DNA from: an uncultured virus (IMG/VR IMGVR_UViG_3300044612_002367)
Lineage: Duplodnaviria; Heunggongvirae; Uroviricota; Caudoviricetes
DNA length: 64,000 nt
IMG/VR virus record: IMGVR_UViG_3300044612_002367
Strand: one strand, 5' to 3'
In this document: one piece after another, positions 1 to 64,000 of the stretch
Layout of the letters: every line of letters begins with the position of its first letter
Numbering within the stretch: the first letter of the stretch is position 1
The notes under the pieces: generated by a model
What the model was told of the DNA's origin: nothing
Seen by the model: only the letters and a program-made list of their open reading frames with translations
Databases searched by the model: none
Program-made: the position numbers and the translations under genes

Positions 1-589
1 TTTTTACTCATATCTTGTTTCCCATACGATATTTTTAAAATCCATTTACAACACTCATTGTCCTATCCTTGTAACTTCAAATCCCCATCCTAAAACTCTA
101 AAATTAAAACCCTTTCCCCAATCATAAGTATAATAATACATTTCGGTAGTTAGATCCAAACTAAATCCATAACAATATAAATCATCACTTGGATGCCAAT
201 CAGAGTCTATCTTTGGCTTTTTATGAAATAAGAAACCGAGAGGACTAAACCACTTAATATGAATATCAAAATATTCTTCCCATGAGCGTGGTCTATCTGC
301 CATATAAATTGTTTCAGCGATCATTCTATCTAACTCGTCTTGATCCAATATTTCTTTTAAGTCTTTCATTTTAGCAATACCATGTAGTAAGTGAAACTTA
401 GTATCCAACTTATCCAGAAAATGAACAAACAAAGGTTAAGAACCCAATAGGTTTGACCTAGATAGTTTAGGCGAAACAAGTTCACTATGCTACCTAATAG
501 TATAAGAGAAAAAACTGCTAGAGTTATGCTTACTCCTGTTGCTAATCCTATGCTAGATAACACTCGCCCTATAAAAAATAAAATATTCA

Positions 590-904
590 TTATACTTCTA
601 GTATTTCTGCTATTTCTTCTAACACACTTTTTCTAACACCTTTACTCATATTACTCAATAAGATATGATTCTTAAAAAATTCTTCACCCTTTTCTTTCAC
701 AATAACCCCAAAAGAGTTTCTTGTCCATCCACCAGATAATGAACGAACCCCAGCAAAATCAACCTCAACATTAAAGCCAAGATCAATTTCTTCTAGTATG
801 CTTTTGCGTAATTCAGTAGCTAGTTTCGTGCTGCTCAAATCACTACCATACATATCTTTAATTTCGTAATAAATCAATGGCCCCTTCATATTATTCCTTG
901 TCAA
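590..904 (-). CDS. STAS-like (DUF4325-type) protein
   Basis: Pattern LRKSILE..VEVDFAGVRSLS...SFG resembles stand-alone STAS-like domains; recognised by eye. Confidence 0.55.
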   Translation of the reverse strand: MTRNNMKGPLIYYEIKDMYGSDLSSTKLATELRKSILEEIDLGFNVEVDFAGVRSLSGGWTRNSFGVIVKEKGEEFFKNHILLSNMSKGVRKSVLEEIAEILEV

Positions 905-2774
905 AATCTAGTAAGTCTGGATTAATTAAGTCTATCATATGGTATATTAACTATCATAAATATTTCTTAAACATTAAGGGGCCGATACGAACGAACTTAT
1001 ATGGAACTCCACTATTAAATCGTGTTCCATAATAAAACAAGTTAGTTATACTCCACCCTATCCAAACTATTGTCATCTTTTTCCTTTGTATTGAAAACGC
1101 CCCCATTATCGTTGGTTAATATCCTGCGTGAGAAATCTCAACAATACGGATATTAGAGCAACAGGACGTTACATTTGGCGATCAACTCAAATGTGACTGT
1201 TAATTCAGTTCTTCTCCAGTATTATAGTCTATAATTGGCTTTTTACAAGCCTCAATCATTTTTTCTAGGTTCCACTGCAATCCCTCAACATCATCTGATA
1301 ATGGCAAAGATATTCTGCCTATGCTTGGGTTATCCAAATATTTATCATAATATACATCATGAATTTCATAAGAGATATCTGTTTCGCCAAGAGGAATCTT
1401 GGTTACTTTTTTAACGACACGATAATTCCAAGCCATTATTCTACTCCTAGTTCTTGATCCAAATCACTAAGTTTTTGTAACGCCTCTAATCTTTTCTTCT
1501 GGCTCTTATAGACATTTACTGATCTATTATGTAAATCAACAATATATTCCGCCGTTTCTTTATCTACGCTACCATCTGGTATAATACAATCGAAATCTCT
1601 TGTAATATCTTCTTTAATCCAGTTGCTTATTTTTTCTTTAAATTTTATTGATTCAGATGGGATTATAACTCTGCACCAACAACTTTCTCCAGTATTACAA
1701 AAAGATAGTTGCCAGGGTATAGTTAAACTATACTTATGGGCTTCATCATAATTATCAAATATCATTTGTGTTTTTTCTTTTTGGGTTTTTTGGATTCTAA
1801 AATAGTATCTAGTTTAGATATATATGAGTGATATGTTTCGTTCTGTATTTTTTCTATTTCTTTTTTCTTCTTTTTTTCATGACGATATTTTGTAAATTTA
1901 ACTTTTACTTGTTTGATTCCATAAAACATAATTATAAATGGAGCAATAATAATGAGCAGTAAAGCTATTATACCAAGAACATATATTCCATATTTAAAAA
2001 CATATAATATATCTAGGTCTGTCATCGGGTCACTACTATTTTAACACCATCAAATTCATGACGATCATAAGAATCGTGCATCCCACAAGAATAAGGCTTA
2101 TTTACTACTCTAAAATCAAAATCCCAGGCTTTACCATCAACACCTTCTTTTTTAAGATGACTAACAATAATATCTCTTAAATTGTCTATGGACAGATCAA
2201 TCTCTGTTTTATTTTGTATTTTCATTCCTGCACCTTTGTTCCCATATCATAGGGGTAACCATTTTCGGGATCATTACTATAAACCCCTTCATAGTCATTA
2301 TCCCACCAAGGAATTTTACTATCGGGCAATTCATTATCTGTGTCAGTGGTCATATCATTCTTTCTACTTGAACAACTCATGATTATTTACTCTTTTTCTT
2401 TTTGCTCTTTTTATGAAACTTATTCAGAGTGTCTTTGTACTCTTGTTTCATTCTATCTACTAACTTTAGTTTGTTTTTCTTTTTTACTATTTTAATCTTT
2501 ATCTTGTTAATTAACCCGAAAAAAATCATGAACGGAAGAAAACATAGTGAAAGTATTAGCAGTAATCCTAGTAGCAAAGCAATATTGTAACCTATATATT
2601 GTATCCACAAAGAAAGCCAAATAAACCAAGCCTCTAGAGTATAGAGATTTTCGTATAGGTGAGCATACTTTTCAAAATTATTCATCATTTATTTTATTAG
2701 TAAAAGCAACATTCCAGTCTTACAGGAACCTTGCTGAATCTCTACGGTAGTTGATTAAAGGATTACCCGCGATC

Positions 2775-3392
2775 CTAACCTACTGACTCAACTATATCAT
2801 ACGTTTCTAGTTCGTCAAGACACACAAACTTTGTTTTACCATAAGTTATAGTCCTACTCAAGTGGTGATGACCGTGAATCCACAACTTAGGTTCGTGTAT
2901 TTTGAACAACTCTCCCAAAGCCCAATTAGTAATATTCTCATACATTCTAGAATGTGGCCCAATATATCTTGGAACCATAAAGTCTGGACAATCATGAGTT
3001 ATCATAATTTCTGGCTTAATTTGTCGGTATAGTTCTCTTGCTTTCATAAACTGATCTATAGTTACCTGTTCATCTTTCCACCAATCTATACCAATAGTTC
3101 GATATTGACGATCAATGCTGTATGCTCCACGGTAATAAAAAAATGGAATTTTATTTAAAACTGTATTTCCGTAGTCACCCATAAAATGAGAATAGTTATA
3201 GCAAACATCATAGTTATCATGATTGCCGGGAAGAATCAAGTGTCTAGTAGAATCTACATTTTTTAATGTATCATACCTAAACCCGAAATCTCCTATCTGA
3301 ATTGTGTAGGGATACTTGTCGGTTTGGCTTATAATCTTATGATACTTATCATATTTACCATGAAGATCACCGATTATTGTTATCTTGTTCAT
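2775..3392 (-). CDS. Calcineurin-like metallophosphoesterase
   Basis: Motifs IGDLHG, IGDFG, GNHD, THD and HGHHH in canonical order. Confidence 0.9.
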   Translation of the reverse strand: MNKITIIGDLHGKYDKYHKIISQTDKYPYTIQIGDFGFRYDTLKNVDSTRHLILPGNHDNYDVCYNYSHFMGDYGNTVLNKIPFFYYRGAYSIDRQYRTIGIDWWKDEQVTIDQFMKARELYRQIKPEIMITHDCPDFMVPRYIGPHSRMYENITNWALGELFKIHEPKLWIHGHHHLSRTITYGKTKFVCLDELETYDIVESVG

Positions 3393-4479
3393 AAGACTGT
3401 AATCTTTTTTCTAATTCTTCTATCTTATCCAAACATTCGTTTCGTCTATTATGCCACAATCTGCTCAGTCCCGTAAAGTTATCATTATAACTGGTTGTAT
3501 CGCCCTTGTCAAATACAAAATCGGCTATTTGCTCAGACAAGTTTAACAAATCTTCTCTACTTATTAAATGATTGGTTACTCCATCATATCCAAACATTCT
3601 AAGAAGAAAACATTTACCTCGTAAAAAAGGATTATGATGAAGTTCAACTTGAATATCATCGTTTATGATAATATGTTGGTTTCTATATTCACTCATTTTA
3701 TTCTATTAAAATCAATAATAATAGGACTAGGTGATGAAACTGGTTTTTCGGGTTGATTTTTAAAACAAGGACAATCCGGGTGATGTAAAATAAATCCAGA
3801 ACTTGGCATTATAAATAAATGCTCGTCATGTAAAATTGTAAGACAATAATGGGATTTGCTGATTGTAACCTTTTCTCTTTCGTATCTTTCTTTTTTGATA
3901 AACTCTGGTGGCTCACAACCAGTTAGAAACAATATGCAAATTAATACAAGACTAAGCTTTTTCATAAGGCTTAATTATCCATCCCAATTTTATTAAATCC
4001 AATCTTACTTCATCAGCAACAACACCCTCGCCAACAAAACCCTCTCTCTCACCAATTCCAGAACAATAGTAATCCATATAATCATTTCCGCCATTAATTT
4101 CGCTAACTATTCCTCCAGAATGTCTCCAAGAACAAGTCCATTCATCTTTTCCATAGAAAAATCGGTTATTACATAAGGCAGCGTATAGATTTTGACTATA
4201 TACTTGGCTACTTTTACACTTTTCAATAATGTTTTGATTTGATAACAAATCTTTTTCTAGGTCTGGTTTCATAAATCTATATTAACTCCATGTTGGTTTA
4301 GTAGTCTATAAAATTCTTCTCGTATTTTATCTAAAGCATCATCAGCATCTTTAAAAGAATGTTCATATTTACGCCAATTTCTTAATTGCTGACTAAAATC
4401 CCATAAAAAACTTTGAGTTTTCGGGGCTTGAATAGCAAGATCAAATTCTCTTTGATCGTCAGGTAAATTAAACTGAAGA

Positions 4480-4926
4480 TTAGCCCGCATATGTTTTACT
4501 CCTACAATCTTCACAAAGAGTAGTTATCCATCCTCCCTTATTTGGGTTGCCCTTTTGTCCACAAACTTCACAAACGTGATAACTAAAATTCTCAGCCATG
4601 CTAACAAGACCTTCAATATAATCATCCCCACCACTAAAATAAACTCTTAATCCACCATATTTTTCTTTGATCTGGTCAAATTTAACGGGGAAATATTCTG
4701 GTTTTTCTTTGAGTTTTTCTGGATCATTCTTTTCAAGATATTCTCTATTCGATTTAATATTGTCCTCATGTTGTTTAATCATCCAACAAAGAGAAGATAG
4801 TATATCATACCAACCATTATTGCACTCTATACCCCATGCCATACAACTGGACATAATATCTTTGTTCTTATTAGAGAATAAGTCTGGATATTTCTCGTAT
4901 AGTTTATTTTGAAGTTCAGCGTTCAT
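4480..4926 (-). CDS. Conserved phage hypothetical protein with C-terminal CxxC..CxxC
   Basis: QIKEKYGGLRVY...CEVCG...TLCEDC; translationally coupled to neighbours. Confidence 0.7.
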   Translation of the reverse strand: MNAELQNKLYEKYPDLFSNKNKDIMSSCMAWGIECNNGWYDILSSLCWMIKQHEDNIKSNREYLEKNDPEKLKEKPEYFPVKFDQIKEKYGGLRVYFSGGDDYIEGLVSMAENFSYHVCEVCGQKGNPNKGGWITTLCEDCRSKTYAG

Positions 4927-5688
4927 TTAGCACCATATACTTTGACGAATTTTAATAAGATCAATCATCATTTTAGTATCTTCTTTATCATACTTTTCTT
5001 CAGTATCTTGTATGAGTTGTAGAGACTTTTCTAGTTTTTTATTTCGTTTGCTAGATAATATATCGTCACAATCTTGTTCCTTAAATCCCGCAACATCGTG
5101 CGGGTCTGGTCTATTGGGGCGGATATTTTTCCACCAGTTATATAGTTCTAGTATTTTCTTTGCTGTTTTGGATTGTTGAGTTGGTTTACCATAATCTTTT
5201 TCTTCCTTATTATAGCCCATAGATTCATCATTAACTAAACTTTTTGCCCAATTAAGATGGTCTAATCCTGCGTCAACGCATCTGCCTCTTTTAAACTTAT
5301 ACTTTTTAGCGTTATCCCACTTGCTCAAGTGAGCCAATTCAACTTCTACATAATCCACCAACTCATTAAACAACCCATGTATAATACGATAATCAAATTC
5401 ATAATAGTGTCCAGGCTCTAGTCCAGTTTTAAGGTAGTGGGTTTTATCAAAGAATCTATTGTGGATATAAATACTAATCGTATGATAAATATCTAGTGGA
5501 AAATAGACAGTATCTTGTATTTGTTTTAATACAGTTTCACTAAGATAGTATCTAAAAGGGTGGGCTTTTTGAGCGTCCTTTCTCCAAGTCTCCCATTCGT
5601 CCCATCCTAAAGCATACGGTTTCTTCGTGCCGCGAATAAAATCCGCAAACTTTGAACAGTTCCAGTGATTTAGTCTAGTTTTTATCAT
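4927..5688 (-). CDS. Hypothetical phage protein (253 aa)
   Basis: Long ORF coupled to flanking genes; no motif recognised. Confidence 0.75.
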   Translation of the reverse strand: MIKTRLNHWNCSKFADFIRGTKKPYALGWDEWETWRKDAQKAHPFRYYLSETVLKQIQDTVYFPLDIYHTISIYIHNRFFDKTHYLKTGLEPGHYYEFDYRIIHGLFNELVDYVEVELAHLSKWDNAKKYKFKRGRCVDAGLDHLNWAKSLVNDESMGYNKEEKDYGKPTQQSKTAKKILELYNWWKNIRPNRPDPHDVAGFKEQDCDDILSSKRNKKLEKSLQLIQDTEEKYDKEDTKMMIDLIKIRQSIWC

Positions 5689-7297
5689 TTTGCAACATGG
5701 CTTCTAAATATTGTTTAATATCATTATGAAACTCTTCTTTATCAATGTCCAAAACAACAGCCGCATGATATAGTATATGATCGCGTGGATCATTTCCATC
5801 ATTAATAAATTCTTGATAACCGATTTGTTCACAATCACTATCAAAAATATATCTGGCACACTCTATAGATGCAGTCTCATAATCAATTGACATAAACATT
5901 CTCCTTACTAAGAATTTCTACAACAGTAAATCTATAAAATGATTCTGTATATATATTATACCACTGACCATTAATACTTACATAATTTTCACTTGGCGAC
6001 CACTCAAAAATTCTGCCGTCACAAAGTTCACCATAATAATTCTTATAGATGAACCTTGTGCCTTCTGGCAAATTCTTTTTATTAAATTCAATTCTTGGCA
6101 TTAGTAGTCCTATGCTTCTTTTGCTTAGAAAGTCTACTCAGAATATCCAGATACCTCTGAGCATCATCCTTGCTTTCAAATTCGGTCACAATACTCTGAC
6201 CATCACTCTTAGGTAGATTAATAGGTTGACCGTTCTGAGTCACCACAAACTTGCCATTCTTCTGCATAATACCAAGAACACTATTCATCACTTATTCTCC
6301 ATTTTGTTAAAGTACTCAATAACACCATCAAACTTTTTCTGAATCTGTTTTTGTTGTTTAAGATTACAAGAAATATTATTCTTATTCTTGTTGCTCAGTG
6401 GTTCAACACCGTCAATAACAGGAGGCTCATAATCAGAGCATACCCACTTGACATTTTCATGATTTTCAAAAAAGTCAGTATCAATTTCACCAAGAGCCTC
6501 ATAAACATCATCTTCACTATCTGCATTGATAACAAAAGATGCTCTTTTAGCCTCGACATAATTCATACTTACAAAAAACTTTGGCATTATTGTCTCCAAA
6601 ACGGATAAGTGTTATGCTGTGTAGTATACCATGCTATCGGTTAGTGTCAACAGTGTTCTTGAGTTTTATTGTTTAACGCCACCAAAATAAAAGTTCATTT
6701 TGCAATTTTTAGGATTATATTTACTAGTATGAGTTATGCTACCATCATTATTAGTAGTAGTAAAAGTACCAGTATGAATAATGTGTCCTATAGTATAGTT
6801 AGGATTTAGTAAATGAAACTCTGATTTTTCATGGAACCAATTCCAGTGGGTATAGTCTGAAGATTCTTCAATATCATCAAAAGATACTGAAATCATAACA
6901 GTCATATCTAGATTGTCTAACAAATATTGATGAAATGTATTAGCCATCGTAATGTTTCAAATAAATATTATTGGCCCAAGTAAATAAAAAAATACCAGCA
7001 AATACGGGCCAGCCTAGTTGAGATACTATGATATAGGATGCTAGTATCATTATAAGCACAGTGATAGTATATAGTGCTATTTTATATTTTCTTGATTCCA
7101 TTGTCTAGTCTTTCTAAGATAGTTTATAATATGATTGGCTACATTACTCACACTATCATTCCATTCATAATGAGCAGTTACTAGATTTCGTATAGTATAT
7201 CTCTCATCATCTGTTAATCCATCGCTAATATCTGAGCCACCATATTCATGATCTATATAATCAGCAACTTTGTATGTAAATTTTTCAAGATTATTTT

Positions 7298-7678
7298 TCA
7301 TATATTACACCCACCAGTAAAGATTATACCTCGTTGTCGCGGCGGGTCAAATGGTTCATCAAATTTTTTGATATTACTCACAACCCAACCATATTTTGGT
7401 TTGTTATTTTTCCATCCATAATTCTTATCATCCTCTTCAACTTTATGCCTATTATAGTCATCTTTCCAAGATATTATATCTGGATATCTAAAAGAATGAC
7501 TAAATGTAATAGTCCCTATGATTCTACTTTTAAATTTTCTTGTTTTGCCAGGAGTTTCTATAAGTGCTAACTCAACTCCTTCGTACTTTTGTGGTAGGGG
7601 ATATGAGCGTGTCTCAACGCTTTTCTCGTTATCAATTAAAAGATAGGCCCAGGGGGCTTGTATATTTATACCAGTCAT
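7298..7678 (-). CDS. ASCH-domain protein
   Basis: N-terminal GINIQAPWAYLLIDNEKSVETRSY matches the ASCH KxxExR signature; downstream IIGTI and YGW. Confidence 0.8.
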   Translation of the reverse strand: MTGINIQAPWAYLLIDNEKSVETRSYPLPQKYEGVELALIETPGKTRKFKSRIIGTITFSHSFRYPDIISWKDDYNRHKVEEDDKNYGWKNNKPKYGWVVSNIKKFDEPFDPPRQRGIIFTGGCNI

Positions 7679-10600
7679 TTGTGAGTCAACTCAAGTTTTG
7701 TTCGATCTTGAATAATTTGTTGAAAAACATTCCCCAAAGAAGTTGACCAATTATTAGTAATCCCATTAGTATCTTTGATTGTCCAATAATAGATACCGTC
7801 AATATACTCTATTGTAATAGTCATTTGACCCACTCATAATACCCATAAGTAATAGCCTCTTCTATTGAACTTTGTGGATTCTTTTTCATATAAGATAGAG
7901 CAAATAATACTACTTCTGGAGTTAAACCATATTTGTTAGAGTGGTAGATATATTCACTCACAATATCCAGATTATTACTATTTAACTCAGTCATATGATG
8001 ATTTGTAAAGTCCCACAGTCAGATCATCTTTCCTATAATTCTCATTACGATTATAAATAGGAAAATTGCCGTGAAAATTTGGGTCTATACTTTTGATAAA
8101 AGAGTCAGTATGTTTGCAACCCTCCCAAAAATCACTAAAAGTTCTAGCCTGCTCAACACTATTATCACGAACCACAATAAAAGTCCAATTCATTTGGAAT
8201 TCTCCACAAAACTATTATCAAAACTCTGACAAAGAATATCAACATCTTCCTTACTATAAGGCCAGATATTAGGAAGGCCGAAAATTTCTCGCGTTTTCAT
8301 AGTCTCTACCATAAATTCCAACGCATCCACAACCATCTCCATATCATGCTTTTCAATGTAGTAATTCATATAAACTCCAAAGTAAAAATTCGGTTTTATC
8401 TGTATCTTATCACTAAGATTAGCAGCGTATGCAACTTAATCATGCCTTACTAATTTGCTGATAGCAGACCCTCAACCGAAAAGGGGATAACTCCAGTATA
8501 CCTTGTTATCGGCAGTTGTCAAGGTTGTGCTTTAAAAAAAGAAACGACGGCATAATGTTGTCTCTTCTTATTGTTCATCAATCTTAATCGTATGCTCTTT
8601 AACTTCCTTAATCAGTTGCTTCAAAGTGTCATTATCTTTAAGATCTGATAAAGTATAGTTTACTTTCCTGTTGTTTCTTGAATTTGGATTTAAGTCTCCT
8701 AAAAATAGTATACTAATAGCCAAACCGGAACTCACAATGAGTGTTAAAATTAGTCCAGCACCAAAAATATAAATTTCCATGTTAATCTCCTCTACGATTT
8801 AATAGTAAATTTCCAAGAGATAGGAAACTAGGAACCCACAATCCCACAAATAATCCACAATCTTTTGCATTTTCAACTCCGCTAAACCATAATCCTGTAC
8901 TTAAAGCGAAACTTAGAAATGCTGCGATAATAATACTGATCTTGAACGGTGTCATAATAAACCTCACTACCTTAAAAGGTTGTTAAAATCTGTTTCACAA
9001 ACCCCATTGTACCATATCTCTCTTATAGAGTCAATAGTCTTTGTGAATAATTCTTAATTTATCACTTCTACCAGTGATGTTAGAACATTCTTTCAATCTT
9101 GTGAAGTTTATTTTCCACAATCTCTATAATAGCATCGGCCGAACCAATTATTTCCTCAATACCATCAATAATAGTATGATCTCCAATACTCAAAGAGTCA
9201 ATCTTGTTGGCATGAGTTTTAATTATATTGGCTAATTCCAATAAATCTTTTTTATCAAGATCATTCATATTTTTCCTCGCATCCTGCTCTACAATCTTTT
9301 AATTGATTACTTTGTTTAGTTGATCGTCCAAACATCTTATAATATCAGTTCTTTCTAAGTAAACTTTAACTACTTGATTATTAAAGTTGAATTCTCTCCA
9401 GACATTACAGCAAGCACAAAGAGGCTCGTATTCTCCGCACTGTGGCCCAAAATATTTCTCAACTTCATAATAGGTCATTGGAACCTCAACCCTAATCCAA
9501 TCTAGGTTGGTTCCAAACTTCTTTTTTAGGGCGAATAGTTGTTGGTCAGGATTACTTCTCATTATCTTCCCTTATAAGAAACAGCATTAAGACTACTATT
9601 CAAAATCATAACACAAGCCCAATTTAACCAAGAGTATTCAATACTAGTTTTAAATAGTGTATTAACTGCCCAAATTTGAATAAAAGGCCCAACAACTATA
9701 AAAAATAGTGCTAGTAAGAATAGTAATATGAAAAACCCTAATTCAACTTTTACTTGTTTCATTTTATTATCTTAATGGATAGTCTTTTTGATTATTATAC
9801 AACTTATCTGCTAACATAGCAATTTGTCTTTCGCTCCAGCCCGCAAAATATCCCCTCATAAAGATTTGGGTCAATTGATTACGATCTGGTTCATTCTCAT
9901 AATATTTTCTAACTGCTTCAACCCAAAGTTGGGTAGCAGACTGTAGGGGATTTTCGGTCATGATTTTTCTCCAAGATTGTTAAAATATCAACAGCAATAC
10001 TCAAAAGATAACTACATTGATTATGACTCATTGGCCTAAGAATAGGCATTTCATTAGCCTGTTCATAAACGGTCAAAAAAGTTTGTATAGTCTCTTTAAG
10101 TTCGTTAGTCATTATTTTTCTCCAATAGTTTCATAAATAAAATCGGCTAACCCCTTCAAATCTTCCCCTATAAGAAGGATTAGTATATTTCATTTCTTTT
10201 CTTTAATTTTTTTATGAACTAGATCACTGAGTATTTTCATATCATCTTCATTCAAATTTAATTTTTCGATCAATTCTGCGATTGGTCTTAAAATCCCATA
10301 ATCAGATAAGAATCTTAAACTTTTCCACAATTGATCGTCTATCACCATATCTTGCATTATTTCTTTTCCCCCATACTCTCATAAATAAAATCGGCCAAAC
10401 TCTTTAGTTCTTCCCTATAATCGTTTCTGTGGGCTTTTAACCCTTCTGAGCCTTGATTATTTGATTCTTGTACCATTTCATGCCCATTTACCATAATTAA
10501 AGAATTGATTATTAGTTACAAGAGGCTTGATTTCTCGTAAACGGTTATGAATAATGGTCAAATTATTACGATCAACACTCATTTTATCATGCAAAGTTTG

Positions 10601-11392
10601 AGATATGACCGTTTTTAGAAGGGCTATTTCTTTATCCGTTAGAAGCACGTTACGATACATAAAAATTCATTTTCCCCGAAAGATATTAAGAAAACTACAC
10701 CTATCCCAATAATCCAGCATACCACAAGGTATAGGGTTGTCAAGAGAGTTATCGGCCATTGTCTAGATTGGCCTTTAATCTAAATTTTCACCACCGGCAT
10801 ATTCAATAAGTAAAAATTGCTCGATTTTAATGGAAAATAGATCATAAATACTTATTCAGAAGCTGGTTCTGTTGATATGTGGAATTTTTGAGAAGTATAT
10901 TCGGGGGTATTTGAGGGTTGTAAATACATATTTTGAAAAAAATAATGTACAGAAATCATTGAAACTATAGTAACTAGACCTACAAATGCTAGATTCTTGA
11001 TAAAAGGCTTATGAAATTCGTCATTTTTCATTTTTCGTTCCTAACTATAAAAATGGTGCAGAAAATAAGAACTGTGTAAAGAATTCCCAAAAACATCCAG
11101 ATATAAAACTCTTGGCTACTCATGATCTGTTCTGTACCTTATGGATAGGAATGTCCAGATTGTTAAATATATGAAAAATAATGTTAGGATTGTATTGTTA
11201 CTTACCATAATAGTGGAATATCTTATATATATAAAAACTAGTAAATAATATAATTAAAATTTCCACCAATAATCTGGTCTGGTCATCATGAATCAAGGGG
11301 GCTATTAGGGGCTTGTTAACTAATGTCATATAATATTCTCACTGACTATGAACATCAAAAACAATCTTGATAGATTGGGTAATACAGTGCTA

Positions 11393-12250
11393 TTATTTCA
11401 GAGTTAACTGTTTAGCCTCTTCTAATAGTTGATCTATTCGACCTTGGATTTTATCCTTAAAGTGATCATATGTACCCTTGACCATTTGATGATTAACATC
11501 TTGGGTAAGTTCTAACCAACCAACAAAATAGTTGAAAACTCTATCTTCTGTTTTTAATGGATACTTAACACCATCTGGTCTGCCGAATCTATGAACCCAC
11601 ATTAATTGTGGAATGCAAATAGCCTTGCCACCATTCTTTCTAAATTTTTCATGTATATATCCTTCTTCTCCGCCGAACCCTCTAAAATGCTCGTTAAACC
11701 AAAGCCAATTTTTGGTTTCACAAGAAAACATTCCTAATCCCATCATGGGAATTTCAAAAGGTTGATTAGAATCAAATCCGGCCTTATTAGTATGCCAAGT
11801 TCCATACATACTATCTCTCCATACTGGAGAAAATTCTGTAGAATAATTGATCAAATCATCATACCATAAAGGCCCCTGTACAATATCTTTACAATTAGGG
11901 TTATTACTATAGTATTCTAATAATTTATCTATTCCGCCGGATTTTATCATCACATGGCAATCAATAGATATAGTATATTTACCAGTAGAATTCCTAAAGA
12001 TTTCATTCCTAACTGCTGTGCTGGTTTTATTTTTATAAGGGATGTATTTTGCTACATGACCCATCCAGCCTTTTGTTAGGTCTACAACAGCCTTACCATG
12101 AGGACCATCGGGATTATTGTCTATAACTATAAGTTCCACATCTTTGGTGGAGCAAATAGGATGATACATCCTTAATGCTTGAAGACTAAAATAAACCCCA
12201 TGAAAATCATCATAGGTTGACATGCCGATAGTAAGAAGTTTGTTGCTCAT
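11393..12250 (-). CDS. Glycosyltransferase, GT2/GT-A fold
   Basis: LTIGMSTY, ELIVIDN, RNEIF..STGKY..SIDCH (DxH) and FRGFGGEE motifs. Confidence 0.8.
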   Translation of the reverse strand: MSNKLLTIGMSTYDDFHGVYFSLQALRMYHPICSTKDVELIVIDNNPDGPHGKAVVDLTKGWMGHVAKYIPYKNKTSTAVRNEIFRNSTGKYTISIDCHVMIKSGGIDKLLEYYSNNPNCKDIVQGPLWYDDLINYSTEFSPVWRDSMYGTWHTNKAGFDSNQPFEIPMMGLGMFSCETKNWLWFNEHFRGFGGEEGYIHEKFRKNGGKAICIPQLMWVHRFGRPDGVKYPLKTEDRVFNYFVGWLELTQDVNHQMVKGTYDHFKDKIQGRIDQLLEEAKQLTLK

Positions 12251-12788
12251 GCTTCATAGTAATATGAACTATGAACCAGGCAAGTCAAGTATTTTCATAA
12301 ACCAGTTTAGGAATAGGACTATCTCCTATACTATCACTAATTTCTTCTATTTTAATTACTAATACTTTGTTAACCTTTTGTTGTGGGGATAATGATAGTA
12401 TTAAATTAGCAATATCGTTAAATAGTTTTGTATTTTGTAAATTAATATTTTGTAGATTATAATATATCATAAACTCGCTGACTACAACCACAAAAACCAA
12501 TCTGATAAGATGGGCTGAAACAAATCAACCCACCTTACCAGGCAGTATAATTATCACATCTTTAAGAAAAACTCAGTATCAGAAGTTTTCCATTTGTGAA
12601 TTTTAGGTAACTTTACCATTTTACTTATTCGGCCTCTCCTATCCTTAGAACGACCAATAACCGAAATTGTTCCATCATCATTATTCCTAAAAGTCCACTC
12701 GTAATTTTTTATGATACTTTCAGGTGTAGTTTCTTTAGTATCATATATTTCGCCCTCAACCCTAAAGGTTAGTACTCTGTTAAATATT

Positions 12789-13019
12789 CTAGACATTTTG
12801 CACCTCCTCTAAAATTTCTTCTAAATAAATATCTGATATTATTTGAGGATCATGCCTCATAATTTCAAACTCTAACTCATCATTAGTTAAAGATTGTTTA
12901 TCTTTCATCAAACATTGCTTTAGAACCTCTTTAGTTTCTAGAAAATGCAAACCCCCAACAATATCGGTAACATATCTTTCAATTACAATATCTCGATTAT
13001 AATTATCAATCTTATACAT
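12789..13019 (-). CDS. Hypothetical protein, distant paralogue of 13455-13646 and 13907-14098
   Basis: Shared NRD.II..Y...I and LE.EI....P.I pattern. Confidence 0.6.
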   Translation of the reverse strand: MYKIDNYNRDIVIERYVTDIVGGLHFLETKEVLKQCLMKDKQSLTNDELEFEIMRHDPQIISDIYLEEILEEVQNV

Positions 13020-13454
13020 AAAAACCTCATAAACAAAAGTTAAAAATACCCTTGTCTATGATTCCAGCCATCCTTCATGAATTGATAGAGATCACGACTG
13101 ATATCTGGCTTCGTAGCATACTATTATTTTACTATGGGGGCTAGACTTGTCAAACTTTTTTTTAACAAAACTGTGCTAAGTACAATCTTATTAAGATCAG
13201 GTGCTGCCTTGACAAAACCCTACCTAGTAATTAATATTATGCAGGTCCGGGGATGATATATAATATACTATCAGAGTACTTACCACACCAGTCCTTTCCA
13301 CCCAACACTACCATGGAAGAAGCCAATAACCATACTAATAATCAAAATTGTAGTAATATTATCACCTATATTGTTAGGGAACTTGACAGAAAACAAAGTT
13401 GTCATATACTCAAAAAAAAATAGTTGGCCAAGCGGCTCAGTCGCATTAAGACTA

Positions 13455-13646
13455 TTAGTCTTTTAGAATGTCCGGACAGTATTCAAGAATTTCATTCTCA
13501 AGAGGAACATTATCGATAAGATCTTTACTCTGCACCAATTGCTCATAAGCAAAAGCATAGAGAGAATCCCAATCCATATTATCAATTAGTTGGGAGGCAT
13601 ATTCTTCAATAATTTGATCACGATTTTTATCAGTAACTTTAATCAT
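13455..13646 (-). CDS. Small acidic hypothetical protein (paralogue 1)
   Basis: Aligns end to end with 13907-14098. Confidence 0.8.
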   Translation of the reverse strand: MIKVTDKNRDQIIEEYASQLIDNMDWDSLYAFAYEQLVQSKDLIDNVPLENEILEYCPDILKD

Positions 13647-13906
13647 TAACCACCTTATTTAATTTTTTAACCAAATTTTCGAAAGTTTTTTGAACAGCCC
13701 CATTAAGAGCATAATCTTTACTATAGGTTTTTATAGCATCTAATAGTTTCCATGCTTCTTGTTTAGAGATTTCTATTTGCATTTTAATCCTTTTCATCAA
13801 ACCACATATCATCAGCATGTCCCATAGAGATACAACCAATAATAGCAGCCATAAAAAATATATAGATTACATAAATAGATAGTACGAGAGTTTCTAATTG
13901 CATAAT

Positions 13907-14098
13907 TTATTCCTCTAAAATATCAGGACAATAATCTTTAATCTCATTTTCCAAAGGCTCATTATCCATTAAGTCTTTGCTATCCACCAATCTTTCATAA
14001 GCAAAAGAATACAAGGTATCAAAATCCATATCATCTAAAAGCCTATAAGCATAGATCCGTATAATATCATCACGATTCTTGTCAGTAATACTTATCAT
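13907..14098 (-). CDS. Small acidic hypothetical protein (paralogue 2)
   Basis: TDKNRD.II..YA..L.D.MD.D.LY.FAYE.LV.SKDL.DN.PLENEI..YCPDIL shared with 13455-13646. Confidence 0.8.
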   Translation of the reverse strand: MISITDKNRDDIIRIYAYRLLDDMDFDTLYSFAYERLVDSKDLMDNEPLENEIKDYCPDILEE

Positions 14099-14357
14099 AT
14101 AATATCAGCCTCCAGGGAAAGGGGTTCGTTATTCTTTTTGACTATATAATTACCTTCATAATTAGCAATAGTATATATCATTTAATTCCACCTACTGCAT
14201 CATCAATATACCAATCATATTCACCATCTCTAGCAAATCCTTCCAAATCTTCACTCAAACTATCAATAGCAAAAGTAGCATCCTCACTATTAGCATCAGA
14301 GATTTCAGGAAAATCAAATACTACATATACTTTCATTTTAATTGACCCCTATTTTTG

Positions 14358-14402
14358 GCTGACTATCTCCACGACCGCTAAATCCGCAGGATTAGGTAAG
14401 AC
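14358..14402. repeat. Motif B copy 1 (GCTGACTA-N15-AATCC-N3-GGATT-AGG)
   Basis: gctgactatctccacgaccgctaaatccgcaggattaggtaagac. Confidence 0.85.
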
Positions 14403-14562
14403 TGTCGAGTAATTTAATATTGATACACAATATCAACTCATTATTACTATACTTTTACATTCTCCTCACTACCCATAGTATACCATACCGTAACACTCGA
14501 CGCAAGTGCTTAGAGAATCTATAGTTACGAAGAGTTTCTTTTGTTACTATAATCTTATTTCC

Positions 14563-14607
14563 GCTGACTATCAGCATGACCAGCAAATCCGGTGGATAAG
14601 GTGATAC
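14563..14607. repeat. Motif B copy 2
   Basis: gctgactatcagcatgaccagcaaatccggtggataaggtgatac. Confidence 0.8.
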
Positions 14608-14746
14608 AGTTGAGTTTATAATGATTGTTATTTATTTTAATTTAGTGATCATAACTCCTTTCCCCACAACCACTTACACTCCATTGTATCGTCACTCCCA
14701 TGGTTGGCACAATAGGCAAAACATATTAACATATTAAAAGCCCCCC

Positions 14747-14790
14747 CTGTCATTTTGGCAGATTTCGCGGGCCGTCTGCCATTTTGGCAG
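14747..14790. repeat. Motif A copy 1 (paired 15-bp palindromic box, 14-bp spacer)
   Basis: ctgtcattttggcag-atttcgcgggccgt-ctgccattttggcag. Confidence 0.95.
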
Positions 14791-14862
14791 TCCATAGAAA
14801 AAAGGAAGGCCGCAGCCGGTTTCCCAGCCGCGGCCCTCCGAGCCATTCCCACCACGAAAGGA

Positions 14863-15807
14863 TCAGATAGCGTTTGCAAATTCCAGGGCCGTTTCAAGAG
14901 CCTTGGCATTATCATTCGCATTTTGTCCGAACCAGAGAGAGTCGAGACGATTATCGGTCGTGCGACCCTTTCCGTAATTCAGATACTCATTAAACCCATT
15001 ATAGGCAGCCCACCAAGTACCGCGAACATTAGTAGCAGCCTGTTTCGGGCCTTCGATACGAGTCAGAATATCATCCATAATATTACGGGTACGAGTCTTA
15101 ATATCCTCGTCAGCACCCTTAATATTCAGGACAATCTTCACATACTTCTCAATATCCTTCTGGTTAAAAGTCTTACTAGCAAGGAATCGGTACTGATCCG
15201 CAGTAGCCTCAAAACCTACATTAATATTATCCATAATATCCCGAACCTGTTCCAGATTCTTCTGGCTGGAGCGAGTATGACGGATGCGAATAAGTTGACT
15301 ATTAGTATGCTTGTGAGCATAAGACAACGTATTCACACAAACCACTCTAATCGGAGTATATCCAACACGAATAGCAGTCGAACCATCATGACTATTACTC
15401 AGCAGGATAAACTTGCAAACCTCATCACCCTTGACAATTTCACTATTGTCGCGGTTAAGTTGAGCAAGCACCCAAACCTTTTGACCACTGTGGAGTGAAC
15501 CAGCAGTATGCAGATTGCACTCACCAGCGTCGAGGAACGGCTGGAACCAATCAAAAGCATCGCGGTTCTGGAGGGGCGTATAACGCGGCCCGACCACTCC
15601 CAGGATGCTACCATCAGTCTTACGGTATGTCGCACGATGCGAAACCGGAACACCATCAACGGTCTGCAAATCCTTCAGACCAACTTCCCAGTCAAGACCA
15701 GCGGCATCAATAGCCTCGCCAATCGACGGAGCCTCATCCAACTGATTGCCCAGGCCATGCCAAGGCGTCTCACCAACAAACATCATCTTCTCAACAGCAG
15801 CAGGCAT
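14863..15807 (-). CDS. DUF932/DUF945-family phage/plasmid protein (TIGR03299-like)
   Basis: PWHGLG, AGLDWEV, LGVVGPRYTPLQN, TAGSL..G.KVW, LLSNSHDGS, TPIRVVCVNT and GTWWAAYN motifs. Confidence 0.9.
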   Translation of the reverse strand: MPAAVEKMMFVGETPWHGLGNQLDEAPSIGEAIDAAGLDWEVGLKDLQTVDGVPVSHRATYRKTDGSILGVVGPRYTPLQNRDAFDWFQPFLDAGECNLHTAGSLHSGQKVWVLAQLNRDNSEIVKGDEVCKFILLSNSHDGSTAIRVGYTPIRVVCVNTLSYAHKHTNSQLIRIRHTRSSQKNLEQVRDIMDNINVGFEATADQYRFLASKTFNQKDIEKYVKIVLNIKGADEDIKTRTRNIMDDILTRIEGPKQAATNVRGTWWAAYNGFNEYLNYGKGRTTDNRLDSLWFGQNANDNAKALETALEFANAI

Positions 15808-15902
15808 CTTCTAACCCTTTCGTGTTATCGTTTCTTCGTTCTACTCCACTCATTCTACAATACAGTATCGGTATGTCAAGCGACTGAATTGAGAAAATTT
15901 TT

Positions 15903-15946
15903 CTGCCATTTTGGCAGGCGAGCCGGGGAAGCTGCCGTTTTGGCAG
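15903..15946. repeat. Motif A copy 2
   Basis: ctgccattttggcag-gcgagccggggaag-ctgccgttttggcag; abuts the stop codon at 15947. Confidence 0.95.
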
Positions 15947-16441
15947 CTAAATATTCAGCAGGGGTATCCCCATATCACGCTGGCATATTTTTGACCCACT
16001 AATATCATCACTATATGCACATTCTTTAGGAAGATAACAATATAATCCTATACATTTACTCCTGGGGTGTTCATCTTTGATAGTGCGTTGAATATGCCGA
16101 ATAGTATCGCCACTACATATAAGGTCGTCAAGGATAATATACCTAAAAGGTGCTATTCCCTCTATGGCAAAGTTTGAATAACGTTTTTCTTGTTCCTTTC
16201 TTACTAGAACAATATTTTTATTCAATAGTTCCGCTACTTGTGGAACAACCATAAGGCCGCTACTTCCACAACAAGCAATACTATCAAATTCATCAGAAAT
16301 TTTTCTCAGATCGCATACTGCTTTGATAATAATCTTTGTACGAATCTTATGATTCAATACGTGGCAAGTATGACTAGCGCCTTGAATAATGCCGTTGTCT
16401 GTTTTTCTGATATCTTCAATAGGATTATTCATTATATTCAT
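15947..16441 (-). CDS. Type I phosphoribosyltransferase-domain protein
   Basis: PRPP-binding loop IILDDLICSGDT, preceded by SGL...VA..L...IVLVRK. Confidence 0.8.
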   Translation of the reverse strand: MNIMNNPIEDIRKTDNGIIQGASHTCHVLNHKIRTKIIIKAVCDLRKISDEFDSIACCGSSGLMVVPQVAELLNKNIVLVRKEQEKRYSNFAIEGIAPFRYIILDDLICSGDTIRHIQRTIKDEHPRSKCIGLYCYLPKECAYSDDISGSKICQRDMGIPLLNI

Positions 16442-16446
16442 AGCAA

Positions 16447-16534
16447 AACGGATGGTACGATTCGAACGTACAGAGAAAAGAAGAAAGGATTGTTTTCCTT
16501 ATAATAGATACTTGTCCCACCAAGTTGCATCCGT
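16447..16534 (-). ncRNA. tRNA-like element / pseudo-tRNA
   Basis: Acceptor ACGGATG/CATCCGT, D-like arm ACTTG..CAAGT, perfect T arm GTACG-TTCGAAT-CGTAC; no normal anticodon arm. Confidence 0.6.
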
Positions 16535-16545
16535 CGGAGAAAAGA

Positions 16546-16686
16546 TCAGTCGTCAACCAGTTCTTGAGTTATATTATGATAATAGTTATCCCAATCACTC
16601 TCTACATCTTCCATACTATATTCGTCATCGTCATAAAGATCGTCGGTATCTTCTAGAATACTTTCATAATCATATTCATAAGTCAT
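16546..16686 (-). CDS. 46-aa very acidic peptide (not in ORF track)
   Basis: MTYEYDYESILEDTDDLYDDEYSMEDVESDWDNYYHNITQELVDD; TAAGGAG RBS and TTGACA-N16-TATAAT promoter upstream. Confidence 0.7.
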   Translation of the reverse strand: MTYEYDYESILEDTDDLYDDDEYSMEDVESDWDNYYHNITQELVDD

Positions 16687-16734
16687 AACTTTTCTCCTTA
16701 TTCCCATTATACACCAAACCGGTCAACTGTCAAG

Positions 16735-16806
16735 TAGGCCCGCAGGGACATGCACCCCGTTCAATAGATTAAAAGTCTATTGCATCACTACTAATGCTTC
16801 AGGCCC
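16735..16806 (-). tRNA. tRNA-Lys(UUU), atypical T-loop
   Basis: Cloverleaf; anticodon arm ATAGA-CTTTTAA-TCTAT; T-loop reads TGCATGT; no encoded CCA. Confidence 0.8.
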
Positions 16807-17027
16807 ATGAACGATTAGTTTATTTCCTCATAACTATAACTATCAACCGGGAAAGTTAGTTGCTGCTCAAGAGTAAAGAAAACATCAGTCCAATCAAATC
16901 CTTCATTCATTTCAACAGTAATATCATTCAGATGTTTCTCACCACTCTCCATCACAATATCATAAATACGCAACTTCTTCATTTCTTCTCTCTTTTGGTA
17001 TTATATCCTATCGAACGCCACTGTCAA

Positions 17028-17100
17028 TAGCCCTACGGAGGATCGAACTCCGATCTCCGGGATGAAAGCCCGGTATACTAAACCATTATACTATAGGGCC
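17028..17100 (-). tRNA. tRNA-Glu(UUC)
   Basis: CCGGG-CTTTCAT-CCCGG; T arm CGGAG-TTCGATC-CTCCG. Confidence 0.95.
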
Positions 17101-17234
17101 ACTCACCATAACTCAAACGTCAGCCTCCGTAACCGTATGATACATTATCGAGTTTCCGTTGTCAAGACTTGAGTTGTTTTTTATTCGAAATGGTGTATAA
17201 TAACTTAGCAAATCAATTTCAAGGAGTTTCGATT

Positions 17235-17735
17235 ATGAACAAGTGTCACAACTGTAACAAACAAACACAAAATCCTAAGTTTTGTTGTAGATCATGCTCA
17301 GCATCTTTTAATAATCATAAATATCCTAAAAGATTTCCTTCTCCTAGAGATGTTAAATGTTTATTTTGTAAAAATGAATGTAAAACTAATAAAAATAAAT
17401 ACTGTTCAAAACAATGTTCAATTAATTATAGGCAAAATCTAAAAGATATCATCATACAAAAAGACGGTTTTGGTTGCGGCCATTATCACAATAACACTAT
17501 TAGAAAATATCTAATAAGAACTCATGGCAATAACTGCATGATTTGTGGTTTAGACGCCACCAATTGGAATAATAAACCAATTACTCTTATAGTGGATCAT
17601 ATAGATGGCAAATCAAATAATAACAAATTAAATAATTTACGGATAGTTTGTCCAAACTGTGATTCTCAATTACCAACTTATAAAGCAAAGAATAAAGGTA
17701 ATAGTAGCAGATCGTACTTTATTGTTCAAAAATAG
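17235..17735 (+). CDS. HNH homing endonuclease with N-terminal Cys-rich repeats
   Basis: FCCRSC and YCSKQC repeats, then CMICG...LIVDHIDG..NNKLNNLRIVCPNC; AAGGAG RBS at 17221; the only plus-strand gene in the tRNA cluster. Confidence 0.9.
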   Translation: MNKCHNCNKQTQNPKFCCRSCSASFNNHKYPKRFPSPRDVKCLFCKNECKTNKNKYCSKQCSINYRQNLKDIIIQKDGFGCGHYHNNTIRKYLIRTHGNNCMICGLDATNWNNKPITLIVDHIDGKSNNNKLNNLRIVCPNCDSQLPTYKAKNKGNSSRSYFIVQK

Positions 17736-17831
17736 GGCCAGAGAGAATCGAACTCCCACTTGTAGGTAATCAGCCTACACCTTCCGGCCGGGGTTATAAG
17801 CCCCGTGTGCTAACCATTACACCATGGCCCC
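17733..17831 (-). tRNA. tRNA-Ile(UAU) with very long variable region
   Basis: Acceptor GGGGCCA/TGGCCCT, anticodon arm CGGGG-CTTATAA-CCCCG, 31-nt variable region, T arm GGGAG-TTCGATT-CTCTC. Confidence 0.8.
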
Positions 17832-17839
17832 ATGAACCG

Positions 17840-17881
17840 ATTATACACTGTGTTATCGGCTTGTCAAGTCCCAAAACTTTA
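17840..17881 (-). promoter_or_regulatory. Overlapping sigma70-like and sigma28-like promoter (type example)
   Basis: Minus strand TAAAGTTTTGGGACTTGACAAGCCGATAACACAGTGTATAAT = TTGACA-N16-TATAAT plus TAAAG-N16-GCCGATAA. Confidence 0.8.
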
Positions 17882-17888
17882 GATTTTC

Positions 17889-17933
17889 GCTGACTACAAC
17901 CACCCTGACCGAATCCGTAGGATTAGGCAAGAC
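17889..17933. repeat. Motif B copy 3
   Basis: gctgactacaaccaccctgaccgaatccgtaggattaggcaagac; abuts the tRNA-Ser 3' end. Confidence 0.9.
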
Positions 17934-18019
17934 GGAATCTGAGGGATTCGAACCCCCGGAGGATTTTAACCCTCGGCTCTTTAGTAAAAAGCTGCCTTCA
18001 ACCACTCGGCCAAGATTCC
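17933..18019 (-). tRNA. tRNA-Ser(ACU)
   Basis: Acceptor GGAATCT/AGATTCC, G discriminator, long variable arm, anticodon loop TTACTAA. Confidence 0.85.
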
Positions 18020-18023
18020 TAAA

Positions 18024-18095
18024 CACACGGGGTAGGATTCGAACCTACATCTGACAAATTAACAGTTTGGGGCATTACCATTATGCTACCCGTGT
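18024..18095 (-). tRNA. tRNA-Asn(GUU)
   Basis: Loop CTGTTAA; T arm GTAGG-TTCGAAT-CCTAC. Confidence 0.9.
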
Positions 18096-18113
18096 TCATT
18101 ATGTAACCAACTA

Positions 18114-18184
18114 TTCCGGGACTACGATTTGAACGTAGAATAAAGGATCCAAAGTCCTCTGTGATACCGTTTCACCATCCCGGA
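18114..18184 (-). tRNA. tRNA-Gln(UUG)
   Basis: GAGGA-CTTTGGA-TCCTT; acceptor TCCGGGA/TCCCGGA. Confidence 0.9.
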
Positions 18185-18185
18185 G

Positions 18186-18257
18186 AGCCGACGAAAGGAT
18201 TTGAACCTTCAACCTATTGATTACAAATCAATTGCACTACCGTTGTGCTACATCGGC
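18186..18257 (-). tRNA. tRNA-Thr(UGU)
   Basis: ATTGA-TTTGTAA-TCAAT; acceptor GCCGATG/CGTCGGC. Confidence 0.95.
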
Positions 18258-18730
18258 AAGACTACATATCATACTCATCTCGCCAACTTTTGTCAATATC
18301 GTGCCGTGTTCGTTGACGCTTGGGCCTGTTGTCCATAGACGTATCCCGGCGATCTTCTCTGTGACCCGTAGAGATTTCCCAAGGCTGTTTGGTTTTGACC
18401 TTGAACTTGCCGTACTTGCGGCGTGGCCTCATATCGTCGTTGTTGTGGAGCGTAATCATACCATTGACCATTTTCGTGTAAATAAAAAACCTTATCTAAA
18501 TTAGGATCGTACGCCATTAAACAGTATTGTACCGGATAAACTGTTTTTGTCAATTGTTTTTGTTTTGGTATTTGTGGTAGGTGTATCTCACCCTTTTGAT
18601 AATCTTTTACACTATTCCACACAAATCCTAACAAAGCAATCGCTACTCCTACCCACTGTATCATACGCTCTCCGTTTGTCAACCGTCGTTTCATAATCTT
18701 TTATCGGTTGTCGATGGCTAAAACTTTAGT

Positions 18731-18774
18731 CTGCCTTTTTGGCAGATGGGCCGCGGAGGCTGCCGTTTTGGCAG
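18731..18774. repeat. Motif A copy 3
   Basis: ctgcctttttggcag-atgggccgcggagg-ctgccgttttggcag; abuts the stop at 18775. Confidence 0.95.
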
Positions 18775-19000
18775 CTACTCCAGTTTCCACCCCGCCAACT
18801 TAGCCACTTTACTTAAACTAATTACCTTAGTTTCTTTATCAGCAGTAATATAATCTCTATACCCACGCTCATCAACATAAAAGTACTCATCTAATACATC
18901 AAACTGGTTAGTTTCCCACAATGCAATTTGAGCAGCCTCAACCGGCTTAGAATTAGGAGCAGAATAAATCAACTCTAAACTACCACACTTAATATAATAT

Positions 19001-19597
19001 TTAGACATTGTTATACCTCGCTCTACACTGTTCACAATAACAGTCGCTATCTTCGTCACCATCCCAACAAACTTCCGGGAAATTATCTCCATCATCACTT
19101 ACACTTTCAGCACCGAAGTCGATGGGGACAATAATTCTTTTATCTCCACGTTTGACATACCCAAGATTATTAGGGTGAGCATCATTATAACTCAATCCAT
19201 AATTATCACTAATATCTCCTAGCATATCTTGTATAGAAGAATAGTTTTCACAAAGATCGCAATGAGCACAATCTCCATCACAATCTTCACTATCACAAAA
19301 ATATGTACTAGCAATTTCGGTCAAATAACCCCAATCGCTCAAAACCATATGAGTAACAGCCTTGATACCGCCGCGACCGTCGCTAGTTGCAAAATAATTA
19401 GGAACTCTAATTTTACAAACCGGACTATAAACTTCAGGAGCAAGATAAGGGGCTAGTTCACTTTGCACAGCATGAGCAAAAGTAGCCAGACTCTTATTAG
19501 GGAATCCCTTGAATCCGTACTTTTTGCCTTTTACTTTATAGAAAGTATTTTTGCTACCACTACCCGAAAACTTACCAACGTAACTATACTTATTCAT
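19001..19597 (-). CDS. Protein-kinase-like (PKL fold) protein
   Basis: Gly-rich GSGSK, GFK, catalytic-loop-like DAHPNNLG, IDFG; Cys/Asp-rich insert. Confidence 0.65.
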   Translation of the reverse strand: MNKYSYVGKFSGSGSKNTFYKVKGKKYGFKGFPNKSLATFAHAVQSELAPYLAPEVYSPVCKIRVPNYFATSDGRGGIKAVTHMVLSDWGYLTEIASTYFCDSEDCDGDCAHCDLCENYSSIQDMLGDISDNYGLSYNDAHPNNLGYVKRGDKRIIVPIDFGAESVSDDGDNFPEVCWDGDEDSDCYCEQCRARYNNV

Positions 19598-19608
19598 TGT
19601 AAAAATTC

Positions 19609-20319
19609 TTAGTGAGCAGGAAAAAGCACGTTAGCCAGACCACGCGGACACAAATCACAATGTACGCTATTCTTGGTTTTTGTGCAAGTCACAACGCCAC
19701 GACCACGACGAATTTCCGGACAAGTAATAAACTTTTCACCCTCTAGCACAACCAGTTTCGGCAATGTTTTACGCCATGCGTCAGCCTTAGCCTTACTACG
19801 CGGACGCTTGGGGGCAATCTTAGTATCACTATCACACCATGCGAAATGCTTGAAACCAGCGGCTTTGGCTTGTTTCATATCTTCACCATCGTGGATACTA
19901 GCATACATATTTATATACTTGCCAAGTTCAAGAGACAGTCGAGTATCATAAATATGGGTATAGGCCCACATGGTCGGCAGACTACCACCACTAGCAAGAA
20001 TACTTTCACAAGCCCACAATACATTATCAACGTACTCATTATCAAGTTTGCCATCCTTGAAAAAGTCGCCACGCTCGTGCCAGCGAACATCTTTATTTTT
20101 CTTGACAGCATCTACAAGCATAGAACGAATACGATTTTTTTCCGTGATAAGATTTTGCATACCAGCGGGACGAACACCGGGATAGATATTTTCCAAGTCC
20201 TCAGCATAGCAACCATTACCGAGAAAATCACAATCGGGCGGGCAAGTATCGCCAACCGGGCGACTAACAACTATGCAGTTTTCCTTGCCCAACTTATCAT
20301 TACCATTTGCAGTTTTCAT
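19609..20319 (-). CDS. GP88-like (radical-SAM-related) phage protein
   Basis: GNDKLG, TCP..C....GCYA, VRWHERGDF, WAYT, C-terminal CP..TC..C..C..FPAH. Confidence 0.6.
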   Translation of the reverse strand: MKTANGNDKLGKENCIVVSRPVGDTCPPDCDFLGNGCYAEDLENIYPGVRPAGMQNLITEKNRIRSMLVDAVKKNKDVRWHERGDFFKDGKLDNEYVDNVLWACESILASGGSLPTMWAYTHIYDTRLSLELGKYINMYASIHDGEDMKQAKAAGFKHFAWCDSDTKIAPKRPRSKAKADAWRKTLPKLVVLEGEKFITCPEIRRGRGVVTCTKTKNSVHCDLCPRGLANVLFPAH

Positions 20320-20393
20320 CTTTTTTCTCCGTGTCTCAGTATTCTACACTAGAGTATCGGCTTGTCAAATGAAAAAACTTGAAAGAATTTCGT

Positions 20394-20437
20394 ATGCCAT
20401 TTTGGCAGATGGGCCGCGGAGCCTGCCATTTTGGCAG
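20394..20437. repeat. Motif A copy 4
   Basis: atgccattttggcag-atgggccgcggagc-ctgccattttggcag; 3 nt from the tRNA-Asp 3' end. Confidence 0.95.
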
Positions 20438-20440
20438 AGG

Positions 20441-20514
20441 CGAGAGCGACGGGACTTGAACCCGCAACCTTTAGCGTGACAGGCTAACGATCTAACCAAT
20501 TGATCTACGCTCCC
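20441..20514 (-). tRNA. tRNA-Asp(GUC)
   Basis: TTAGC-CTGTCAC-GCTAA; canonical arms. Confidence 0.95.
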
Positions 20515-20517
20515 AAA

Positions 20518-20589
20518 TAGCCCCAGGAGGAATCGAACCTCCAATAACTGCTTAGAAGGCAGTTGTTATATCCATTTAACTATAGGGCC
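20518..20589 (-). tRNA. tRNA-Arg(UCU)
   Basis: ACTGC-CTTCTAA-GCAGT; T arm GGAGG-TTCGATT-CCTCC. Confidence 0.95.
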
Positions 20590-21271
20590 GTGTTTCTATT
20601 ATAACATAACCCACTCAATGCCGCAAGCCCCTATGGCGTCCCATAGAGGCTATACGGTTTGATGGTGGAGCCACTTTACCATCGTTATATTACTAGTAGC
20701 AGACCCCTTCCCAGCAACCACTCTGGTTATTAGTTGGTTAGACTCTACTAGGTGGGTATTGCCCACATATTACGCGGGAAGTTATCCCGCCGCACTATGC
20801 CTAAAATCTATTTATACTGGCATAGTCCAGTTTGTCAATTCAGGCAACAGCCTCCGCTTCCGCCTTGCTGTTGTGAGCGTCACCAGCCTGCTCGGCAGTA
20901 ACGCCAGTCACCCTAGCACGCCAAACCTTGTAACCCTGCTCGCTAAAACTCTTGACCTCGCCAGCCTTGACATTCGCATGAACATCACCGGGCAGACTAT
21001 CGCTCAGGCAAGAACGAATCGACTCCACAACACCATCACGATCAAGATCATCAGCAACAACATCAACAACAAAAGAAAACTTCTTCATAGTAAACCCTTC
21101 CAAGTTAGTGTTATCAACCAAGTAAACAGATTATACAAACCACTCATCACTTGTCAAGAGCCAATCCGAACTTTTCTTTGCGTTGGGATCGTTTGGCGTC
21201 TTGTCGTGTGATGCTATCATCATACCATAGAGTATCGGCTAGTCAACAGCATCTCGTGAATATTTTTTGCT

Positions 21272-21315
21272 CTGCCATTTTGGCAGCCGGGCCGCGGCGC
21301 CTGCCGTTTTGGCAG
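21272..21315. repeat. Motif A copy 5
   Basis: ctgccattttggcag-ccgggccgcggcgc-ctgccgttttggcag; abuts the stop at 21316. Confidence 0.95.
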
Positions 21316-21705
21316 TTATGAGAGATAACCCTCACAACCCAAACCAGCAAGATCACGCAGCAACTTTTCAGCCGCCTCGGGAGTCTTGAGAGTAATACTC
21401 TGCTTCGCACCAGCAGAGGCAGGAACGAACTTGTCGTACTTCCAACCGCCCACCAGAGCATCCGTCCAATCCTTGCTTTCCTTCAAGCCCCATCCGGTGT
21501 GGAGTCGAATAGCCTTTATGCAAGAGATACGATTGTCCAGATTCATTCCGTTCGTGATGGTAATGGTACGATTCTGGTTCACGCCCAACTCCATCTCAAA
21601 GGCGTTCACGATCTTGTGATACAGTTCGACATCGTTGTTGTATGCCCAACTAGTAGCCAGATTCATAGCCTCACGAACACTCAGTTGCAGATTAATCATA
21701 TTCAA
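21316..21705 (-). CDS. Protein with ribosomal protein bL12 (L7/L12) C-terminal-like domain
   Basis: RISCIKAIRLHTGWGLKESKDWTD..EAAEKLLRDLAGLG resembles bL12 CTD KIxVIKxVRxxTGLGLKEAKxLVE. Confidence 0.7.
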   Translation of the reverse strand: MNMINLQLSVREAMNLATSWAYNNDVELYHKIVNAFEMELGVNQNRTITITNGMNLDNRISCIKAIRLHTGWGLKESKDWTDALVGGWKYDKFVPASAGAKQSITLKTPEAAEKLLRDLAGLGCEGYLS

Positions 21706-22177
21706 ACCCTTTCTTCCAAAATATAAACTTGTTTGCCGTTAGTCAGTAAAGTAGCGTATTCGCTATCGTCCCAAACGAATTCGTTGCTATCGCTTTCTCG
21801 TCGCCAGAACGGATCGCGGATTGGATTATAGTATAACTTTTCAAGATTGTCAACAGGCAAAAGTGGATGAAAATCTTTTCGTAACATCAATTCTTCACAT
21901 CTTACCCATCCACTCACATCATGCACACCAGCCTCAAATACCTTTTTAGCCTTATTAGGCTTATTTATTAATCTACAACCCCTCATTTCCAACTGATATT
22001 CAGCAGGATTATAATAATAAACATCAACTTTCTTACTACCACGCATGACTTTTAGTTGCCAATGCATGTAGTTAGCCCCACTGCTCAAATGGAATCGTAC
22101 TTCGCCATGTAGTGGTTTTGTTTTCATGCTACTAGCATACCTTATCGACCAATCGTTGTCAAGATCATTAATTTCTC

Positions 22178-22222
22178 GCTGACTATCAGCACGACCGGCA
22201 AATCCGTAGGATTAGGAAAGAC
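22178..22222. repeat. Motif B copy 4
   Basis: gctgactatcagcacgaccggcaaatccgtaggattaggaaagac. Confidence 0.9.
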
Positions 22223-22366
22223 AAGAGGATCGGGTTATGCCATACTCGGCCTTGCATTTAACCGCGGCTTCTTTGATATCATTTTGCCAACGGCCCGCAT
22301 CCACTTGTCCCTTAAGTATACTATTAGTATCGGAATGGTCAAGAGAAAGATTTAAAAAATTTTGGT

Positions 22367-22410
22367 ATGCCATTTTGGCAGATGGTGCGGCCCGGCCGCC
22401 ATTTTGGCAG
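22367..22410. repeat. Motif A copy 6
   Basis: atgccattttggcag-atggtgcggcccgg-ccgccattttggcag. Confidence 0.95.
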
Positions 22411-23698
22411 TTAGTTACCTACATACCACCAATGGCATTCAGCACAAAAATACCATAAGATGCCATAGTTATGATCATACTTGTATGCTAGTATATCACA
22501 TTTTCCACATGGACAAATATCACTAAGAGTTTTCATAAACTAACTCCACATACTTATCCACAAGTTCGGAAACTGCAATCTCATGGGTAGAAATAAGTTC
22601 TTTAACTTGGCTTACATTTTGCTTATTCACAGCCGCCATTCTATTCCTGAAAAAACTAAGAATATAGATCATGGCTTTTTCTCTATCGTTAGTCATACAA
22701 CCCCTTAGTATATTCTTCTGGAATAATCGGACACCAACTCTTTGCTCGTTCCTCGTCGTAAGGAAGCCAGAACGGAGCATCACAAGCATCAACAACTCCA
22801 AATTTTTCGTTAGTGAAAATATGGGGGCAAAGGTCTATCTTTTTTTCTTCATTAACTTTCAAGCCATTTTCATCGTAATGATATGGAAAGAATCCCCTGT
22901 CCTCTTGATAAGAATAGTGTCCAATCCCGATACCAATATGCGGCCCAAAGTAATAAATCTTCTGTCCAACCTCTGGTGGATTCTTATGAGAGTTAAACCA
23001 TTCCATTACTTGTATACCTCTATCTGCCACCTACCATATTTGAGTTCAGCAGTAACACTCATACCCAACTTAACCAGTTCGGATACGATTTCGGCCAATC
23101 GCTCAATCTCATTAATATTAAGATAGATCATTTTCCCCTCACAACTACCAAACACTTTGTACCAGTATCCCCATCGGTATACTTCACACATTCATGAGGC
23201 CCGTAATACCAAGCATCATTCTTAGAGAAGTTGAACACAATCTCTTCGGTCTTGAGTTCGGTATCATTATACCCACCCTCATACCCAAGAGTCAATACCC
23301 TCATATCGCCGGGATAGTTCTTCAACTGCTCAATAAGTTCACTTACAGTCATTACCAATCCTCCGGCATAGGAATCTCTTCAAAACCAATATAGCATACC
23401 ACTAACGAATTGTCAAACTGATCCCATTCCAACATACCATCATCATATTCACCGTGCCACCAATCACCCCATCCACCCTCTTCCTTATTCCAAGTAAGAT
23501 CAATAGGAGATGAATATCCCTTCACACAACAAAGATATTTCTGATTAACAACAGGATTATCATAATGCCAGTTCATTATTTCCACCTAAAACTAAAGTGT
23601 GTAGACTGCCCGACATAACCAACAAGTTTTCACTTGTTCTGTAATCATTCTACTATGTAGTATCGGCCTGTCAACTAAAAAAATCCACAAAAATTTTT

Positions 23699-23742
23699 CT
23701 GTCATTTTGGCAGTTTTCGCGGCCCATCTGCCACTTTGGCAG
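23699..23742. repeat. Motif A copy 7
   Basis: ctgtcattttggcag-ttttcgcggcccat-ctgccactttggcag. Confidence 0.95.
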
Positions 23743-23918
23743 TTATTCAGGGTCTATTGGTTCATCAGTGTAGTATTGAGAGTCGGTCAAAACGCTAGGC
23801 TTGAACTTGCTAAGTTTTGTCTTTTTGCAATCAGCACAAACTCTAGCCAGGGGAATACCTCTAGCATCACTCTCCCACCAACTATTCTTACCAGAACCAC
23901 AAGAACAATACTTGATAA

Positions 23919-24428
23919 TCATGCTTCTACCTCATCACCAAAAAATTCTTCCATACCAAATTCATTCCACAATGCAACAGGAATCATATCCTTAGTAGTA
24001 TACTCACAATAATTATCAGCACCATTATCCCAAATTCCACAAAAGGCCATTCCAGGCCCCCAATAACTAGCCTTTACATCATATCCCAACTCTACCAGTT
24101 TATTATACAAACCGATTGGAGGAGCCCAGGCACTATCAAAACTACAATTAGCCTGATTACCAACCCTAGTAGCCTTCAAGCCGTATCTTTCTTCTTTGTC
24201 CGTACCCATATCAGCACCAATATCCCACTTAGTTCCCCAGTTATTTACACACCAATTATACCAATAGTTTGGATCATTTTGATCTAGGATAATATCGCCG
24301 CTCTCATTTTTAGGAACGGGCAAATAATGCTCACAAACATTACCAGCGTTATAAGCATCAACAAATTCCTTCAACTTAGAAGGATCATTATGCTCAACAG
24401 TCAATTTGTTCATGCACCAGTTTGGCAT
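23919..24428 (-). CDS. DUF1281/Api92-like ferredoxin-like fold protein
   Basis: MPNWC.N, WYNW...NWGTKWD and FDSAWAPP signatures. Confidence 0.8.
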   Translation of the reverse strand: MPNWCMNKLTVEHNDPSKLKEFVDAYNAGNVCEHYLPVPKNESGDIILDQNDPNYWYNWCVNNWGTKWDIGADMGTDKEERYGLKATRVGNQANCSFDSAWAPPIGLYNKLVELGYDVKASYWGPGMAFCGIWDNGADNYCEYTTKDMIPVALWNEFGMEEFFGDEVEA

Positions 24429-24716
24429 ATTTTTACCCTTTAGTTAGAACTACCACACACAGCACTATGCTTTTGCTCATTCAACTTTTTCATAATCAAA
24501 GTTGTAGTAGTCTCTTTCAACTCCAACACCGTATCAAACTTGATCTTATGCACAGCCTTATTGGTACTAGGAGTTTCAGCCACAGCACAAACCAGAGTAG
24601 CATACTCCATCATGATACTAGCAATCTCGTCACGAATTGTATGATTACGAGTCATTGTTTTTCTCCTCTTTGGTCTAGTCTACACTATCTTTTATCGGTT
24701 GTCAAGAGCACAAAAT

Positions 24717-25166
24717 TTAGGCTGCACCCGCAAGAGTCTTTCCATTAGAATAATACTTATTCCGGCGAAGTTTCTTCATCATGGTCTTTTTGGTGAAAGT
24801 CTTAGTCTTGATACCGTTAGGGGTGATATAGACCAAAACAATCTTATCAAAATTCTTAGTCTTGATATTCTGGAACTGATAAAAATGCCGACCACTAGGC
24901 AACTGACGAGCCAGAGAAGACTTGACTTCAACACGTTGACCATCAACCAGCATATCAAAAGGATTGGTTCCCCCGATATACTTAACCCTCCGACCTTGCA
25001 TAATCAACTTATCCCTAATCATCTTCTCCACAATAGCACCACGATGCTGATTGTTCAGTCGAGACAGACTATAGGACAAACGGCTCTTTCGCACAGAAAA
25101 CACACTCTTGCTGCTCAGTCCCTTGATTTCCCCCAAAACCCGATTCATGTGCTTCAGCGTGAACAT
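24717..25166 (-). CDS. Putative PD-(D/E)xK endonuclease
   Basis: G...E helix followed by PFDMLVDGQRVEVKSS; very basic. Confidence 0.6.
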   Translation of the reverse strand: MFTLKHMNRVLGEIKGLSSKSVFSVRKSRLSYSLSRLNNQHRGAIVEKMIRDKLIMQGRRVKYIGGTNPFDMLVDGQRVEVKSSLARQLPSGRHFYQFQNIKTKNFDKIVLVYITPNGIKTKTFTKKTMMKKLRRNKYYSNGKTLAGAA

Positions 25167-25269
25167 TATCGTTTTCCATTATCTTTGAGGTTAGTTGATC
25201 ATCCCTTATGTAAGCCTCATTATATGGATTATCGGCATCTTGTCAAGAAAAATTTGTCGAAAAAAATAA

Positions 25270-25313
25270 CTGCCATTTTGGCAGTTTTCGCGGCCCGGCT
25301 GCCAATTTGGCAG
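25270..25313. repeat. Motif A copy 8
   Basis: ctgccattttggcag-ttttcgcggcccgg-ctgccaatttggcag. Confidence 0.95.
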
Positions 25314-26143
25314 GCCAAAACCCCCTCAAAAGAGGAGGCTGGCCAAGCCGGTCTTCATCAATACATCCCCCATAGGAAATCGACGAACATTAGTAGCACG
25401 TTCAGCATAAAACTGTCGAATCTTACCATCAAACGTCTGGCAAGTTACCAGATGATGAGTACGCTTAAAGATTGAATCGTGACGACGATAACTGCTAGTA
25501 CGATCCAACTTTCTAATAGTCTCATCGCTCAACGTATAAACAGGCTCAATAACCTTAGCAAGAATCCTTTGACGCTCACCATGAAAAGGCTGCTCATAGT
25601 CAAAATTATATACTTCACCAACCTTAGCAGTGCTAAGACTACCATGAATGCCGTTGTAAACATTCAAAGCGAGAATAAACAGCAAAGCAGCAATACCAGC
25701 AACAGCAGCAATACCAATATAAACCATATCGTTCATTATCAAACCCTTTCGTTATTGAAAACCTTTTCCACCAGTATACTCTATTATCGACACTTGTCAA
25801 GCCGCCGCTTTAGAAAAATTTTCGCTCCAAAATTCGGCAACTTCATGCAGATTCACAGCACTATCATTCCATGCCACACCATCCGGTGTTTCGTATGCGA
25901 TAGCAGAGTTGATATCCATCTCTCGCAACCTAGCCTTAAAATCATTATAGTTTTGACATACGGCCGCGAATTCGTTCAGACCTTCATCATTACTAATCCA
26001 TAAACAAACATTCCAAGTCTGATAATTAGCGTAGCCGTTATAGGTTCCGTCAGGACTCATTTTTCTACCCTTTCAATTAGAGGTATGTCCTAAGTATATC
26101 ATCATAATCGGCAAATGCAAGAGGGAAAATTTAGAAAAAATGT

Positions 26144-26187
26144 CTGTCATTTTGGCAGTTTTCGCGGCCCATCTGTCATTTTGGCAG
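26144..26187. repeat. Motif A copy 9
   Basis: ctgtcattttggcag-ttttcgcggcccat-ctgtcattttggcag; supplies the TGA stop of ORF 26176-26433. Confidence 0.95.
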
Positions 26188-26737
26188 ATAGGTTATTTCT
26201 TGTCCATTTTCAATCATAGCGGAGTATGCTGCTATCCGCTTATCCTTTTCACGTTTTTCGATTTGATGATCGGTTTCGCCGATCTCTAACGAATCACACT
26301 TGCGTTCAAGATCGGCCAATGAAACACTATCGGTACGATTATCACGAAAGTTTTCGGGCAGCCAATCATTAGGAATCAGAATAACATCCTTGATAATCCG
26401 ATCAAACTCTGCGAGCAATTCATAACCGTTCATTTTACTTCCTAATAAAAAGTGCTTCGATCTCTAAAAACCAATGATAGCCTATAAATGCAAAAAACAC
26501 AAGAGCAATCACGACTTTTTTATCCTTTCGGTCAATCCGCTTGGATGATGAATCACGATCCATCCCTCGTCCGCTTTTTTAATCATTTCCGTTGGCGTTG
26601 GGCCTTTACGATTCTTCCAGTATTCTTTCGCTTGAATCCTAGCCAAATAAGCATCATAATCGTTTTTCATTGTTCTCTCCTGATGAATAGATTATACATT
26701 TAGAATCGGCATTGTCAACAAAAGAAAACGGTTTTTC

Positions 26738-26782
26738 GCTGACTACAGCCCATATAGCCAAATCCGTAGGATTAGATGGGAC
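26738..26782. repeat. Motif B copy 5
   Basis: gctgactacagcccatatagccaaatccgtaggattagatgggac. Confidence 0.9.
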
Positions 26783-27080
26783 AGTCAGGAGACTCCCATC
26801 CAAATTGCATTTTCCAGACAGTAATCATAAAACATATCGTTCAATACTTCGTAGCAATTGTTTTCCGTAATCCTACGACGATCAAAAGTGGACTCACACT
26901 CGGCATACAGTTTGCCATCAACGGTCAAAATCAGACTCACATTATGGCTTTCATCAGCCCAAATTTGCTTCAGCGTATCACGAATCTTAGTGGTGTCCAT
27001 TTTCTTCTCCTTTGCTTTTGTTATCGGTATTTTACCAACAAACTCTTGAATGTCAAATAAAAAAAATGAAAATATTTAGT

Positions 27081-27124
27081 ATGCCATTTTGGCAGTTTGG
27101 CCGCGGCGCCCGCCATTTTGGCAG
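27081..27124. repeat. Motif A copy 10
   Basis: atgccattttggcag-tttggccgcggcgc-ccgccattttggcag. Confidence 0.95.
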
Positions 27125-27341
27125 GCTAATTATTAGTTAATCAAATAGGTTACAATACAACCAGTGATAAAGCACATAAAAATAAAAATCATCTTCTCTT
27201 TATTATTCATATTATTCCTTTACTGGAAAAACAAGATCATGAACAAGATAAGAACCAAAAATGCCAACAATAAATCCCACACTCACACTCACCCAATTTA
27301 TATCGAACATCCGTGTTCCCTTTCTTTAGTTTAGTTTTTTC

Positions 27342-27386
27342 GCTGACTACATCCACCACATCCAAACCCGTAGGGTTAGGTGAGAC
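27342..27386. repeat. Motif B copy 6
   Basis: gctgactacatccaccacatccaaacccgtagggttaggtgagac; palindrome changed symmetrically to AACCC/GGGTT. Confidence 0.9.
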
Positions 27387-27609
27387 AGTCACCACCCGTC
27401 GCTAATCGCCTGTCTCTTTTGAGAACCGCGAGTACGCAGTCTCTTGGTTCGGTTGTCGTGCTGCCCGCTACCAGACCGATGCTCGCTATGGCCGTGTCCA
27501 ATTTCCCACAACGGACGAACATTCAACTTCACGACGATTTTCTTATTCTGCTTGCTCATAACTTTATCCTACCATAGTTTATCGGCTTGTCAATACGAAA
27601 ACTTTAGAT

Positions 27610-27625
27610 AGCAAATATCGTGCCA
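27610..27625 (-). promoter_or_regulatory. sigma54 -24/-12 element
   Basis: Minus strand TGGCACGATATTTGCT matches TGGCACG-N4-TTGCW exactly. Confidence 0.7.
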
Positions 27626-27663
27626 ATTTGGCAGAAATCGCGGCCCGCCTGCCATTTTGGCAG
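27620..27663. repeat. Motif A copy 11
   Basis: gtgccaatttggcag-aaatcgcggcccgc-ctgccattttggcag. Confidence 0.95.
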
Positions 27664-28969
27664 TATTATTACTCACTCAGTAATATTACAATATGTTAGA
27701 TTATTAACCAAAATACTCTTGATAAGCCCATCGTCCTGCTTAATTACAAGCATTTCACCCTTAGCGGGATTAGTAGATGGCCAACTCCAAACATCAATAA
27801 TAACACCAGTAAAAATACGACCATCTTTACGCTGACCAGTGAAACGTTTGTTGTAATGTTCACGCATACTCATTATTACTTCTCCGCTCCTACCACCATA
27901 CCATCCATGAAAGGATAACTCTTGTCGTCAATCTTTACAAACCACTCAAAATTCTTCTGGTAAACATATCGCGGACTATACTGGTTGATTCTATCCTTAG
28001 TGGTCAGAGTCTGCCATCCACCACTATTCAGAGTGTAGGTATTGTCGGGATGAATCTTCACAACGTAGGTACTGTGCAGCATAATCCCCACGCTACCATC
28101 GCTCAGAATTTCAGCGTAGGTATTGTTTCCAACCTTGCGACGATTAGCATTACGCTTGCCACGAACCATAGATACCGCTTCGGAATGAATCATTTTCAAC
28201 GCTCCGTATAGTTAGTGAGTTCGTTCTGATTGAAGATACCGTGCTGGCCGTTTTCGTCAACTACAAAAAACACAATCAGCGGCTTTCCGTTCTCGATGAT
28301 AACGTCGAAAGTATTCACGTGAACCTTTGCACCACTCAGCGTCGTAGCGTGAATCACAACGTCGGTAGTTGAAGCGTTCATTTGTTTTTCCTCTTTCCTT
28401 TATATCGACATTCTACAGGGGAAACTTTAGTTGTCAAGAGCAATTTTTGCAGCGTCCAAAATATGCTGAACGGTCAAATCTTTGTAGAGAACCATTGGCA
28501 ATTCCAAAATCTTTCCATAAGACTTAGGATCGTCAGTATCCCTAAGAACCGTAATATCTTTACGATACGCACCCGTATAATCCACATATCGACGCAAAAC
28601 AAATTCAACGTCTTTTGGATCATACACGCCCTGCTGAAAACCGTCATAATAAACTTTAAATTTCATATTTCTTTCTTCTACTTTCTAAGTTCAGCACGTT
28701 CCCTAGCATACCGATACATGGCACGTTCGTCAACCATGAATCTTTCTACACCCTTCAAATCCTTGAAGTTCCAATGGTAGGTGAGAACGTCAGACCTGAC
28801 CATCCAATGGGCTTCGATGTCCGAAGTCTTTTTCAGCGTATATCCCAGCTTGTTCAGTTCTTTTGCAATCGTCTTGCTATTCATCTTCTTCTCTTTTTCT
28901 TTCTCTTATATCGGTATTTTACTCATCAAACTTGAGAAGTCAAATAAAAAAAATGCCTAAAATCTTTGC

Positions 28970-29013
28970 CTGCCATTTTGGCAGTCGCCGCGGCCCGCCT
29001 GCCATTTTGGCAG
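28970..29013. repeat. Motif A copy 12
   Basis: ctgccattttggcag-tcgccgcggcccgc-ctgccattttggcag. Confidence 0.95.
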
Positions 29014-29440
29014 TTACTTTTTTGCGGCCACCTTTTCCTTTATCATTTCATTATAAAGTTTACTTAGATTTTCAACGTGAGCAATCGCTCTATTAGTTTC
29101 CCGATTCATTCGTTCCAAGGCTTTTTGATAATTACTAATCTTTTTCTTTTTCATAACTCACTCAAAATCCACAAAAATAACCTGATGATAACCGCGAGGC
29201 TTAATAGTAAGGCCAGTATCATAATCGAACGTATCAGCCTTTACACCCGTCATACCGGCCAAAGCCTTAGCCTGTCGAGTGATATTGTGTTGAGCAGCCG
29301 AGCGGCTAATAGTAAACTCGTGCCGATTCACCCAACCATAATTAGGCTCACCACCAAAAGTATCAGTATGAGTTACAATAACCTTCATCATCTTATTATT
29401 CCTGTTAGTAAAGTAAGAATCGATCCAATTTTTAATATCT

Positions 29441-29773
29441 TCAGTCTTCATAATAACCGTATCCATCATCACTGTGAAAATCCTCACGATCATCACCATA
29501 ATAACCATAATCCTCATCGGTTCCCCATCCCGCAGAAGTCATCGCGGAATCGTGGTCGCCATCCATACTATCATCATACGAATCATCCCAATCGTTCTCC
29601 TCGTTTTCCTCATCATAACCTTCATCTTCATTCATTTGATCACGGATTTCATCCAGTTCATTTTCTGGCAAACCCCAGAAATCATTGTGGTCATCATAGT
29701 TCTCATCTTCGATCATCATATCATCATCCTCCATAGAGTTATCGGGATCATACAATGGATCGGGGTGACTCAT
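29441..29773 (-). CDS. Extremely acidic 110-aa protein
   Basis: MSHPDPLYDPDNSMEDDD...DHDSAMTSAGWGTDEDYGYY; AAAAGGA RBS before the ATG at 29773. Confidence 0.75.
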   Translation of the reverse strand: MSHPDPLYDPDNSMEDDDMMIEDENYDDHNDFWGLPENELDEIRDQMNEDEGYDEENEENDWDDSYDDSMDGDHDSAMTSAGWGTDEDYGYYGDDREDFHSDDGYGYYED

Positions 29774-30073
29774 GACTTGTTCCTTTTCAACTAACGTACC
29801 ATACTTCGCCGCTGTCGTCAACCATTTCCTGCGGCTCGAATTCTTCCACAATGCCCACAACATCTGCCCAATCCCAAAAATTCACTTCCACGTTAGGATC
29901 GTCAATCGGCTCCACCATCGGCTCGATCATGCCCTCGTCGGCCATAGCGTTAAGAACAGCGTTCACTTGATCGAAATCGTGAAACATGATCTTTTCTCCG
30001 TTGTGATGCTTTGATTCTACATTAGGTATCGGCAATGTCAACTAAAAAAATTAGCGGCAAAAATTATTTTTTG

Positions 30074-30089
30074 TGGCACAACATTTGCA
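30074..30089 (+). promoter_or_regulatory. sigma54 -24/-12 element
   Basis: TGGCACAACATTTGCA (GG-N10-GC). Confidence 0.7.
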
Positions 30090-30093
30090 CTGC

Positions 30094-30137
30094 CTGCCAT
30101 TTTGGCAGCCCGGCCGCCCCGCCTGCCATTTTGGCAG
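30094..30137. repeat. Motif A copy 13
   Basis: ctgccattttggcag-cccggccgccccgc-ctgccattttggcag. Confidence 0.95.
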
Positions 30138-31073
30138 TTATCCTTTTAGGGCCATGTAACTAATAGTAAAACAGAATAGTAACAATAATAGTATACTACT
30201 ATTAGTCATCACCCCTCCAAGAGAAGGGGCTAACTTCCTCACCGCTAGCCATGATAGCAGCATACTGCTGTGCTAAAGCCTCTTTACGTTCAGCATTACC
30301 AGGCTTACCAACGGGGATAATCATAGTATCATCGCCACCATTGTAGCGAGGATCGACCTTTTCGACCTTACGCTTGCCAATCTTTCGCAAAGCCTTGCGA
30401 TTGAACTTTAATACCTTTTCACTACGAATCGGCCCGTATGTACCATCGGCCAGACTAGGCTGGTGGGGAATTGCAATTCCAAGAAAGCACGACAGGATAA
30501 CACGGTCAGCATCAATCAGAATTTGTGGCTTACTCATTTATTTTTCTCCAAAGGATGATGGATTGTAGAAACCTATAGACTACCTTGCAACCCCCCGAGT
30601 TAGGTAGCAGACACAAATCCTGCATCTTCCAACTTCAAGCATGAAACACAATCTTGAAGGTATAGACTACGATACTTCATCGTGCCAGTAGGATAATGCT
30701 TCATGGCTACAGTGAACATATGTCCCTTTGGCAAATCACGAACCAGAACAACTCGACCATCGTACTTTTTACCGTTCTTATGATCGACAACTACCATATC
30801 ATTCACGCTGACCATTGTAGTATTCTCTTTCTTTCTAGGGTTAGTTGCTATCGGGATCGGTAGGATCGGAAACATATTCCAGAATAGGGGTACAATGCTC
30901 AAGGCAGCATGAGCAAATATCATAACCCCTAATTTCATCACCACAGCAATCGGACGTAATCACTTCAATCATTCTCATTTCAATTCTCTCTTTCCTTTTC
31001 TCTTATATCGACATTATACATAGGCATACTTGAATGTCAACTAAAAAAAATCGTAGATAAAAAATATTTTCTT

Positions 31074-31116
31074 TGGCATGATATTTGCTATGCTAGAGTT
31101 TGGCATGAGATTTGCA
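31074..31116 (+). promoter_or_regulatory. Two tandem sigma54 -24/-12 elements
   Basis: TGGCATGATATTTGCT (31074-31089) and TGGCATGAGATTTGCA (31101-31116). Confidence 0.7.
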
Positions 31117-31120
31117 GCGC

Positions 31121-31164
31121 CTGCCATTTTGGCAGTTGGCGCCCGCGGCCTGCCATTTTGGCAG
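31121..31164. repeat. Motif A copy 14
   Basis: ctgccattttggcag-ttggcgcccgcggc-ctgccattttggcag. Confidence 0.95.
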
Positions 31165-31754
31165 TTACCCCTACTTCAGGGGGTATGATCCGATCCAGTC
31201 GATATGTTGAATCCACTCCCTAGCATACGGCGTACCATGCCTTTTCCGAATCAAACGGAGTTGAGAAGCCAACTCCCCTCTATATGATGGGTGCGATCCC
31301 CTGCGAACCCATTCACCGATCCACTTATTCGCGGGAACCGCCACTAGCATACTAATATCGAAAAAGTTCATCGTAAACCCTTTATTTGGCCCCCATTATG
31401 GGGGAGACTATAAGTACCCTAATAACTGCTAGTCTATCATCGACCAGGAAGGGCCGGAAGAGCAAAATCGCTCATGGCATAATTGTAGCACTCATCGAGA
31501 TAGACACTAGCGTGCTTGCCAGTATCCGACAACTTGACCACGACAAGCGTACCTTTCATGCCCATACTCTTGACATTCTGAATCTGACCGATGAAATTCT
31601 TATCATCACGATTCCGAATCGCGGAAAAATACATACCGGGAACAGGCTTCATCATCACTCACTCTCTCTTTCTTATACCACGATTATACATTAGGTTATC
31701 GGCAAATCAAGAAAAGAAAATCAGAAAAACTTTCTGAAATTTTTCCCATCATTT

Positions 31755-31770
31755 TGGCATACAGTTTGCT
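31755..31770 (+). promoter_or_regulatory. sigma54 -24/-12 element
   Basis: TGGCATACAGTTTGCT (GG-N10-GC). Confidence 0.65.
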
Positions 31771-31977
31771 GGTAAACTACCTATTTTGCCCAGGGGGGTT
31801 TTTTTGTTTATCTTACCTAGATCATCCAGTATATCTAAACCGCGGGGTGGTCCAAAAATAGTAGGCACCACCATATATAATTGGCCAGTTTAATAGCCAT
31901 TTTCCCCATATATAAAAAAAAGAAGAATCCTGCTGCCAGGATCCTTCTTATAAAGAAACTATCTTTTAAACAATATT

Positions 31978-32196
31978 TCAGGCTAATGATACATCATCAA
32001 CCTTCTTATTCTTACATGGTCTGCCCCTGGGCTTTGTTACCCCTAGTTTTCGTCTTTGTCTCCTGATCATAGCTTGACTAATATTTTCCCCCGTCATAGT
32101 TCCTAACTTAGAAGCCAACTCTTTATCTGCTAAAATATTAAGATTATCCTTTATAAACTGAAGTTCAGCATCTGTCCATTTCTTGTATGTGGCCAT
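31978..32196 (-). CDS. Small HTH/Myb-like DNA-binding protein with AT-hook-like tail
   Basis: KKWTDAELQFIKDN...DKELASKL...IRRQRRKLG, KPRGRP; AAGGAG RBS. Confidence 0.6.
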   Translation of the reverse strand: MATYKKWTDAELQFIKDNLNILADKELASKLGTMTGENISQAMIRRQRRKLGVTKPRGRPCKNKKVDDVSLA

Positions 32197-32401
32197 AATG
32201 TTCTCCTTTTGACAAAAAAAGTGTATCAACTACTATATAGTATAGCTTGACCAATTTCCCGCAAGAATAAAATTATGAACACCACCAGTCTTGTACCATG
32301 CATATTAGAGGTAAAAGCTTCAGCCTCTTTACAAGAACAAATAGAAAAAGAACTATTAATTAATGATTCTAATAAAAGCATAGCAAATTTAATAGAAAAT
32401 T

Positions 32402-33046
32402 ATGAAGAAAAAGAAAAACCTCAAAACCAAAACCAAAAAATCCAAAAATAATATAGTTCCTGATGATCAGTTTTTACAAGCTGTTGATAATATTAGCAAA
32501 AAATTAGCCTATAAATTTAAATTTGGATATCATGATCATTCTGATATGAAGCAGCAAATAGCCATATTTGCCCTAGAAGGATTAAAAAACTATGATGGAA
32601 TAAGACCCCTAGAAAACTTTTTATGGACCCACGTTAGAAATCGACTGTTTAATTATAAAAGGGACAACTATCAAAGACCCAACAAACCCTGCTTAACTTG
32701 CCCACTATACGATCCTAATAATCAAACTTCTAAAAGTCAATGTTCCAAATATACTGATAAAAGTGAATGTGATTTATATGCTGGTTGGAGTAAAAGAAAT
32801 ACTACTAAAAAAAATCTAGTATATTTAACGGGAGTAGAGGATTTTTCATTGGTCCCCAAAACACATTCTGTTAATTTCGATAGTTTAGTATCAAACAAAG
32901 AGATACTAGATTTATTAGACTCTGAACTAAGTGGAGAAGAAAGAGAACTATATTTAAAGTTTAGGGGAGGGGCTAAAATAAATAAATCTGATATGAATAA
33001 ATTATTAATTAAAATACGATATATATTAGGAACCTCTAATGGCTAA
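32402..33046 (+). CDS. Phage sigma-70-family-like transcription factor
   Basis: Region-2-like DMKQQIAIFALEGLKNYDGIRPLENFLWTHVRNRLFNYKR, Cys insert, LSGEERELY region-4 start; first large gene of the late module. Confidence 0.6.
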   Translation: MKKKKNLKTKTKKSKNNIVPDDQFLQAVDNISKKLAYKFKFGYHDHSDMKQQIAIFALEGLKNYDGIRPLENFLWTHVRNRLFNYKRDNYQRPNKPCLTCPLYDPNNQTSKSQCSKYTDKSECDLYAGWSKRNTTKKNLVYLTGVEDFSLVPKTHSVNFDSLVSNKEILDLLDSELSGEERELYLKFRGGAKINKSDMNKLLIKIRYILGTSNG

Positions 33047-33854
33047 AAAGCGCGGACAGCTAGCTTTAGATGAAGAAAAATTTATACGTGATAATGTTAA
33101 TACTTTAACTTTAGAACAAATAGCAGACAGTCTCAACAGAAATACTGCCCCCGTCCAAAGATATATAACAGAGCAAAAATTATATACATCATCAGAAGAA
33201 AAAAATGATTATGATATATTAAAACGTAAACTACACAGCAAAAATTTCTGGCCAGAAATACAAAGACAGTTTGATGAAGAAAGCGGAGAGTTAAAATATT
33301 TTGAGGATGTATGGATCAATTTAGTTAAACAATTTAGAGAAGATGTTCTTGCTGCTGAAGAATTACAAATCAAACAATTTATTACCATTGATATTCTTAT
33401 TAATCGAAGTATGAAAGAAAGAAAACGCCATATTAGTGAAACTGAAAAATTACAAAAATTAGTAGACAAAGAATATGAAAAACCCGACGACCAACGGGAT
33501 ATTCCTAAATTGGCCAACCTTGAAACTCAACTAAATTTTTCCCGTAATAGCATAGCTAGTTATACTAATGAGTATACCAAACTGCTTAATGAACAACAAA
33601 AGATTAGTAAAGATCTTAAAGCCACAAGAGAGCAAAGAATCAAAAGAATAGAGGATGGTAAAAGTAGCTGGGTAGGTCTAATAAGAATGCTAGAAGATGA
33701 AGATATTAGAGAAAAAGAAGGTCGTGAAATTGAAATTATTAATATGGCTACAAATAAAGCTAAAACTAAATTATATGATTTACATTCTTATTCTGACGGA
33801 TCAATAGATAACCCTATACTAAATTGTGAATCGGCAAAATCACCAGATGCGTAA
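33039..33854 (+). CDS. HTH plus coiled-coil protein, candidate terminase small subunit
   Basis: N-terminal LTLEQIADSLNR HTH, helical body, upstream of TerL; function inferred from position. Confidence 0.4.
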   Translation: MAKKRGQLALDEEKFIRDNVNTLTLEQIADSLNRNTAPVQRYITEQKLYTSSEEKNDYDILKRKLHSKNFWPEIQRQFDEESGELKYFEDVWINLVKQFREDVLAAEELQIKQFITIDILINRSMKERKRHISETEKLQKLVDKEYEKPDDQRDIPKLANLETQLNFSRNSIASYTNEYTKLLNEQQKISKDLKATREQRIKRIEDGKSSWVGLIRMLEDEDIREKEGREIEIINMATNKAKTKLYDLHSYSDGSIDNPILNCESAKSPDA

Positions 33855-34110
33855 TTTTCAAGATCCTCAATATAAAAAATGGAGAAAATCGATCTATATA
33901 AGAGATAAATTTACTTGCCAATGGCCAGGGTGCTCTTCTAATATAAAATTAAATGCTCACCATATTTACAAATGGTCAGATTTTCCAGGGTTAAGGTTTC
34001 ATCTTAATAACGGTATAACTTTGTGTAAATTTCACCATGATGGTATTAAAGGTTTAGAAGACAGCTATAGTCAATTTTTTAGTAAACTCATTTTAAACAA
34101 GGACAAATAA
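33847..34110 (+). CDS. Small HNH endonuclease
   Basis: WRKSIYIRDKFTCQWPGC...AHHI...NGITLCKFHH. Confidence 0.9.
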   Translation: MRNFQDPQYKKWRKSIYIRDKFTCQWPGCSSNIKLNAHHIYKWSDFPGLRFHLNNGITLCKFHHDGIKGLEDSYSQFFSKLILNKDK

Positions 34111-34111
34111 T

Positions 34112-34714
34112 ATGATCACTTTTAATCCACCAATTACTATAACCCCTCCACCCTACTCGGATAATAGTGGCAATGTAATTTCACCACCGGATATTGTTAT
34201 AGAAAATGTTAATGTCACATATATTGACAACCCTACTGCTAAACTGCTTAATGTGAGAATTGAGCAAATCCCCATTCTTATACAATTATATAGTGGTGAT
34301 GAATATGATACTGTTGGAGACTGGACACAATCTCAAGCAGAAGATAAACTAAGAGAAAAACTAGGAGATCATCCGGCTATCTTTTTAAGATCATTATTCC
34401 CCAAAACAATGGAAGAAGATCCTAATGGTCCAGGCACAGTACTAAGCAAAATGATTAAAAGCTTAGGCATAGTAATGAGTGATAACTGTTCTTGCAGACG
34501 ACATGCTTTAGAAATGAATGAAAAGGGTAATGATTGGTGTGAGCAAAATATTGATACTGTTGTTGGTTGGTTAAGAGAAGAAGCTAAAAGAAGAGGTTTG
34601 CCATTTGTTGATATGATTGGCAAAGTTATGGTCAATAGGTCGATTAAAAAATCTCGCAAGCTATTAGCTAATCAACCAGTACCAGACAACGACGAAGATT
34701 TAGACCAAGAATGA
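34112..34714 (+). CDS. Hypothetical protein
   Basis: 200-aa ORF in the packaging operon; GPGTVL..CSC motif. Confidence 0.7.
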   Translation: MITFNPPITITPPPYSDNSGNVISPPDIVIENVNVTYIDNPTAKLLNVRIEQIPILIQLYSGDEYDTVGDWTQSQAEDKLREKLGDHPAIFLRSLFPKTMEEDPNGPGTVLSKMIKSLGIVMSDNCSCRRHALEMNEKGNDWCEQNIDTVVGWLREEAKRRGLPFVDMIGKVMVNRSIKKSRKLLANQPVPDNDEDLDQE

Positions 34715-35187
34715 TAGAAGACGATTTTACCGTTATTATAGATACCAGAGAACAACTTCCGTGGGAGTTTGGGCTTCATACCACGGCCAAAAAGAAGCTC
34801 GATACTGGTGACTATAGTATAGAAGGATTAGAACATCTTTTATGTATTGAAAGAAAAAAAAGCGTTTCAGAAATAGCTAATAATATATCGGAAAAACGCT
34901 TTAAAGATGTTTTAGAACGCATGAGTAAAATGACATATCCTTTTATGTTATTTGAATTTGATTTGGAGGATATTTACTCTTTTCCTGTTGGTTCTGATAT
35001 TCCTAAAAAATTATGGGATAGCTTAAAAATATCTGCTAATTATATATTGAAATATATTACTCTTATACAATTAAACTATGGTGTACATATTCTATTCTGT
35101 GGCGGACCAGAAAATGCAGAAAAAATGGCAGTATCAATAATGAAAAGAGTTTATGAAAAACACAGAGATCAGCAAAACACTATTTGA
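34711..35187 (+). CDS. ERCC4/XPF-type nuclease domain protein
   Basis: IIDTREQ, LDTGDYS and CIERKKS..E motifs. Confidence 0.85.
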   Translation: MIEDDFTVIIDTREQLPWEFGLHTTAKKKLDTGDYSIEGLEHLLCIERKKSVSEIANNISEKRFKDVLERMSKMTYPFMLFEFDLEDIYSFPVGSDIPKKLWDSLKISANYILKYITLIQLNYGVHILFCGGPENAEKMAVSIMKRVYEKHRDQQNTI

Positions 35188-37186
35188 TGATGCTTGGTTA
35201 GATCTGGGAGATTTATCTCTCTTATCTGTGTCTAAAAATCTGATGATTAAGAGGAGTAAACAGGATATTGAGTATCCTGATTTGCACCTTATGAGAATAC
35301 TCAGACAGCCTGAAAACTTTGGTTTTACATGTAAGTTATTATTTGATATTGAATTACATCCTATTCAAATAGCTATTTTACAAGAATTTTGGATAAGACC
35401 ATTTCCAATGTTTATTGCTAGTCGTGGATTTGGTAAAAGCTTTTTAATGGCCTTATACTGCGTACTAAGGTGTATATTTACCCCTGGTACTAAAATAGTA
35501 GTAGTAGGTGCTGCTTTTAGACAAAGTAAATTAGTTTTCGAATATATGGAAACTATATGGAGGAATAGCGCTATTCTCAGAAGTATATTTAATGGTAATG
35601 ATGATGGCCCACGCAGAGATGTTGATAGATGCACAATGAGACTGGGCGAGAGTTGGACAATCGCTGTTCCAATGGGTGATGGTAGTAAAATTAGAGGTTT
35701 AAGAGCACATATTATCATTGCCGACGAATTTGCATCAATTTCACCAGATATTTATGAAACTGTAGTATCAGGGTTTGCCGCAGTATCAGCCAATCCTATT
35801 CAGAATGTTAAAGAAGAAGCTAAAAAAAGCGCTATGACAGCTGCGGGGTTATGGAATGATCAATTAGAAGAAATACAAATTAAAAAGGGTAATCAGGCAA
35901 TTATCGCTGGAACAGCAGACTATAGCTTCAAACACTTTGCTCAATACTGGAGAAGATATAAAGATATAATAAATACTCGCGGGGATAAGCACAAACTAGA
36001 AGAAATTTTTAAGGGAGAAGTTCCAGAAAGTTTTAATTGGAAAGACTATAGTATTATTAGAATACCATACGAACTAATCCCTAAAGGATTCATGGATGAT
36101 AAACAAGTAAGTAGAGCAAAAGCAACCATCCACACGGGCATATATAACATGGAATACGCTGCTTGTTTTACTGCTGATAGTGATGGTTTTTTTAAGAGAA
36201 GCTTAATAGAAAGTTGTGTTGCTAATGAAGGCAAGCCCATAATTGTAAATGGTAACACCGTTTTGTTTGATGTATCCACAAAAGGCAATCCAGATTTACA
36301 ATATGTTTATGGAATTGATCCAGCATCAGAAAAAGATAATTTTAGCATAGTGGTTTTAGAACTTCATAAAGACCACTCTCGAATTGTATATTGTTGGACA
36401 ACCAATCGTAATAATTTTAAGAATCGACAAAAAACCGGCTTGGTTAATGAGCATGATTTTTATGGATTTTGTGCTAGAAAAATAAGAAATCTAATGAAAA
36501 TATTCCCCACATCAGCCATAGGGCTCGATGCTCAAGGAGGCGGCGTAGCTATAGAAGAGGCCCTACACGACCCTGCCAAATTAGAAGATGGTGAACACCT
36601 TATATGGCCAATTGTAGAAGATAAACCCAAAGATACTGATACTCAAACCGGATTACATATTTTACACCTTATACAGTTTGCTAGAGCTGATTGGACCAGT
36701 CAAGCTAATCATGGATTGCGAAAAGATTTAGAAGATAAGGTATTACTATTTCCTAGATTTGATCAATTAAGTTTAGCTTTGGCATTGGATAAAGAAAACA
36801 AAGATATTATGGAAACTAGCTTTGATAATTTATATGACAGCGAAAGTGAATGCATTTTAGAAATAGAAGAACTTAAAAATGAATTAACTACTATAGTAAT
36901 GAGTCAAACAAGTACCGGCCCTAATGCAAGAGATCGATGGGATACCCCAGATGTTAAATTACCAAACGGTAAAAAGGGTAAGTTAAGAAAAGATAGATAT
37001 AGTGCTTTATTAATAGCTAATATGTTAGCGAGGCAAATGTTTAGAGGATTACAACCAATCGAGTATGATATTATTGGATCAAATCTTAGGGTGTCTCCTA
37101 ATGAACACTCCGGAAATTTATATAAAGGACCAAGCTGGTTCACAGAAGCGGCCAATAATGATATTTATAAAGGTATTTATCGTTAA
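35153..37186 (+). CDS. terL: Terminase large subunit
   Basis: HPIQ Q-motif, Walker A ASRGFGKS, Walker B IIIADEF, nuclease YGIDPA and terminal KDRYSA. Confidence 0.92.
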   Translation: MKNTEISKTLFDDAWLDLGDLSLLSVSKNLMIKRSKQDIEYPDLHLMRILRQPENFGFTCKLLFDIELHPIQIAILQEFWIRPFPMFIASRGFGKSFLMALYCVLRCIFTPGTKIVVVGAAFRQSKLVFEYMETIWRNSAILRSIFNGNDDGPRRDVDRCTMRLGESWTIAVPMGDGSKIRGLRAHIIIADEFASISPDIYETVVSGFAAVSANPIQNVKEEAKKSAMTAAGLWNDQLEEIQIKKGNQAIIAGTADYSFKHFAQYWRRYKDIINTRGDKHKLEEIFKGEVPESFNWKDYSIIRIPYELIPKGFMDDKQVSRAKATIHTGIYNMEYAACFTADSDGFFKRSLIESCVANEGKPIIVNGNTVLFDVSTKGNPDLQYVYGIDPASEKDNFSIVVLELHKDHSRIVYCWTTNRNNFKNRQKTGLVNEHDFYGFCARKIRNLMKIFPTSAIGLDAQGGGVAIEEALHDPAKLEDGEHLIWPIVEDKPKDTDTQTGLHILHLIQFARADWTSQANHGLRKDLEDKVLLFPRFDQLSLALALDKENKDIMETSFDNLYDSESECILEIEELKNELTTIVMSQTSTGPNARDRWDTPDVKLPNGKKGKLRKDRYSALLIANMLARQMFRGLQPIEYDIIGSNLRVSPNEHSGNLYKGPSWFTEAANNDIYKGIYR

Positions 37187-37235
37187 TTTGTGTATATTAT
37201 AATAAAACTATTACCAATACTATTACAATACTATT

Positions 37236-39416
37236 ATGTCTAAAAAATATCCTCGAAGTGAAGCTACAGAAAATAAAATATTAGGCCAAGATGCTTATGT
37301 TACATGGAATGATAATGATTTGGTAGCCAAACAGGAATCTCTTAAAGAAGCCTCTAAAGCTCTTGATGAATTCGGAGGCTTTCATAGAAGTACAGCAAAT
37401 AGCAGTTTATATAGAGATTTTTCTAGATTGCTTCCTAATGTTTCTGGTAGACCAGGCTTAACCAGATCAGATTATGACTATTTTAGGCCAGACGAAGCTG
37501 TTCCAAGAGAAATTAAACAAATCTTCATGGCAGCTAATGATGTTTATAGTAGGGTAGGGTTGGTCAAAAATGTTATAGATTTGATGGGCGATTTTGCTTG
37601 CCAAGGTATAAGACTAGCACACCCAAATAAACGTATAGAAAAATTTTATCGTAATTGGTTTGATAAGGTCAGAGGAGAGGATAGGTCAGAAAGATTTCTT
37701 AATAATCTTTATAAGTGTGGTAATATTGTTATTAATAGACAAACCGCAAAAATTAGTGTTAAAGTTGCAGATAATCTTTACAGAACCATAGCTAGTCCTG
37801 ATTTAGTTATCAACGGTGATGAAATAAAAGTAGAGAAGAGAGAAATACCATGGAGATATACATTCATAGACCCTACTTATGTTGATATTGTTGGCGGATC
37901 ATTATCTTCATTTGTTAGTAAAAAAACTTATGCCATAAGCATGCCGCCATCTCTTCGTAAACTTATTAATAGTCCTAAAACACCAGAAGAAAAAAATATT
38001 ATTGATCAATTGCCACCTCAATTAATAGAAGCAGCTAAATCTAAAAAAGCATATGGTCTTGATCCAGATAAAACACTAGTCTTTCACTACAAAAAAGACG
38101 ACTGGCAAATTTGGGCATATCCTATGATTTATGCTATTATGGATGATATCAATGTTATTGAAAAACTAAAACTTGCAGATTTAGCGGCTTTAGATGGTGC
38201 TATATCAAATATTAGAATTTTTAAACTTGGCAGTCTAGAGCATAAAATAGCACCAACAGCAGCAGCAGCTTCTAAGCTAGGAGATATTCTACAGAATAAC
38301 GTTGGTGGTGGCACAATGGATATAGTTTGGGGTCCAGATATTGAACTTTTACAATCTAATACTAATGTTCATCAATTTTTAGGAGAAGGTAAATATACTC
38401 CTCATTTGAATAGTATTTATGCAGGATTAGGAATTCCTCCAACTCTAACAGGAACCTATGGCGCTGCTGGTACTACCAATAATTTCATCTCCTTAAAAAC
38501 ACTAACACAAAGACTAGAATATGGTCGTAAAGTACTAATTAATTTTTGGAAACATGAAATAGCAATAGTACAAAAAGCTATGGGTTTTAAGTATCCAGCT
38601 AAAATAGAATTTGATAAAATGGATCTTAGTAATGAAGATGCTGAAAAAGCACTATTAGTTCAGTTAGCAGATAGAAATCTTATCAGCGATGAGATGTTGC
38701 AGAAAATGTTTGGTTTTGATCCAGAAATGGAAAAGAGTAGATTAAATAGAGAAAACAAAGATAGAGAGAATGAGAGAATGGTTCCAAAAGCTGGTCCATG
38801 GTATGATCCTCAAACTGAAGAAGGTCTTAAGAAAATTGCTTTGCAAACAGGATTAGCAACACCTAGTCAGGTAGACTTAGAATTAAAACCCAAAAAGAAA
38901 AATGAACAAAGTTTATTAGATATGAAAGTAAATACTTCACCACAATCATCACAGCCTCCGGCTGGTGGAGTTCCTGGGCAGGGTAGGCCAAAAAACACTA
39001 AAGATGCTGAACAGCGTAAAACTAAAAAATTTGCTCCACAAACAGGAGCTTCTTTGCAGTTGTGGGCCTTAGAAGCTCAAGAAAAGATAGCAGAAGCTGT
39101 TAATCCTTTGTTAATAGATTTTTATAACAAAAAAAATATGAGAAGTTTATCCAATGAAGAATATTCAGAAGCAGAAAATATTAAAACTAAAATATTATTA
39201 TCTATAAGTCCTTTTGCTGCTATTACTGAAGAGACACTAATGGCGAAGCTCAATACTATCAATAGTATTGATTGCACACTAAAATTTTCTGAATATAAAA
39301 AATGGTTTGCAGATATCAGCCAATCTCTTAATAAATCATTATCGGCCGAAGAACAAAAACATATGAAAGCCTATTTTTATAGTATGGTGTATTCAAATAT
39401 TGAAAATGACCAATAA
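37236..39416 (+). CDS. Portal protein
   Basis: 726 aa directly after TerL; IYAGLGIPPTL portal-like motif; mostly positional. Confidence 0.8.
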   Translation: MSKKYPRSEATENKILGQDAYVTWNDNDLVAKQESLKEASKALDEFGGFHRSTANSSLYRDFSRLLPNVSGRPGLTRSDYDYFRPDEAVPREIKQIFMAANDVYSRVGLVKNVIDLMGDFACQGIRLAHPNKRIEKFYRNWFDKVRGEDRSERFLNNLYKCGNIVINRQTAKISVKVADNLYRTIASPDLVINGDEIKVEKREIPWRYTFIDPTYVDIVGGSLSSFVSKKTYAISMPPSLRKLINSPKTPEEKNIIDQLPPQLIEAAKSKKAYGLDPDKTLVFHYKKDDWQIWAYPMIYAIMDDINVIEKLKLADLAALDGAISNIRIFKLGSLEHKIAPTAAAASKLGDILQNNVGGGTMDIVWGPDIELLQSNTNVHQFLGEGKYTPHLNSIYAGLGIPPTLTGTYGAAGTTNNFISLKTLTQRLEYGRKVLINFWKHEIAIVQKAMGFKYPAKIEFDKMDLSNEDAEKALLVQLADRNLISDEMLQKMFGFDPEMEKSRLNRENKDRENERMVPKAGPWYDPQTEEGLKKIALQTGLATPSQVDLELKPKKKNEQSLLDMKVNTSPQSSQPPAGGVPGQGRPKNTKDAEQRKTKKFAPQTGASLQLWALEAQEKIAEAVNPLLIDFYNKKNMRSLSNEEYSEAENIKTKILLSISPFAAITEETLMAKLNTINSIDCTLKFSEYKKWFADISQSLNKSLSAEEQKHMKAYFYSMVYSNIENDQ

Positions 39417-39432
39417 GTTGGAGATATTATAA

Positions 39433-40905
39433 ATGCATATTTTTAATGCCGAAAAACTCGATGGTATAGAAGATTCAATATTATCAAAAGCCGCCATATC
39501 CTACGCATCTCTTGCTCAACCATCAGAAATATCTTTGTCTAACAAAATCAAAGAAATTAAAGCTTTGGCTTCGTTAGAAGATCAAGATTTATACTATGTA
39601 CAATCGATTTTAGTAACATCATCATGGAATAAAAATGATGATATTTTTGATTCTAAAGAAATATGGTTGGCTAGAAATACTCCTTCTCATAAACCAACTA
39701 ATTTAGAACACAACGAACACGATATTATTGGTCATATAACAGCTAATTGGCCAATGACAGATGATGGAATATTAATAGATGATAATACTCCAGTAGATAA
39801 TTTACCAGAAAAATACCATATCGTTACAGGATCTGTAATATATACCGGATTTTCTGATGCAGAATTAAGGGAAAGATCTAAAGTTTTAATAGCAGAAATA
39901 GAAGAAGGTAATAAGTATGTTAGTATGGAATGCTATTTTAAAGGATTTGATTATGGGCTATTCAATAAGACAAGTGGAGAATATAAAGTTCTACCAAGAG
40001 TAGAAGATACCGCCCACCTAACGAAATATTTAAGAGCATATGGTGGTATGGGTGAACACGAAAACTATAAAATAGGAAGAGTTTTGAGACAAATTACCTT
40101 TTCTGGAAAAGGTTTTGTTAATAAGCCAGCCAACCCAGAAAGTGTTATTTTTACGAAAGATTCTATGAAAAATTTTGACGATTCCGATAATAATAAAATT
40201 ATTCACAACGAAAAAAAGACGGTTTCTGAAATAATAGGTGTATTTTCTAATAAAGCCAACCTAAAGGAGATGAATATGAATTCACAAGCTGAAACAGAGA
40301 CAAAGAACTGCGACGAAGCACAGGCTTCAGTATCTAGTCTCTCAGAAAAAACAACACAACTAGAGACAGCACTTCAAGAAGCTCAGGCCACAATCGAAAG
40401 TCTAACTTCTGAAAAGTCAACAGTTGAGTCAACCCTCTCTGCTCAAGCAGAAGAAATCAAATCTCTCAAGTCGGCTTTAGAAACTGCTAATGAAGTATTA
40501 GCCGGTTATAAAGCTAAAGAAGAAGAAATGATGAAAAAAGAAAAGAAAATGAAAAGAGCATCAGCACTAATCGCTAGTGGTCTTACTACAGAAGTAGCAG
40601 AAGCCACAGTTGAAAAGTTTGATTCTCTAGATGATACAGCTTTCGAAGCGGTAACATCCCTTCTCGCTGCTAAAAAAGCAGATATGAAATCTTCAATGGA
40701 AGAAAAAGAAGAAGAAGATATGGAAGAAAAAGATACAAAAGCTTCTACTAAAGTAGATTCTTCAGCTTTAGAAAACGTTGAGGTTGAGCAAGAAATCGAT
40801 CTAAGTGTTGGTGGTAACGCCTCCACAGAAGTCGAAAATACAAGAGCAGCTTTAGTTGATTTTGTTTATAATAGACTAGGTAAAAAACTTAATAAGGGGG
40901 AGTGA
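39433..40905 (+). CDS. Prohead protease with C-terminal coiled-coil scaffold region
   Basis: NKNDDIF, NLEH..IIGH, VSMEC and FSGKGFVNKPANPES protease-type motifs; Glu/Ala/Lys coiled coil after ~aa 280. Confidence 0.75.
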   Translation: MHIFNAEKLDGIEDSILSKAAISYASLAQPSEISLSNKIKEIKALASLEDQDLYYVQSILVTSSWNKNDDIFDSKEIWLARNTPSHKPTNLEHNEHDIIGHITANWPMTDDGILIDDNTPVDNLPEKYHIVTGSVIYTGFSDAELRERSKVLIAEIEEGNKYVSMECYFKGFDYGLFNKTSGEYKVLPRVEDTAHLTKYLRAYGGMGEHENYKIGRVLRQITFSGKGFVNKPANPESVIFTKDSMKNFDDSDNNKIIHNEKKTVSEIIGVFSNKANLKEMNMNSQAETETKNCDEAQASVSSLSEKTTQLETALQEAQATIESLTSEKSTVESTLSAQAEEIKSLKSALETANEVLAGYKAKEEEMMKKEKKMKRASALIASGLTTEVAEATVEKFDSLDDTAFEAVTSLLAAKKADMKSSMEEKEEEDMEEKDTKASTKVDSSALENVEVEQEIDLSVGGNASTEVENTRAALVDFVYNRLGKKLNKGE

Positions 40906-40907
40906 AC

Positions 40908-41363
40908 ATGGCGTTAAAACCAGATCGTATCGAATCATACACAGACATCTCTTTCTTCTGCAACTCTGTTGCTGAAAGAGGCGGTATCGTAGTACACGTA
41001 ACCAGTGGTAGTGGAGTAAGTATGGATGATGCCCTAGCAGCTGTTGCTTATCCAACATCTAATACAGGCACCAAGCCAGCTGGTCTTCTACTAAATGATG
41101 TTGTTAATCTTGATCTTACAAGACAACACATCAACTGGCATAAAGACGAGGTTCAGGTCGGTAGTAAAGTAACACTATTACGTCAAGGTCAAGTTGTAAC
41201 CAATATGGTTGCTTCTGGTGTTACTCCAGCTGCCGGTGCTGATGCTTACTATGATAATATCGGTAAGCTTACCACAGTCGCAACAAACAGCGTTAAGGTA
41301 GGTCGTTTTCTTAGCGGCAAAGATGCTGACGGTTACGTTAAAGTAGACATCAATATTACATGA
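40908..41363 (+). CDS. Head decoration/capsid cement protein
   Basis: ~150-aa beta-rich protein between scaffold and MCP; strong RBS. Confidence 0.6.
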   Translation: MALKPDRIESYTDISFFCNSVAERGGIVVHVTSGSGVSMDDALAAVAYPTSNTGTKPAGLLLNDVVNLDLTRQHINWHKDEVQVGSKVTLLRQGQVVTNMVASGVTPAAGADAYYDNIGKLTTVATNSVKVGRFLSGKDADGYVKVDINIT

Positions 41364-41377
41364 TAAGGGAGAAAAAT

Positions 41378-42382
41378 ATGGCTAATAAAAGATTCGAAGC
41401 AACACCTGAGTTAACAGATCTACTTGTTCGCTCTGGTTCAGTTGAAAAAGAGCAGGCTCTTGCCGCCAGCGCAGAATTTGCTAAGGCACTTGAGCTTCCT
41501 CTTCGTCAGGGTGTTTTAAATGGTGATATTCTAGACGGCATCTACGAACCAATCGTACTACAACAAGGTGCTACTCCAGAATTTCCACTAGATTTCGTAG
41601 CTCCTGGTACAGAAAAAGACTTTGTGGCTTATACTATTCCAAATCATGGCTATATTCCACAACGTCATGTTGAAGGCGACTACGTAATGGTTCCAACCTA
41701 TGACATTGGGGCATCAATAGATTATCTATTAAAATATGCTCGTGATGCTCGTTGGGACGTTGTTGGTCGTGCTATGGAAGTACTAGAAGCTCAATTCGTC
41801 AAGAAGATGAATGATGATGGTTGGCACACCCTACTAGCTGCTGGCACTGATCGTAATATCGTTGTATACGATAGCGATGCTAGTAATGGCTTATTTACCA
41901 AGAGGCTTGTTAGTCTTATGAAAACAGTTATGAGACGTAACGGTGGTGGTAATAGCGCTAGTAATAATCGTGGTATGCTAACAGATCTATACGTTTCTCC
42001 AGAAGCTATGGAAGACATTCGCAGTTGGGGTATCGATCAGATCGACGAAGTTACTCGTCGTGAGATCTATCTCGCCGCTGATGGTTCTGTTAATCGTGTT
42101 TTTGGTGTCAATCTTCATGATCTAGACGAACTAGGTGAAGGTCAACAGTATCAACTATTCTACAGTAATGTTCTAAACGGAACACTACCAAATAATAAGT
42201 CTGAACTAGTTGTTGGTCTTGATCTACGCAAGAGAGACAGCTTCATAATGCCAGTTCGTGCTCAAGTCCAAATTTTTGAAGATGATACTCTTCATCGTCA
42301 AAAGAGAGCTGGTTTTTACGGGTGGGGTGAACAAGGCTTTGCTGTTCTCGACAACCGCAGAGTAATTCTTGGTGCTCTCTGA
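41378..42382 (+). CDS. Major capsid protein (HK97 fold)
   Basis: 334 aa, position, strong RBS, biased codon usage, followed by a terminator. Confidence 0.8.
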   Translation: MANKRFEATPELTDLLVRSGSVEKEQALAASAEFAKALELPLRQGVLNGDILDGIYEPIVLQQGATPEFPLDFVAPGTEKDFVAYTIPNHGYIPQRHVEGDYVMVPTYDIGASIDYLLKYARDARWDVVGRAMEVLEAQFVKKMNDDGWHTLLAAGTDRNIVVYDSDASNGLFTKRLVSLMKTVMRRNGGGNSASNNRGMLTDLYVSPEAMEDIRSWGIDQIDEVTRREIYLAADGSVNRVFGVNLHDLDELGEGQQYQLFYSNVLNGTLPNNKSELVVGLDLRKRDSFIMPVRAQVQIFEDDTLHRQKRAGFYGWGEQGFAVLDNRRVILGAL

Positions 42383-42410
42383 TCCATAGATTATAGTTTA
42401 TACCTTAAAG

Positions 42411-42439
42411 AAAGGCTGGCCTAGTGTCAGCCTTTTTTT
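42411..42439 (+). terminator. Intrinsic terminator after MCP
   Basis: AAAGGCTGGC-CTAGT-GTCAGCCTTT followed by a T run. Confidence 0.85.
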
Positions 42440-42493
42440 ATAGGTGTATATATAATTTGGTATAATATACAAATTTAATCTAGGAACTATACT

Positions 42494-42892
42494 ATGGCAG
42501 CTAGCAAATATGATTTTACTATAGAACAAGGATCTTCTTTTAGATTAGCTTTAGTCTATAAGGATAAAAATAATAATATTGTTGATATAACAGATTGGTG
42601 TGCCAGATTAACTTGGACTACAGATAGTGGTGTTACTCAAATTTTTACCACAGAAAATAGTGACCCAACATTATATAGTTTTTCTATTGATGGTATAAAT
42701 GGAAAAATTACACTACTAATACCAGCAAATACCACCAACTCATTTGGATTCAACATGGCTAAATATGATTTAGAATTACAGTCTGACGATGATTTATATA
42801 CTGGTGGAGGTAAGCAAGTTATTAGAATATTGTACGGTACAGCATCTATACAAAAACGATTCAGTAGATCTTCTGATGCTTTCGAGTGTTAA
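42494..42892 (+). CDS. Virion structural protein (Ig-like/BppU-N-like)
   Basis: YDFTIEQGSSF..VDIT..YDLEL...ILYG pattern common in virion accessory proteins. Confidence 0.5.
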   Translation: MAASKYDFTIEQGSSFRLALVYKDKNNNIVDITDWCARLTWTTDSGVTQIFTTENSDPTLYSFSIDGINGKITLLIPANTTNSFGFNMAKYDLELQSDDDLYTGGGKQVIRILYGTASIQKRFSRSSDAFEC

Positions 42893-42893
42893 T

Positions 42894-43226
42894 ATGGACG
42901 ATTTTTTATTAGATATTCATAATAATGCATTCTATATACAAATTGAATTATCATCAACTAACTATATAGCTAACAACAATATTGTAGATGTCAATATCAA
43001 CAATAATGATATACTTTTGGTACTAGAGTCTTCAATAATAGATAGTATAAATAATTTAGAAGTTCAAAGATATAATGATTATAATTTAATACTTACCAAT
43101 ACGGTGTATGCTAATTTACCCGATGAAATTCCAATTTCTATTATTTCTGGAAATTTACCTGTTAATAGAGTGGATGGTTTGGATGAATATTTAGCAACTA
43201 TTCCTGTAGATGGTGGCACACCCTAA
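42894..43226 (+). CDS. Hypothetical virion protein ending VDGGTP
   Basis: In-frame ATG two bases after the previous stop. Confidence 0.6.
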   Translation: MDDFLLDIHNNAFYIQIELSSTNYIANNNIVDVNINNNDILLVLESSIIDSINNLEVQRYNDYNLILTNTVYANLPDEIPISIISGNLPVNRVDGLDEYLATIPVDGGTP

Positions 43227-43247
43227 TACTTTAAAAGGAAAATAATT

Positions 43248-44099
43248 ATGCCAGTCTTAAATAGAATTCAGATTCGTAGAGGCACAGCAGCGGCCGGATC
43301 ATCACAATGGACTAATGAGGTATTATTTTCTGGTGAATTTGGATACGAAACAGATACTGGTAAATTCAAAATAGGGGACGGTATTACTCAATGGAGTAGT
43401 TTATCATACGCTAGTATTCTGCCATCAGAACTTACAGAATTAGTTCAAGATATTATCGGAGCCAATGTAGTTGCTGGTAGTGGCATTAGTATAAGTTATA
43501 ATGATACAAGTGGTAATACAACCGTAAGTCTCAATGGAAGCACATCTGTTAAAGTTTCAGATATTACTGATTTAACAGCGTCGGCAGCAGAATTAAATAT
43601 TTTAGACGGCGCCACATTATCAACAGCAGAATTAAATATACTAACTGGTATCAAGTCATCTACGGCGGAATTAAATTATTTAAGTGGTATTACTGTCGGC
43701 TCAGGATCAGCATCAAAAGCTGTTATTTTAGATTCTAATAAGGATCTACAAGGTATTCGTAATCTAACATTAGATGGAGATCTAACTGTTAATGGTACAG
43801 CTACAACAGTAAATAGTGTTACTATGACTGTAGACGATAAAAATCTAGAGTTAGGAAGTGTAGCAAATCCTACGGATAGTTTGGCTGATGGTGGAGGTAT
43901 CACCTTAAAAGGATCAGATGATATAGAATGGAAATGGCTCAATGCTTCTCAGAGTTGGACCAGTAGCGAAAATATAAATCTAAACTCCGCCACGTTAGTA
44001 TATAAAATTAATAATACTACTGTATTAGGTAATTCTACAATAGGGGCTAGTGGATATTCTTTAGCTAGTGGTGTTATAGTTGATGGTGGAACACCATAA
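43248..44099 (+). CDS. Fibre protein with Mtd-N-like domain
   Basis: RIQIRRGTAA..W...VLFSGEFGYETDTGKFKIGDG; AELNIL repeats. Confidence 0.75.
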   Translation: MPVLNRIQIRRGTAAAGSSQWTNEVLFSGEFGYETDTGKFKIGDGITQWSSLSYASILPSELTELVQDIIGANVVAGSGISISYNDTSGNTTVSLNGSTSVKVSDITDLTASAAELNILDGATLSTAELNILTGIKSSTAELNYLSGITVGSGSASKAVILDSNKDLQGIRNLTLDGDLTVNGTATTVNSVTMTVDDKNLELGSVANPTDSLADGGGITLKGSDDIEWKWLNASQSWTSSENINLNSATLVYKINNTTVLGNSTIGASGYSLASGVIVDGGTP

Positions 44100-44120
44100 T
44101 GTTTATTCAGGATTTTATAT

Positions 44121-44600
44121 ATGCCAGCAAACAATGTGTTAACGCTCAGAAAAGGAACAGCTAGTCAGTGGTCAAGTACTAATCCGATATTATCGGCCGG
44201 AGAGATAGGATATGATAGTACTAATATTATGATAAAGATTGGGGATGGTATATCCACATGGAACCAATTGAGCTATATAAAGCACAATACTGCTGATATT
44301 ATAAATCTTAGTGAAAGCGTACAAGATGAAGTATCTAGTTTATTAGTAGCAGGAACTGGGATCGGTTTAAACTATAATGATAGTGGTAATACTTTGACAA
44401 TATCAACTACTAAAAATATAATATTATCTGATGTTGTTAGTAGTACTAACTATATCGGAATAGCACCAACAGGAACTTCAACAAGCTCATCTTCTTGGAA
44501 GATTAAAAGAACAATATATACATCGGGCGGCACTATTAGTAGTACCGGAAATGCTTTGAATGTTGCTTGGAATGATAGATTAACAGCTTCGTATTCATAA
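44121..44600 (+). CDS. Second Mtd-N-like fibre protein
   Basis: LRKGTASQWSSTNPILSAGEIGYD...KIGDG..WNQLSY. Confidence 0.75.
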   Translation: MPANNVLTLRKGTASQWSSTNPILSAGEIGYDSTNIMIKIGDGISTWNQLSYIKHNTADIINLSESVQDEVSSLLVAGTGIGLNYNDSGNTLTISTTKNIILSDVVSSTNYIGIAPTGTSTSSSSWKIKRTIYTSGGTISSTGNALNVAWNDRLTASYS

Positions 44601-44610
44601 GGAGAATATA

Positions 44611-44898
44611 ATGAATAGTTCTAGTCCAATTATTATTGATGATCAAGTTTATAATAAATTAACAGTAAATCTTGCTGTAACTACTAGCTATAATGCTAGT
44701 GGCGACAGAGATATGAGTATAGCTATGAGAGTTATTCCTACTAGAATAGATCCTATTAGCGGTCCACAAACTGCTGATAGTGCAGCATACACTGTGTATA
44801 GGGGTAGATTATCTGAATTGCAAAATCAGTCAGAACAAAATTGCGTATTAGCTATGACACAGGCTCTACAACAATTTATAAGTAGTAAGGGGTGGTAG
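44611..44898 (+). CDS. Hypothetical protein
   Basis: AAGGAG RBS; in the fibre operon. Confidence 0.7.
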   Translation: MNSSSPIIIDDQVYNKLTVNLAVTTSYNASGDRDMSIAMRVIPTRIDPISGPQTADSAAYTVYRGRLSELQNQSEQNCVLAMTQALQQFISSKGW

Positions 44899-44899
44899 T

Positions 44900-46054
44900 A
44901 TGGCTATTTATTATGCTAGAGCCACTGGAAACATAAATGGTGCTATTTGGGCTACTACGCCCAGTGGCGCTGCTAGCAATCTGTTTTCATCATTCACTTC
45001 GGCCGACACGCTCATGGCGAATAATTTCACTGTCACGATCAATGTCGATACTACGGTGCTTGAATTAAGAAGGGACACCGCTAATGGGGCTACTTCTGGT
45101 GGTATTTTTTCTCTTAGTGCTGGAATAACTTTAACGGCTAATATATTTGGCTCGCCCGGCGGAACTGCAACCGTCTCCTTCGGAGCCGCCGGCTCTGCCA
45201 ATATAGTTGGCTCTCTCACTGGCGGCACTGGCGATGGTGGGGCCGTTTCGAATGGCGGCGTAGGGACTTTGAACATTACCGGAAATGTGATTGGTGGTTC
45301 GGGAAATAATTCGCCGGGAGTGATTATGACCGGAGCCGGGGTCACTAACATTACCGGAAACATCACGGGAGGGTCATCCGGTGGGTGTACCGGTCTTGTA
45401 AATAGTTCTAGCGCAGGCACTGTTAATATCACCGGCACTGTAACGGGCGGTCCGTTTGCAACTACTTTTGGAGTATCAAATACTAGCACTGGAACTGTCG
45501 TGATTGTTGGAACGGCAATAGGCGGGACTACTGGCGCGGGCGTGAACAGCAGCGGCGCTGGTACTGTTACGGTGACGAGAGCAAGGGGCAACGGGTTTGG
45601 CAATGGTAGCGTGGGCTTATCTGCGACTGTTGGAGTTAATGCGGCTCAAAATAGTGCGACTAGAGTTTACGAAATTGAATACGGCGACCGGGGTATGTCG
45701 CCAACATCAGGGCCGATTATTTTATTAAATGATACAAGTAACGTTGCTTTATTCTATCGTACTTCTGGTGGTAAAAAAACCTTAATAGATAGTTCAGCAT
45801 CTGCTGGTCATCCAGCAATTACTAATGTTCGTAGCGGTATAGCATATGCTAATGGTAATTTAACAGGAACTTGTGCGGTGCCAGCGGCCGGGAGTGTTGC
45901 TCTGGGAGTTGCTGTTGATAATACTACTGGTACAGCAGTTTTAACACAAGCCGATGTTGAAACAGCCCTGGCTTCTTTTTCTTCTGGAAGATTAAGTAAT
46001 TGTTCAACGGTGGCTAGTGTTGGTCAACAGTTATCAGACGCTTTAAGCGGATAA
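44900..46054 (+). CDS. Gly/Thr-rich beta-helical fibre/spike-like protein
   Basis: Repeating GT(L/V)NITGN(V/I)xGG units. Confidence 0.65.
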   Translation: MAIYYARATGNINGAIWATTPSGAASNLFSSFTSADTLMANNFTVTINVDTTVLELRRDTANGATSGGIFSLSAGITLTANIFGSPGGTATVSFGAAGSANIVGSLTGGTGDGGAVSNGGVGTLNITGNVIGGSGNNSPGVIMTGAGVTNITGNITGGSSGGCTGLVNSSSAGTVNITGTVTGGPFATTFGVSNTSTGTVVIVGTAIGGTTGAGVNSSGAGTVTVTRARGNGFGNGSVGLSATVGVNAAQNSATRVYEIEYGDRGMSPTSGPIILLNDTSNVALFYRTSGGKKTLIDSSASAGHPAITNVRSGIAYANGNLTGTCAVPAAGSVALGVAVDNTTGTAVLTQADVETALASFSSGRLSNCSTVASVGQQLSDALSG

Positions 46055-46099
46055 ATAGTGTATACTATATTATTAATATATTTATAGAAAGGCCATATT

Positions 46100-46624
46100 A
46101 TGAGTTGGCAGAATGAATTGACCACTATTGTTAGAACACTTATTAACGATTTAGATGAACCATACGATTATTCTGATACTAGAATACAACAGGTTCTAGC
46201 TGTAGCCGCTAAATATGTTCAATTTGATGTTAATTTAGATCATAGTTATCAGGTAGATGTTGTTAATAGTAATATAAGCCCAGATCCTACCGCTGATAGT
46301 GATGAAACTTTTATAAGTATGGTTTGCCTCAAGGCTGCTTGTATTATTGATCAGGGTACTTTTAGAACGAAAGCAGCATTAGAGGGCATTAGAACAGCTT
46401 TAGGCCCAGCATCTATTGGTTTTGCAGGAACACTATCTGGGTGGTCTGCTATTATTGAGCATGGTGCTTGTGGCTTATATGAAGAATTAACAAGTCATTG
46501 GGATGTTAAAAATGCTACTGCTATTAGGGCTATTCTTAGTCCGTTTGTTGGTAATAAATTTGATCCAAGATATTTACTTAGAGGATCAATTAGAGATAGA
46601 ACAAACAATGATTTTTATGGATAA
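46100..46624 (+). CDS. Putative head-tail adaptor
   Basis: VRTLINDL...YSDTRI N-terminus typical of adaptors; position. Confidence 0.5.
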   Translation: MSWQNELTTIVRTLINDLDEPYDYSDTRIQQVLAVAAKYVQFDVNLDHSYQVDVVNSNISPDPTADSDETFISMVCLKAACIIDQGTFRTKAALEGIRTALGPASIGFAGTLSGWSAIIEHGACGLYEELTSHWDVKNATAIRAILSPFVGNKFDPRYLLRGSIRDRTNNDFYG

Positions 46625-46629
46625 ATAAA

Positions 46630-47136
46630 ATGGATTACCCACTCTATAAAAAATTGTTCAATCAGCAGATGGATGCTTTTTTAGCCTCATCCGGTTTGAC
46701 CACTGAATGTGTGCTAAATTATGGAGTTAAAAACGTTACCGAATGCCCCAACTGCATCTACGACTCTGCTTTAAAAAAATCAGCCAATATATACAAAAGC
46801 GGTGGACCCATATCCTTTGAAGATTACCAAATATGTCCATATTGTAGAGGTGCTGGACTATATGGATCTCAACAAACTGAAAATATATACTTAGCAGTTT
46901 TATGGGATTATAAGTCTTGGCTTATAAAACCGATTAATTTAGAGAATCCCACGGGGTATATTCAAACTATATGTTCTAAAAATTATACTACTAAAATTTT
47001 ACAAGCTCAAGATATGTTTATACCTAGTGTTAATTCTCCTGATTCTCCAGCTTTTATTTTAGACGGAGAGCCAACACCAGCCGGTTTAGGTGATCAAAAT
47101 TATATTATCTCTCAATGGAAAAAAACTAGAAAGTAA
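46630..47136 (+). CDS. Putative head-closure/neck protein with CxxC pairs
   Basis: CPNC and CPYCRGAG; position. Confidence 0.45.
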   Translation: MDYPLYKKLFNQQMDAFLASSGLTTECVLNYGVKNVTECPNCIYDSALKKSANIYKSGGPISFEDYQICPYCRGAGLYGSQQTENIYLAVLWDYKSWLIKPINLENPTGYIQTICSKNYTTKILQAQDMFIPSVNSPDSPAFILDGEPTPAGLGDQNYIISQWKKTRK

Positions 47137-47141
47137 AACAC

Positions 47142-48848
47142 ATGATTATAGAAATTAATAAACAATTAGTAATGTTTACATATTTAGGCTCTAGTCAAGC
47201 TATTAATACTTCAGAGATTAAAGATAATATACAAGCTATATATGCTATTAATGGTAGTGGTTTGGGTTTTGTTTCTTTTAATCCTAATTCTTCTTTTAAT
47301 TCTCTCAATACTTTAGAAAATAATAATGGTTATTTAATACAAAGCAAAGTTGACAGAATACCTTGGAATCTTATGTATGACAGTGCAACCACCTCAGAAC
47401 CAATAAACACTACGACAACCACAACCGTACCAGTATCGACTACTACTATGGTACCAACAACAGCTAGTCCAACATCAACTACAGTTGAGCCAACAACAGC
47501 AGCTCCAACAACAGCAGCGCCAACAACAACTGTTGAGCCAACCACAACTGTTGAGCCAACAACGGCTAGTCCAACAACAACAACTGTTGAGCCAACAACA
47601 GCAGCGCCAACAACAACTGTTGAGCCAACCACAACTGTTGAGCCAACAACGGCTAGTCCAACAACAACAACTGTTGAGCCAACAACAGCAGCGCCAACAA
47701 CAACTGTTGAGCCAACCACAACTGTTGAGCCAACAACGGCTAGTCCAACAACAACAACTGTTGAGCCAACAACAGCAGCGCCAACCACAACTGTTGAGCC
47801 AACAACAGCAGCGCCAACAACAACTGTTGAGCCAACAACAACAGCGCCAACAACAACTGTTGAGCCAACCACAACTGTTGAGCCAACAACGGCTAGTCCA
47901 ACAACAGCAGCGCCAACCACAACTGTTGAGCCAACAACGACTAGTCCAACAACAACAACAGCAGCGCCAACCACAACAGGAGCGCCATATTCTTTGTATG
48001 CCACTCGAAGTAATACAAATCCATCAACGGTAACAGCTAGTACAGTAGGTAATGGATCAGCCGGGGCCTCCGGTAATTTTGCCAACTATGGTGGAACAGC
48101 AAATTGGAACGGCGTTCTTGGTAATATAACCACAGTGGGTACTAATGGATCAGCTAGTTATTTTGGCACTTTTGATCAATCTGGCAACATATGGGAGTGG
48201 AATGATAGTACTATTCAGTCTATATATAAGAGTATGAGAGGAGGAGCATATAATACTACTACGCAACAAATATCAGATTTGAGTGCTGTATCTCGTAAAT
48301 TTATATCTCCAAATACAGCAGCTATTAATTATGGATTTAGAATATGTTGTCAATATCCAGTACCAAGCAATAATACATTAATAGAGTTCGTACCAATACT
48401 ATCTGCAAATAATACTGCTGATACTACTGGATTTGGAGGCGTATCATATGACTATTGTATTTCTAAGTATCTAATCACCAACGAACAGTATGCAGAATTC
48501 CTATCAGCTGTTGCTGAAACAGATACCTATGGATTATATTTATTGAATATGTCATCTAACCCAAGAGGTGGTATCAACAGCAATTATACTGTCAAAAACA
48601 ATATGAGTAATAAACCAGTAAACTATATTTCTTGGTTTAGAGCAGCAAGATTTGTTAACTGGTTACACAACTCTATGCCTTCTGGTTCTCAAACATCAAA
48701 CACAACAGAAGGCGGAGCATATACACTTAATGGTGCTACCAGTGGTGTAGACTTTATTAAAAATCCACTAGCTAAGTATTGGATACCATCAGATGATGAA
48801 TGGTATAAAGCTGCTTTCTATTCGTTGGTAATAACAACAGGGTTATAG
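47142..48848 (+). CDS. Virion protein: Thr/Pro mucin-like stalk plus FGE-sulfatase (C-type lectin fold) domain
   Basis: ~190 aa of PTTAAPTTTVE repeats; GTFDQSGNIWEW, RGGAY, GFR, ITNEQYAEFL, PVNYISWF and IPSDDEWYKAA motifs. Confidence 0.85.
   Translation: MIIEINKQLVMFTYLGSSQAINTSEIKDNIQAIYAINGSGLGFVSFNPNSSFNSLNTLENNNGYLIQSKVDRIPWNLMYDSATTSEPINTTTTTTVPVSTTTMVPTTASPTSTTVEPTTAAPTTAAPTTTVEPTTTVEPTTASPTTTTVEPTTAAPTTTVEPTTTVEPTTASPTTTTVEPTTAAPTTTVEPTTTVEPTTASPTTTTVEPTTAAPTTTVEPTTAAPTTTVEPTTTAPTTTVEPTTTVEPTTASPTTAAPTTTVEPTTTSPTTTTAAPTTTGAPYSLYATRSNTNPSTVTASTVGNGSAGASGNFANYGGTANWNGVLGNITTVGTNGSASYFGTFDQSGNIWEWNDSTIQSIYKSMRGGAYNTTTQQISDLSAVSRKFISPNTAAINYGFRICCQYPVPSNNTLIEFVPILSANNTADTTGFGGVSYDYCISKYLITNEQYAEFLSAVAETDTYGLYLLNMSSNPRGGINSNYTVKNNMSNKPVNYISWFRAARFVNWLHNSMPSGSQTSNTTEGGAYTLNGATSGVDFIKNPLAKYWIPSDDEWYKAAFYSLVITTGL
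47465..47985 (+). repeat. Coding tandem repeats
   Basis: Units actgttgagccaacaaca, gcagcgccaacaaca and gctagtccaacaaca, with higher-order repetition. Confidence 0.95.
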
Positions 48849-48855
48849 AATAAAA

Positions 48856-49491
48856 ATGGGCATTAGTATAAAAATTTTAGAGTCTAATAAAGAGATAGAA
48901 AAAGCTATCAGCGTAGCTTTGCTGCCTCAAATTGATAAATTTATGACCAGGGTAGTAAATACTATAAAATCTAATATCTTTATTCTTATTAACAATGCTA
49001 TTATTAGTCAACCAGAATATGAATCTTTAACTAGTGGTACTCTTAGAGCCGAACTCGGCATACCAGATGCTTCAATAAGAATACAACAAATAATTGATAG
49101 GTGGATAAGCAGTGCTATCGTTCAATATAAACCACCCAGAATAGTAGGCAATAAAATTAAAACCAGCTTATCTGTTAAAATTATTAAAGTTGATTTTTCT
49201 GATGTATTATCTATGGAAGAAAGTCAAATTAAAACAGATTTAGGCCAAGTTTTACCATGGTTGCAATGGTTGCTTTTAGAAGGCACATCTACTATAATTA
49301 AAGATTATGAGGTTGTATTTGGTCCTAATCCCAGATCAAGAACAGGATACGCAATCATGCAAGGCTCATCCGATAGTTGGGGTGTTCCACCAGAATACTC
49401 AGGCACTCTGGAAAATAACTGGATAACAAGAGCCATAGATTTTGCAAAATCAGACATTCAAAAACTATTAGAACAGGCACTATCACAATGA
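48856..49491 (+). CDS. Putative neck/tail-completion protein
   Basis: LPWLQWLLLEG..SRTG..IM; position. Confidence 0.45.
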   Translation: MGISIKILESNKEIEKAISVALLPQIDKFMTRVVNTIKSNIFILINNAIISQPEYESLTSGTLRAELGIPDASIRIQQIIDRWISSAIVQYKPPRIVGNKIKTSLSVKIIKVDFSDVLSMEESQIKTDLGQVLPWLQWLLLEGTSTIIKDYEVVFGPNPRSRTGYAIMQGSSDSWGVPPEYSGTLENNWITRAIDFAKSDIQKLLEQALSQ

Positions 49492-50429
49492 ATAATATTT
49501 GTCAGCCGAGTCTAAGATTTAAAAATGTTCATCATATAACAGAAGATCTTTTATTAAATAATATTGAAATTAATCTTAAAATGTTTTTAGATTGGGCTTT
49601 TTTAAATATAGGTGGTTGGTTTGATGTAAATATTAATGAAAGTAATCTACAAAATAATAATTATGATAAATTAATTTTAGTAAATGATCGAGCCTATGCA
49701 AATGGAAAAGTATGGGAAGGCATAAGAAAAGACTGGGTTTGGGAAACAGCTTCTTGTAATAGTAGATCCCCTAATGGTGTATCGGTTTCTATAAACAATA
49801 GCACAATATCTTCTGCTAATTATAGTATTAATTATCCTCTTGGTAGAATAATTTTTAATAATCCACAATCCCAAACCTCTGTTGTTAAGTGTTCTTATAG
49901 TTATAGATATGTACAAGTTTATAGGGCTAATGATAGTGACTGGTTTAGCTTAATACAATATTCTGGACCTTCGACTACCAGCAATATAAATAAGCTTGCT
50001 AATGGCAATTGGAGCATTGGTAAACAACATATTATTCAATTGCCAATGATTGTTGTTGAAGCTTTACCAAAATCACGATCTCGTCCTCATGAAATCGGTA
50101 GCGGTGGATTAATTATTGAACAAGATTTTGCTTTTCATATTTTTGCTGACAATAAAAATGATCGCAATAAAATTATTGATATTTTAAGACTACAACAAGA
50201 TCTCATAATATGGCTATTTGATACTAATGCTATAATGAAAGATAATAAATATCCATTAAATTATGATGGCTCTCTTAAAACTAATCCATTAAATTATCCT
50301 GATATAATTGATCAATATAAATGGAAACAGTGTTGGATGAGAAACATCAGTGTTTTTGATGTAGAATCAGTAGATCCTGCTATGCATAGAGGAATAGTTA
50401 GAATGACAGCTGAAATAATTTATACCTAA
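49488..50429 (+). CDS. Putative tail terminator-like protein
   Basis: Directly before the tail tube gene; QLPMIVVE..QDFAFHIFA..RNKIID pattern. Confidence 0.45.
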   Translation: MNNICQPSLRFKNVHHITEDLLLNNIEINLKMFLDWAFLNIGGWFDVNINESNLQNNNYDKLILVNDRAYANGKVWEGIRKDWVWETASCNSRSPNGVSVSINNSTISSANYSINYPLGRIIFNNPQSQTSVVKCSYSYRYVQVYRANDSDWFSLIQYSGPSTTSNINKLANGNWSIGKQHIIQLPMIVVEALPKSRSRPHEIGSGGLIIEQDFAFHIFADNKNDRNKIIDILRLQQDLIIWLFDTNAIMKDNKYPLNYDGSLKTNPLNYPDIIDQYKWKQCWMRNISVFDVESVDPAMHRGIVRMTAEIIYT

Positions 50430-50517
50430 TTTTTAGACTTTTGTGTATATTATACTAGTACTTTATAGGGCTGAATACGCAAACCTTATTTAACCAAGCC
50501 AAGACCGGAGATAAAAA

Positions 50518-51774
50518 ATGTCAAATAAACGTATTTACTATGCAATTCAACAAGTCACTTTCGGACCATCAACTGGTCAAACAGAAGCTCATGGTCTTCA
50601 GACTGTTGGTATTACAACCAATTTTAATCTAGAACAAGTTTTCGAAATGGGTCAACTAGCCATTTATCAAAATATCGAAGGTATCCCAGAAATCGAAGTT
50701 ACCCTTAATAAAGTACTCGATGGATATCCACTACTATATGCACTAGCTACAGAAACAGGTTCTGATATTGCTAATACAGGTTTAACAGCCACATCTCCGG
50801 ACCTTCCTGGCCGTCAAAATGCTAGAACAGATCTTAGACTTTCTATTTATCCTGATTCTGGCGTAAGTGCTGATGGTAATCCTGTAGCAAAAGGTGTTGT
50901 AACATGCAAAGGTATGTATGTATCTAGTGTTAGTTATACATTTCCTGTTGATGGAAACTTTACTGAAGATGTTACACTAGTAGGCAATGATAAGATTTGG
51001 GCCGATGAGGGATCAACCGGTCAGTTTGACGGCAATGACGATGTTCCTGCTGCTGCTAGTGGCGTTAATCGTAGACAGCATCTAAGTATGCCCGAGTGTC
51101 GTTTTCCAACAGAAATTCCAGGAATTAGCACTCAGGGCGTAAATGCTGGCGCTGGTGCTGGTAATGGTTTTAGTACCCATTTCCAAAATATTTCTGTTAG
51201 TGTTGATCTTGGTCGTGAAGCTATTCAAGAACTAGGATCATTTGCTCCTTATCATCGTTATGTAACATTCCCAGTTTCTGTAACATCAGAATTTACAGTA
51301 CTAGCTACTACCGGAGATGGTATTAACGCTACAGAAAGTGGTTACTATACATCATCAACAATCGGTGGCACAGCAACTGTTGCTACTGGTAGTGAAAGTT
51401 CTTGTACTCCAAGATTTAATCTTAGAGATCAAAAGATTTTTCTACAAACCTGTGAAGGTACAAAGATTTATCTTGGCACTAAAAATAAACTTACCTCTGT
51501 GAACTACAGCGGTGGTGATACTGGTGGTGGCAACGTTAATGTAACATATAGTTATCAGACATTTAATGACTTTGTTGTAGCCCACGATGCTGCTAATTTT
51601 TATGATAATCTTACCGACAGTGGATATTCCGCAGCAGCTCCTACTACAGCAGCTCCTACTACAGCAGCTCCTACTACAGCAGCTCCTGGCGGTCAGAGCG
51701 TAAGCAGAGCCGTACCAGTAGAAATTAAAGCTGGTGAAGTAAAAGTTGTTGGAGCAGAACCAAAGAAAGCCTGA
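50518..51774 (+). CDS. Major tail (tube) protein
   Basis: Own promoter and GGAG RBS, MCP-like codon bias, QTVGITTNFNLEQVFEMG; C-terminal (PTTAA)x3. Confidence 0.65.
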   Translation: MSNKRIYYAIQQVTFGPSTGQTEAHGLQTVGITTNFNLEQVFEMGQLAIYQNIEGIPEIEVTLNKVLDGYPLLYALATETGSDIANTGLTATSPDLPGRQNARTDLRLSIYPDSGVSADGNPVAKGVVTCKGMYVSSVSYTFPVDGNFTEDVTLVGNDKIWADEGSTGQFDGNDDVPAAASGVNRRQHLSMPECRFPTEIPGISTQGVNAGAGAGNGFSTHFQNISVSVDLGREAIQELGSFAPYHRYVTFPVSVTSEFTVLATTGDGINATESGYYTSSTIGGTATVATGSESSCTPRFNLRDQKIFLQTCEGTKIYLGTKNKLTSVNYSGGDTGGGNVNVTYSYQTFNDFVVAHDAANFYDNLTDSGYSAAAPTTAAPTTAAPTTAAPGGQSVSRAVPVEIKAGEVKVVGAEPKKA

Positions 51775-51827
51775 TCTGTTTCAATAATAAGTATTGTTAA
51801 TATCGAGATTATGGATCGTGGACTATT

Positions 51828-52877
51828 ATGGACAAGCAGAGTGTAAATCTGTATCTATCAAGAATTTTATCTGGATTTTATATTTTCTTTTTTAAAGAAA
51901 AAAGATATAAATTAATATATCCAGATATGAGCTTAAAGTATCAAGCAGAAATTTATGCGACTGATACTTATGAAGAAACTAAGTATAGTGATTGGATATA
52001 TGAAGATAATATTGTAGATTACCTAGTAGAAGCCGGTTTATGGCATTATGGTGGTGATGACCAGCTTAAAAAAATAGAAAAACAAATAGAAGATAATAAA
52101 GTAGAGTTATATCAAAGCTTATTAAATCCTCCCAAACAAAAACAGATAAGAAAAACTCTAGCAAGTTTAAAGAAAAACTATAATAAACTATACGGCATTA
52201 GACACTCCTTAGATTCTTTAACTCCACAAGGATATGCAGACTTATTAAAAAGTCAATATATACTAATTCATAGTATATATAATTTTAAGAATCAAAGACT
52301 TTTTAAATCTATTCATAGTATTAATTATCAAATACTTAATGACATATCTAATATACTTAATGAATATACTATAGATATATCAGTATTTAGAGAATTAGCT
52401 CGTAGTGATTTATGGAAAAATTACTGGTCAGCTAATAAAAATAGAATTTTTGACAAAGCTACTATAGATTGGACAGATGAACAAAGAACTCTTGTAGTCT
52501 TAACAAAAATGTATGATAGTGCATACGAACACCCAGAGTGTCCTGCTGATGTTGTTTTTGAAGATGACGACATGTTCGATGGATGGATGATCCATCAGAG
52601 AAGAGAAAATGAAAAAATTAGAAGTAAGAATAGAACAGAAAAATTATTAGAAGATAAAAATTTGAATAAAGCTAATGAGGTTTATATAATGGCTTCGTCT
52701 AAAGAAGAAGCACAAAGTATTTATAACTTGAATGACAATACTGGTATCAATATAATAAAAGAAAGATCTAAGACTCTTGTGCCAGGAAAAGAAATAAAAG
52801 AAGCAGATTTGCCGGATATACAAAGAGATCTGCAAATGTTACAAAATCAACAATTAATGAATTCTTCTAAGAAATAA
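51828..52877 (+). CDS. Hypothetical protein, possible tail assembly chaperone
   Basis: Between tail tube and tape measure. Confidence 0.5.
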   Translation: MDKQSVNLYLSRILSGFYIFFFKEKRYKLIYPDMSLKYQAEIYATDTYEETKYSDWIYEDNIVDYLVEAGLWHYGGDDQLKKIEKQIEDNKVELYQSLLNPPKQKQIRKTLASLKKNYNKLYGIRHSLDSLTPQGYADLLKSQYILIHSIYNFKNQRLFKSIHSINYQILNDISNILNEYTIDISVFRELARSDLWKNYWSANKNRIFDKATIDWTDEQRTLVVLTKMYDSAYEHPECPADVVFEDDDMFDGWMIHQRRENEKIRSKNRTEKLLEDKNLNKANEVYIMASSKEEAQSIYNLNDNTGINIIKERSKTLVPGKEIKEADLPDIQRDLQMLQNQQLMNSSKK

Positions 52878-52888
52878 TAGGACTTGTT

Positions 52889-53194
52889 ATGTTAAACAAT
52901 CATGAGGAAGATATTTTAGCCAAAAGATTCCAAACTACTATGATAGGCGCCCTATATCAATTTGAACAAGCTTTTGGATATTTATGGGGTTTTGATAAAG
53001 ATGACGAAGACTTGACAGATTCTGAAGAAAGGTTTAGATTAAAATGGGAGAATGTTAGATATAATATTCTTAATAATGGCAATAATCAATTACGATCAGC
53101 CATTAAAGATTTAAATAAGCCAAACTATTATTCATCAACCAAGTATCACTATAAGTATAATTTTAACGACAATCAAGAAAGAGGACAAAAATGA
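52889..53194 (+). CDS. Hypothetical protein
   Basis: Coupled to the next gene. Confidence 0.65.
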   Translation: MLNNHEEDILAKRFQTTMIGALYQFEQAFGYLWGFDKDDEDLTDSEERFRLKWENVRYNILNNGNNQLRSAIKDLNKPNYYSSTKYHYKYNFNDNQERGQK

Positions 53195-54102
53195 AAACCA
53201 GAACATTTACTGCTATAATCAATGATAAGGAAGTTACTTTTCTAGTTAAGTCTCCATCTTTAGCTGATCAAAGAGAGGCTACAAAGGTATATAATACTGC
53301 TTTTAGTGATGCTTTGAAAGCTAAAGCCGTGGTCAGGGCAAAACTAGATGATGTTCTGGTCGAACAAGGCTTATGGGACGATAAAAAACAATTCGAATTT
53401 ACGGCTCTACAATCTAAAATTCTAGAAAATGAAAGAAAACTAGCTAAAGGTGGTATACCACTACAGGAAGCTAAAAAGATAGCCTTGGAAATGAGAAAAG
53501 AACGAGAAAGTCTTAGAGATCTAATTTCGGTCAAAACCAATTTAGATACTCACACAGCAGAAGGCCAAGCTGATAATGCTAGATTTAATTATTTAGTTTC
53601 AGTATGTACGGTGTATAATGATAATAAAAAGCCATACTTCCCAAGCTATGATGAATACCTTAACAGGTCATCAGAATCGGTAGCCATATTAGCAGCACAA
53701 AATCTTGCTGGTATGTTGTATGGTTTGGAAAACAATTATGAAGATAAATTGCCAGAAAACAAGTTTTTGAAGCAGTATAAGTTTATTGATGATAAATTAA
53801 GATTAATAAATAAAGATGGTAAGCTAGTTGATGACTCGGGTAGACTAATTGATGAAAATGGTCGTTTTATTAATGAAAAGGGAGAGTTTGTAGATAAAGA
53901 TGGTAATCTTGTTAGCGATAGCGGAGACTATGTTGTAGACTTTAAGCCATTCCTAGACGATGATGGTAATCCGGTTATTCCAGAAATTAAAACAGTTGAG
54001 ACACAACAGATAGAAGATAATAAGGAATCAAAAACAGATGAAACTACAAAGGAACCAGAAACATCACCCCCTCCAACGCCTGTGCAGAATCCACAACCAT
54101 AA
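53191..54102 (+). CDS. Possible tail assembly chaperone
   Basis: Precedes tape measure; 7-aa (L/F)(I/V)(N/D)xxG repeats near the C-terminus. Confidence 0.5.
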   Translation: MKTRTFTAIINDKEVTFLVKSPSLADQREATKVYNTAFSDALKAKAVVRAKLDDVLVEQGLWDDKKQFEFTALQSKILENERKLAKGGIPLQEAKKIALEMRKERESLRDLISVKTNLDTHTAEGQADNARFNYLVSVCTVYNDNKKPYFPSYDEYLNRSSESVAILAAQNLAGMLYGLENNYEDKLPENKFLKQYKFIDDKLRLINKDGKLVDDSGRLIDENGRFINEKGEFVDKDGNLVSDSGDYVVDFKPFLDDDGNPVIPEIKTVETQQIEDNKESKTDETTKEPETSPPPTPVQNPQP

Positions 54103-54129
54103 TTTATTTTCTTTTTTAAAGGATCAATT

Positions 54130-54169
54130 ATTCCTCATGGGATGTACTTCCCCTGGGGAATTTTTGTTT
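54130..54169 (+). terminator. Possible terminator/attenuator before tape measure
   Basis: ATTCCTCATGGGA..TCCCCTGGGGAAT hairpin followed by TTTTGTTT. Confidence 0.5.
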
Positions 54170-54186
54170 GTATAGGATAATAAAAT

Positions 54187-57100
54187 ATGTCACAATCATT
54201 TAACCTTACTGCTCAAGTAAATTTACAGGCACCAGGTAATCTTAAAACTGTTGTTGCAAAAATTAAGAGAGAACTTGGTACAGTTTCCGCTGACGTTAAG
54301 CTTAATATTAGTTCTCAGTCAGCAAGGTCTATTGATAATGTTAAGTCTAGATTAGATGCTCTTAATGCTACTTTAATTCAGGCTAGAACTAACACCACCT
54401 CATTAGATTTAGCGCTGAGGAGTTTGTCTACAACATTATCCAGCATACAATCCAACACTGTTAAAGTAGATTCTTCTTTCGCTAGAACATCTTCATCAGT
54501 TAATCAAACTTCCAAATCAATCAAAGTTGCTACAACAGAAATGGAAGAGTTTGGTAAGCAATCTGCTTTAGCTGTTAGAAGATTCGCCGCCTTTAGTATA
54601 GTTACAAGTGGTATTTTTGCTTTGGTAAATGCTGTTAATTCAGGCTTTAAGGCATTTATAGAGTTTGATAAAGAACTAGTTAAATTACAACAAGTAACGG
54701 GTAAGGGTGAAATTGGATTACGCTCTTTAGAGAAAGAAATTACTAAGTTATCCACAAGCTTAGGAGTTAGTAGTCAAAGCTTAATGAGTGTAGCATCCAC
54801 ACTAGCTCAAGCTGGTCTGAGCGCTGAAGACACTAGAGTAGCATTAGAAGCATTAGCAAAAACTGAACTAGCTCCTTCGTTCGATAATCTAGCAGATACT
54901 ACAGAAGGTGCTATTGCGGCTATGAGGCAGTTCGGACTAGAATCTAAAGATTTAGAAAAAGCACTAGGATCTATCAATGCCGTGGCTGCTGCATTTGCAG
55001 TAGAATCTAAAGATATTATTGCTGCTATTCAGCGTACTGGCGGTGTTTTTGCTGCTGCTAGTAAAGGAGTTAGTGAGGGTACAGATGCTCTTAATGAGTT
55101 CGTTGCTGTATTTACTAGCGTTAGAGCCACAACTCGTGAAAGCGCAGAAACTATCGCTACTGGTTTAAGAACTATCTTTACAAGATTACAAAGAACAAAA
55201 ACTATCGACCAACTAAAAGACTTTGGTGTTACATTAACAGATCTAGAAGGTAAGTTCGTCGGTCCATTCGAAGCTGTTAAGAGATTAAGTGCTGCTCTAA
55301 ATCAATTAGATCCTAGAGATCTTAGGTTTTCTGCTATAGTAGAAGAACTTGGTGGATTTAGACAGATTGGTAAAGTAATTCCACTTATTCAACAGTTCGC
55401 CACGGCACAAGAAGCTTTAAAAGTTGCCCAAAAGGGTCAAGGAAGTTTGGCTGAGGCTCAGATCACAGCACAAAAATCACTGGCTAATCAAATAGCAAAA
55501 GTGAGGGAACAATTTTTAGCATTAGTTAGAGATATAGGTAAGAGTCAATCATTCCAGGGGTTGTTCAAAATTGTAACCGGACTAGCCAGCGGTTTGATAA
55601 GTTTAGCTAGTGCATTCAAACCTATCCTTCCTATTCTAGCTATTATGGGAGCTATCAAAGGAGTATCTGCAATAAGACAATTTGGCAGTGGTTTTATCGG
55701 AGGCATAAATAAAGGTGGTGGTGCTAAAGCTGTTGGAGAAAATGTTGGTAGTACTCTTAGTGGCAATAAAGAAAAAGAAAAAGCAGAAGCTACTAGTAGA
55801 GCTGCCGACGCTATAAGATTAAACACAGATGCTCTGAAAAGTTTAACAACTGCTGTTCAAAGTTTGGATAGCACTATCAAAAGCAGAGGATCTACCACAT
55901 TAGCTGGTGGCGGTAAAGTATATGGTTTTCAAAGTGGAGGTATAGTACCAGGAAGCGGTAGAGGAGATAAGGTACCAGCATTACTAGAACCAGGCGAAGT
56001 AGTAATGAACAGAAATGCTGTTAACAAATATGGTGCTGGGAATTTAGTAGAGATGAATAAATCCCGATCTACAAAAGGAATAGCTCGTGGAGCACGAAGT
56101 AGATTTAAAGAATTAAGTCCTGAAGAGTTATCTCAGCTTAGTACTGAAGATATGATTAAATATGCTAAGGCTCAGGCGCGAGAGATATTTAGCACTGGCG
56201 GCTCTGGCATGGCTACTAGTAGTAAATTCATACCAGTTTCTCAAGAAAGAATAACTCCAGAGCTAGAAAGTAGCTTAACATCATACTTAGGACAAAAGGG
56301 ATTTTGGAAAGAAATGGTGAGTCCATTTGGTCAACCAAATAAATCTGTATCTAAAGCTCAGAGTAGATTATCTAGAGAACAAGCTTTACAGCAACAAAGT
56401 GCTAGAATGTCTGATGAAGTTGCTGCTAGAGGTCAACAATGGGCTAGTATTAGGAGTGGATCATCTATAGACAATTATTTATTAGGAGCTTTAAAAGATC
56501 CTATACTTTCTGACTATAGAACAGTACGAGGTGGAGGATCTTTATCTAAGGCTTTCCATAGCACACGATTACGAAAAGCTGTAAATGAAGCTTTAGATAA
56601 TTATGATGATTTTGATTATTCACCGGGTAGTATCGATAAATTAGTCAGCAGTTTTGCTGCTAAAAAATTTGCCTATGGTGGTGTGGTTCAAAAACTTAAA
56701 GAAGGAGGCATAACCAAGGAATTACAAAAACAGATGATCGAAGCTGGTGGCTATGAAAAATTTATTCAACAAAATATGTCGCCTAAAGATCCCGACCTAT
56801 ATGAGTTTGGTTTGGTTGGTCTTAGATCTGGAACAAAATCAGCCTCAAATACACCAGTAGATCGTGAGCTGGGGAATGGTAAAAAGGCTAGAATCCATAT
56901 AGGATTTTTACAATCAGCGAATGATCCAAATTTTGCAGCTAATATAGAAGAGGATATTAATAAAAGTTTACAGAAAACAATAGTCAAAACAGCTGGTATT
57001 TTTGGACAAGATATAGATGCCTCTATAAGCCCACAAACAAAAGATCAAATATTAGAAGGCGCTGTATTAAGTAGCGCTGTTGGTAGCGTTTTTGAATCGG

Positions 57101-60100
57101 CACTACAGATGATAGGTGCTCCATACATAGATAAAATAGAAGCTATTAAGTCTATAGACTTTCCTTTTGGATTGGGTTCTAGTTCTAAATTATTTGGTAG
57201 TAACTTTCCAAGTAATATACCAACAGATGCTACCAGAACTATTGCTGGTAGTGGTAAAGGCGTGTCAGATTTTCTTGGTCAAATTAATAGATTTGTTGGC
57301 GCTGTGGATTCTGGTAAATTTACTGATAAACTAGAACCTCTGCCAACAACTCAAGCACTATCGGCACGAGAGATGGCTGATGCTTTAGTTAGATCAGCTA
57401 AATCTAATCCCGATAACATATCTAGAATCAACGGTGTCTTACAGAGATCATCAATACCTGGTATAATAAGAAAACAGAATACAAAACGTACAGATAGTCT
57501 TGTTGATAGTTTAGCACGAAGTCCTGAAACTATAAAAATGCTAGAAGCCGCGGGATTTGGACCAGCTTATCAAGCTTCAGGTGGATTAATTAAAAATTTT
57601 GCAATTGGCGGGTTGGCAGATGCTACAGAAGAAATGTCGGGATTGATGAGAGGACTTTATGGAAATAGATCTTCAGAAAATCAGCAGTCTCAAAAGAAAG
57701 CAAAACAGTTTGGTAAAATAGCATTAAGAAATGACGGATCGGATATCACAGCAACATACTTTAAACAAGGAGCGGATGCATTATTGTCTGGTTCTGAGAT
57801 GAGATCTGGCCAAGTAACAGCATCCAAAATAGATAGCAATTTATATGCGGTGCGCTTATCAGCAGCAACTAAGGGATACGGACCAAGACTTTATGACGTG
57901 GCCATGGAAGCAGCCACAGAAAATGGAGGTATGTTAACTTCTGATCGTAATACTGTTAGCGGTGATGCTAAAAAGGTTTGGGAATACTATTTTAAAAATA
58001 GAGGAGATGTTAAGAAAACACCACTAAAACCAGCTAACTGGACCAAGAACCAAGCAAATATTGATCCTAAACTATATGGTAATGAAGATACGTGGCCACC
58101 AGCTACTGATCCAGCATGGGTACTACAAAGTGGATATAGTAAGAGTCCAAGCTTAATTAATGATTCTAATAGTGTTGTTAGAATGGATAAACAAGCACAG
58201 AGTAGTGCATTAACAGCACTACAGTTTTTCCAATCCAAATCTATGAACTTAGCTAGTGGTGGCTCATTAAACAAAACAGTGCCAGCTATGGTTAGCAATG
58301 GCGAAGCGTATGTTCCACCAGAAACAGCAAAAAAGATTGGATATGCTAAATTAAATAGGATGAATCAGGCCGACCGCAATGGTATGAAAGGTTTTGCCAG
58401 TGGCGGCATAAGCGTATTTAAAGGATCTGGTAGTGGTACTAGTGATAGTATAGGTCCTGTTGGATTACCAGAAGGTAGCTTTATAATAAGAGCAAAAGCT
58501 ACTAAAGCACTACGATTAAATAAGGGTGGTAGTATTGGTAGACCAAGAAGATTTTTTAAGGGTGGAGTTGCTGACAAAGATGTTACTAGAGCACAAGGAA
58601 CAGTATTACAAGACTTAAATCAAGCAGTATCATCATTCGAGTCTATACTAAATATTTTGGGTCCAGGAATAAGAGACTCTATTCTTGATGGATTTATGGG
58701 AATAGAGGCCGTCGCCTCTGGACAAAAGCAAAAATTAATGAGTGGTGATATATTTGATGATACTACTCGTGGTAGGGCCAATGCGTCTGGTAAATCATCT
58801 AGTATTGGTTTGCAAATTTTAGGATCAAATGTAGCAGCTACTACAGAAACAGTAGCACACGAAGCCGGACATTTAGCCGACTACTCTTTGGGTGGAAAAA
58901 CAGGACAGATGGCTAGTGACACAAAAGGCACTTTCCAGTTCGCTTTAGTGGAAGTTGTTAAAAAACAAATGGAAGAAGCATTTAAAAAAGCTGGTAAAAG
59001 TGCTGATGATATAGAAAAATATTTGGCTAGCAATAAAGAATTATTTGCTGAATTTTTTGCTAAAGCGTCTCCAGAAGTAAAAGCTATTATTACATCAACT
59101 ACTGATGCTAAAGAAGGAATGAAAGCATTAGCTGATCATTTAGGAGATGCTGGATATACATATGCTGGTTTAGAAGCTTCTGATATTGATCCTTCAAGAT
59201 CTAAGCCAAGTCAAAAATCGTCAAGTAATGTTGTTAATTCAATAAAATCCACCGTATCTTCAGTTTTTAGCGGTATGAAGAATAAAATCTTCGGAGGTGG
59301 TTCGGGTTCAACCCCGCCAACTGCTCCGCCAAGTACTCCTTGGCCATCAAGTATGATGAAGTATACAACACAGGCCAAAGTTGCGACAAAAGAAAAAGAA
59401 GACGAAGAAAATGATAATCAATTTATGGAGTATAGAGCAAGGAAAGAGGGGATTACCACTGGTGCTTTTAAATTAAATGTTGCTAGAAGACTAGGTAAAT
59501 CAGCCTATGAAATAAGAGATAATTTTGCTGGTCGTAAAGAGGAAATGAAATATGAATTAGCTGGTAAACAAGATAGATTAAGAAATATTGGATCTACAAT
59601 AGCTACAGCTAAATTTAAAGCTGGTGGATCAGACGCTGAAGCAGAAGCCGCTAGAACCCAACTAGCCGACGCTAACTCTAGATTAGCAGCTGAAGCCGAA
59701 AATATAGCTCAAGAGATGAGAAGCCTTAATCCAACACTTGACATGGATCAAGTTACTAAAGCATCAAAAGAAATAGCTGATTTGTTAAGTGAAGGCAAGC
59801 TTAAAGAAGCGCAAAAGGCTATGGTCGATGCTATTGGAGATGTTCCTGGTCCGGCTTTAAGTATGAAGATAGCTATGGAGCAAATGTCCAAAGAGCTAGG
59901 AATTTCAGTCGAGATGTTAGAGCGCAATTTTGGAAAAGGTAAAGGGGCAAAAGATGTTGAGCGTCAACAATTTGTTCAAAGTAGAGAAGGCCAAAGATTT
60001 GGAATGTTAGCTGAATTTGCTCCTGATGCTTTGGCTAAATTTAGTGGATCTAGATTTGGTAAAGGAGTTGGAGGTGCAGCAGATTTTATTAGTGGCAAGG

Positions 60101-63100
60101 GTGGTAAATTTAGTCAAGCTTTTGGAAAAATGGGTGGACTAACAGGTTTGGGTGGGGCATTAGCTGTTGGCGCCGATCAATTTGAAAGAAATGTTACTAT
60201 TACTGATCCTAATACTGCTGGTGTGGTGGGAGGCATAGGTGGTGCCGGTACTGGTTTAGCTAGTGGATCATTATTAGGTGGCCAAATAGCTGGTCCTGTA
60301 GGAGCGCTAATTGGTGGTGTTACTGGTGCTCTGGTAGGAGCTATTAATGGTGCCGTTAATGCTTTCCAAACTAAAAAATTAGAAAATAATCTTAAAGCTC
60401 TAGACAAAGCTAGTACTGATCTTGAAACAGCGTTTAAAAAATTGGAATCTGTTTCTAATGATGCTAACAGAGCAGAAGCTCAAAGTAAACTTAATGCTAA
60501 AGTTGGAGCAATAACCAATGTGGCTGGTCAGGCTAATTTTGGCGCTGGTGGCACAGCACGAACTATTACAGAAACTTTAAGAGCATTAGATCCTACAGGT
60601 TTAGTTGGAACATTTACAGGACAAAAACAAGAAGGCGAAGCTAGAGATGCTATGGTATCTGGTCTTAGTCAGCTTACTTTAGATGCTGATAGATTAGGAG
60701 CAAGTCAACTCAATAAAGCTAGTACAAGTAGCATAACAAGCTTTTTAGATAGCACCAAGGGAATGGATGAACCAGCTAAACAATTAGCTATGGCTAGAGC
60801 TAATCAAGGTTATCAAGTTATGGCTGCTGGTGGAATGAAAGAAAATGATATTTTCTTAAGTAAATATATGGCTCAACAAAAACAACAAGGTAAAACATCA
60901 GAACAACTTAGTAAAGAATTATCTGATCCAAAAGCTAGAGAAAGAGCTATCCAGTCTGGTAAGGAATTATTAGCGGTTGAAGGAGAAATTGCTCTTAAAC
61001 AAGCTGTGTTGTCCAGAACTGCTAAAGATTTAGCTGTTGCTACAGAACAACTACTAGATGTTTATAGAAGAGCCACAGCTAGTTTAGATAGATATAGTGC
61101 TGAACTAGAACAGTTTGAAAATAATGTAATGACTTCAGCAGATGATATTAGTGGTAATCCAAGAATGAGATCTGTCAATCGTCAGAATGAACAGGTCTTA
61201 GGAAATATTAGCGCTTATAGTATGGATGAAGTTAAAACAGTAGCAGAACAAACAGCTAGTTTAGCTGGTGGTGGAGATGCTGGTAATAAGCTTAAGAATG
61301 AAATTATTGGAGCAAAAATACTTAAAGATGAACTGCCAAAAGCTTTAAGAGGAGCACAAAACGGAGATGTTGACGAAGTTTTGGATAAATTAAAAGAAAG
61401 TTTTGGTTTAGCTGGAGTAGAATTTTCAGATTCTTTAAGAACTCAACTATCAGATACTTTAAGGTCTAAAACAGAAGGTAGACAAGGAGTGGGTTTGGGC
61501 GATATAGCAGATGATCCTTCTATACTAGAGAATATAACAAAAGGTAGAGAGGAATCTCTTAAATTTGCACAAGCATTACAACAAAAATATAATGACACTA
61601 TTCAAACAGCTATTAATCTTCAAGCTAAATATAATGAAAAAATTGGACAAGCAGAAGAATACCAAAGAAAAGCTGCTAGTATCAGAATTAATGCCGAATT
61701 AGAGCTAGCTAGTGCTTTGGGTCGCGCTCCTACACTAAACGAGCTTAATCAGCCATTCGATCAAGAAGTTAAGAGTATGACTTCTGGATTAGTAGCTGGT
61801 GGTACTACTGATCCAGCAGCAATTTCAGCAGCGATGACAACAGCTCAACAAAACGCTAACGATATACAGCAAAGATTAGATAATCCAATGACAGCATATG
61901 CTGGTATGGATGAAGCTCAGAGAAATGAAGCAATAAAAAATGATATAGCGGCGTTAGGTAAACAAAAAAGAGCATTAGATAATGGTAGTAAAGCTTTAGA
62001 AAAATTAGCTAATGACGGTACTAAAGCAGCTAATGCATTGGGCAAAATTAAAGAAAGACAACAATTAGCAGATAATGCTAGAGGAGTAGCTAGAAAATTA
62101 TTAACATCTGATAGTGGCGAGCTGATGGATTTTGAACGACAGATGAGTGCTTATACTAGAACGGTTAGTGGTCAAGCTTCTAATCAAGAACTAGGTAGTT
62201 TACAATTTAGACAAGATGCTTTTAGTGGACTAGATAATATCAAATCTGTGCTTCCTGAAAATATTGCTAAACAGATGGAGGCTAAGCTAACACGATCTAT
62301 GATATCAGCTAACCCGCAAGGTCAGCAAATATTAAATAGTGTTATTGGTATGGATAGTGAAGGAAATCCAATGACAGTAGATCAAAGTTTACAAATGGCC
62401 GAACAAGGTAAAGATCCTGTTCAAGAACAATATATTCAAGCATATAAAGCTGCTACAGATGCTCAAGCAGCAGCTGCTGATGCTTTAGCTAATAAAGCTT
62501 TAGAAGCAGCAAAAATATTAGCAGATGGATCTGCTCAGTTGATGGGTGATCTTAAAGCTGGTGTACAAGGCAAAGTTGCTGAATTAGGACAAGTTTTACC
62601 AAACGCTGAAGCGGCCGCTAAAGCTGATCCTAAGCCAGAAGTTAAGACCGAGGAACCAACAGGTGACCTATCAACAGGAGCAGCATCAGTTAATACTGTA
62701 GATATTCCAGGATTGTCAGAAAATGTTGATGCTAGTAAAAATAACACCAACGCTCTTATTAGCTCTGCATTAGCAATGGCTGAATTAATGGCAGCTATAT
62801 TTATTTTGAAGAAAGCCTTTGATGCTTTTGGTGGCGGCGGCATCAGAGATATGATAGGGAATGTTTTGGGTGGAGGTAGAGGTAGGAGTAAACGCAGAAG
62901 AAGAAAAGGTAAAAAATCATCTGGTTCGACAGGTTCATCGGGTTCATCTCCTACGGCTGGTAAAAAGAGAAAGACTAAAAAAACCCGAGGCGCTACTACA
63001 GCCTCTGCTAGTAAACCTTCTACTACTAAACCAAAAGTAAGAGGTAAGAGTAGAAAAGGGCGAGGGGTATTGAGTGGTGCTTTATCTATGTTTGGATTAG

Positions 63101-64000
63101 ATATGGCTGCTGGTATGCTTCCAGAGGGCGCTCAAGACGCTGCGTATACAGCCATGGATGCTACTGATGTAGCACTAGATGTTAGAGATGCGGCAACAGC
63201 CACACGATCAGCTAAACCTGGAGCACCACGCTTTGGTGGAGTTGGAACAGCAGTTGCGATCAACACAGCCATTAATGCTGCTACAGAAGGAATAGACTTT
63301 TTATCAGATCCAGAGGCTTACGATAAAGCTAAAAGAGAAAAAACACAAGCTGGATTAGACGCTGTTAGAGATAGAACCAATCTAGGCTTCGCTTCCGATA
63401 CCGCTTCGGGAGCAGTGGAAGGATTTTTCAATCCTGTTACTAAAATCGTAGAGGGTGGATATGCAGGAGCGGCTCTTCATCAAGATAGACAAGATATGGC
63501 CGAAAGACAAGCTAAAACAGACAGAATGATGGAAGAGTCTAAAAAAACCAACGTTTATGGATTAGACAGAGCACAATTCAATCAAGCCAATGAAGAAGCA
63601 TCTTTAAGGTCTCAATTAGAACAAGCACAAGCTAGTGGTAATACTCAAGAACAAGCTAGACTACAAGCTAGTATATCTGGTATGCAAAAGGCTAAACTAA
63701 GCAGTGGCGCCCTATCCACAGGATTTTTTGGCGGAGTATCAGAAAATGAAACATATACAAAAGCTGTTCAAGATATGGTACAAAAAAGAAAAGCTGAAGC
63801 TGAAGCTGCTAAAAAAGCTGCTGAAGACACCAAGCCAAAAACAGAAACCGAAAAACCCAAAGAAACTACCCCAGCAAAAGAAGCATCGAGCGCTAAAACA
63901 GAAGTAGAAATTTCTAAAGAATCAACAGAAGCCTCAAAGCCTGTCACCACAGAACCTTCTAAAACAGCAGAAACCAAGTCCAAAGATAGTTTAGAAACCT
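54187..64000 (+). CDS. Tape measure protein, >3,270 aa, 3'-truncated by the window (missing from ORF track)
   Basis: ATG 54187 with AGGA RBS: MSQSFNLTAQVNLQ...; TMP core FDKELVKLQQVTG..LAQAGLS..ETIATGLRTIFTR. I saw no in-frame stop in the segments I translated; absence from the track fits an ORF open to the end. Confidence 0.88.
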   Translation, partial: MSQSFNLTAQVNLQAPGNLKTVVAKIKRELGTVSADVKLNISSQSARSIDNVKSRLDALNATLIQARTNTTSLDLALRSLSTTLSSIQSNTVKVDSSFARTSSSVNQTSKSIKVATTEMEEFGKQSALAVRRFAAFSIVTSGIFALVNAVNSGFKAFIEFDKELVKLQQVTGKGEIGLRSLEKEITKLSTSLGVSSQSLMSVASTLAQAGLSAEDTRVALEALAKTELAPSFDNLADTTEGAIAAMRQFGLESKDLEKALGSINAVAAAFAVESKDIIAAIQRTGGVFAAASKGVSEGTDALNEFVAVFTSVRATTRESAETIATGLRTIFTRLQRTKTIDQLKDFGVTLTDLEGKFVGPFEAVKRLSAALNQLDPRDLRFSAIVEELGGFRQIGKVIPLIQQFATAQEALKVAQKGQGSLAEAQITAQKSLANQIAKVREQFLALVRDIGKSQSFQGLFKIVTGLASGLISLASAFKPILPILAIMGAIKGVSAIRQFGSGFIGGINKGGGAKAVGENVGSTLSGNKEKEKAEATSRAADAIRLNTDALKSLTTAVQSLDSTIKSRGSTTLAGGGKVYGFQSGGIVPGSGRGDKVPALLEPGEVVMNRNAVNKYGAGNLVEMNKSRSTKGIARGARSRFKELSPEELSQLSTEDMIKYAKAQAREIFSTGGSGMATSSKFIPVSQERITPELESSLTSYLGQKGFWKEMVSPFGQPNKSVSKAQSRLSREQALQQQSARMSDEVAARGQQWASIRSGSSIDNYLLGALKDPILSDYRTVRGGGSLSKAFHSTRLRKAVNEALDNYDDFDYSPGSIDKLVSSFAAKKFAYGGVVQKLKEGGITKELQKQMIEAGGYEKFIQQNMSPKDPDLYEFGLVGLRSGTKSASNTPVDRELGNGKKARIHIGFLQSANDPNFAANIEEDINKSLQKTIVKTAGIFGQDIDASISPQTKDQILEGAVLSSAVGSVFESALQMIGAPYIDKIEAIKSIDFPFGLGSSSKLFGSNFPSNIPTDATRTIAGSGKGVSDFLGQINRFVGAVDSGKFTDKLEPLPTTQALSAREMADALVRSAKSNPDNISRINGVLQRSSIPGIIRKQNTKRTDSLVDSLARSPETIKMLEAAGFGPAYQASGGLIKNFAIGGLADATEEMSGLMRGLYGNRSSENQQSQKKAKQFGKIALRNDGSDITATYFKQGADALLSGSEMRSGQVTASKIDSNLYAVRLSAATKGYGPRLYDVAMEAATENGGMLTSDRNTVSGDAKKVWEYYFKNRGDVKKTPLKPANWTKNQANIDPKLYGNEDTWPPATDPAWVLQSGYSKSPSLINDSNSVVRMDKQAQSSALTALQFFQSKSMNLASGGSLNKTVPAMVSNGEAYVPPETAKKIGYAKLNRMNQADRNGMKGFASGGISVFKGSGSGTSDSIGPVGLPEGSFIIRAKATKALRLNKGGSIGRPRRFFKGGVADKDVTRAQGTVLQDLNQAVSSFESILNILGPGIRDSILDGFMGIEAVASGQKQKLMSGDIFDDTTRGRANASGKSSSIGLQILGSNVAATTETVAHEAGHLADYSLGGKTGQMASDTKGTFQFALVEVVKKQMEEAFKKAGKSADDIEKYLASNKELFAEFFAKASPEVKAIITSTTDAKEGMKALADHLGDAGYTYAGLEASDIDPSRSKPSQKSSSNVVNSIKSTVSSVFSGMKNKIFGGGSGSTPPTAPPSTPWPSSMMKYTTQAKVATKEKEDEENDNQFMEYRARKEGITTGAFKLNVARRLGKSAYEIRDNFAGRKEEMKYELAGKQDRLRNIGSTIATAKFKAGGSDAEAEAARTQLADANSRLAAEAENIAQEMRSLNPTLDMDQVTKASKEIADLLSEGKLKEAQKAMVDAIGDVPGPALSMKIAMEQMSKELGISVEMLERNFGKGKGAKDVERQQFVQSREGQRFGMLAEFAPDALAKFSGSRFGKGVGGAADFISGKGGKFSQAFGKMGGLTGLGGALAVGADQFERNVTITDPNTAGVVGGIGGAGTGLASGSLLGGQIAGPVGALIGGVTGALVGAINGAVNAFQTKKLENNLKALDKASTDLETAFKKLESVSNDANRAEAQSKLNAKVGAITNVAGQANFGAGGTARTITETLRALDPTGLVGTFTGQKQEGEARDAMVSGLSQLTLDADRLGASQLNKASTSSITSFLDSTKGMDEPAKQLAMARANQGYQVMAAGGMKENDIFLSKYMAQQKQQGKTSEQLSKELSDPKARERAIQSGKELLAVEGEIALKQAVLSRTAKDLAVATEQLLDVYRRATASLDRYSAELEQFENNVMTSADDISGNPRMRSVNRQNEQVLGNISAYSMDEVKTVAEQTASLAGGGDAGNKLKNEIIGAKILKDELPKALRGAQNGDVDEVLDKLKESFGLAGVEFSDSLRTQLSDTLRSKTEGRQGVGLGDIADDPSILENITKGREESLKFAQALQQKYNDTIQTAINLQAKYNEKIGQAEEYQRKAASIRINAELELASALGRAPTLNELNQPFDQEVKSMTSGLVAGGTTDPAAISAAMTTAQQNANDIQQRLDNPMTAYAGMDEAQRNEAIKNDIAALGKQKRALDNGSKALEKLANDGTKAANALGKIKERQQLADNARGVARKLLTSDSGELMDFERQMSAYTRTVSGQASNQELGSLQFRQDAFSGLDNIKSVLPENIAKQMEAKLTRSMISANPQGQQILNSVIGMDSEGNPMTVDQSLQMAEQGKDPVQEQYIQAYKAATDAQAAAADALANKALEAAKILADGSAQLMGDLKAGVQGKVAELGQVLPNAEAAAKADPKPEVKTEEPTGDLSTGAASVNTVDIPGLSENVDASKNNTNALISSALAMAELMAAIFILKKAFDAFGGGGIRDMIGNVLGGGRGRSKRRRRKGKKSSGSTGSSGSSPTAGKKRKTKKTRGATTASASKPSTTKPKVRGKSRKGRGVLSGALSMFGLDMAAGMLPEGAQDAAYTAMDATDVALDVRDAATATRSAKPGAPRFGGVGTAVAINTAINAATEGIDFLSDPEAYDKAKREKTQAGLDAVRDRTNLGFASDTASGAVEGFFNPVTKIVEGGYAGAALHQDRQDMAERQAKTDRMMEESKKTNVYGLDRAQFNQANEEASLRSQLEQAQASGNTQEQARLQASISGMQKAKLSSGALSTGFFGGVSENETYTKAVQDMVQKRKAEAEAAKKAAEDTKPKTETEKPKETTPAKEASSAKTEVEISKESTEASKPVTTEPSKTAETKSKDSLET

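Follow-up and report, generated by a model that had tools for sequence, protein, structure and literature searches.

The 64-kb window analysed here, the whole stretch of DNA from an uncultured tailed phage (IMG/VR record IMGVR_UViG_3300044612_002367), carries an array of small minus-strand genes that is punctuated by a paired palindrome, and this raises the question of what the element is and what recognises it. An earlier note had proposed either a protein-bound site resembling those of sigma-54 activators or a set of recombination sites.

Geometry of the paired-box elements

A search with CTGCCATTTTGGCAG allowing up to three mismatches returned 46 matches, compared with 1.35 expected from shuffles. 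The 28 boxes on the plus strand, each with 0-2 mismatches, are arranged with a single polarity as 14 pairs with a 14-bp spacer and a 29-bp period; 15 of the 46 matches are minus-strand hits to these boxes, and the three matches outside the array (35117, 36573 and 40667), each with three mismatches, are at chance level. Elements 1 to 14 occupy plus-strand positions 14747-14790 (the left end of the array), 15903-15946, 18731-18774, 20394-20437, 21272-21315, 22367-22410, 23699-23742, 25270-25313, 26144-26187, 27081-27124, 27620-27663, 28970-29013, 30094-30137 and 31121-31164. These are the starts and spacing previously listed, and a search of the whole window found no pair outside the 14-element array, again as claimed. 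The right half TTGGCAG is invariant (28/28), the T-rich centre has one polarity (TTT in 25 boxes, CTT or ATT in three), and the variation is located at positions 1, 2, 4 and 6 of the left half.

Elements mark cassette boundaries

In the early-gene direction the module reads stop codon, paired boxes, none to two rightward sigma-54 promoters, AT-rich stretch, sigma70-type early promoter and next small gene. Of the 14 elements, 12 have on their left a minus-strand sigma70-type promoter of the form TTGACA-N16-TAnAAT. Nine of these promoters are separated from the element by 23-26 bp, namely those at 15852-15879 (23 bp from element 2), 20341-20368 and 21219-21246 (25 bp from elements 4 and 5), 22315-22342 and 23647-23674 (24 bp from elements 6 and 7), 25219-25246 (23 bp from element 8), 27029-27056 (24 bp from element 10), and 27566-27593 and 28916-28943 (26 bp from elements 11 and 12). 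The remaining three are at 18655-18682 (48 bp from element 3), 30014-30041 (52 bp from element 13, with one sigma-54 motif inserted between) and 31013-31040 (80 bp from element 14, with two inserted). In seven of 14 cases a minus-strand ORF at least 30 amino acids long ends with its stop codon directly against the right edge of the element, for example ORF 15947-16441 at element 2, and in three more the stop codon lies within 12 nt; a minus-strand tRNA-Asp gene (20439-20514) is 1 nt from one further copy, element 4. The placement of nearly all copies between the end of one cassette and the promoter of the next is as the earlier note described it. The array (14-32 kb) has a G+C content of 40-46%, except for one 2-kb bin at 36%, and its flanks 31-33%.

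Cassette content varies between related phages, and inter-phage homology breaks at the element: 87 of 315 right ends of HSPs and 29 of 319 left ends are placed no more than 5 bp from an element edge, where 0.8% is expected. It is this variable content, together with the cassette-boundary position and uniform polarity, that would suit sites for a site-specific recombinase in an integron-like cassette system, or for a phage protein of unknown family that binds DNA. A Phage_integrase domain was found in none of five complete relatives and in none of the window's ORFs, every cassette has its own promoter, and bacterial chromosomes carry the box at chaperone genes where no phage is involved. We consider such sites highly improbable; the earlier suggestion of recombination survives only in the sense of homology breakpoints, the recombinase itself not having been found in these searches. 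A phage-encoded mimic of the host regulator may nevertheless bind the box.

Constraint on the boxes and folding of the element

In a count over 46 orthologous copies aligned through both flanks, the two boxes diverge by 5.5% and 5.2%, the spacer by 23.9% and the flanks by 19-22%. Sequence-specific constraint acts on the boxes, not on the spacer. Among 207 distinct 44-mers the self-complementarity of the spacer is below shuffled expectation (z of -5 to -6 at the inner pairs).

Modules of comparable layout, the PeSL (promoter-early stem-loop) cassettes of T4-type phages, were reportedly described by Arbiol et al. in 2010. The portion of Comeau et al. (2014; PMC4122927) drawn on here treats PeSL modules in T4-type phages and matches the present architecture: a palindrome is closely followed by an AT-rich stretch, an early sigma70 promoter near consensus, a Shine-Dalgarno motif and a start codon, and the module flanks small, variable ORFs of a plastic region; homology between related phages likewise breaks at the module. 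The element could accordingly be only the stem-loop part of such a module, with no dedicated binder, homogenised by recombination and gene conversion and serving as homology for cassette shuffling. Homogenisation alone, however, leaves unexplained the contrast between about 5% divergence in the boxes and 24% in the spacer, as well as two observations presented below, the identical box flanking bacterial sigma-54 chaperone promoters and the fusion of sigma-54 promoters at a fixed 3-5 bp. The present phage is also not of the T4 type (its terminase is ~25% identical to those of Bacillus siphophages), and its "stem-loop", unlike that of PeSL, consists of two rigidly spaced 15-bp boxes of conserved sequence on either side of a freely evolving spacer, and the box is that of bacterial chaperone promoters and is often fused to opposite-facing sigma-54 promoters. 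Homology as the sole role is unlikely, and this reading is compatible with the explanation that we prefer, as an evolutionary consequence.

Alternatively the element might act as RNA, either as a 5' leader hairpin in sigma-54-started plus-strand transcripts or as a terminator or processing hairpin of the minus-strand cassette mRNAs. The 44 nt fold as one long hairpin (-13 to -26 kcal/mol), and the abutting stop codons also speak for this reading. The earlier note had argued against a hairpin from left-half variation without compensation; no compensatory double changes were seen in the box stems (two Watson-Crick-restoring cases occur among the variants), but the argument is weaker than stated because the common variants, C4>T and A6>G, are exactly G.U-compatible on the plus strand, and left-half changes compatible on that strand only number 75 against 13. 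It is nevertheless the stem sequence rather than the pairing that is conserved. Several copies have a weakened minus-strand hairpin (only -4.4 kcal/mol in element 9 at 26144), one element of 14 (element 8) scores as terminator-like on that strand, a run of at least five T within 15 nt accompanies four of 14, and a canonical terminator hairpin (14804-14839) already stands directly before element 1, just to its right. Rfam contains no matching family, and boxes with the same left/right asymmetry are found in both orientations upstream of promoters in Gemmatimonadota. An RNA role is thus quite unlikely.

Sigma-54-type promoters in the phages

Motifs of the -24/-12 type adjoin some elements. The motif TGGCAC-N5-TTGCA at 30074-30089 (+) points into element 13 from 4 bp upstream, and a tandem pair lies upstream of element 14, with the distal motif at 31074-31089 (+) and the proximal one at 31101-31116 (+), 4 bp before the element. 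The variant first box of element 11 itself creates a minus-strand TGGCAC-N5-TTGCT match (27610-27625). The last motif, at 31755-31770 (+), is 590 bp past the last pair, is followed by a degenerate box and faces the plus-strand module. A lone last sigma-54 promoter is also present in G007, G009 and G010.

Among relatives, a strict TGGCAY-N5-TTGCW motif of the same polarity occurs 3-5 bp upstream of 52 of 168 unique elements. Of the 28 strict motifs in the five complete relatives, 26 have the polarity of the boxes, and the motifs cluster at the array end beside the plus-strand, structural-gene module. No strict motif adjoins 11 of the 14 window elements or about two thirds of those in relatives, and phage boxes either follow an adjacent sigma-54 promoter at 3-5 bp or precede the next one by 600-1000 bp. 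Domain searches found sigma-54 or HTH_8 in none of the five complete relatives, where Sigma54_activat gave only two weak matches (12-13 bits), and none of the three domains among the window's 112 ORFs; these phages therefore appear to depend on the host for sigma-54 and its activators.

TGGCAG is one base off the -24 consensus, and the boxes might dock sigma-54 RNA polymerase itself, as two back-to-back -24-like sequences that capture holoenzyme in closed complexes and act as roadblock or sponge. The spacer centre is CG in ~84% of copies, with a core of CCGC or its complement and palindromic alternatives depleted, and this asymmetric CCGC/GCGG core gives GG-N10-GC on one strand and places YYGC 5 nt after one TGGCAG. 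The -12 match is nevertheless weak (CCGC rather than TTGC) and is itself largely accounted for by the conserved CG centre with its G/C flanks, and true consensus promoters adjoin the boxes, so that a second, degenerate promoter would be redundant. In bacteria, moreover, the boxes stand at a variable 8 to ~130 nt from a separate and better -24/-12 motif. Docking of the polymerase is very unlikely on these grounds.

The same box at bacterial chaperone genes

The box is found at chaperone genes of Bacteroidota and Gemmatimonadota, beside promoters of the sigma-54 type. A scan of genomes for two boxes separated by 14 bp, as the earlier note suggested, gave six rows representing five distinct stretches, three of them in Gemmatimonadota and upstream of dnaK; these three genomes contain 14, 8 and 9 boxes, compared with 0, 4 and 1 for the reversed control. 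For example, each of the five box clusters of genome G002 precedes dnaK, clpB, one of two hsp20 genes or lon, and at dnaK, hsp20 and lon motifs of the type GGCACG-N4-TTGC were recognised by eye 8 to ~50 nt beyond the last box. A scan of metagenomes for box-N4-34-TGGCACG, conditioned like every collection scan on the box motif itself, identified 79 stretches, about 55 of which share a fixed 11-12-nt gap between box and promoter. The ORFs downstream, on Bacteroidales-like contigs, encode GroES (16), GrpE (31) or HtpG (11) in 58 of 68 cases, and one GroES belongs to a 90% cluster named Paludibacteraceae. The -12 tetramer of these Bacteroidales modules is TTGA rather than TTGC in 36 of 49.

Sigma-54 control of these chaperone genes in Bacteroidota is already published: the parts of the sources cited here report -24/-12 promoters at groES-groEL, lon, dnaK, grpE-dnaJ, htpG and clpB in a map of transcription start sites of Flavobacterium psychrophilum, its SM4 promoters (PMC9723704), and a sigma-54-regulated chaperone cluster enriched in Bacteroidota and Planctomycetota (PMC12316311). 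The genes are the same as ours, and what is added here is the box 11-12 nt upstream of the promoters at groES, grpE and htpG; in those parts both papers describe the promoters, not an upstream box or its binder, and do not treat phages.

A predicted link to the host chaperone regulon

We think it fairly probable that each element is a pair of sites in double-stranded DNA at which a host regulator of the sigma-54 chaperone regulon binds. Since the box is that of bacterial sigma-54 chaperone promoters, this lake phage probably either exploits or titrates a stress regulator of its host. Both protein binding to the box and the presence of such a regulator in the host are inferred. The regulator may be an enhancer-binding ATPase or a repressor, and the element an enhancer, operator or decoy. 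The sigma-54-activator kind of site proposed earlier is partly supported by the identical box in two phyla and by the promoters fused to a third of relatives' elements; most copies, however, either follow a sigma-54 promoter or are remote from one.

According to this predicted scheme, a host regulator would recognise CTGCCA-W3-TGGCAG next to sigma-54 chaperone promoters of Bacteroidota and Gemmatimonadota, and the phage would have built this box into its cassette-boundary module. With one dimer per box, the regulator would control the rightward sigma-54 promoters, which are concentrated at the array end facing the structural-gene module, so that rightward transcription (middle or late, and antisense to early) would hinge on proteostasis signalling in the host. 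Each genome brings 28 sites, a number that replication multiplies, and these would also compete for the regulator with the chaperone promoters of the host. As a by-product the conserved elements would allow cassettes to be shuffled by homology, in the manner of PeSL modules in T4-type phages.

Several observations run counter to this explanation. The promoter geometry is not that of textbook enhancers, with boxes not 80-150 bp upstream, and most elements lack an adjoining motif; the paired boxes of G090 (Gemmatimonadota) also occur between convergent genes and beside unrelated genes; and the G.U-compatible variants are those expected for a plus-strand hairpin. The phage's TTGACA/TATAAT promoters and Shine-Dalgarno-like motifs (at 23 of 54 starts, compared with a 10% background) are atypical of Bacteroidota, and the Gemmatimonadota loci, at 65-72% G+C, differ widely from the phage at 31-33%.

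Relation to known regulatory sites

The CIRCE/HrcA, HAIR/HspR and CtsR boxes are palindromic or tandem heat-shock operators upstream of dnaK, groE, clpB and lon, at promoters of the sigma70 type. The present boxes resemble them as palindromic or tandem sites upstream of dnaK, clpB and lon; to our knowledge their sequences are unrelated to the phage box. Chaperone promoters without CIRCE are described for P. gingivalis in the part of PMC3646045 cited here.

The elements resemble NtrC-family enhancers in having two palindromic sites about three helical turns apart and in their association with TGGCAY-N5-TTGCW promoters, and the phage itself encodes neither an activator nor a sigma factor. At glnAp2 such tandem sites of the NtrC type are exemplified, and the CCA-N3-TGG core resembles the NtrC half-site arrangement. 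Activators of this family bind enhancers as tandem dimer sites, according to the section of PMC7910581 used here. Unlike these enhancers, which lie 80-150 bp upstream, the phage elements follow the adjacent promoter at 3-5 bp or precede the next by 0.6-1 kb; an adjacent promoter is missing from most copies, and the binder may be a repressor. Correa and Klose are said to have reported in 2005 FlrC enhancers located downstream of the Vibrio cholerae flaA and flgK promoters. The position downstream of a sigma-54 start is shared with the phage elements, whereas the box and the regulon differ, and FlrC acts there at single promoters rather than at arrays.

Paired boxes in the window and in related phages

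A mismatch-tolerant search of the window recovered exactly 28 boxes that differ from CTGCCATTTTGGCAG at 0-2 positions, all of one polarity, which form 14 pairs separated by a 14-bp spacer with a period of 29 bp in 14/14 pairs. The 14 elements noticed earlier from the sequence alone, and their spacing, are thereby borne out (starts at 14747, 15903, 18731, 20394, 21272, 22367, 23699, 25270, 26144, 27081, 27620, 28970, 30094 and 31121). Allowing up to three mismatches gave 46 matches in the window against 1.35 expected, of which 15 stem from reading the 28 boxes on the opposite strand and three fall beyond the array, at chance level. The right half TTGGCAG is unchanged in all 28 boxes and variation is confined to positions 1, 2, 4 and 6 and the centre, in agreement with the invariant right half and variable left half described in the earlier note. 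The array (14747..31164) has a G+C content of 40-46%, apart from one 2-kb bin at 36%, compared with 31-33% in its flanks, and tRNA genes are also present within it. Genes are encoded on the minus strand to the left of about 32 kb, followed by terminase, portal and other structural genes on the plus strand.

Scanning of viral contigs revealed 119 stretches carrying the element; the 80 of these that were listed represent at least 36 contigs, the longest of 224 kb, on which the element likewise forms arrays. The five relatives with a completeness rating of 100% (138-224 kb) contain 15-31 boxes per genome at no more than one mismatch, all of one polarity and within one region of 9-20 kb, and the reversed-pattern control gave none. 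Pair spacing, the loss of which in relatives would have spoken against a rigid element, is maintained: the 29-bp period occurs in 352 of 447 adjacent box pairs from the window and its relatives, a count that includes double counting of both strands. Among 207 distinct 44-mers the spacer has CG at its centre in about 84%, with an asymmetric core (CCGC or its complement). When 46 orthologous copies were aligned through both flanks, the two boxes differed by 5.5% and 5.2%, the spacer by 23.9% and the flanks by 19-22%. The boxes are the constrained units of the element, and the divergence pattern is, as judged from these alignments, the signature of a rigidly spaced pair of putative sequence-specific recognition sites, and not of a stem constrained by base pairing.

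Megablast of the array against cultured phages gave only tRNA matches, and blastn of one module gave only chance matches (E = 8); the module is therefore absent from the known-host cultured phages of that collection. We found no description of this module, or of such arrays in phages, in the open-access literature.

Cassette promoters and exchange of modules

Along the minus strand each module consists of a stop codon, the paired boxes, none to two opposing sigma-54-type motifs, an AT-rich stretch, a near-consensus sigma70-type promoter and the next small open reading frame. The stop codon of a minus-strand ORF abuts seven of the 14 elements and lies within 12 nt of three more. A sigma70-type promoter is found beside 12/14 elements, at a gap of 23-26 bp in nine cases; the gap widens to 52 bp with one intervening sigma-54 motif (about 28 bp each) and to 80 bp with two, and is 48 bp at element 3, where the strict sigma-54 motif was not found. 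The region contains 20 promoters that match the consensus at 11 or more of 12 positions, every one of them on the minus strand. Most cassette promoters also retain the sequence CCGATA(C) 2-3 nt past the -35 hexamer (e.g. 20341-20368, 23647-23674 and 30014-30041), which may be a further regulator site or a feature of the promoter.

The elements mark mosaic junctions between phages. In blastn comparisons of the array with its relatives, 87 of 315 right ends and 29 of 319 left ends of the aligned segments fall within 5 bp of an element edge, where 0.8% would be expected, although these counts are inflated by overlapping loci. Homology usually covers a cassette, its promoter and the element, and stops at the right edge of the latter, so that each element moves as a unit with the gene and promoter to its left. 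This organisation resembles the PeSL modules described in PMC4122927, in which a palindrome immediately precedes an AT-rich region and the sigma70-like early promoter of the next ORF (as at 12/14 window elements), marks junctions of gene gain, loss and replacement, and moves together with the promoter and gene. PeSL hosts are T4-type myoviruses, whereas the window phage is not T4-type; its terminase and portal have only weak generic PHROG matches, and the best tblastn matches, to Bacillus siphophages, are about 25% identical.

Hairpin, terminator and recombination-site readings

The 44-nt element can be folded as one long hairpin (-13 to -26 kcal/mol), but left-half variants weaken the hairpin in the mRNA sense, to -4.4 kcal/mol at 26144. 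A version in which the spacer pairs with itself is ruled out, since the spacer is less self-complementary than shuffled sequences (z -5 to -6). When scored as intrinsic terminators, with a G+C-rich hairpin followed immediately by a U tract, only one of the 14 elements was terminator-like on the minus strand, in line with the preference in the earlier note for a protein-bound DNA site over an RNA hairpin. Terminator-like sites in the region as a whole (17) are not above expectation (12.3 ± 4.7 in shuffles), and five or more T residues within 15 nt accompany 4/14 elements; a canonical hairpin and T-run terminator is located at 14804-14839, directly before element 1. Rfam 15 reported no covariance-model match at any element at E ≤ 1, and elsewhere in the array only tRNAs and a Pistol ribozyme.

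The proposal that the element is a protein-bound DNA site and not an RNA hairpin is partly supported, by the box-specific constraint and the lack of self-complementarity in the spacer; against it, the left-half variants are biased towards the G.U type, which keeps alive a reading of the elements as hairpins on the plus strand. The same half-site asymmetry is, however, present in bacterial boxes of both orientations. A minor rival attaches meaning to the spacer geometry GG-N10-GC, seen in 13/14 elements; it is only minor because the pattern is largely a by-product of the conserved CG centre with its G/C neighbours. The elements had also been suggested to be recombination sites. Integron attC sites or other sites of site-specific recombination are rejected: the cassettes carry their own promoters, no recombinase was found among the window ORFs, and the tyrosine recombinase family PF00589 is present in none of the five complete relatives.

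Sigma-54-type promoters at the phage elements

In the relatives, the strict sigma-54 motif TGGCAY-N5-TTGCW is located 3-5 bp upstream of 52 of 168 unique elements, with the same polarity and pointing into the element, and a second copy of the motif is in some cases present another 29-47 bp upstream, in places separated from the first by a lone box. Within the window strict motifs accompany two of the 14 elements (at 30074, and at 31074 and 31101), with a lone motif at 31755 and none at the remainder. In the five complete relatives 26/28 strict motifs share the polarity of the boxes, and all but one lie within or at the array end that faces the plus-strand module. In four relatives (G011, G007, G009 and G010) plus-strand ORFs come after the last modules, and next comes a conserved pair of proteins of about 212 and 272 amino acids, which likewise opens the plus-strand module of the window. 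Sigma-54 and Fis-type HTH domains are found in none of the five complete relatives, where Sigma54_activat gave only two matches, of 12-13 bits. In these phages, sigma-54 promoters are joined to the boxes, and genes for sigma-54 machinery are lacking. To our knowledge, use of sigma-54 has been noted in very few phages.

The likeness to sigma-54 enhancer sites proposed in the earlier note holds in part. Both are palindromic dimer sites in tandem, spaced by a few turns of the helix, here with a period of 29 bp. Enhancers are placed 80-150 bp upstream of the promoter (PMC7910581), whereas the phage boxes begin 3-5 bp downstream of the adjacent promoter and the next rightward promoter is 0.6-1 kb away.

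The same box at bacterial chaperone promoters

A scan for box-N14-box over the genomes of 185,579 species returned six rows corresponding to five distinct stretches, namely one phage-like contig in a MAG, one weak match and three Gemmatimonadota loci upstream of dnaK. The three Gemmatimonadota genomes contain 14, 8 and 9 boxes, against 0, 4 and 1 in a reversed control, in clusters of 2-5 with both polarities and various spacings. In one of them (G002) clusters are located upstream of genes identified by Pfam as dnaK, clpB, two hsp20 genes and lon; the other two (G003 and G004) show the same placement, by Pfam or by matching start sequences. Inspection by eye revealed GGCACG-N4-TTGC-type motifs about 50 nt past the last box at dnaK and lon and 8 nt past it at hsp20, the reading at clpB being ambiguous; boxes overall lie 8 to about 130 nt upstream of a -24/-12 motif. 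Each Gemmatimonadota genome encodes about ten activators, none of which adjoins a box cluster, and only four of 121 sampled genomes are clearly box-enriched. In one of these four, the genome G090, the box is not exclusive to chaperone promoters, because pairs also occur between convergent genes and beside unrelated genes. This genome (loci L175-L187) contains 27 boxes, which have extended flanks (GT-box-AC) and mostly form pairs at an interval of 30-32 bp. Some of them precede members of a repeated gene family, with products that begin MDHPIRL, adjacent to a PIN-domain gene; the distribution there looks broader, or REP-like. In two Gemmatimonadota genomes a HigB/HigA-like toxin-antitoxin pair is located directly upstream of the dnaK boxes (L122, 2644-2967; L123, ~2760-2960), and the antitoxin frame of L123 is divergent and extends into the region of the boxes.

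Searching metagenomes for box-N4-34-TGGCACG yielded 79 stretches. In about 55 of these, on contigs with a G+C content of 44-57%, the box is followed after a fixed gap of 11-12 nt by TGGCACG-N4-TTGA or TTGC. Of 68 ORFs starting within 250 nt downstream, 58 are chaperone genes (16 GroES, 31 GrpE and 11 HtpG) and the other ten belong to no family; one GroES falls in a 90% cluster named Paludibacteraceae (Bacteroidales). A further eight or so of the 79 stretches are additional phages, with paired boxes 7 nt upstream of the sigma-54 motif. In Bacteroidales the box precedes the start site by about 45 bp, compared with a position of +1 to +45 in the phage. Among the Bacteroidales-like modules (L192-L270) TTGA replaces the canonical TTGC as the -12 tetramer in 36 of 49 distinct cases; in 9/49 a TAnnTTTG sequence ends 8-9 nt before the box, which suggests a possible housekeeping promoter that would start transcription at the box.

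The same box thus accompanies sigma-54-type chaperone promoters in two bacterial phyla, an outcome of the candidate-host scan that the earlier note had recommended. Against the distance of 80-200 bp that the note proposed to test, the bacterial boxes lie 11-12 nt or 8 to about 130 nt upstream of the -24/-12 motifs. For the bacteria, the upstream box of the sigma-54 chaperone regulon gains a strong comparative signature. A transcriptome map of F. psychrophilum places sigma-54 -24/-12 sequences at the groES-groEL, lon, dnaK, grpE-dnaJ, htpG and clpB starts and counts three PF00158 proteins (PMC9723704), and a 2025 comparative study reports a sigma-54-linked GroEL/IbpA/GroES/GrpE/DnaJ/DnaK cluster enriched in Bacteroidota and Planctomycetota (PMC12316311). 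The NtrC-like regulator HsfA of M. xanthus activates the heat-shock gene lonD (PMC9109919), and RprY of P. gingivalis binds the groES, dnaK and clpB promoters, which lack CIRCE (PMC3646045). The box is not named in the excerpts of these four papers from which the statements are drawn.

Possible function and host

On the reading we favour, a host regulator of the sigma-54 chaperone regulon would bind the box pairs and control rightward sigma-54 promoters that lead towards the structural module, antisense to the early cassettes. The many pairs without such a promoter could serve as enhancers at a distance, regulate the neighbouring early promoters, or work as decoys. It is possible, though we consider it rather unlikely, that the array of this lake phage consists of copies of the box of the host sigma-54 chaperone regulon, which serve both as a DNA sponge for the proteostasis regulator and as a gate of the phage sigma-54 promoters, and hence as an early-to-structural timer. 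If so, genome replication would generate thousands of sites titrating the host regulator and reprogramming chaperone expression; the phage would possess a copy-number or stress-sensing timer that needs no phage-encoded sigma factor or activator; and arrays of at least 14 pairs would be common to a widespread lineage of uncultured lake phages. The link between the box and the chaperone regulon renders a concrete mechanism testable, namely phage timing or host takeover via a stress regulator, by enhancer use or decoy titration.

Candidate hosts for this large group of uncultured phages are narrowed to bacteria that run chaperone genes on sigma-54, namely the Bacteroidota-Gemmatimonadota group and, from the literature alone (PMC12316311), Planctomycetota. 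The TTGACA/TATAAT promoters and the SD-like motifs at 23 of 54 starts of the window phage disfavour a typical Bacteroidota host. Gemmatimonadota are unlikely as the host, given a phage G+C content of 31-33% against 65-72% and the scarcity of box-enriched genomes. The MAG G006 was likewise set aside as a host clue; its boxes are on a phage-like contig, with one additional box at one mismatch on contig C148, and sigma-54 was not found in this MAG.

Other features of the window

A Pistol self-cleaving ribozyme match is located within the cassette array at 20768-20831 on the minus strand (56.5 bits, gathering threshold 34.5, E 3.6e-8), just downstream of a tRNA-Arg/tRNA-Asp pair. Rfam also matches tRNAs at 16735-16806 and 17733-17831 on the minus strand; it reports one tRNA (44 bits) beyond those listed by ARAGORN, and its tRNA-Ile spans 99 nt compared with 72 nt by ARAGORN, which may reflect an insertion or intron. 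Just to the left of the array, two neighbouring paralogous small ORFs (13455-13646 and 13907-14098, minus strand) encode DUF7326 proteins. On the plus strand, an Mtd_N domain protein (44121-44600) and a protein with an FGE-sulfatase (C-type-lectin-like) domain (47142-48848) form a pair of the kind found among the targets of diversity-generating retroelements. Directly after the structural genes, an ORF of at least 3,272 codons (54184-64000, plus strand) runs off the end of the window, which is why no closed ORF is listed at this location.

Follow-up and report, generated by a model that had tools for sequence, protein, structure and literature searches.

The question raised by this locus is why one 44-base element stands repeatedly at the ends of early genes of an uncultured lake phage, and whether genes are exchanged at it. 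The window (the whole stretch of DNA that was analysed, 64,000 nt) contains 14 copies of this element, motif A, within 14747-31164, all in the same orientation and with the structure CTGCCATTTTGGCAG-N14-CTGCCATTTTGGCAG. The double palindrome sits between almost all of the early gene units. When the window was scanned for the 15-nt box, allowing at most 2 mismatches, 29 matches were returned against 0.10 expected, a number reached by none of 100 shuffles. The boxes pair into 14 doublets with a start-to-start spacing of exactly 29 nt, and TTTT is on the plus strand in all of them. Motif A is conserved across 57 IMG/VR contigs, as counted from the match list, and in five complete relatives the 36 strict copies all share one orientation per genome and are confined to a cluster of 10-13 kb. 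Copy 1 lies outside the range given by the first-pass annotation. The terminase, the portal and the tape-measure ORF of at least 3271 aa are assigned by weak PHROGs/Pfam matches only. The 14 copies are listed here from the start of the left box, G2 and G3 being two relatives that are 92-99% identical in the compared region.

14747..14790, minus strand: copy 1, double box, with a terminator (14839-14804) before it and only a weak promoter after it
15903..15946, minus strand: copy 2, flush with the TAG of a 164-aa PRTase-like ORF
18731..18774, minus strand: copy 3, flush with the TAG of ORF 18775..19098 (107 aa)
20394..20437, minus strand: copy 4, 1-3 nt from the end of a tRNA-Asp
21272..21315, minus strand: copy 5, flush with the TAA of a 129-aa ORF
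22367..22410, minus strand: copy 6, flush with the TAA of a 41-aa ORF
23699..23742, minus strand: copy 7, flush with the TAA of a 59-aa ORF; two indels (G2, G3) break here
25270..25313, minus strand: copy 8, with a stop 12 nt upstream
26144..26187, minus strand: copy 9, whose right box gives the TGA of an 85-aa ORF; partner in an element-to-element deletion in G2
27081..27124, minus strand: copy 10, second partner of that deletion
27620..27663, minus strand: copy 11; on the gene strand its proximal box makes, together with the bases that follow, a -24/-12-like motif (27610-27625)
28970..29013, minus strand: copy 12, flush with the TAA of a 46-aa ORF
30094..30137, minus strand: copy 13, flush with the TAA of a 41-aa ORF
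31121..31164, minus strand: copy 14, after a TAG at 31171 and an in-frame TAA at 31165; gene-replacement breakpoint in G2 and G3

The first-pass annotation had listed minus-strand stop triplets flush with the right box, and exactly these were found at 8 of the 14 copies (on the plus strand, CTA at 15947 and 18775 and TTA at 21316, 22411, 23743, 29014, 30138 and 31165). It had stated that the first three end ORFs; this proved true of 7 of the 8 triplets, namely 15947 (164 aa), 18775 (107 aa), 21316 (129 aa), 22411 (41 aa), 23743 (59 aa), 29014 (46 aa) and 30138 (41 aa). The flush TAA at 31165 is present, but it is a second in-frame stop, ORF 31171..31371 ending earlier at the TAG. The TGA said to be supplied by a box lies at 26176-26178, within the right box of copy 9, and indeed terminates ORF 26176..26433, and the tRNA-Asp noted beside copy 4 ends at 20439 (ARAGORN) or 20441 (Rfam), the box ending at 20437. 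In copies 8, 10 and 11 the stops are 5-12 nt distant, and in copy 1 the distance is 72 nt, with the canonical terminator in between. A flush stop triplet was observed in 47 of 207 distinct family copies (23%) against 3-20 at offsets 1-8, and TAA, TAG and TGA are each used. We infer that upstream genes and the tRNA end flush with the element, or within 12 nt of it, because the constrained boxes would bar coding sequence from running in and the phage packs its genes tightly.

Read on the gene (minus) strand, the order is gene or tRNA end, motif A, A/T-rich spacer and consensus sigma-70 promoter. A -35/-10 pair follows 13 of the 14 copies, at 16-26 nt in 11 cases and at 52 and 80 nt in the other two. 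The first early promoter is located at 31683-31710, and about half of the strong promoters of the region are without motif A. The promoters that follow a copy are these.

15852..15879, minus strand: sigma-70-type promoter after copy 2, TTGACA-16-TAGAAT
18655..18682, minus strand: promoter after copy 3
20341..20368, minus strand: promoter after copy 4
21219..21246, minus strand: promoter after copy 5
22315..22342, minus strand: promoter after copy 6
23647..23674, minus strand: promoter after copy 7
25219..25246, minus strand: promoter after copy 8, 12/12 consensus
26093..26120, minus strand: promoter after copy 9, TTGCAT..TATACT, identified by eye
27029..27056, minus strand: promoter after copy 10
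27566..27593, minus strand: promoter after copy 11
28916..28943, minus strand: promoter after copy 12, one arm of a 46-nt promoter-promoter recombination
30014..30041, minus strand: promoter after copy 13, 52 nt from it
31013..31040, minus strand: promoter after copy 14, 80 nt from it, 12/12 consensus

We propose that a regulatory cassette for early genes is repeated here and that motif A would be its upstream module. On the gene strand the cassette would consist of two 15-bp palindromic boxes 29 bp apart, an A/T-rich, UP-like spacer of about 23-26 nt, a consensus sigma-70 promoter and small genes.

It had been suggested that units of promoter, genes, stop and element may be acquired, excised or reordered at the element. 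Alignment with G2 and G3 showed that gene-content breakpoints do coincide with it: 13 indels or replacements were seen, of which 4 have contact with motif A and 7 with the element-spacer-promoter cassette, and the remaining 6 are unrelated to the cassette (HNH endonuclease/tRNA, an extra tRNA, microhomology inside genes). Gain, loss and swap at the element were thus found, but the moving unit is bounded by the whole cassette and not by the 44-nt element alone. The units concerned are the following.

23743..23920, minus strand: 59-aa gene fitting exactly between the previous stop and copy 7; 16 nt instead in G3
25819..26129, minus strand: promoter and 87-aa gene, in the window only, flanked by a 10-nt repeat in the A/T spacers
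26188..27124, minus strand: unit of about 937 nt (genes, promoters, one element), missing in G2 by a crossover of copies 10 and 9
28438..28897, minus strand: two-gene unit, missing in G2 and G3, recombination being between 46-nt promoter repeats
31164..31658, minus strand: two genes, with 638 unrelated nt instead in G2 and G3

The position of the junctions varies between the box, the A/T spacer, the promoter and gene starts, and the homology at them is 9-46 nt long, as in the promoter (46 nt), the A/T spacer (10 nt) and a box against a gene start (11 nt). In one crossover, copies 10 and 9 recombined somewhere in the initial 11 nt of their right boxes, and the replacement at 31164..31658 is delimited by the right box of copy 14 on one side and by the RBS of the first early promoter on the other. 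HSP ends within 5 nt of an element edge amounted to 93 of 430 usable ones, against 7.3 expected (maximum 16 in 2000 simulations), and to 53 of 258 against 4.4 at the 21 loci of at least 3.5 kb, in a test whose loci were retrieved via the element itself and whose null is generous. Because it is repeated 14 times in direct orientation, the cassette would supply homology for general recombination, aided by the RecA-family protein encoded in all five complete relatives, and would also serve microhomology events. The outcome would be gene units deleted, inserted or replaced with breakpoints at cassette edges, as for the promoter-early stem-loops (PeSLs) of T4-type phages, so that repeated putative operator-promoter cassettes mark sites of gene gain, loss and swap among related phages. 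We regard this reading as a whole, an operator-promoter cassette with homologous and microhomology gene shuffling, as about evenly poised between right and wrong.

The likeness to PeSLs (Arbiol et al. 2010, PMC2839356; Comeau et al. 2014, PMC4122927), already drawn in the first-pass annotation, holds. As described there, PeSLs are repeated intergenic cassettes in which a palindrome stands near a strong sigma-70-like early promoter, an A/T-rich stretch and the stop codon of the gene upstream; they are concentrated in a region of small ORFans, they bound the indels of close relatives, they show the topology of excision between two flanking cassettes seen here in G2, and their phages have an own RecA-family recombinase, as the complete relatives do. 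PeSL stem-loops are described as heterogeneous polyG/polyC hairpins at five positions, whereas here one fixed palindrome, two 15-bp boxes separated by a G+C-rich spacer of 14 nt, is always upstream of the A/T stretch, gives no sign of terminator action and matches a bacterial operator-like motif.

The element had also been compared with integron attC sites. On that account motif A would be an attC-like site at which a dedicated recombinase excises and inserts the units, and indeed a repeated element directly after stops, in one orientation and with gene content varying between elements, resembles integron cassettes. In addition, 8 of the 14 copies are flush with stops, breakpoints lie exactly at the right-box edge at 23742 (G3) and 31163 (G2 and G3), and the unit that G2 lacks was deleted precisely between two elements. 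However, the R''/L''/L'/R' inverted-repeat anatomy of attC is absent when the sequence is read against the definition of these sites, each unit has its own promoter, the junctions differ in position and are homologous, with no fixed crossover, and no more than 23% of the copies in the family are flush with a stop. The first-pass annotation saw no recombinase, and the five complete relatives have no tyrosine or serine recombinase: PF00589 and PF00239 were detected in none of them, nor among 83 window ORFs (Pfam) or 19 ORFs scanned with PHROGs. The integron analogy was therefore rejected, and a dedicated recombinase acting at motif A is highly improbable.

The box is also found in bacteria. It was present in 39 of 301 sampled Gemmatimonadota genomes, about 22 of them with 3-26 sites, against 0-1 per genome for a reversed-pattern control. 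In Bacteroidota and in Pseudomonadota it was seen in one genome out of 121 each, which is the control level. Near-perfect double boxes (at most 1 mismatch, 14-nt spacer length kept) were found in 3 Gemmatimonadota genomes in a species-wide scan. Clusters of boxes lie upstream of dnaK (3), clpB (4), lon (2) and hsp20 (1), in both orientations and sometimes between divergent genes. The spacing was 21-22, 29-32 or 41-42 nt in 30 of 34 cases, with a mean resultant length of 0.75 at a 10.5-bp period, and this helical phasing points to probable binding on one face of duplex DNA. Phage and bacteria share an identical 15-bp box, tandem copies and 29 nt among the spacings used, whereas orientation and spacing vary in the bacteria (21, about 31, about 42 nt) and are fixed in the phage. 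Bacterial heat-shock regulons have palindromic operators (CIRCE/HrcA, HAIR/HspR); to our knowledge, the sequence of the present box differs from CIRCE and HAIR. Neither a regulator gene beside the bacterial boxes nor a binding protein for the boxes was found. The box-carrying bacteria have 64-72% GC against 31-46% in the phage, so a host link is doubtful, and the common box could be a convergence.

Motif A might instead work at the RNA level, as a stem-loop in which every early transcription unit ends. Comparable to the stem-loop of a PeSL, it would then terminate, attenuate or process transcripts or stabilise their 3' ends; the flush stops would reflect a minimal 3' UTR, and shuffling would still proceed by homologous recombination. 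Taken singly, a box has a 6-bp/3-nt palindrome; paired with each other, the two boxes give a long hairpin, and for most of nine stretches folded this was the structure of minimum energy predicted. The fold of the element, a bipartite hairpin with 12 bp, has an energy of -19 to -32 kcal/mol, although its z-scores are no stronger than -1.2 to -2.7. The element comes after stop codons and a tRNA, a second hairpin repeat family (D5/D6/D8) is likewise placed after stops in the region, and PeSL stem-loops of phi1/RB49 are described as effective terminators by experiment in PMC2839356. Against this, no U tract was present, 1 of the 14 copies was flagged as terminator-like on the gene strand, and copy 1 already has the canonical terminator 13 nt ahead. 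Among 182 distinct 44-mers and 12 possible pairs, the two local hairpins showed 0 compensatory cells and the long hairpin 3-4, every one in the outermost pair; departures on the mRNA strand comprised 128-135 mismatches against 16-17 G-U, and mutual information revealed neighbour effects only. A plain terminator needs no invariant sequence, whereas motif A is invariant across diverged phages, and identical boxes stand upstream of bacterial genes, helically phased and in either orientation. Since the box is invariant without compensatory changes, has no U tract and forms phased clusters in bacteria, it is most likely part of a tandem site for a sequence-specific DNA-binding regulator, host- or phage-encoded, and not a terminator hairpin. 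A hairpin role keeps a minor chance, because high conservation leaves covariation little room. In the 207 distinct copies in context, the half-box TTTGGCAG is nearly invariant and the other half variable; the same half varies in both boxes, a directionality that a symmetric dimer would not predict.

A further alternative is that the boxes bind an enhancer-binding activator within a sigma-54-type enhancer/promoter module, the adjoining TTGGCAC-N5-TTGCT being a real -24/-12 promoter from which transcription, antisense or rightward, would start at the head of the early region. Such motifs number 5 in the window, where 0.73 would be expected (27610, 30074, 31074, 31101 and 31755); apart from that at copy 11, they are located as follows.

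30074..30089, plus strand: -24/-12 (sigma-54 consensus)-like motif, TGGCAC-N5-TTGCA, abutting copy 13
31074..31116, plus strand: two tandem -24/-12-like motifs, abutting copy 14
31755..31770, plus strand: -24/-12-like motif and half-box, upstream of the first early promoter

TGGCA-N6-TTGCW precedes the left box on the plus strand in 62 of 207 copies (2-5 nt off in 55 of the 62), 27 of 29 hits in the five complete relatives are in or just past the element cluster, and in 3 Gemmatimonadota genomes TGGCACG-N4-T(T/C)GC stands after the boxes that precede dnaK (3 genomes), hsp20 and lon. The phage motif, however, mostly aims into the element, against the genes; it occurs in both orientations and in 1-3 copies, is missing from 145 of the 207 copies, and has its TTTGGCA exactly 29 nt before the TTTGGCA of the left box, so it may be a third half-box. 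No Sigma54_activat domain was detected in the five complete relatives, and no strict -24/-12 at the box pairs studied in four additional Gemmatimonadota genomes, those of clpB and lon included. A sigma-54 module is thus unlikely.

Cluster A mycobacteriophages carry stoperators, many copies of a short repressor-binding site that follow the direction of transcription and occupy the small gaps between genes, close to stop and start codons. Each is a single, asymmetric site of 13-17 bp, to which the immunity repressor of temperate phages binds. The tandem regulator-binding site that we favour for motif A differs from them in being a double palindrome tied to promoters, with no integrase seen, and resembles them in its many copies, which lie in short intergenic gaps near gene ends and are oriented with transcription.

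Motif A consists of CTGCCATTTTGGCAG, a 14-nt G+C-rich spacer and a second CTGCCATTTTGGCAG. When the 64 kb were scanned for this box, 29 matches were obtained against 0.10 expected, and 14 pairs with a spacing of exactly 29 nt were located between positions 14747 and 31164, all in a single orientation and none elsewhere in the 64 kb. The G+C content of this stretch is 0.36-0.46, vs 0.31-0.34 in neighbouring DNA. The eight stop triplets that the first-pass annotation had placed directly after right boxes were all present in the sequence. Seven of them end ORFs exactly at the box edge, but the TAA at 31165 lies behind an in-frame TAG at 31171. The TGA supplied by the box itself at 26176 is also an ORF end, and tRNA-Asp ends 1-3 nt from copy 4, as had been noted. 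In the other copies the stop is 5-12 nt away, except for copy 1, which is preceded by a canonical terminator (14839-14804). Among 207 distinct copies of the family, a flush stop triplet was found in 47, vs 3-20 at neighbouring offsets, and an ORF heuristic scored 27 of 200 copies as flush (TAA 12, TAG 8, TGA 7). Since all three stop codons are used, flushness is a matter of position and not of a conserved TAA. The flush stops probably follow from the tight packing of genes against a constrained site. Along the gene strand, a stop codon is followed by the element, an A/T-rich stretch (mostly 23-26 nt) and a promoter of the form TTGACA-N16/17-TAnAAT, the spacer of which frequently contains CCGATA.

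Pattern matching across IMG/VR yielded 119 loci, distributed over 57 contigs by our own count. Five of these contigs are complete genomes of 138-224 kb according to CheckV, two of them with terminal repeats. Each contains 4-10 strict copies, confined to 10-13 kb, and 36 of 36 copies are co-oriented within their genome. Over 14-31 kb the window shares 92-99% identity with two contigs, G2 (the record also listed as G001) and G3, whereas their late genes are just ~70-78% identical to it (32-37 kb, compared with contigs L124 and L125). This suggests that the early arm was exchanged recently as a whole between diverged phages. Comparison of the window with G2 and G3 revealed 13 indel or replacement events, of which four touch motif A and seven touch the cassette, that is, the element with its A/T-rich spacer and promoter.

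Indels and replacements between the window and the close contigs G2 and G3
Between copies 10 and 9: ~937 nt absent from G2; one element kept, its first box of the copy-9 type
Before copy 7: 59-aa gene that exactly fills the gap from the preceding stop to copy 7, replaced by 16 nt in G3
31164-31658: replaced by 638 unrelated nt in G2 and G3
23742-24416: absent from G2; the box matches 11 nt of a gene start, which by chance reads ATGCCAAACTGG
28438-28897: promoter-promoter exchange, 46 nt, touching the cassette
25819-26129: promoter-plus-gene unit with a 10-nt repeat in the A/T spacers at both ends
23354-23607: replacement beginning in the 5' UTR, touching the cassette

The first four events of this list are those that touch motif A; the last three touch the cassette outside it. 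The ~937-nt loss in G2 is a crossover located at the right box or inside it. The 31164-31658 replacement has one breakpoint in copy 14, at the first base of its right box, and the other at the RBS of the first early promoter. The remaining 6 of the 13 events are independent of the cassette: an HNH endonuclease/tRNA site, an extra tRNA, 9-nt and 19-nt microhomologies in genes, a variable acidic gene and an intergenic insertion. At the first of these sites (17129-17827) the HNH endonuclease gene (17169..17735, + strand) adjoins a 99-nt tRNA match (17733-17831), and G2 carries 71 different, tRNA-like nt; the extra tRNA-like insert of G2 (78 nt) is at 20517/20518. Breakpoints in relatives do coincide with the 44-bp element, which four events touch, and others lie in the A/T spacer, the promoter or gene starts.

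When more distant relatives were compared, an element edge lay within 5 nt of 93 of the 430 usable HSP ends, against 7.3 expected, and on the 21 loci of at least 3.5 kb the figures were 53 of 258 against 4.4, the null being generous because the loci were retrieved via the element. By position, 71 ends were at the right, 22 at the left and 3 inside; the excess at the right is as expected if the conserved repeat is the whole element-spacer-promoter unit. Many joints at element edges also showed up in Logan contigs from four lake-water DNA runs, with short sides of 20-46 nt at a likeness of 90%. Since related phages or repeats are their source, they give no evidence for circles or excision.

One question is whether these boundaries belong to an integron, as the first-pass annotation had proposed, or to the promoter-early stem-loop (PeSL) elements with which it had also compared them. 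Its statement that no recombinase is visible in the window was confirmed by profile scans: neither a tyrosine recombinase (PF00589), the IntI type included, nor a serine recombinase was detected among the window ORFs scanned or in any of the five complete relatives. These relatives stood in for the genome of the phage in the recombinase and regulator searches. RecT, ERF and AAA_24 were each absent from all five, and a RecA-family protein of 337-341 aa was present in all five, in one of them inside a longer frame. An attC site is built of imperfect inverted repeats (R''-L''...L'-R') with conserved core sites and extrahelical bases. No attC cores were found in motif A, which comprises only two identical 15-bp palindromes and the 14-nt spacer. 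Integron cassettes are promoterless and depend on a common promoter, whereas 13 of the 14 elements each precede a separate -35/-10 pair. Moreover, integrons recombine at a fixed crossover point, whereas the junctions observed here are spread over gene starts, the promoter, the box and the A/T spacer and carry 9-46 nt of homology. Membership among integrons is excluded by these varied, homologous junctions, the self-promoted units and the missing attC anatomy, and the integron reading of motif A is rejected.

The PeSL comparison fared better. As described in two papers (PMC2839356, PMC4122927), PeSLs combine a stop codon, an A/T-rich region, a sigma-70 early promoter and a stem-loop, and excision between flanking cassettes is reported there. 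Further PeSL traits are a stem-loop that works as a terminator and mini-circles that arise when cassettes exchange with one another. The cassettes share with them a strong sigma-70-like early promoter, the A/T-rich region upstream of it and a position just after the upstream stop codon. Their sequence can form a predicted stable stem-loop, which is a potential only, with no covariation. The indels and replacements bounded by cassettes (7 of 13 events) and the enrichment of HSP ends at element edges agree with this comparison, and support the view that motif A cassettes shuffle genes in the manner of PeSLs. PeSL-type modular shuffling, first described in T4-type phages, is thereby extended to another lineage, that of large uncultured phages widespread in lakes. 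In its actual junctions, early genes are seen to be gained, lost and replaced through homology.

The function of the box was considered from its folding and its variation. The element folds on both strands into a 12-bp bipartite hairpin of -19 to -32 kcal/mol, with modest z-scores (-1.2 to -2.7). An intrinsic (rho-independent) terminator was rejected on the criterion of a G+C-rich hairpin with a direct U tract: no U tract follows motif A, and a terminator-like flag was raised on the gene strand in just one of the 14 copies. Canonical terminators occur elsewhere in the region (14839-14804 and 31949-31920). Among the 207 distinct copies, the TTTGGCAG half is nearly invariant and the other half variable. 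The local hairpins show 0 compensatory changes, and the 3-4 of the long hairpin are confined to its outermost pair; departures on the mRNA strand were 128-135 mismatches vs 16-17 G-U pairs, and a search for long-range covariation in spacer pairing found none. The pattern of variation in the box is thus apparently not that of a structure. No Rfam family matches motif A, and literature searches by sequence string and topic, the supplements of the PeSL papers aside, yielded no description of it.

Near-perfect double boxes with a spacer of equal length were found by a scan of one genome per species in three Gemmatimonadota genomes, two of them labelled Longimicrobiales in their record titles. The box was present in 39 of 301 sampled Gemmatimonadota genomes, ~22 of which hold 3-26 copies (controls 0-1), and in 1 of 121 genomes each of Bacteroidota and Pseudomonadota, which is the control level. 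Two matches in a Pseudomonadota MAG were discarded as single boxes within an unrelated repeat. The bacterial boxes form clusters of 2-6, in either orientation, upstream of dnaK, clpB, lon, hsp20 and some other genes.

Gemmatimonadota genomes L143, L144, L133, L150-L159 and L162-L169: helically phased clusters of the box CTGCCA(A/T)4GGCAG

Helical phasing is a mark of proteins bound on one face of duplex DNA. Here, 30 of 34 spacings were 21-22, 29-32 or 41-42 nt, and the mean resultant length at 10.5 bp was 0.75, a statistic drawn from loci of related genomes that are not independent. These clusters look like the operator of a stress regulon, judging from their phasing and the genes behind them; text searches of the literature found no description of this Gemmatimonadota box or heat-shock-type operator. 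Candidate regulator ORFs beside the boxes were set aside: they share no homology, could be placed in no family and, the DNA being G+C-rich, are probably spurious. Genes for bEBPs lie 4-21 kb from the boxes. The box-bearing bacteria have 64-72% G+C vs 31-46% in the phage, and because of this mismatch Gemmatimonadota are not claimed as hosts. A 1985-nt contig titled Planctomycetia MAG carries a variant of the double box, CCGCCCTTTTGGCAG-N14-CCGCCCTTTTGGCAG, the spacer of which is A-rich.

Motif A is read as a putative tandem regulator-binding site because its variation is of the sequence type, conserved in the phage without compensatory change, because a U tract is missing and because the bacterial boxes are phased. 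The conserved core is probably better explained by an operator-like double site than by a terminator. In place of the integron, this gives a testable idea: a conserved, sequence-specific double site identical to the motif before chaperone and protease genes of one bacterial clade. If a host regulator binds the box, early transcription of the phage would be tied to host stress control, and there would be a handle both on the host of this uncultured group and on a heat-shock-type operator.

A second signal abuts the element. TTTGGCAC-N5-TTTGCT, the textbook -24/-12 (sigma-54) consensus, abuts 62 of the 207 copies on the plus strand, including copies 13 and 14 of the window.

TTGGCAY-N5-TTGCW motifs in the window
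30074-30089, + strand
31074-31116, + strand
31755-31770, + strand
27610-27625, - strand

Of 29 such motifs in the complete relatives, 27 are situated where the element cluster has its promoter-proximal end, which is the head of the early region. They are mostly directed into the element, against the genes, although both orientations can occur. The TTTGGCA of the motif is in 29-nt register with the boxes and therefore may be a third half-site. A -24/-12 motif also follows the boxes before dnaK, hsp20 and lon in three Gemmatimonadota genomes but was not found in four others. A sigma-54 enhancer module would comprise tandem activator sites upstream of a GG-N10-GC promoter and an AAA+ activator; the sigma-54 activator domain PF00158 was detected in none of the five complete relatives.

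A joint reading of these data, which we hold to be rather unlikely, takes the boxes for an operator that the phage lineage has copied before its early promoters from a bacterial regulon of protein quality control (dnaK, clpB, lon, hsp20). Were it true, the phage, with 14 tandem operators per genome, would either have each early unit under the host stress regulator or soak up the regulator as its DNA replicates, re-setting the levels of chaperones and proteases in the host. Antisense or rightward transcription dependent on sigma-54 would be added at the early-region head by the abutting -24/-12-like motifs, and the same repeats would double as a recombination scaffold for trading early genes.

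Motif A is not the only repeat beside early promoters. Within 18.5 kb there are 20 promoters on the minus strand with a match to 11 or more of the 12 consensus positions. Motif A lies upstream of about half of them; some others have the D5/D6/D8 repeat there, or nothing. The D5/D6/D8 family is an intergenic repeat of the form TCGCTGACTA...AATCCGTAGGATTAGG...GACAGTCA (+ strand) with a nested hairpin fold, and it also comes after stops (the TGA partly within the repeat) and before promoters.

Copies of the D5/D6/D8 repeat
11339-11386
12475-12522
14352-14407
14557-14612
17883-17938
22172-22227
26732-26787
27336-27391

A Pistol ribozyme match (20768-20831, - strand; 56.5 bits vs a gathering score of 34.5) follows closely downstream of ORF 20840..21121 and precedes tRNA-Arg and tRNA-Asp. 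Position 20840 is the end of homology blocks in many relatives.

The window belongs to an uncultured tailed phage. A megablast search of the window against INPHARED found no close phage, the sole match being a 64-nt tRNA. Genes are directed along the minus strand from 1 to ~32.3 kb and along the plus strand from 32.4 kb.

35153-37186: terminase, weak PHROGs/Pfam match
37236-39416: portal, weak PHROGs/Pfam match
54187-63999, + strand: tape-measure ORF (PhageMin_Tail domain, PF10145) that is still open where the window ends, 3271 aa or more

The length of the last ORF implies, as a prediction, an unusually long tail. An N4/crAss-like hairpin promoter for a virion RNA polymerase was dropped because this giant ORF carries the tape-measure domain. 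The first gene of the rightward operon (32402-33046, + strand) has a weak match to sigma-70 region 2/ECF-type domains (E 0.002-0.004, below cut-offs), and its product may be a phage sigma factor. An Mtd_N domain protein is encoded at 43248-44099 and an FGE-sulfatase/C-type-lectin-like domain protein at 47142-48848, where 15/18-nt tandem repeats (47389-48039) precede the domain; together these two proteins may form a variable receptor-binding module.

Follow-up and report, generated by a model that had tools for sequence, protein, structure and literature searches.

Helically phased sigma54-type sites beside the early cassette promoters of a large uncultured phage: candidate docking sites for host sigma54 polymerase

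In Escherichia coli, repressive sigma54 sites have been described at the sigma70 promoters of argT, chaC, mdfA and patA (PMC4551910), and sigma54 holoenzyme has been found parked at inactive consensus sites, some of them antisense and intergenic (PMC4591121). The Vibrio qrr1 promoter combines the -24/-12 pattern with an upstream LuxO site, TTGCAWWWTGCAA (PMC10162802). Sigma54 is nearly missing from accounts of phage transcription, and the one printed phage case that was found comes from Pseudomonas phage YuA, whose forward sigma54-like promoter P015 has a mapped start site (10.1101/2023.10.13.562163).

The stretch analysed here (the window) is 64,000 nt of DNA from an uncultured lake phage and contains five consensus sigma54-type sites. 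A mean of 0.02 was expected from 100 dinucleotide shuffles, none of which reached five, so the five sites pointed out by an earlier sequence-only reading go beyond chance. TGGCA-N6-TTGC has five matches in the window; the seven other spacings from N4 to N11 have 0, 0, 1, 0, 2, 0 and 0. All five sites carry GG at -24 and GC at -12 in the context TGGCAC...TTGC. Their positions and strands were confirmed, with one site on the minus strand (27610..27625) and four on the plus strand (30074..30089, 31074..31089, 31101..31116 and 31755..31770). Because the local ORFs and sigma70-type promoters run leftward, these four are reversed, pointing against the local genes as had been proposed, and 27610 is forward, in the early-gene direction. 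The sites at 31074 and 31101 are the promoter-proximal and distal members of a tandem with a period of 27 bp, and 31755 is the last site of the block. The five are concentrated in 4 kb, at cassette boundaries. Among the changes listed in aligned contigs, one falls within them (31116 A>T), with the consensus kept.

Large uncultured phages related to this one share such sites as a family trait. The family was anchored on a sigma70-region-2-like gene (32402..33046, plus strand; Pfam E 0.0036, below the cut-off), which heads the terminase/portal operon. In 55 distinct relatives, 182 sites lie to the left of a single-copy, non-coding boundary element recognized by its conservation in the family (31793..31899, plus strand) and none to its right, making this element the right limit of the sites. 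It comprises a G6T7 run, GGTGGTCCA at 31846 (47 bp beyond the first T of this run) and then AATTGGCCAGTTTAATAGCCA. The N6 spacing was found 182 times in the relatives against one to four times for seven other spacings. With those letters left free, GC is present at -12 in 151/154 and GG at -24 in 128/129, and the middle is variable. As first suspected, the enrichment is local and not genome-wide: in the whole genomes of five records, 26 of 27 sites are inside the block. The sites are densest within 1.5 kb of the boundary element and are confined to 6 kb, most promoters beyond 5 kb having none; of the 35 relatives represented by 3 kb or more, four lack a site. Both orientations are present, tandem and head-to-head copies occur, and contigs show reshuffled cassettes joined at their heads.

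The boundary element is possibly a packaging or genome-end signal. Sigma54 complexes could serve as a loading platform at a genome end or origin, clamping the first-entering DNA as a ratchet or end protection, or priming or opening the boundary element from the last site. Besides the density peak near this element and the lack of sites beyond it, the explanation draws on the distance of 88–91 bp between last site and element in nine of 49 site-bearing loci (91 bp in the window), on contig ends within 700 bp of the element (left 19/80, right 0) and on the adjoining terminase operon. The terminus role is putative, however, and repeat-rich cassettes would break assemblies equally well. Base skew, used as an origin test, follows the gene strand and gives no origin signal, and phasing to promoters (see below) would be superfluous. 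We consider a loading platform rather improbable.

Rightward transcription toward the sigma-like gene, also suggested earlier, was not supported. The last site faces the G/T run 24 bp on, the boundary element, and a small basic ORF between the block and the sigma-like gene (31978..32196, minus strand; weak D5-like PHROG match), which opposes any rightward transcript. A separate sigma70-like site, at 32209, belongs to the sigma-like gene. An RNA-family search gave nothing credible.

Four leftward sigma70-type promoters were located on the minus strand near the sites by their sequence pattern: TTGACA-16-TAGGAT (27566..27593), TTGACA-16-TAGAAT with CCGATA inside the spacer (30014..30041), TTGACA-16-TATAAT followed by GTCGATA (31013..31040) and TTGATT-16-TATAAT, again with CCGATA inside the spacer (31683..31710). 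The first is interleaved with TAAAG-N15-GCCGATA (27580..27606, minus strand), a promoter of fixed spacing family-wide which we take to be of the sigma28 type. The stack of sigma70 and sigma28-type elements in the sequence-only reading is real: in one class of 154 promoters, 103 have TAAA or CAAG at a single fixed distance ahead of GYCGATA. At site 27610, 4 bp separate the -12 GC from the sigma28-type -35, the distance to the sigma70 -10 is 54 bp, and the start region is AT-rich (9/11). The reversed sites are situated 69–97 bp from the sigma70 -10 (69 bp for 30074, 70 bp for 31074 and 81 bp for 31755).

Across the family these distances are helically phased. Reversed proximal sites lie 68–70, 79–83, 89–93 or 100–102 bp from the -10 (R 0.72; 58 cluster-distance pairs from 34 clusters), forward proximal sites 54, 63–64, 73–76 or 85–86 bp (R about 0.90–0.91; 18 pairs from 14 clusters). 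Both reach the floor of p = 5e-5 in 20,000 uniform draws. The phasing fits sigma70 and sigma28-type promoters alike (reversed R 0.72 vs 0.68, forward 0.91 vs 0.91). The TGCCA of the reversed sites occupies the position of the TGCCA of the proximal A box (59–60 bp); given this coincidence and the shared ancestry of the clusters, the phase between site and promoter may be inherited. The geometry can be summarized as 54/64/74 bp for forward and 69/81/92/101 bp for reversed sites.

Like the repressive sites of E. coli, the phage sites stand beside an active sigma70-type promoter and have an intact, here invariant, -12 C, and would likewise need no activator (PMC4551910). Site 27610 resembles the overlapping classes described there, with its GC 17 bp from the sigma70 -35. 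The reversed sites differ from classes I–II of that report: with positions of roughly -66 to -80, or more distant, relative to the sigma70 start, they are beyond the usual polymerase footprint and do not overlap it, so simple occlusion as reported there fails for four of the five. Unlike those sites, the ones described here are carried by a phage, recur from cassette to cassette, run mostly in reverse and are helically phased. The inactive E. coli sites are described as scattered and mostly intragenic (PMC4591121), whereas the phage sites fall within 4 kb and are positioned relative to other promoters. With YuA the likeness is a phage using the host sigma54 route, predicted here from the DNA; P015 is one forward active promoter (10.1101/2023.10.13.562163) and the window has a set of reversed, phased sites at the heads of early cassettes.

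Motif A, TGCCA-W3-TGGCA, occurs as 14 pairs in the window between 14748 and 31163, 10 of them without a sigma54-type site. Three of these pairs matter here, those at 27621..27662 (the box twice, with a 29-bp period), 30095..30136 and 31122..31163. Sites 30074 and 31101 indeed end 4 bp before a 15-bp CTGCCA-TTT-TGGCAG box, and 27610 overlaps the box at 27621, the inner half of which is its -24 TGGCA; this type of fusion is also found in L014, L044 (twice) and L058 (twice). The degenerate box reported at 31755 did not hold up. Positions 31747–31760 have three mismatches in the left half and the box is absent from the compared orthologous sites, so this is probably the plain T-run that precedes most such sites.

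Motif A is found 2–7 bp downstream of the -12 element at 35 of 58 reversed sites and fused to the -24 element at five of seven forward sites. Site-bearing phages are of three kinds, with motif A, with motif B or with neither, and sites persist without motif A at 25 of 31 site-bearing loci. This placement and persistence argue against the motif A pairs as enhancers, a role that had been proposed for them. Relatives swap the motif, which is therefore dispensable. Measured from motif A to the -10, phasing gives an R of 0.78 where no site is present (n=27) and of 0.29 where one is (n=24); helical phase belongs to the sigma54-type site and not to the palindromes.

Sister phages have textbook forward sigma54 promoters in which an AT-rich melting region and an RBS accompany a LuxO-like enhancer 73–74 or 83–85 bp upstream; they copy the whole layout of qrr1 and its LuxO site (PMC10162802). 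Among 46 distinct hits in relatives, 29 were distinct forward promoters of full layout. Some drive probable homologues of cassette genes of the window. The 45-aa Cys-rich ORF at 30841..30978 (minus strand), the first gene behind the 31013..31040 promoter, was matched by nine of 30 queries (E 0.0004–0.009, against 33 kb), and its probable homologues in relatives directly follow forward sigma54 promoters as first genes. The small ORF at 30600..30815 (minus strand; Pfam DSRB match, start placed by the RBS) has one homologue (E 3e-6), itself the first gene of such a promoter. These promoters make sigma54 the likely reader of the window sites.

The window sites form a second class, distinct from working promoters, mostly backward and with a start that melts less readily and that motif A often covers. 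Over the 11 nt following the GC, A/T amounts to 6.1 in the reversed class (n=118) vs 9.0 in the forward promoters (n=29), and to 4, 7, 3 and 7 at the reversed sites of the window. The window sites share the -24/-12 pattern of qrr1 (PMC10162802), from which they differ in lacking an enhancer within range upstream, in having a palindrome across the start site and, in four of five cases, in having no gene downstream. No activator site lies about 70–150 bp upstream of their -24, although an activator might act from farther away. The 64-kb window contains no GCAAAATGC enhancer box, and none of the sites passed a promoter filter for a downstream same-direction gene with an RBS. Four of them face motif A or the boundary element, and 27610 shares its gene with the sigma70/sigma28-type promoters. 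The enhancer-dependent layout expected earlier is present in the relatives and missing at the window's own sites. Lacking the features of working promoters, these sites would probably park sigma54 polymerase.

It is unlikely, in our judgement, that the sites are instead activatable sigma54 promoters. An NtrC-family host activator would bind at the next cassette's motif A pair, some 1 kb off (the nearest upstream pairs are 940–1060 bp from 30074 and 31074), and fire antisense transcription, interference would shut the early cassettes, and 27610 would be a forward promoter. Motif A does share a 13-bp CA-W3-TG layout and a 5-3-5 palindrome form with the LuxO site (PMC10162802), and in L021, L221 and L265 forward sigma54 promoters are preceded by A-like boxes. 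Of 49 loci, 41 have the last site reversed, and the G/T run ahead folds as a hairpin in 36/59. Yet these sites have poor melting regions, with motif A lying over the start, A-type boxes in the enhancer position gave one promoter-like case in eight distinct hits plus one further locus, and sites persist where motif A is missing. The G/T run is kept without a stem in 23/59, the window copy does not qualify as a hairpin, and the phasing to leftward promoters is left unexplained.

A reader other than sigma54, namely a TGGCA-preferring host or phage protein, could be supposed, or the reversed sites could be relics of promoters or motif A halves spread by shuffling. The TGGCA common to motif A at the same position and the reshuffled cassettes agree with this, but the exact spacing, the near-invariant GG/GC and the variable middle in three kinds of phages make it improbable, as do the textbook enhancer-promoter layouts in the same block of relatives. 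A sigma54 DNA-binding domain was not found in five virus records. For a phage AAA+ activator, only weak PF00158 matches were obtained in four of the five records (two were read and are presumably RuvB-type sequence), and none of four further records matched.

The host search gave six genome matches under five unlike labels (bacterium, Alphaproteobacteria twice, Flavobacteriales and two archaea), which are probably mis-binned contigs. BLAST of the module or the tRNAs against plasmids and named phages yielded short or distant matches only, and the nearest named relatives of the terminase are from Bacillus phages (24–29%). A planctomycete host was not confirmed, two plasmids having no motif B, no sigma54-type site and one CCGATA-type site in little DNA. 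The enhancer-plus-promoter layout was absent from three sets of 41 genomes, one for each phylum to which G009, G008 and G007 belong.

The sigma54 pattern of the sequence-only reading stands base for base; its multi-sigma capture roles are unsupported or weak. A sponge would titrate sigma54 holoenzyme, perhaps together with a motif A activator, and mute a host stress or surface regulon. The mixed orientations and the tandem and head-to-head copies suit this, in several phyla chaperone, motility and secretion genes are predicted to be under sigma54 control (PMC12316311), and replication would multiply the sites. Five sites are few against 135 mapped and more than 250 estimated on the E. coli chromosome (PMC4591121), however, and titration would work without phasing and without confinement to 6 kb, which leaves the sponge little probability. 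A roadblock to read-through from cassette to cassette would suit sites at cassette boundaries, but is very improbable: E. coli genes with internal sites were reported as down-regulated in 3/85 cases, no more than chance (PMC4591121), and the phasing is unexplained. Sponge, roadblock and transcription toward the sigma-like gene all fit worse than modulation by docking.

We favour, at a probability of about 0.44 and thus somewhat short of even, that the five motifs are non-initiating sigma54 docking sites modulating the adjacent sigma70/sigma28-type promoters in cis. Host sigma54 holoenzyme would form a stable closed complex 50–100 bp upstream of the first early cassette promoters and, sitting at a fixed helical phase, would act as a DNA-bound regulator of the leftward promoters. 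The forward site 27610 should occlude the sigma28-type -35 and the upstream region, because it overlaps both. The reversed sites, back to back with the promoter across a common A-tract, should compete for this tract or reshape it. The first early genes would then likely be damped or timed by the host sigma54 state. Binding, the closed state and the sign of the effect are predictions from the sequence evidence. Against docking count the tandem and head-to-head copies, which exceed the need of one promoter, the AT-rich start of 27610, and the absence of sites from 10 motif A pairs, most distant promoters and four relatives.

A wider proposal, which we hold to be possible though doubtful, is that the first early cassettes are wired simultaneously to three host sigma factors (sigma70, a sigma28 type and sigma54), with parked sigma54 as a helically phased transcription factor and the same genes switching between enhancer-fired and tuned. 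If true, the phage would read the developmental or stress state of its host from DNA alone, at the genome end that enters first, and the switch would be 'on' solely when a host enhancer protein fires (forward sites, sister phages) and tuned in the window phage (reversed sites). If the reversed class acts in cis, a closed sigma54 complex would regulate a neighbouring promoter from beyond its own footprint, with a bearing on the many silent sigma54 sites of bacterial chromosomes. One block in a widespread phage family holds two distinguishable classes of sigma54 sites, one being a natural control for the other.

The window comes from a large tailed phage in which leftward small genes and tRNAs adjoin a rightward operon whose first gene is sigma-like and which continues with terminase and portal genes. 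All 24 public runs listed with the stretch are lake-water metagenomes, none of them an RNA run. Motif A, a paired palindrome (TGCCA-W3-TGGCA), occurs as 14 pairs with a 29-bp period between 14748 and 31163, upstream of leftward TTGACA-16-TAKAAT promoters. The leftward sigma70-type promoters that match best within the block (26691-31040) all have a spacer of 16 bp, not 17, possibly a host signature. A second promoter type is interleaved with these: among 154 GYCGATA elements following a -10 in relatives, 103 carry TAAA or CAAG exactly 16 nt upstream. This type resembles a sigma28 promoter. The tRNA-Ser at 17933-18019 was assigned the anticodon ACT, which bacteria do not usually have, and an HNH-like ORF (17169-17735) lies within the tRNA cluster on the opposite strand. 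The cassette protein at 21316-21705 has a ribosomal L7/L12 C-terminal-like domain (Pfam E 1e-4; the homologue in the complete relative G002 passes the cut-off). From 54102 to 64000 the first complete plus-strand ORF is listed only at 63704 while the skew is still of the plus-strand-gene type; a single very long ORF that extends beyond the window probably occupies the region.

The five TGGCAY-N4-TTTGCW sites of the sequence-only reading were all recovered, one forward, in the direction of the leftward early genes (27610, minus strand), and four reversed (30074, 31074, 31101 and 31755, plus strand), against 0.02 expected by chance. Enrichment in the window was limited to the sigma54 spacing. In 80 IMG/VR loci retrieved with the sigma-like protein, 219 sites (158 reversed, 61 forward; not de-duplicated) lay left of the sigma-like gene and three right, with other spacings giving at most 13 on the left. 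Five long records, of which four are rated complete, contain 27 strict sites, all but one within about 10 kb of the sigma-like gene, and with the boundary element (31793-31899) as anchor, 55 distinct loci had 182 sites to the left, peaking in the first 1.5 kb, and none to the right. The sites are thus confined to the left of the anchor, and a similar density genome-wide, which would speak against the multi-sigma capture system proposed earlier, was not found.

When the key letters were not fixed in the search, 151/154 sites still had GC and 128/129 still had GG. The logo, TTTGGCAYRRNATTTGCT, is consistent with the published sigma54 consensus (PMC12316311). Among the 35 loci covering 3 kb or more, 31 had a site: six with motif A, 16 with motif B (an alternative paired palindrome) and nine with neither, so motif A is dispensable. 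The sites are real and conserved; their function here is a prediction from sequence.

Lake contigs of related phages carry the cassettes of window 24500-33500 in other orders, and several of the junctions fall at motif A or at promoter heads, which suggests cassette shuffling. Head-to-head sites, with a few bp between their -12 ends, occur in L043, L053, L056, L063 and L314-L333 (20 stretches in the viral collection) and are absent from the window. In motif B phages a CCTTAC-N6-GTAAGG inverted repeat often lies between site and promoter (cassette heads of L063, L043, L027 and L068). Far from the block, two opposite sigma54-like patterns overlap with a 2-bp offset in genomes G193 (162411-162427) and G194 (13931-13947). 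G002 (L091-L096) encodes a sigma70 region-4 protein, ClpP, an actin-like protein (volactin family), a PARG-like protein, a ferritin-like protein and an intein-bearing ribonucleotide reductase.

In 35/58 reversed sites, 2-7 bp separate the end of the site from an A box, and 5/7 forward sites are fused to one; an exact scan found the junction of A box and reversed site in 93 viral DNA stretches. A position beside or fused to the site is not that of an enhancer. The idea that motif A pairs act as enhancers of the window's sites finds little support in this placement and in the persistence of sites without motif A; an A-type box in enhancer position was rare (one of eight distinct matches, plus one locus). 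The conserved feature is the distance to the leftward -10: reversed sites lie 68-70, 79-83, 89-93 or 100-102 bp from it and forward sites 54, 63-64, 73-76 or 85-86 bp, the two phases being about half a turn apart. In the window this distance was 54, 69, 70 and 81 bp, and 97 bp for the distal site of the tandem (31074/31101). After related loci were collapsed, the strength of helical phasing (R) was 0.72 for reversed (34 clusters) and 0.90 for forward sites (14 clusters). Both p values were at the 5e-5 floor; distances above 111 bp were omitted, and the clusters still share ancestry. Motif A was phased to the -10 with R 0.78 without an intervening site versus 0.29 with one, and in motif B phages the site was phased better to the -10 than to the palindrome.

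Beside the observed pattern, confinement, two classes and phasing, a mechanism is proposed in which host sigma54 holoenzyme would bind the sites, stay in the closed state and act on adjacent promoters. According to PMC4551910, overlapping sigma70 promoters can be repressed by sigma54 at sites retaining the -12 C; site 27610 fits this overlap model directly. The reversed sites fall beyond the footprint, and their effect, whether damping or helping, would be exerted through the shared A-tract. The other roles suggested earlier fared less well. For an RNAP sponge, five sites are few beside the 135 to more than 250 host sites of E. coli, and a roadblock effect was not seen in that species (PMC4591121 for both). 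On its way to the sigma-like gene, rightward transcription would meet a G/T run, the boundary element and an ORF running the opposite way; the sigma-like gene also has a sigma70-like site of its own. No phage-encoded sigma54 or activator was found in the virus records searched, and host-side searches for the enhancer and promoter layout gave no match in three sampled phyla.

The boundary element is single-copy, non-coding and conserved across the family, its T run beginning 47 bp before GGTGGTCCA in 51/59 loci. It may be a genome end, a candidate packaging or terminus signal: 19/80 contigs end in the 700 bp on its left side and none on the right side, although repeats could yield the same pattern. 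Two contigs start 5 and 20 bp before it. Its GC-rich core is reminiscent of a cos overhang; no origin signal was found in the skew.

A sigma54-like promoter with a mapped start is described for Pseudomonas phage YuA (10.1101/2023.10.13.562163). No report of reversed or phased sigma54 sites in phages was found in the literature searched, whose coverage excludes most subscription journals. New here are the two-class contrast, a candidate enhancer, the phasing and the boundary element.

The candidate enhancer belongs to relatives in which some forward sites have no sigma70 promoter and are followed by an RBS and start codon, with repeated GCAAAATGC boxes upstream; the window has neither a promoter of this type nor a GCAAAATGC box. 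Scanning the collection for this layout gave 68 loci with 46 distinct sites. Of these sites, 29 combined an RBS with the lack of a downstream -35, and 29 of the 46 had the box 73-74 or 83-85 bp upstream, two distances one helical turn apart. In sequence the box is similar to the LuxO activator site TTGCAWWWTGCAA (PMC10162802). The 11 nt after the GC averaged 9.0 A/T in these promoters versus 6.1 in 118 reversed sites, the sites not being independent. In four genomes with the layout, which have a distant homologue of the sigma-like gene, many more sites lie in the same block and activator domains were not found; L021, L027, L040 and L065 are closer relatives. Comparison of 30 first genes from behind such promoters with the window gave ten matches, to the ORFs at 30841-30978 or 30600-30815; the proteins are short, and nine of the E-values are only 0.0004-0.009. 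Enhancer-type promoters before matching genes are the best indirect evidence for sigma54 as the reader: judged by sequence, the family appears to express genes of the window's kind through the enhancer-dependent route of the host.
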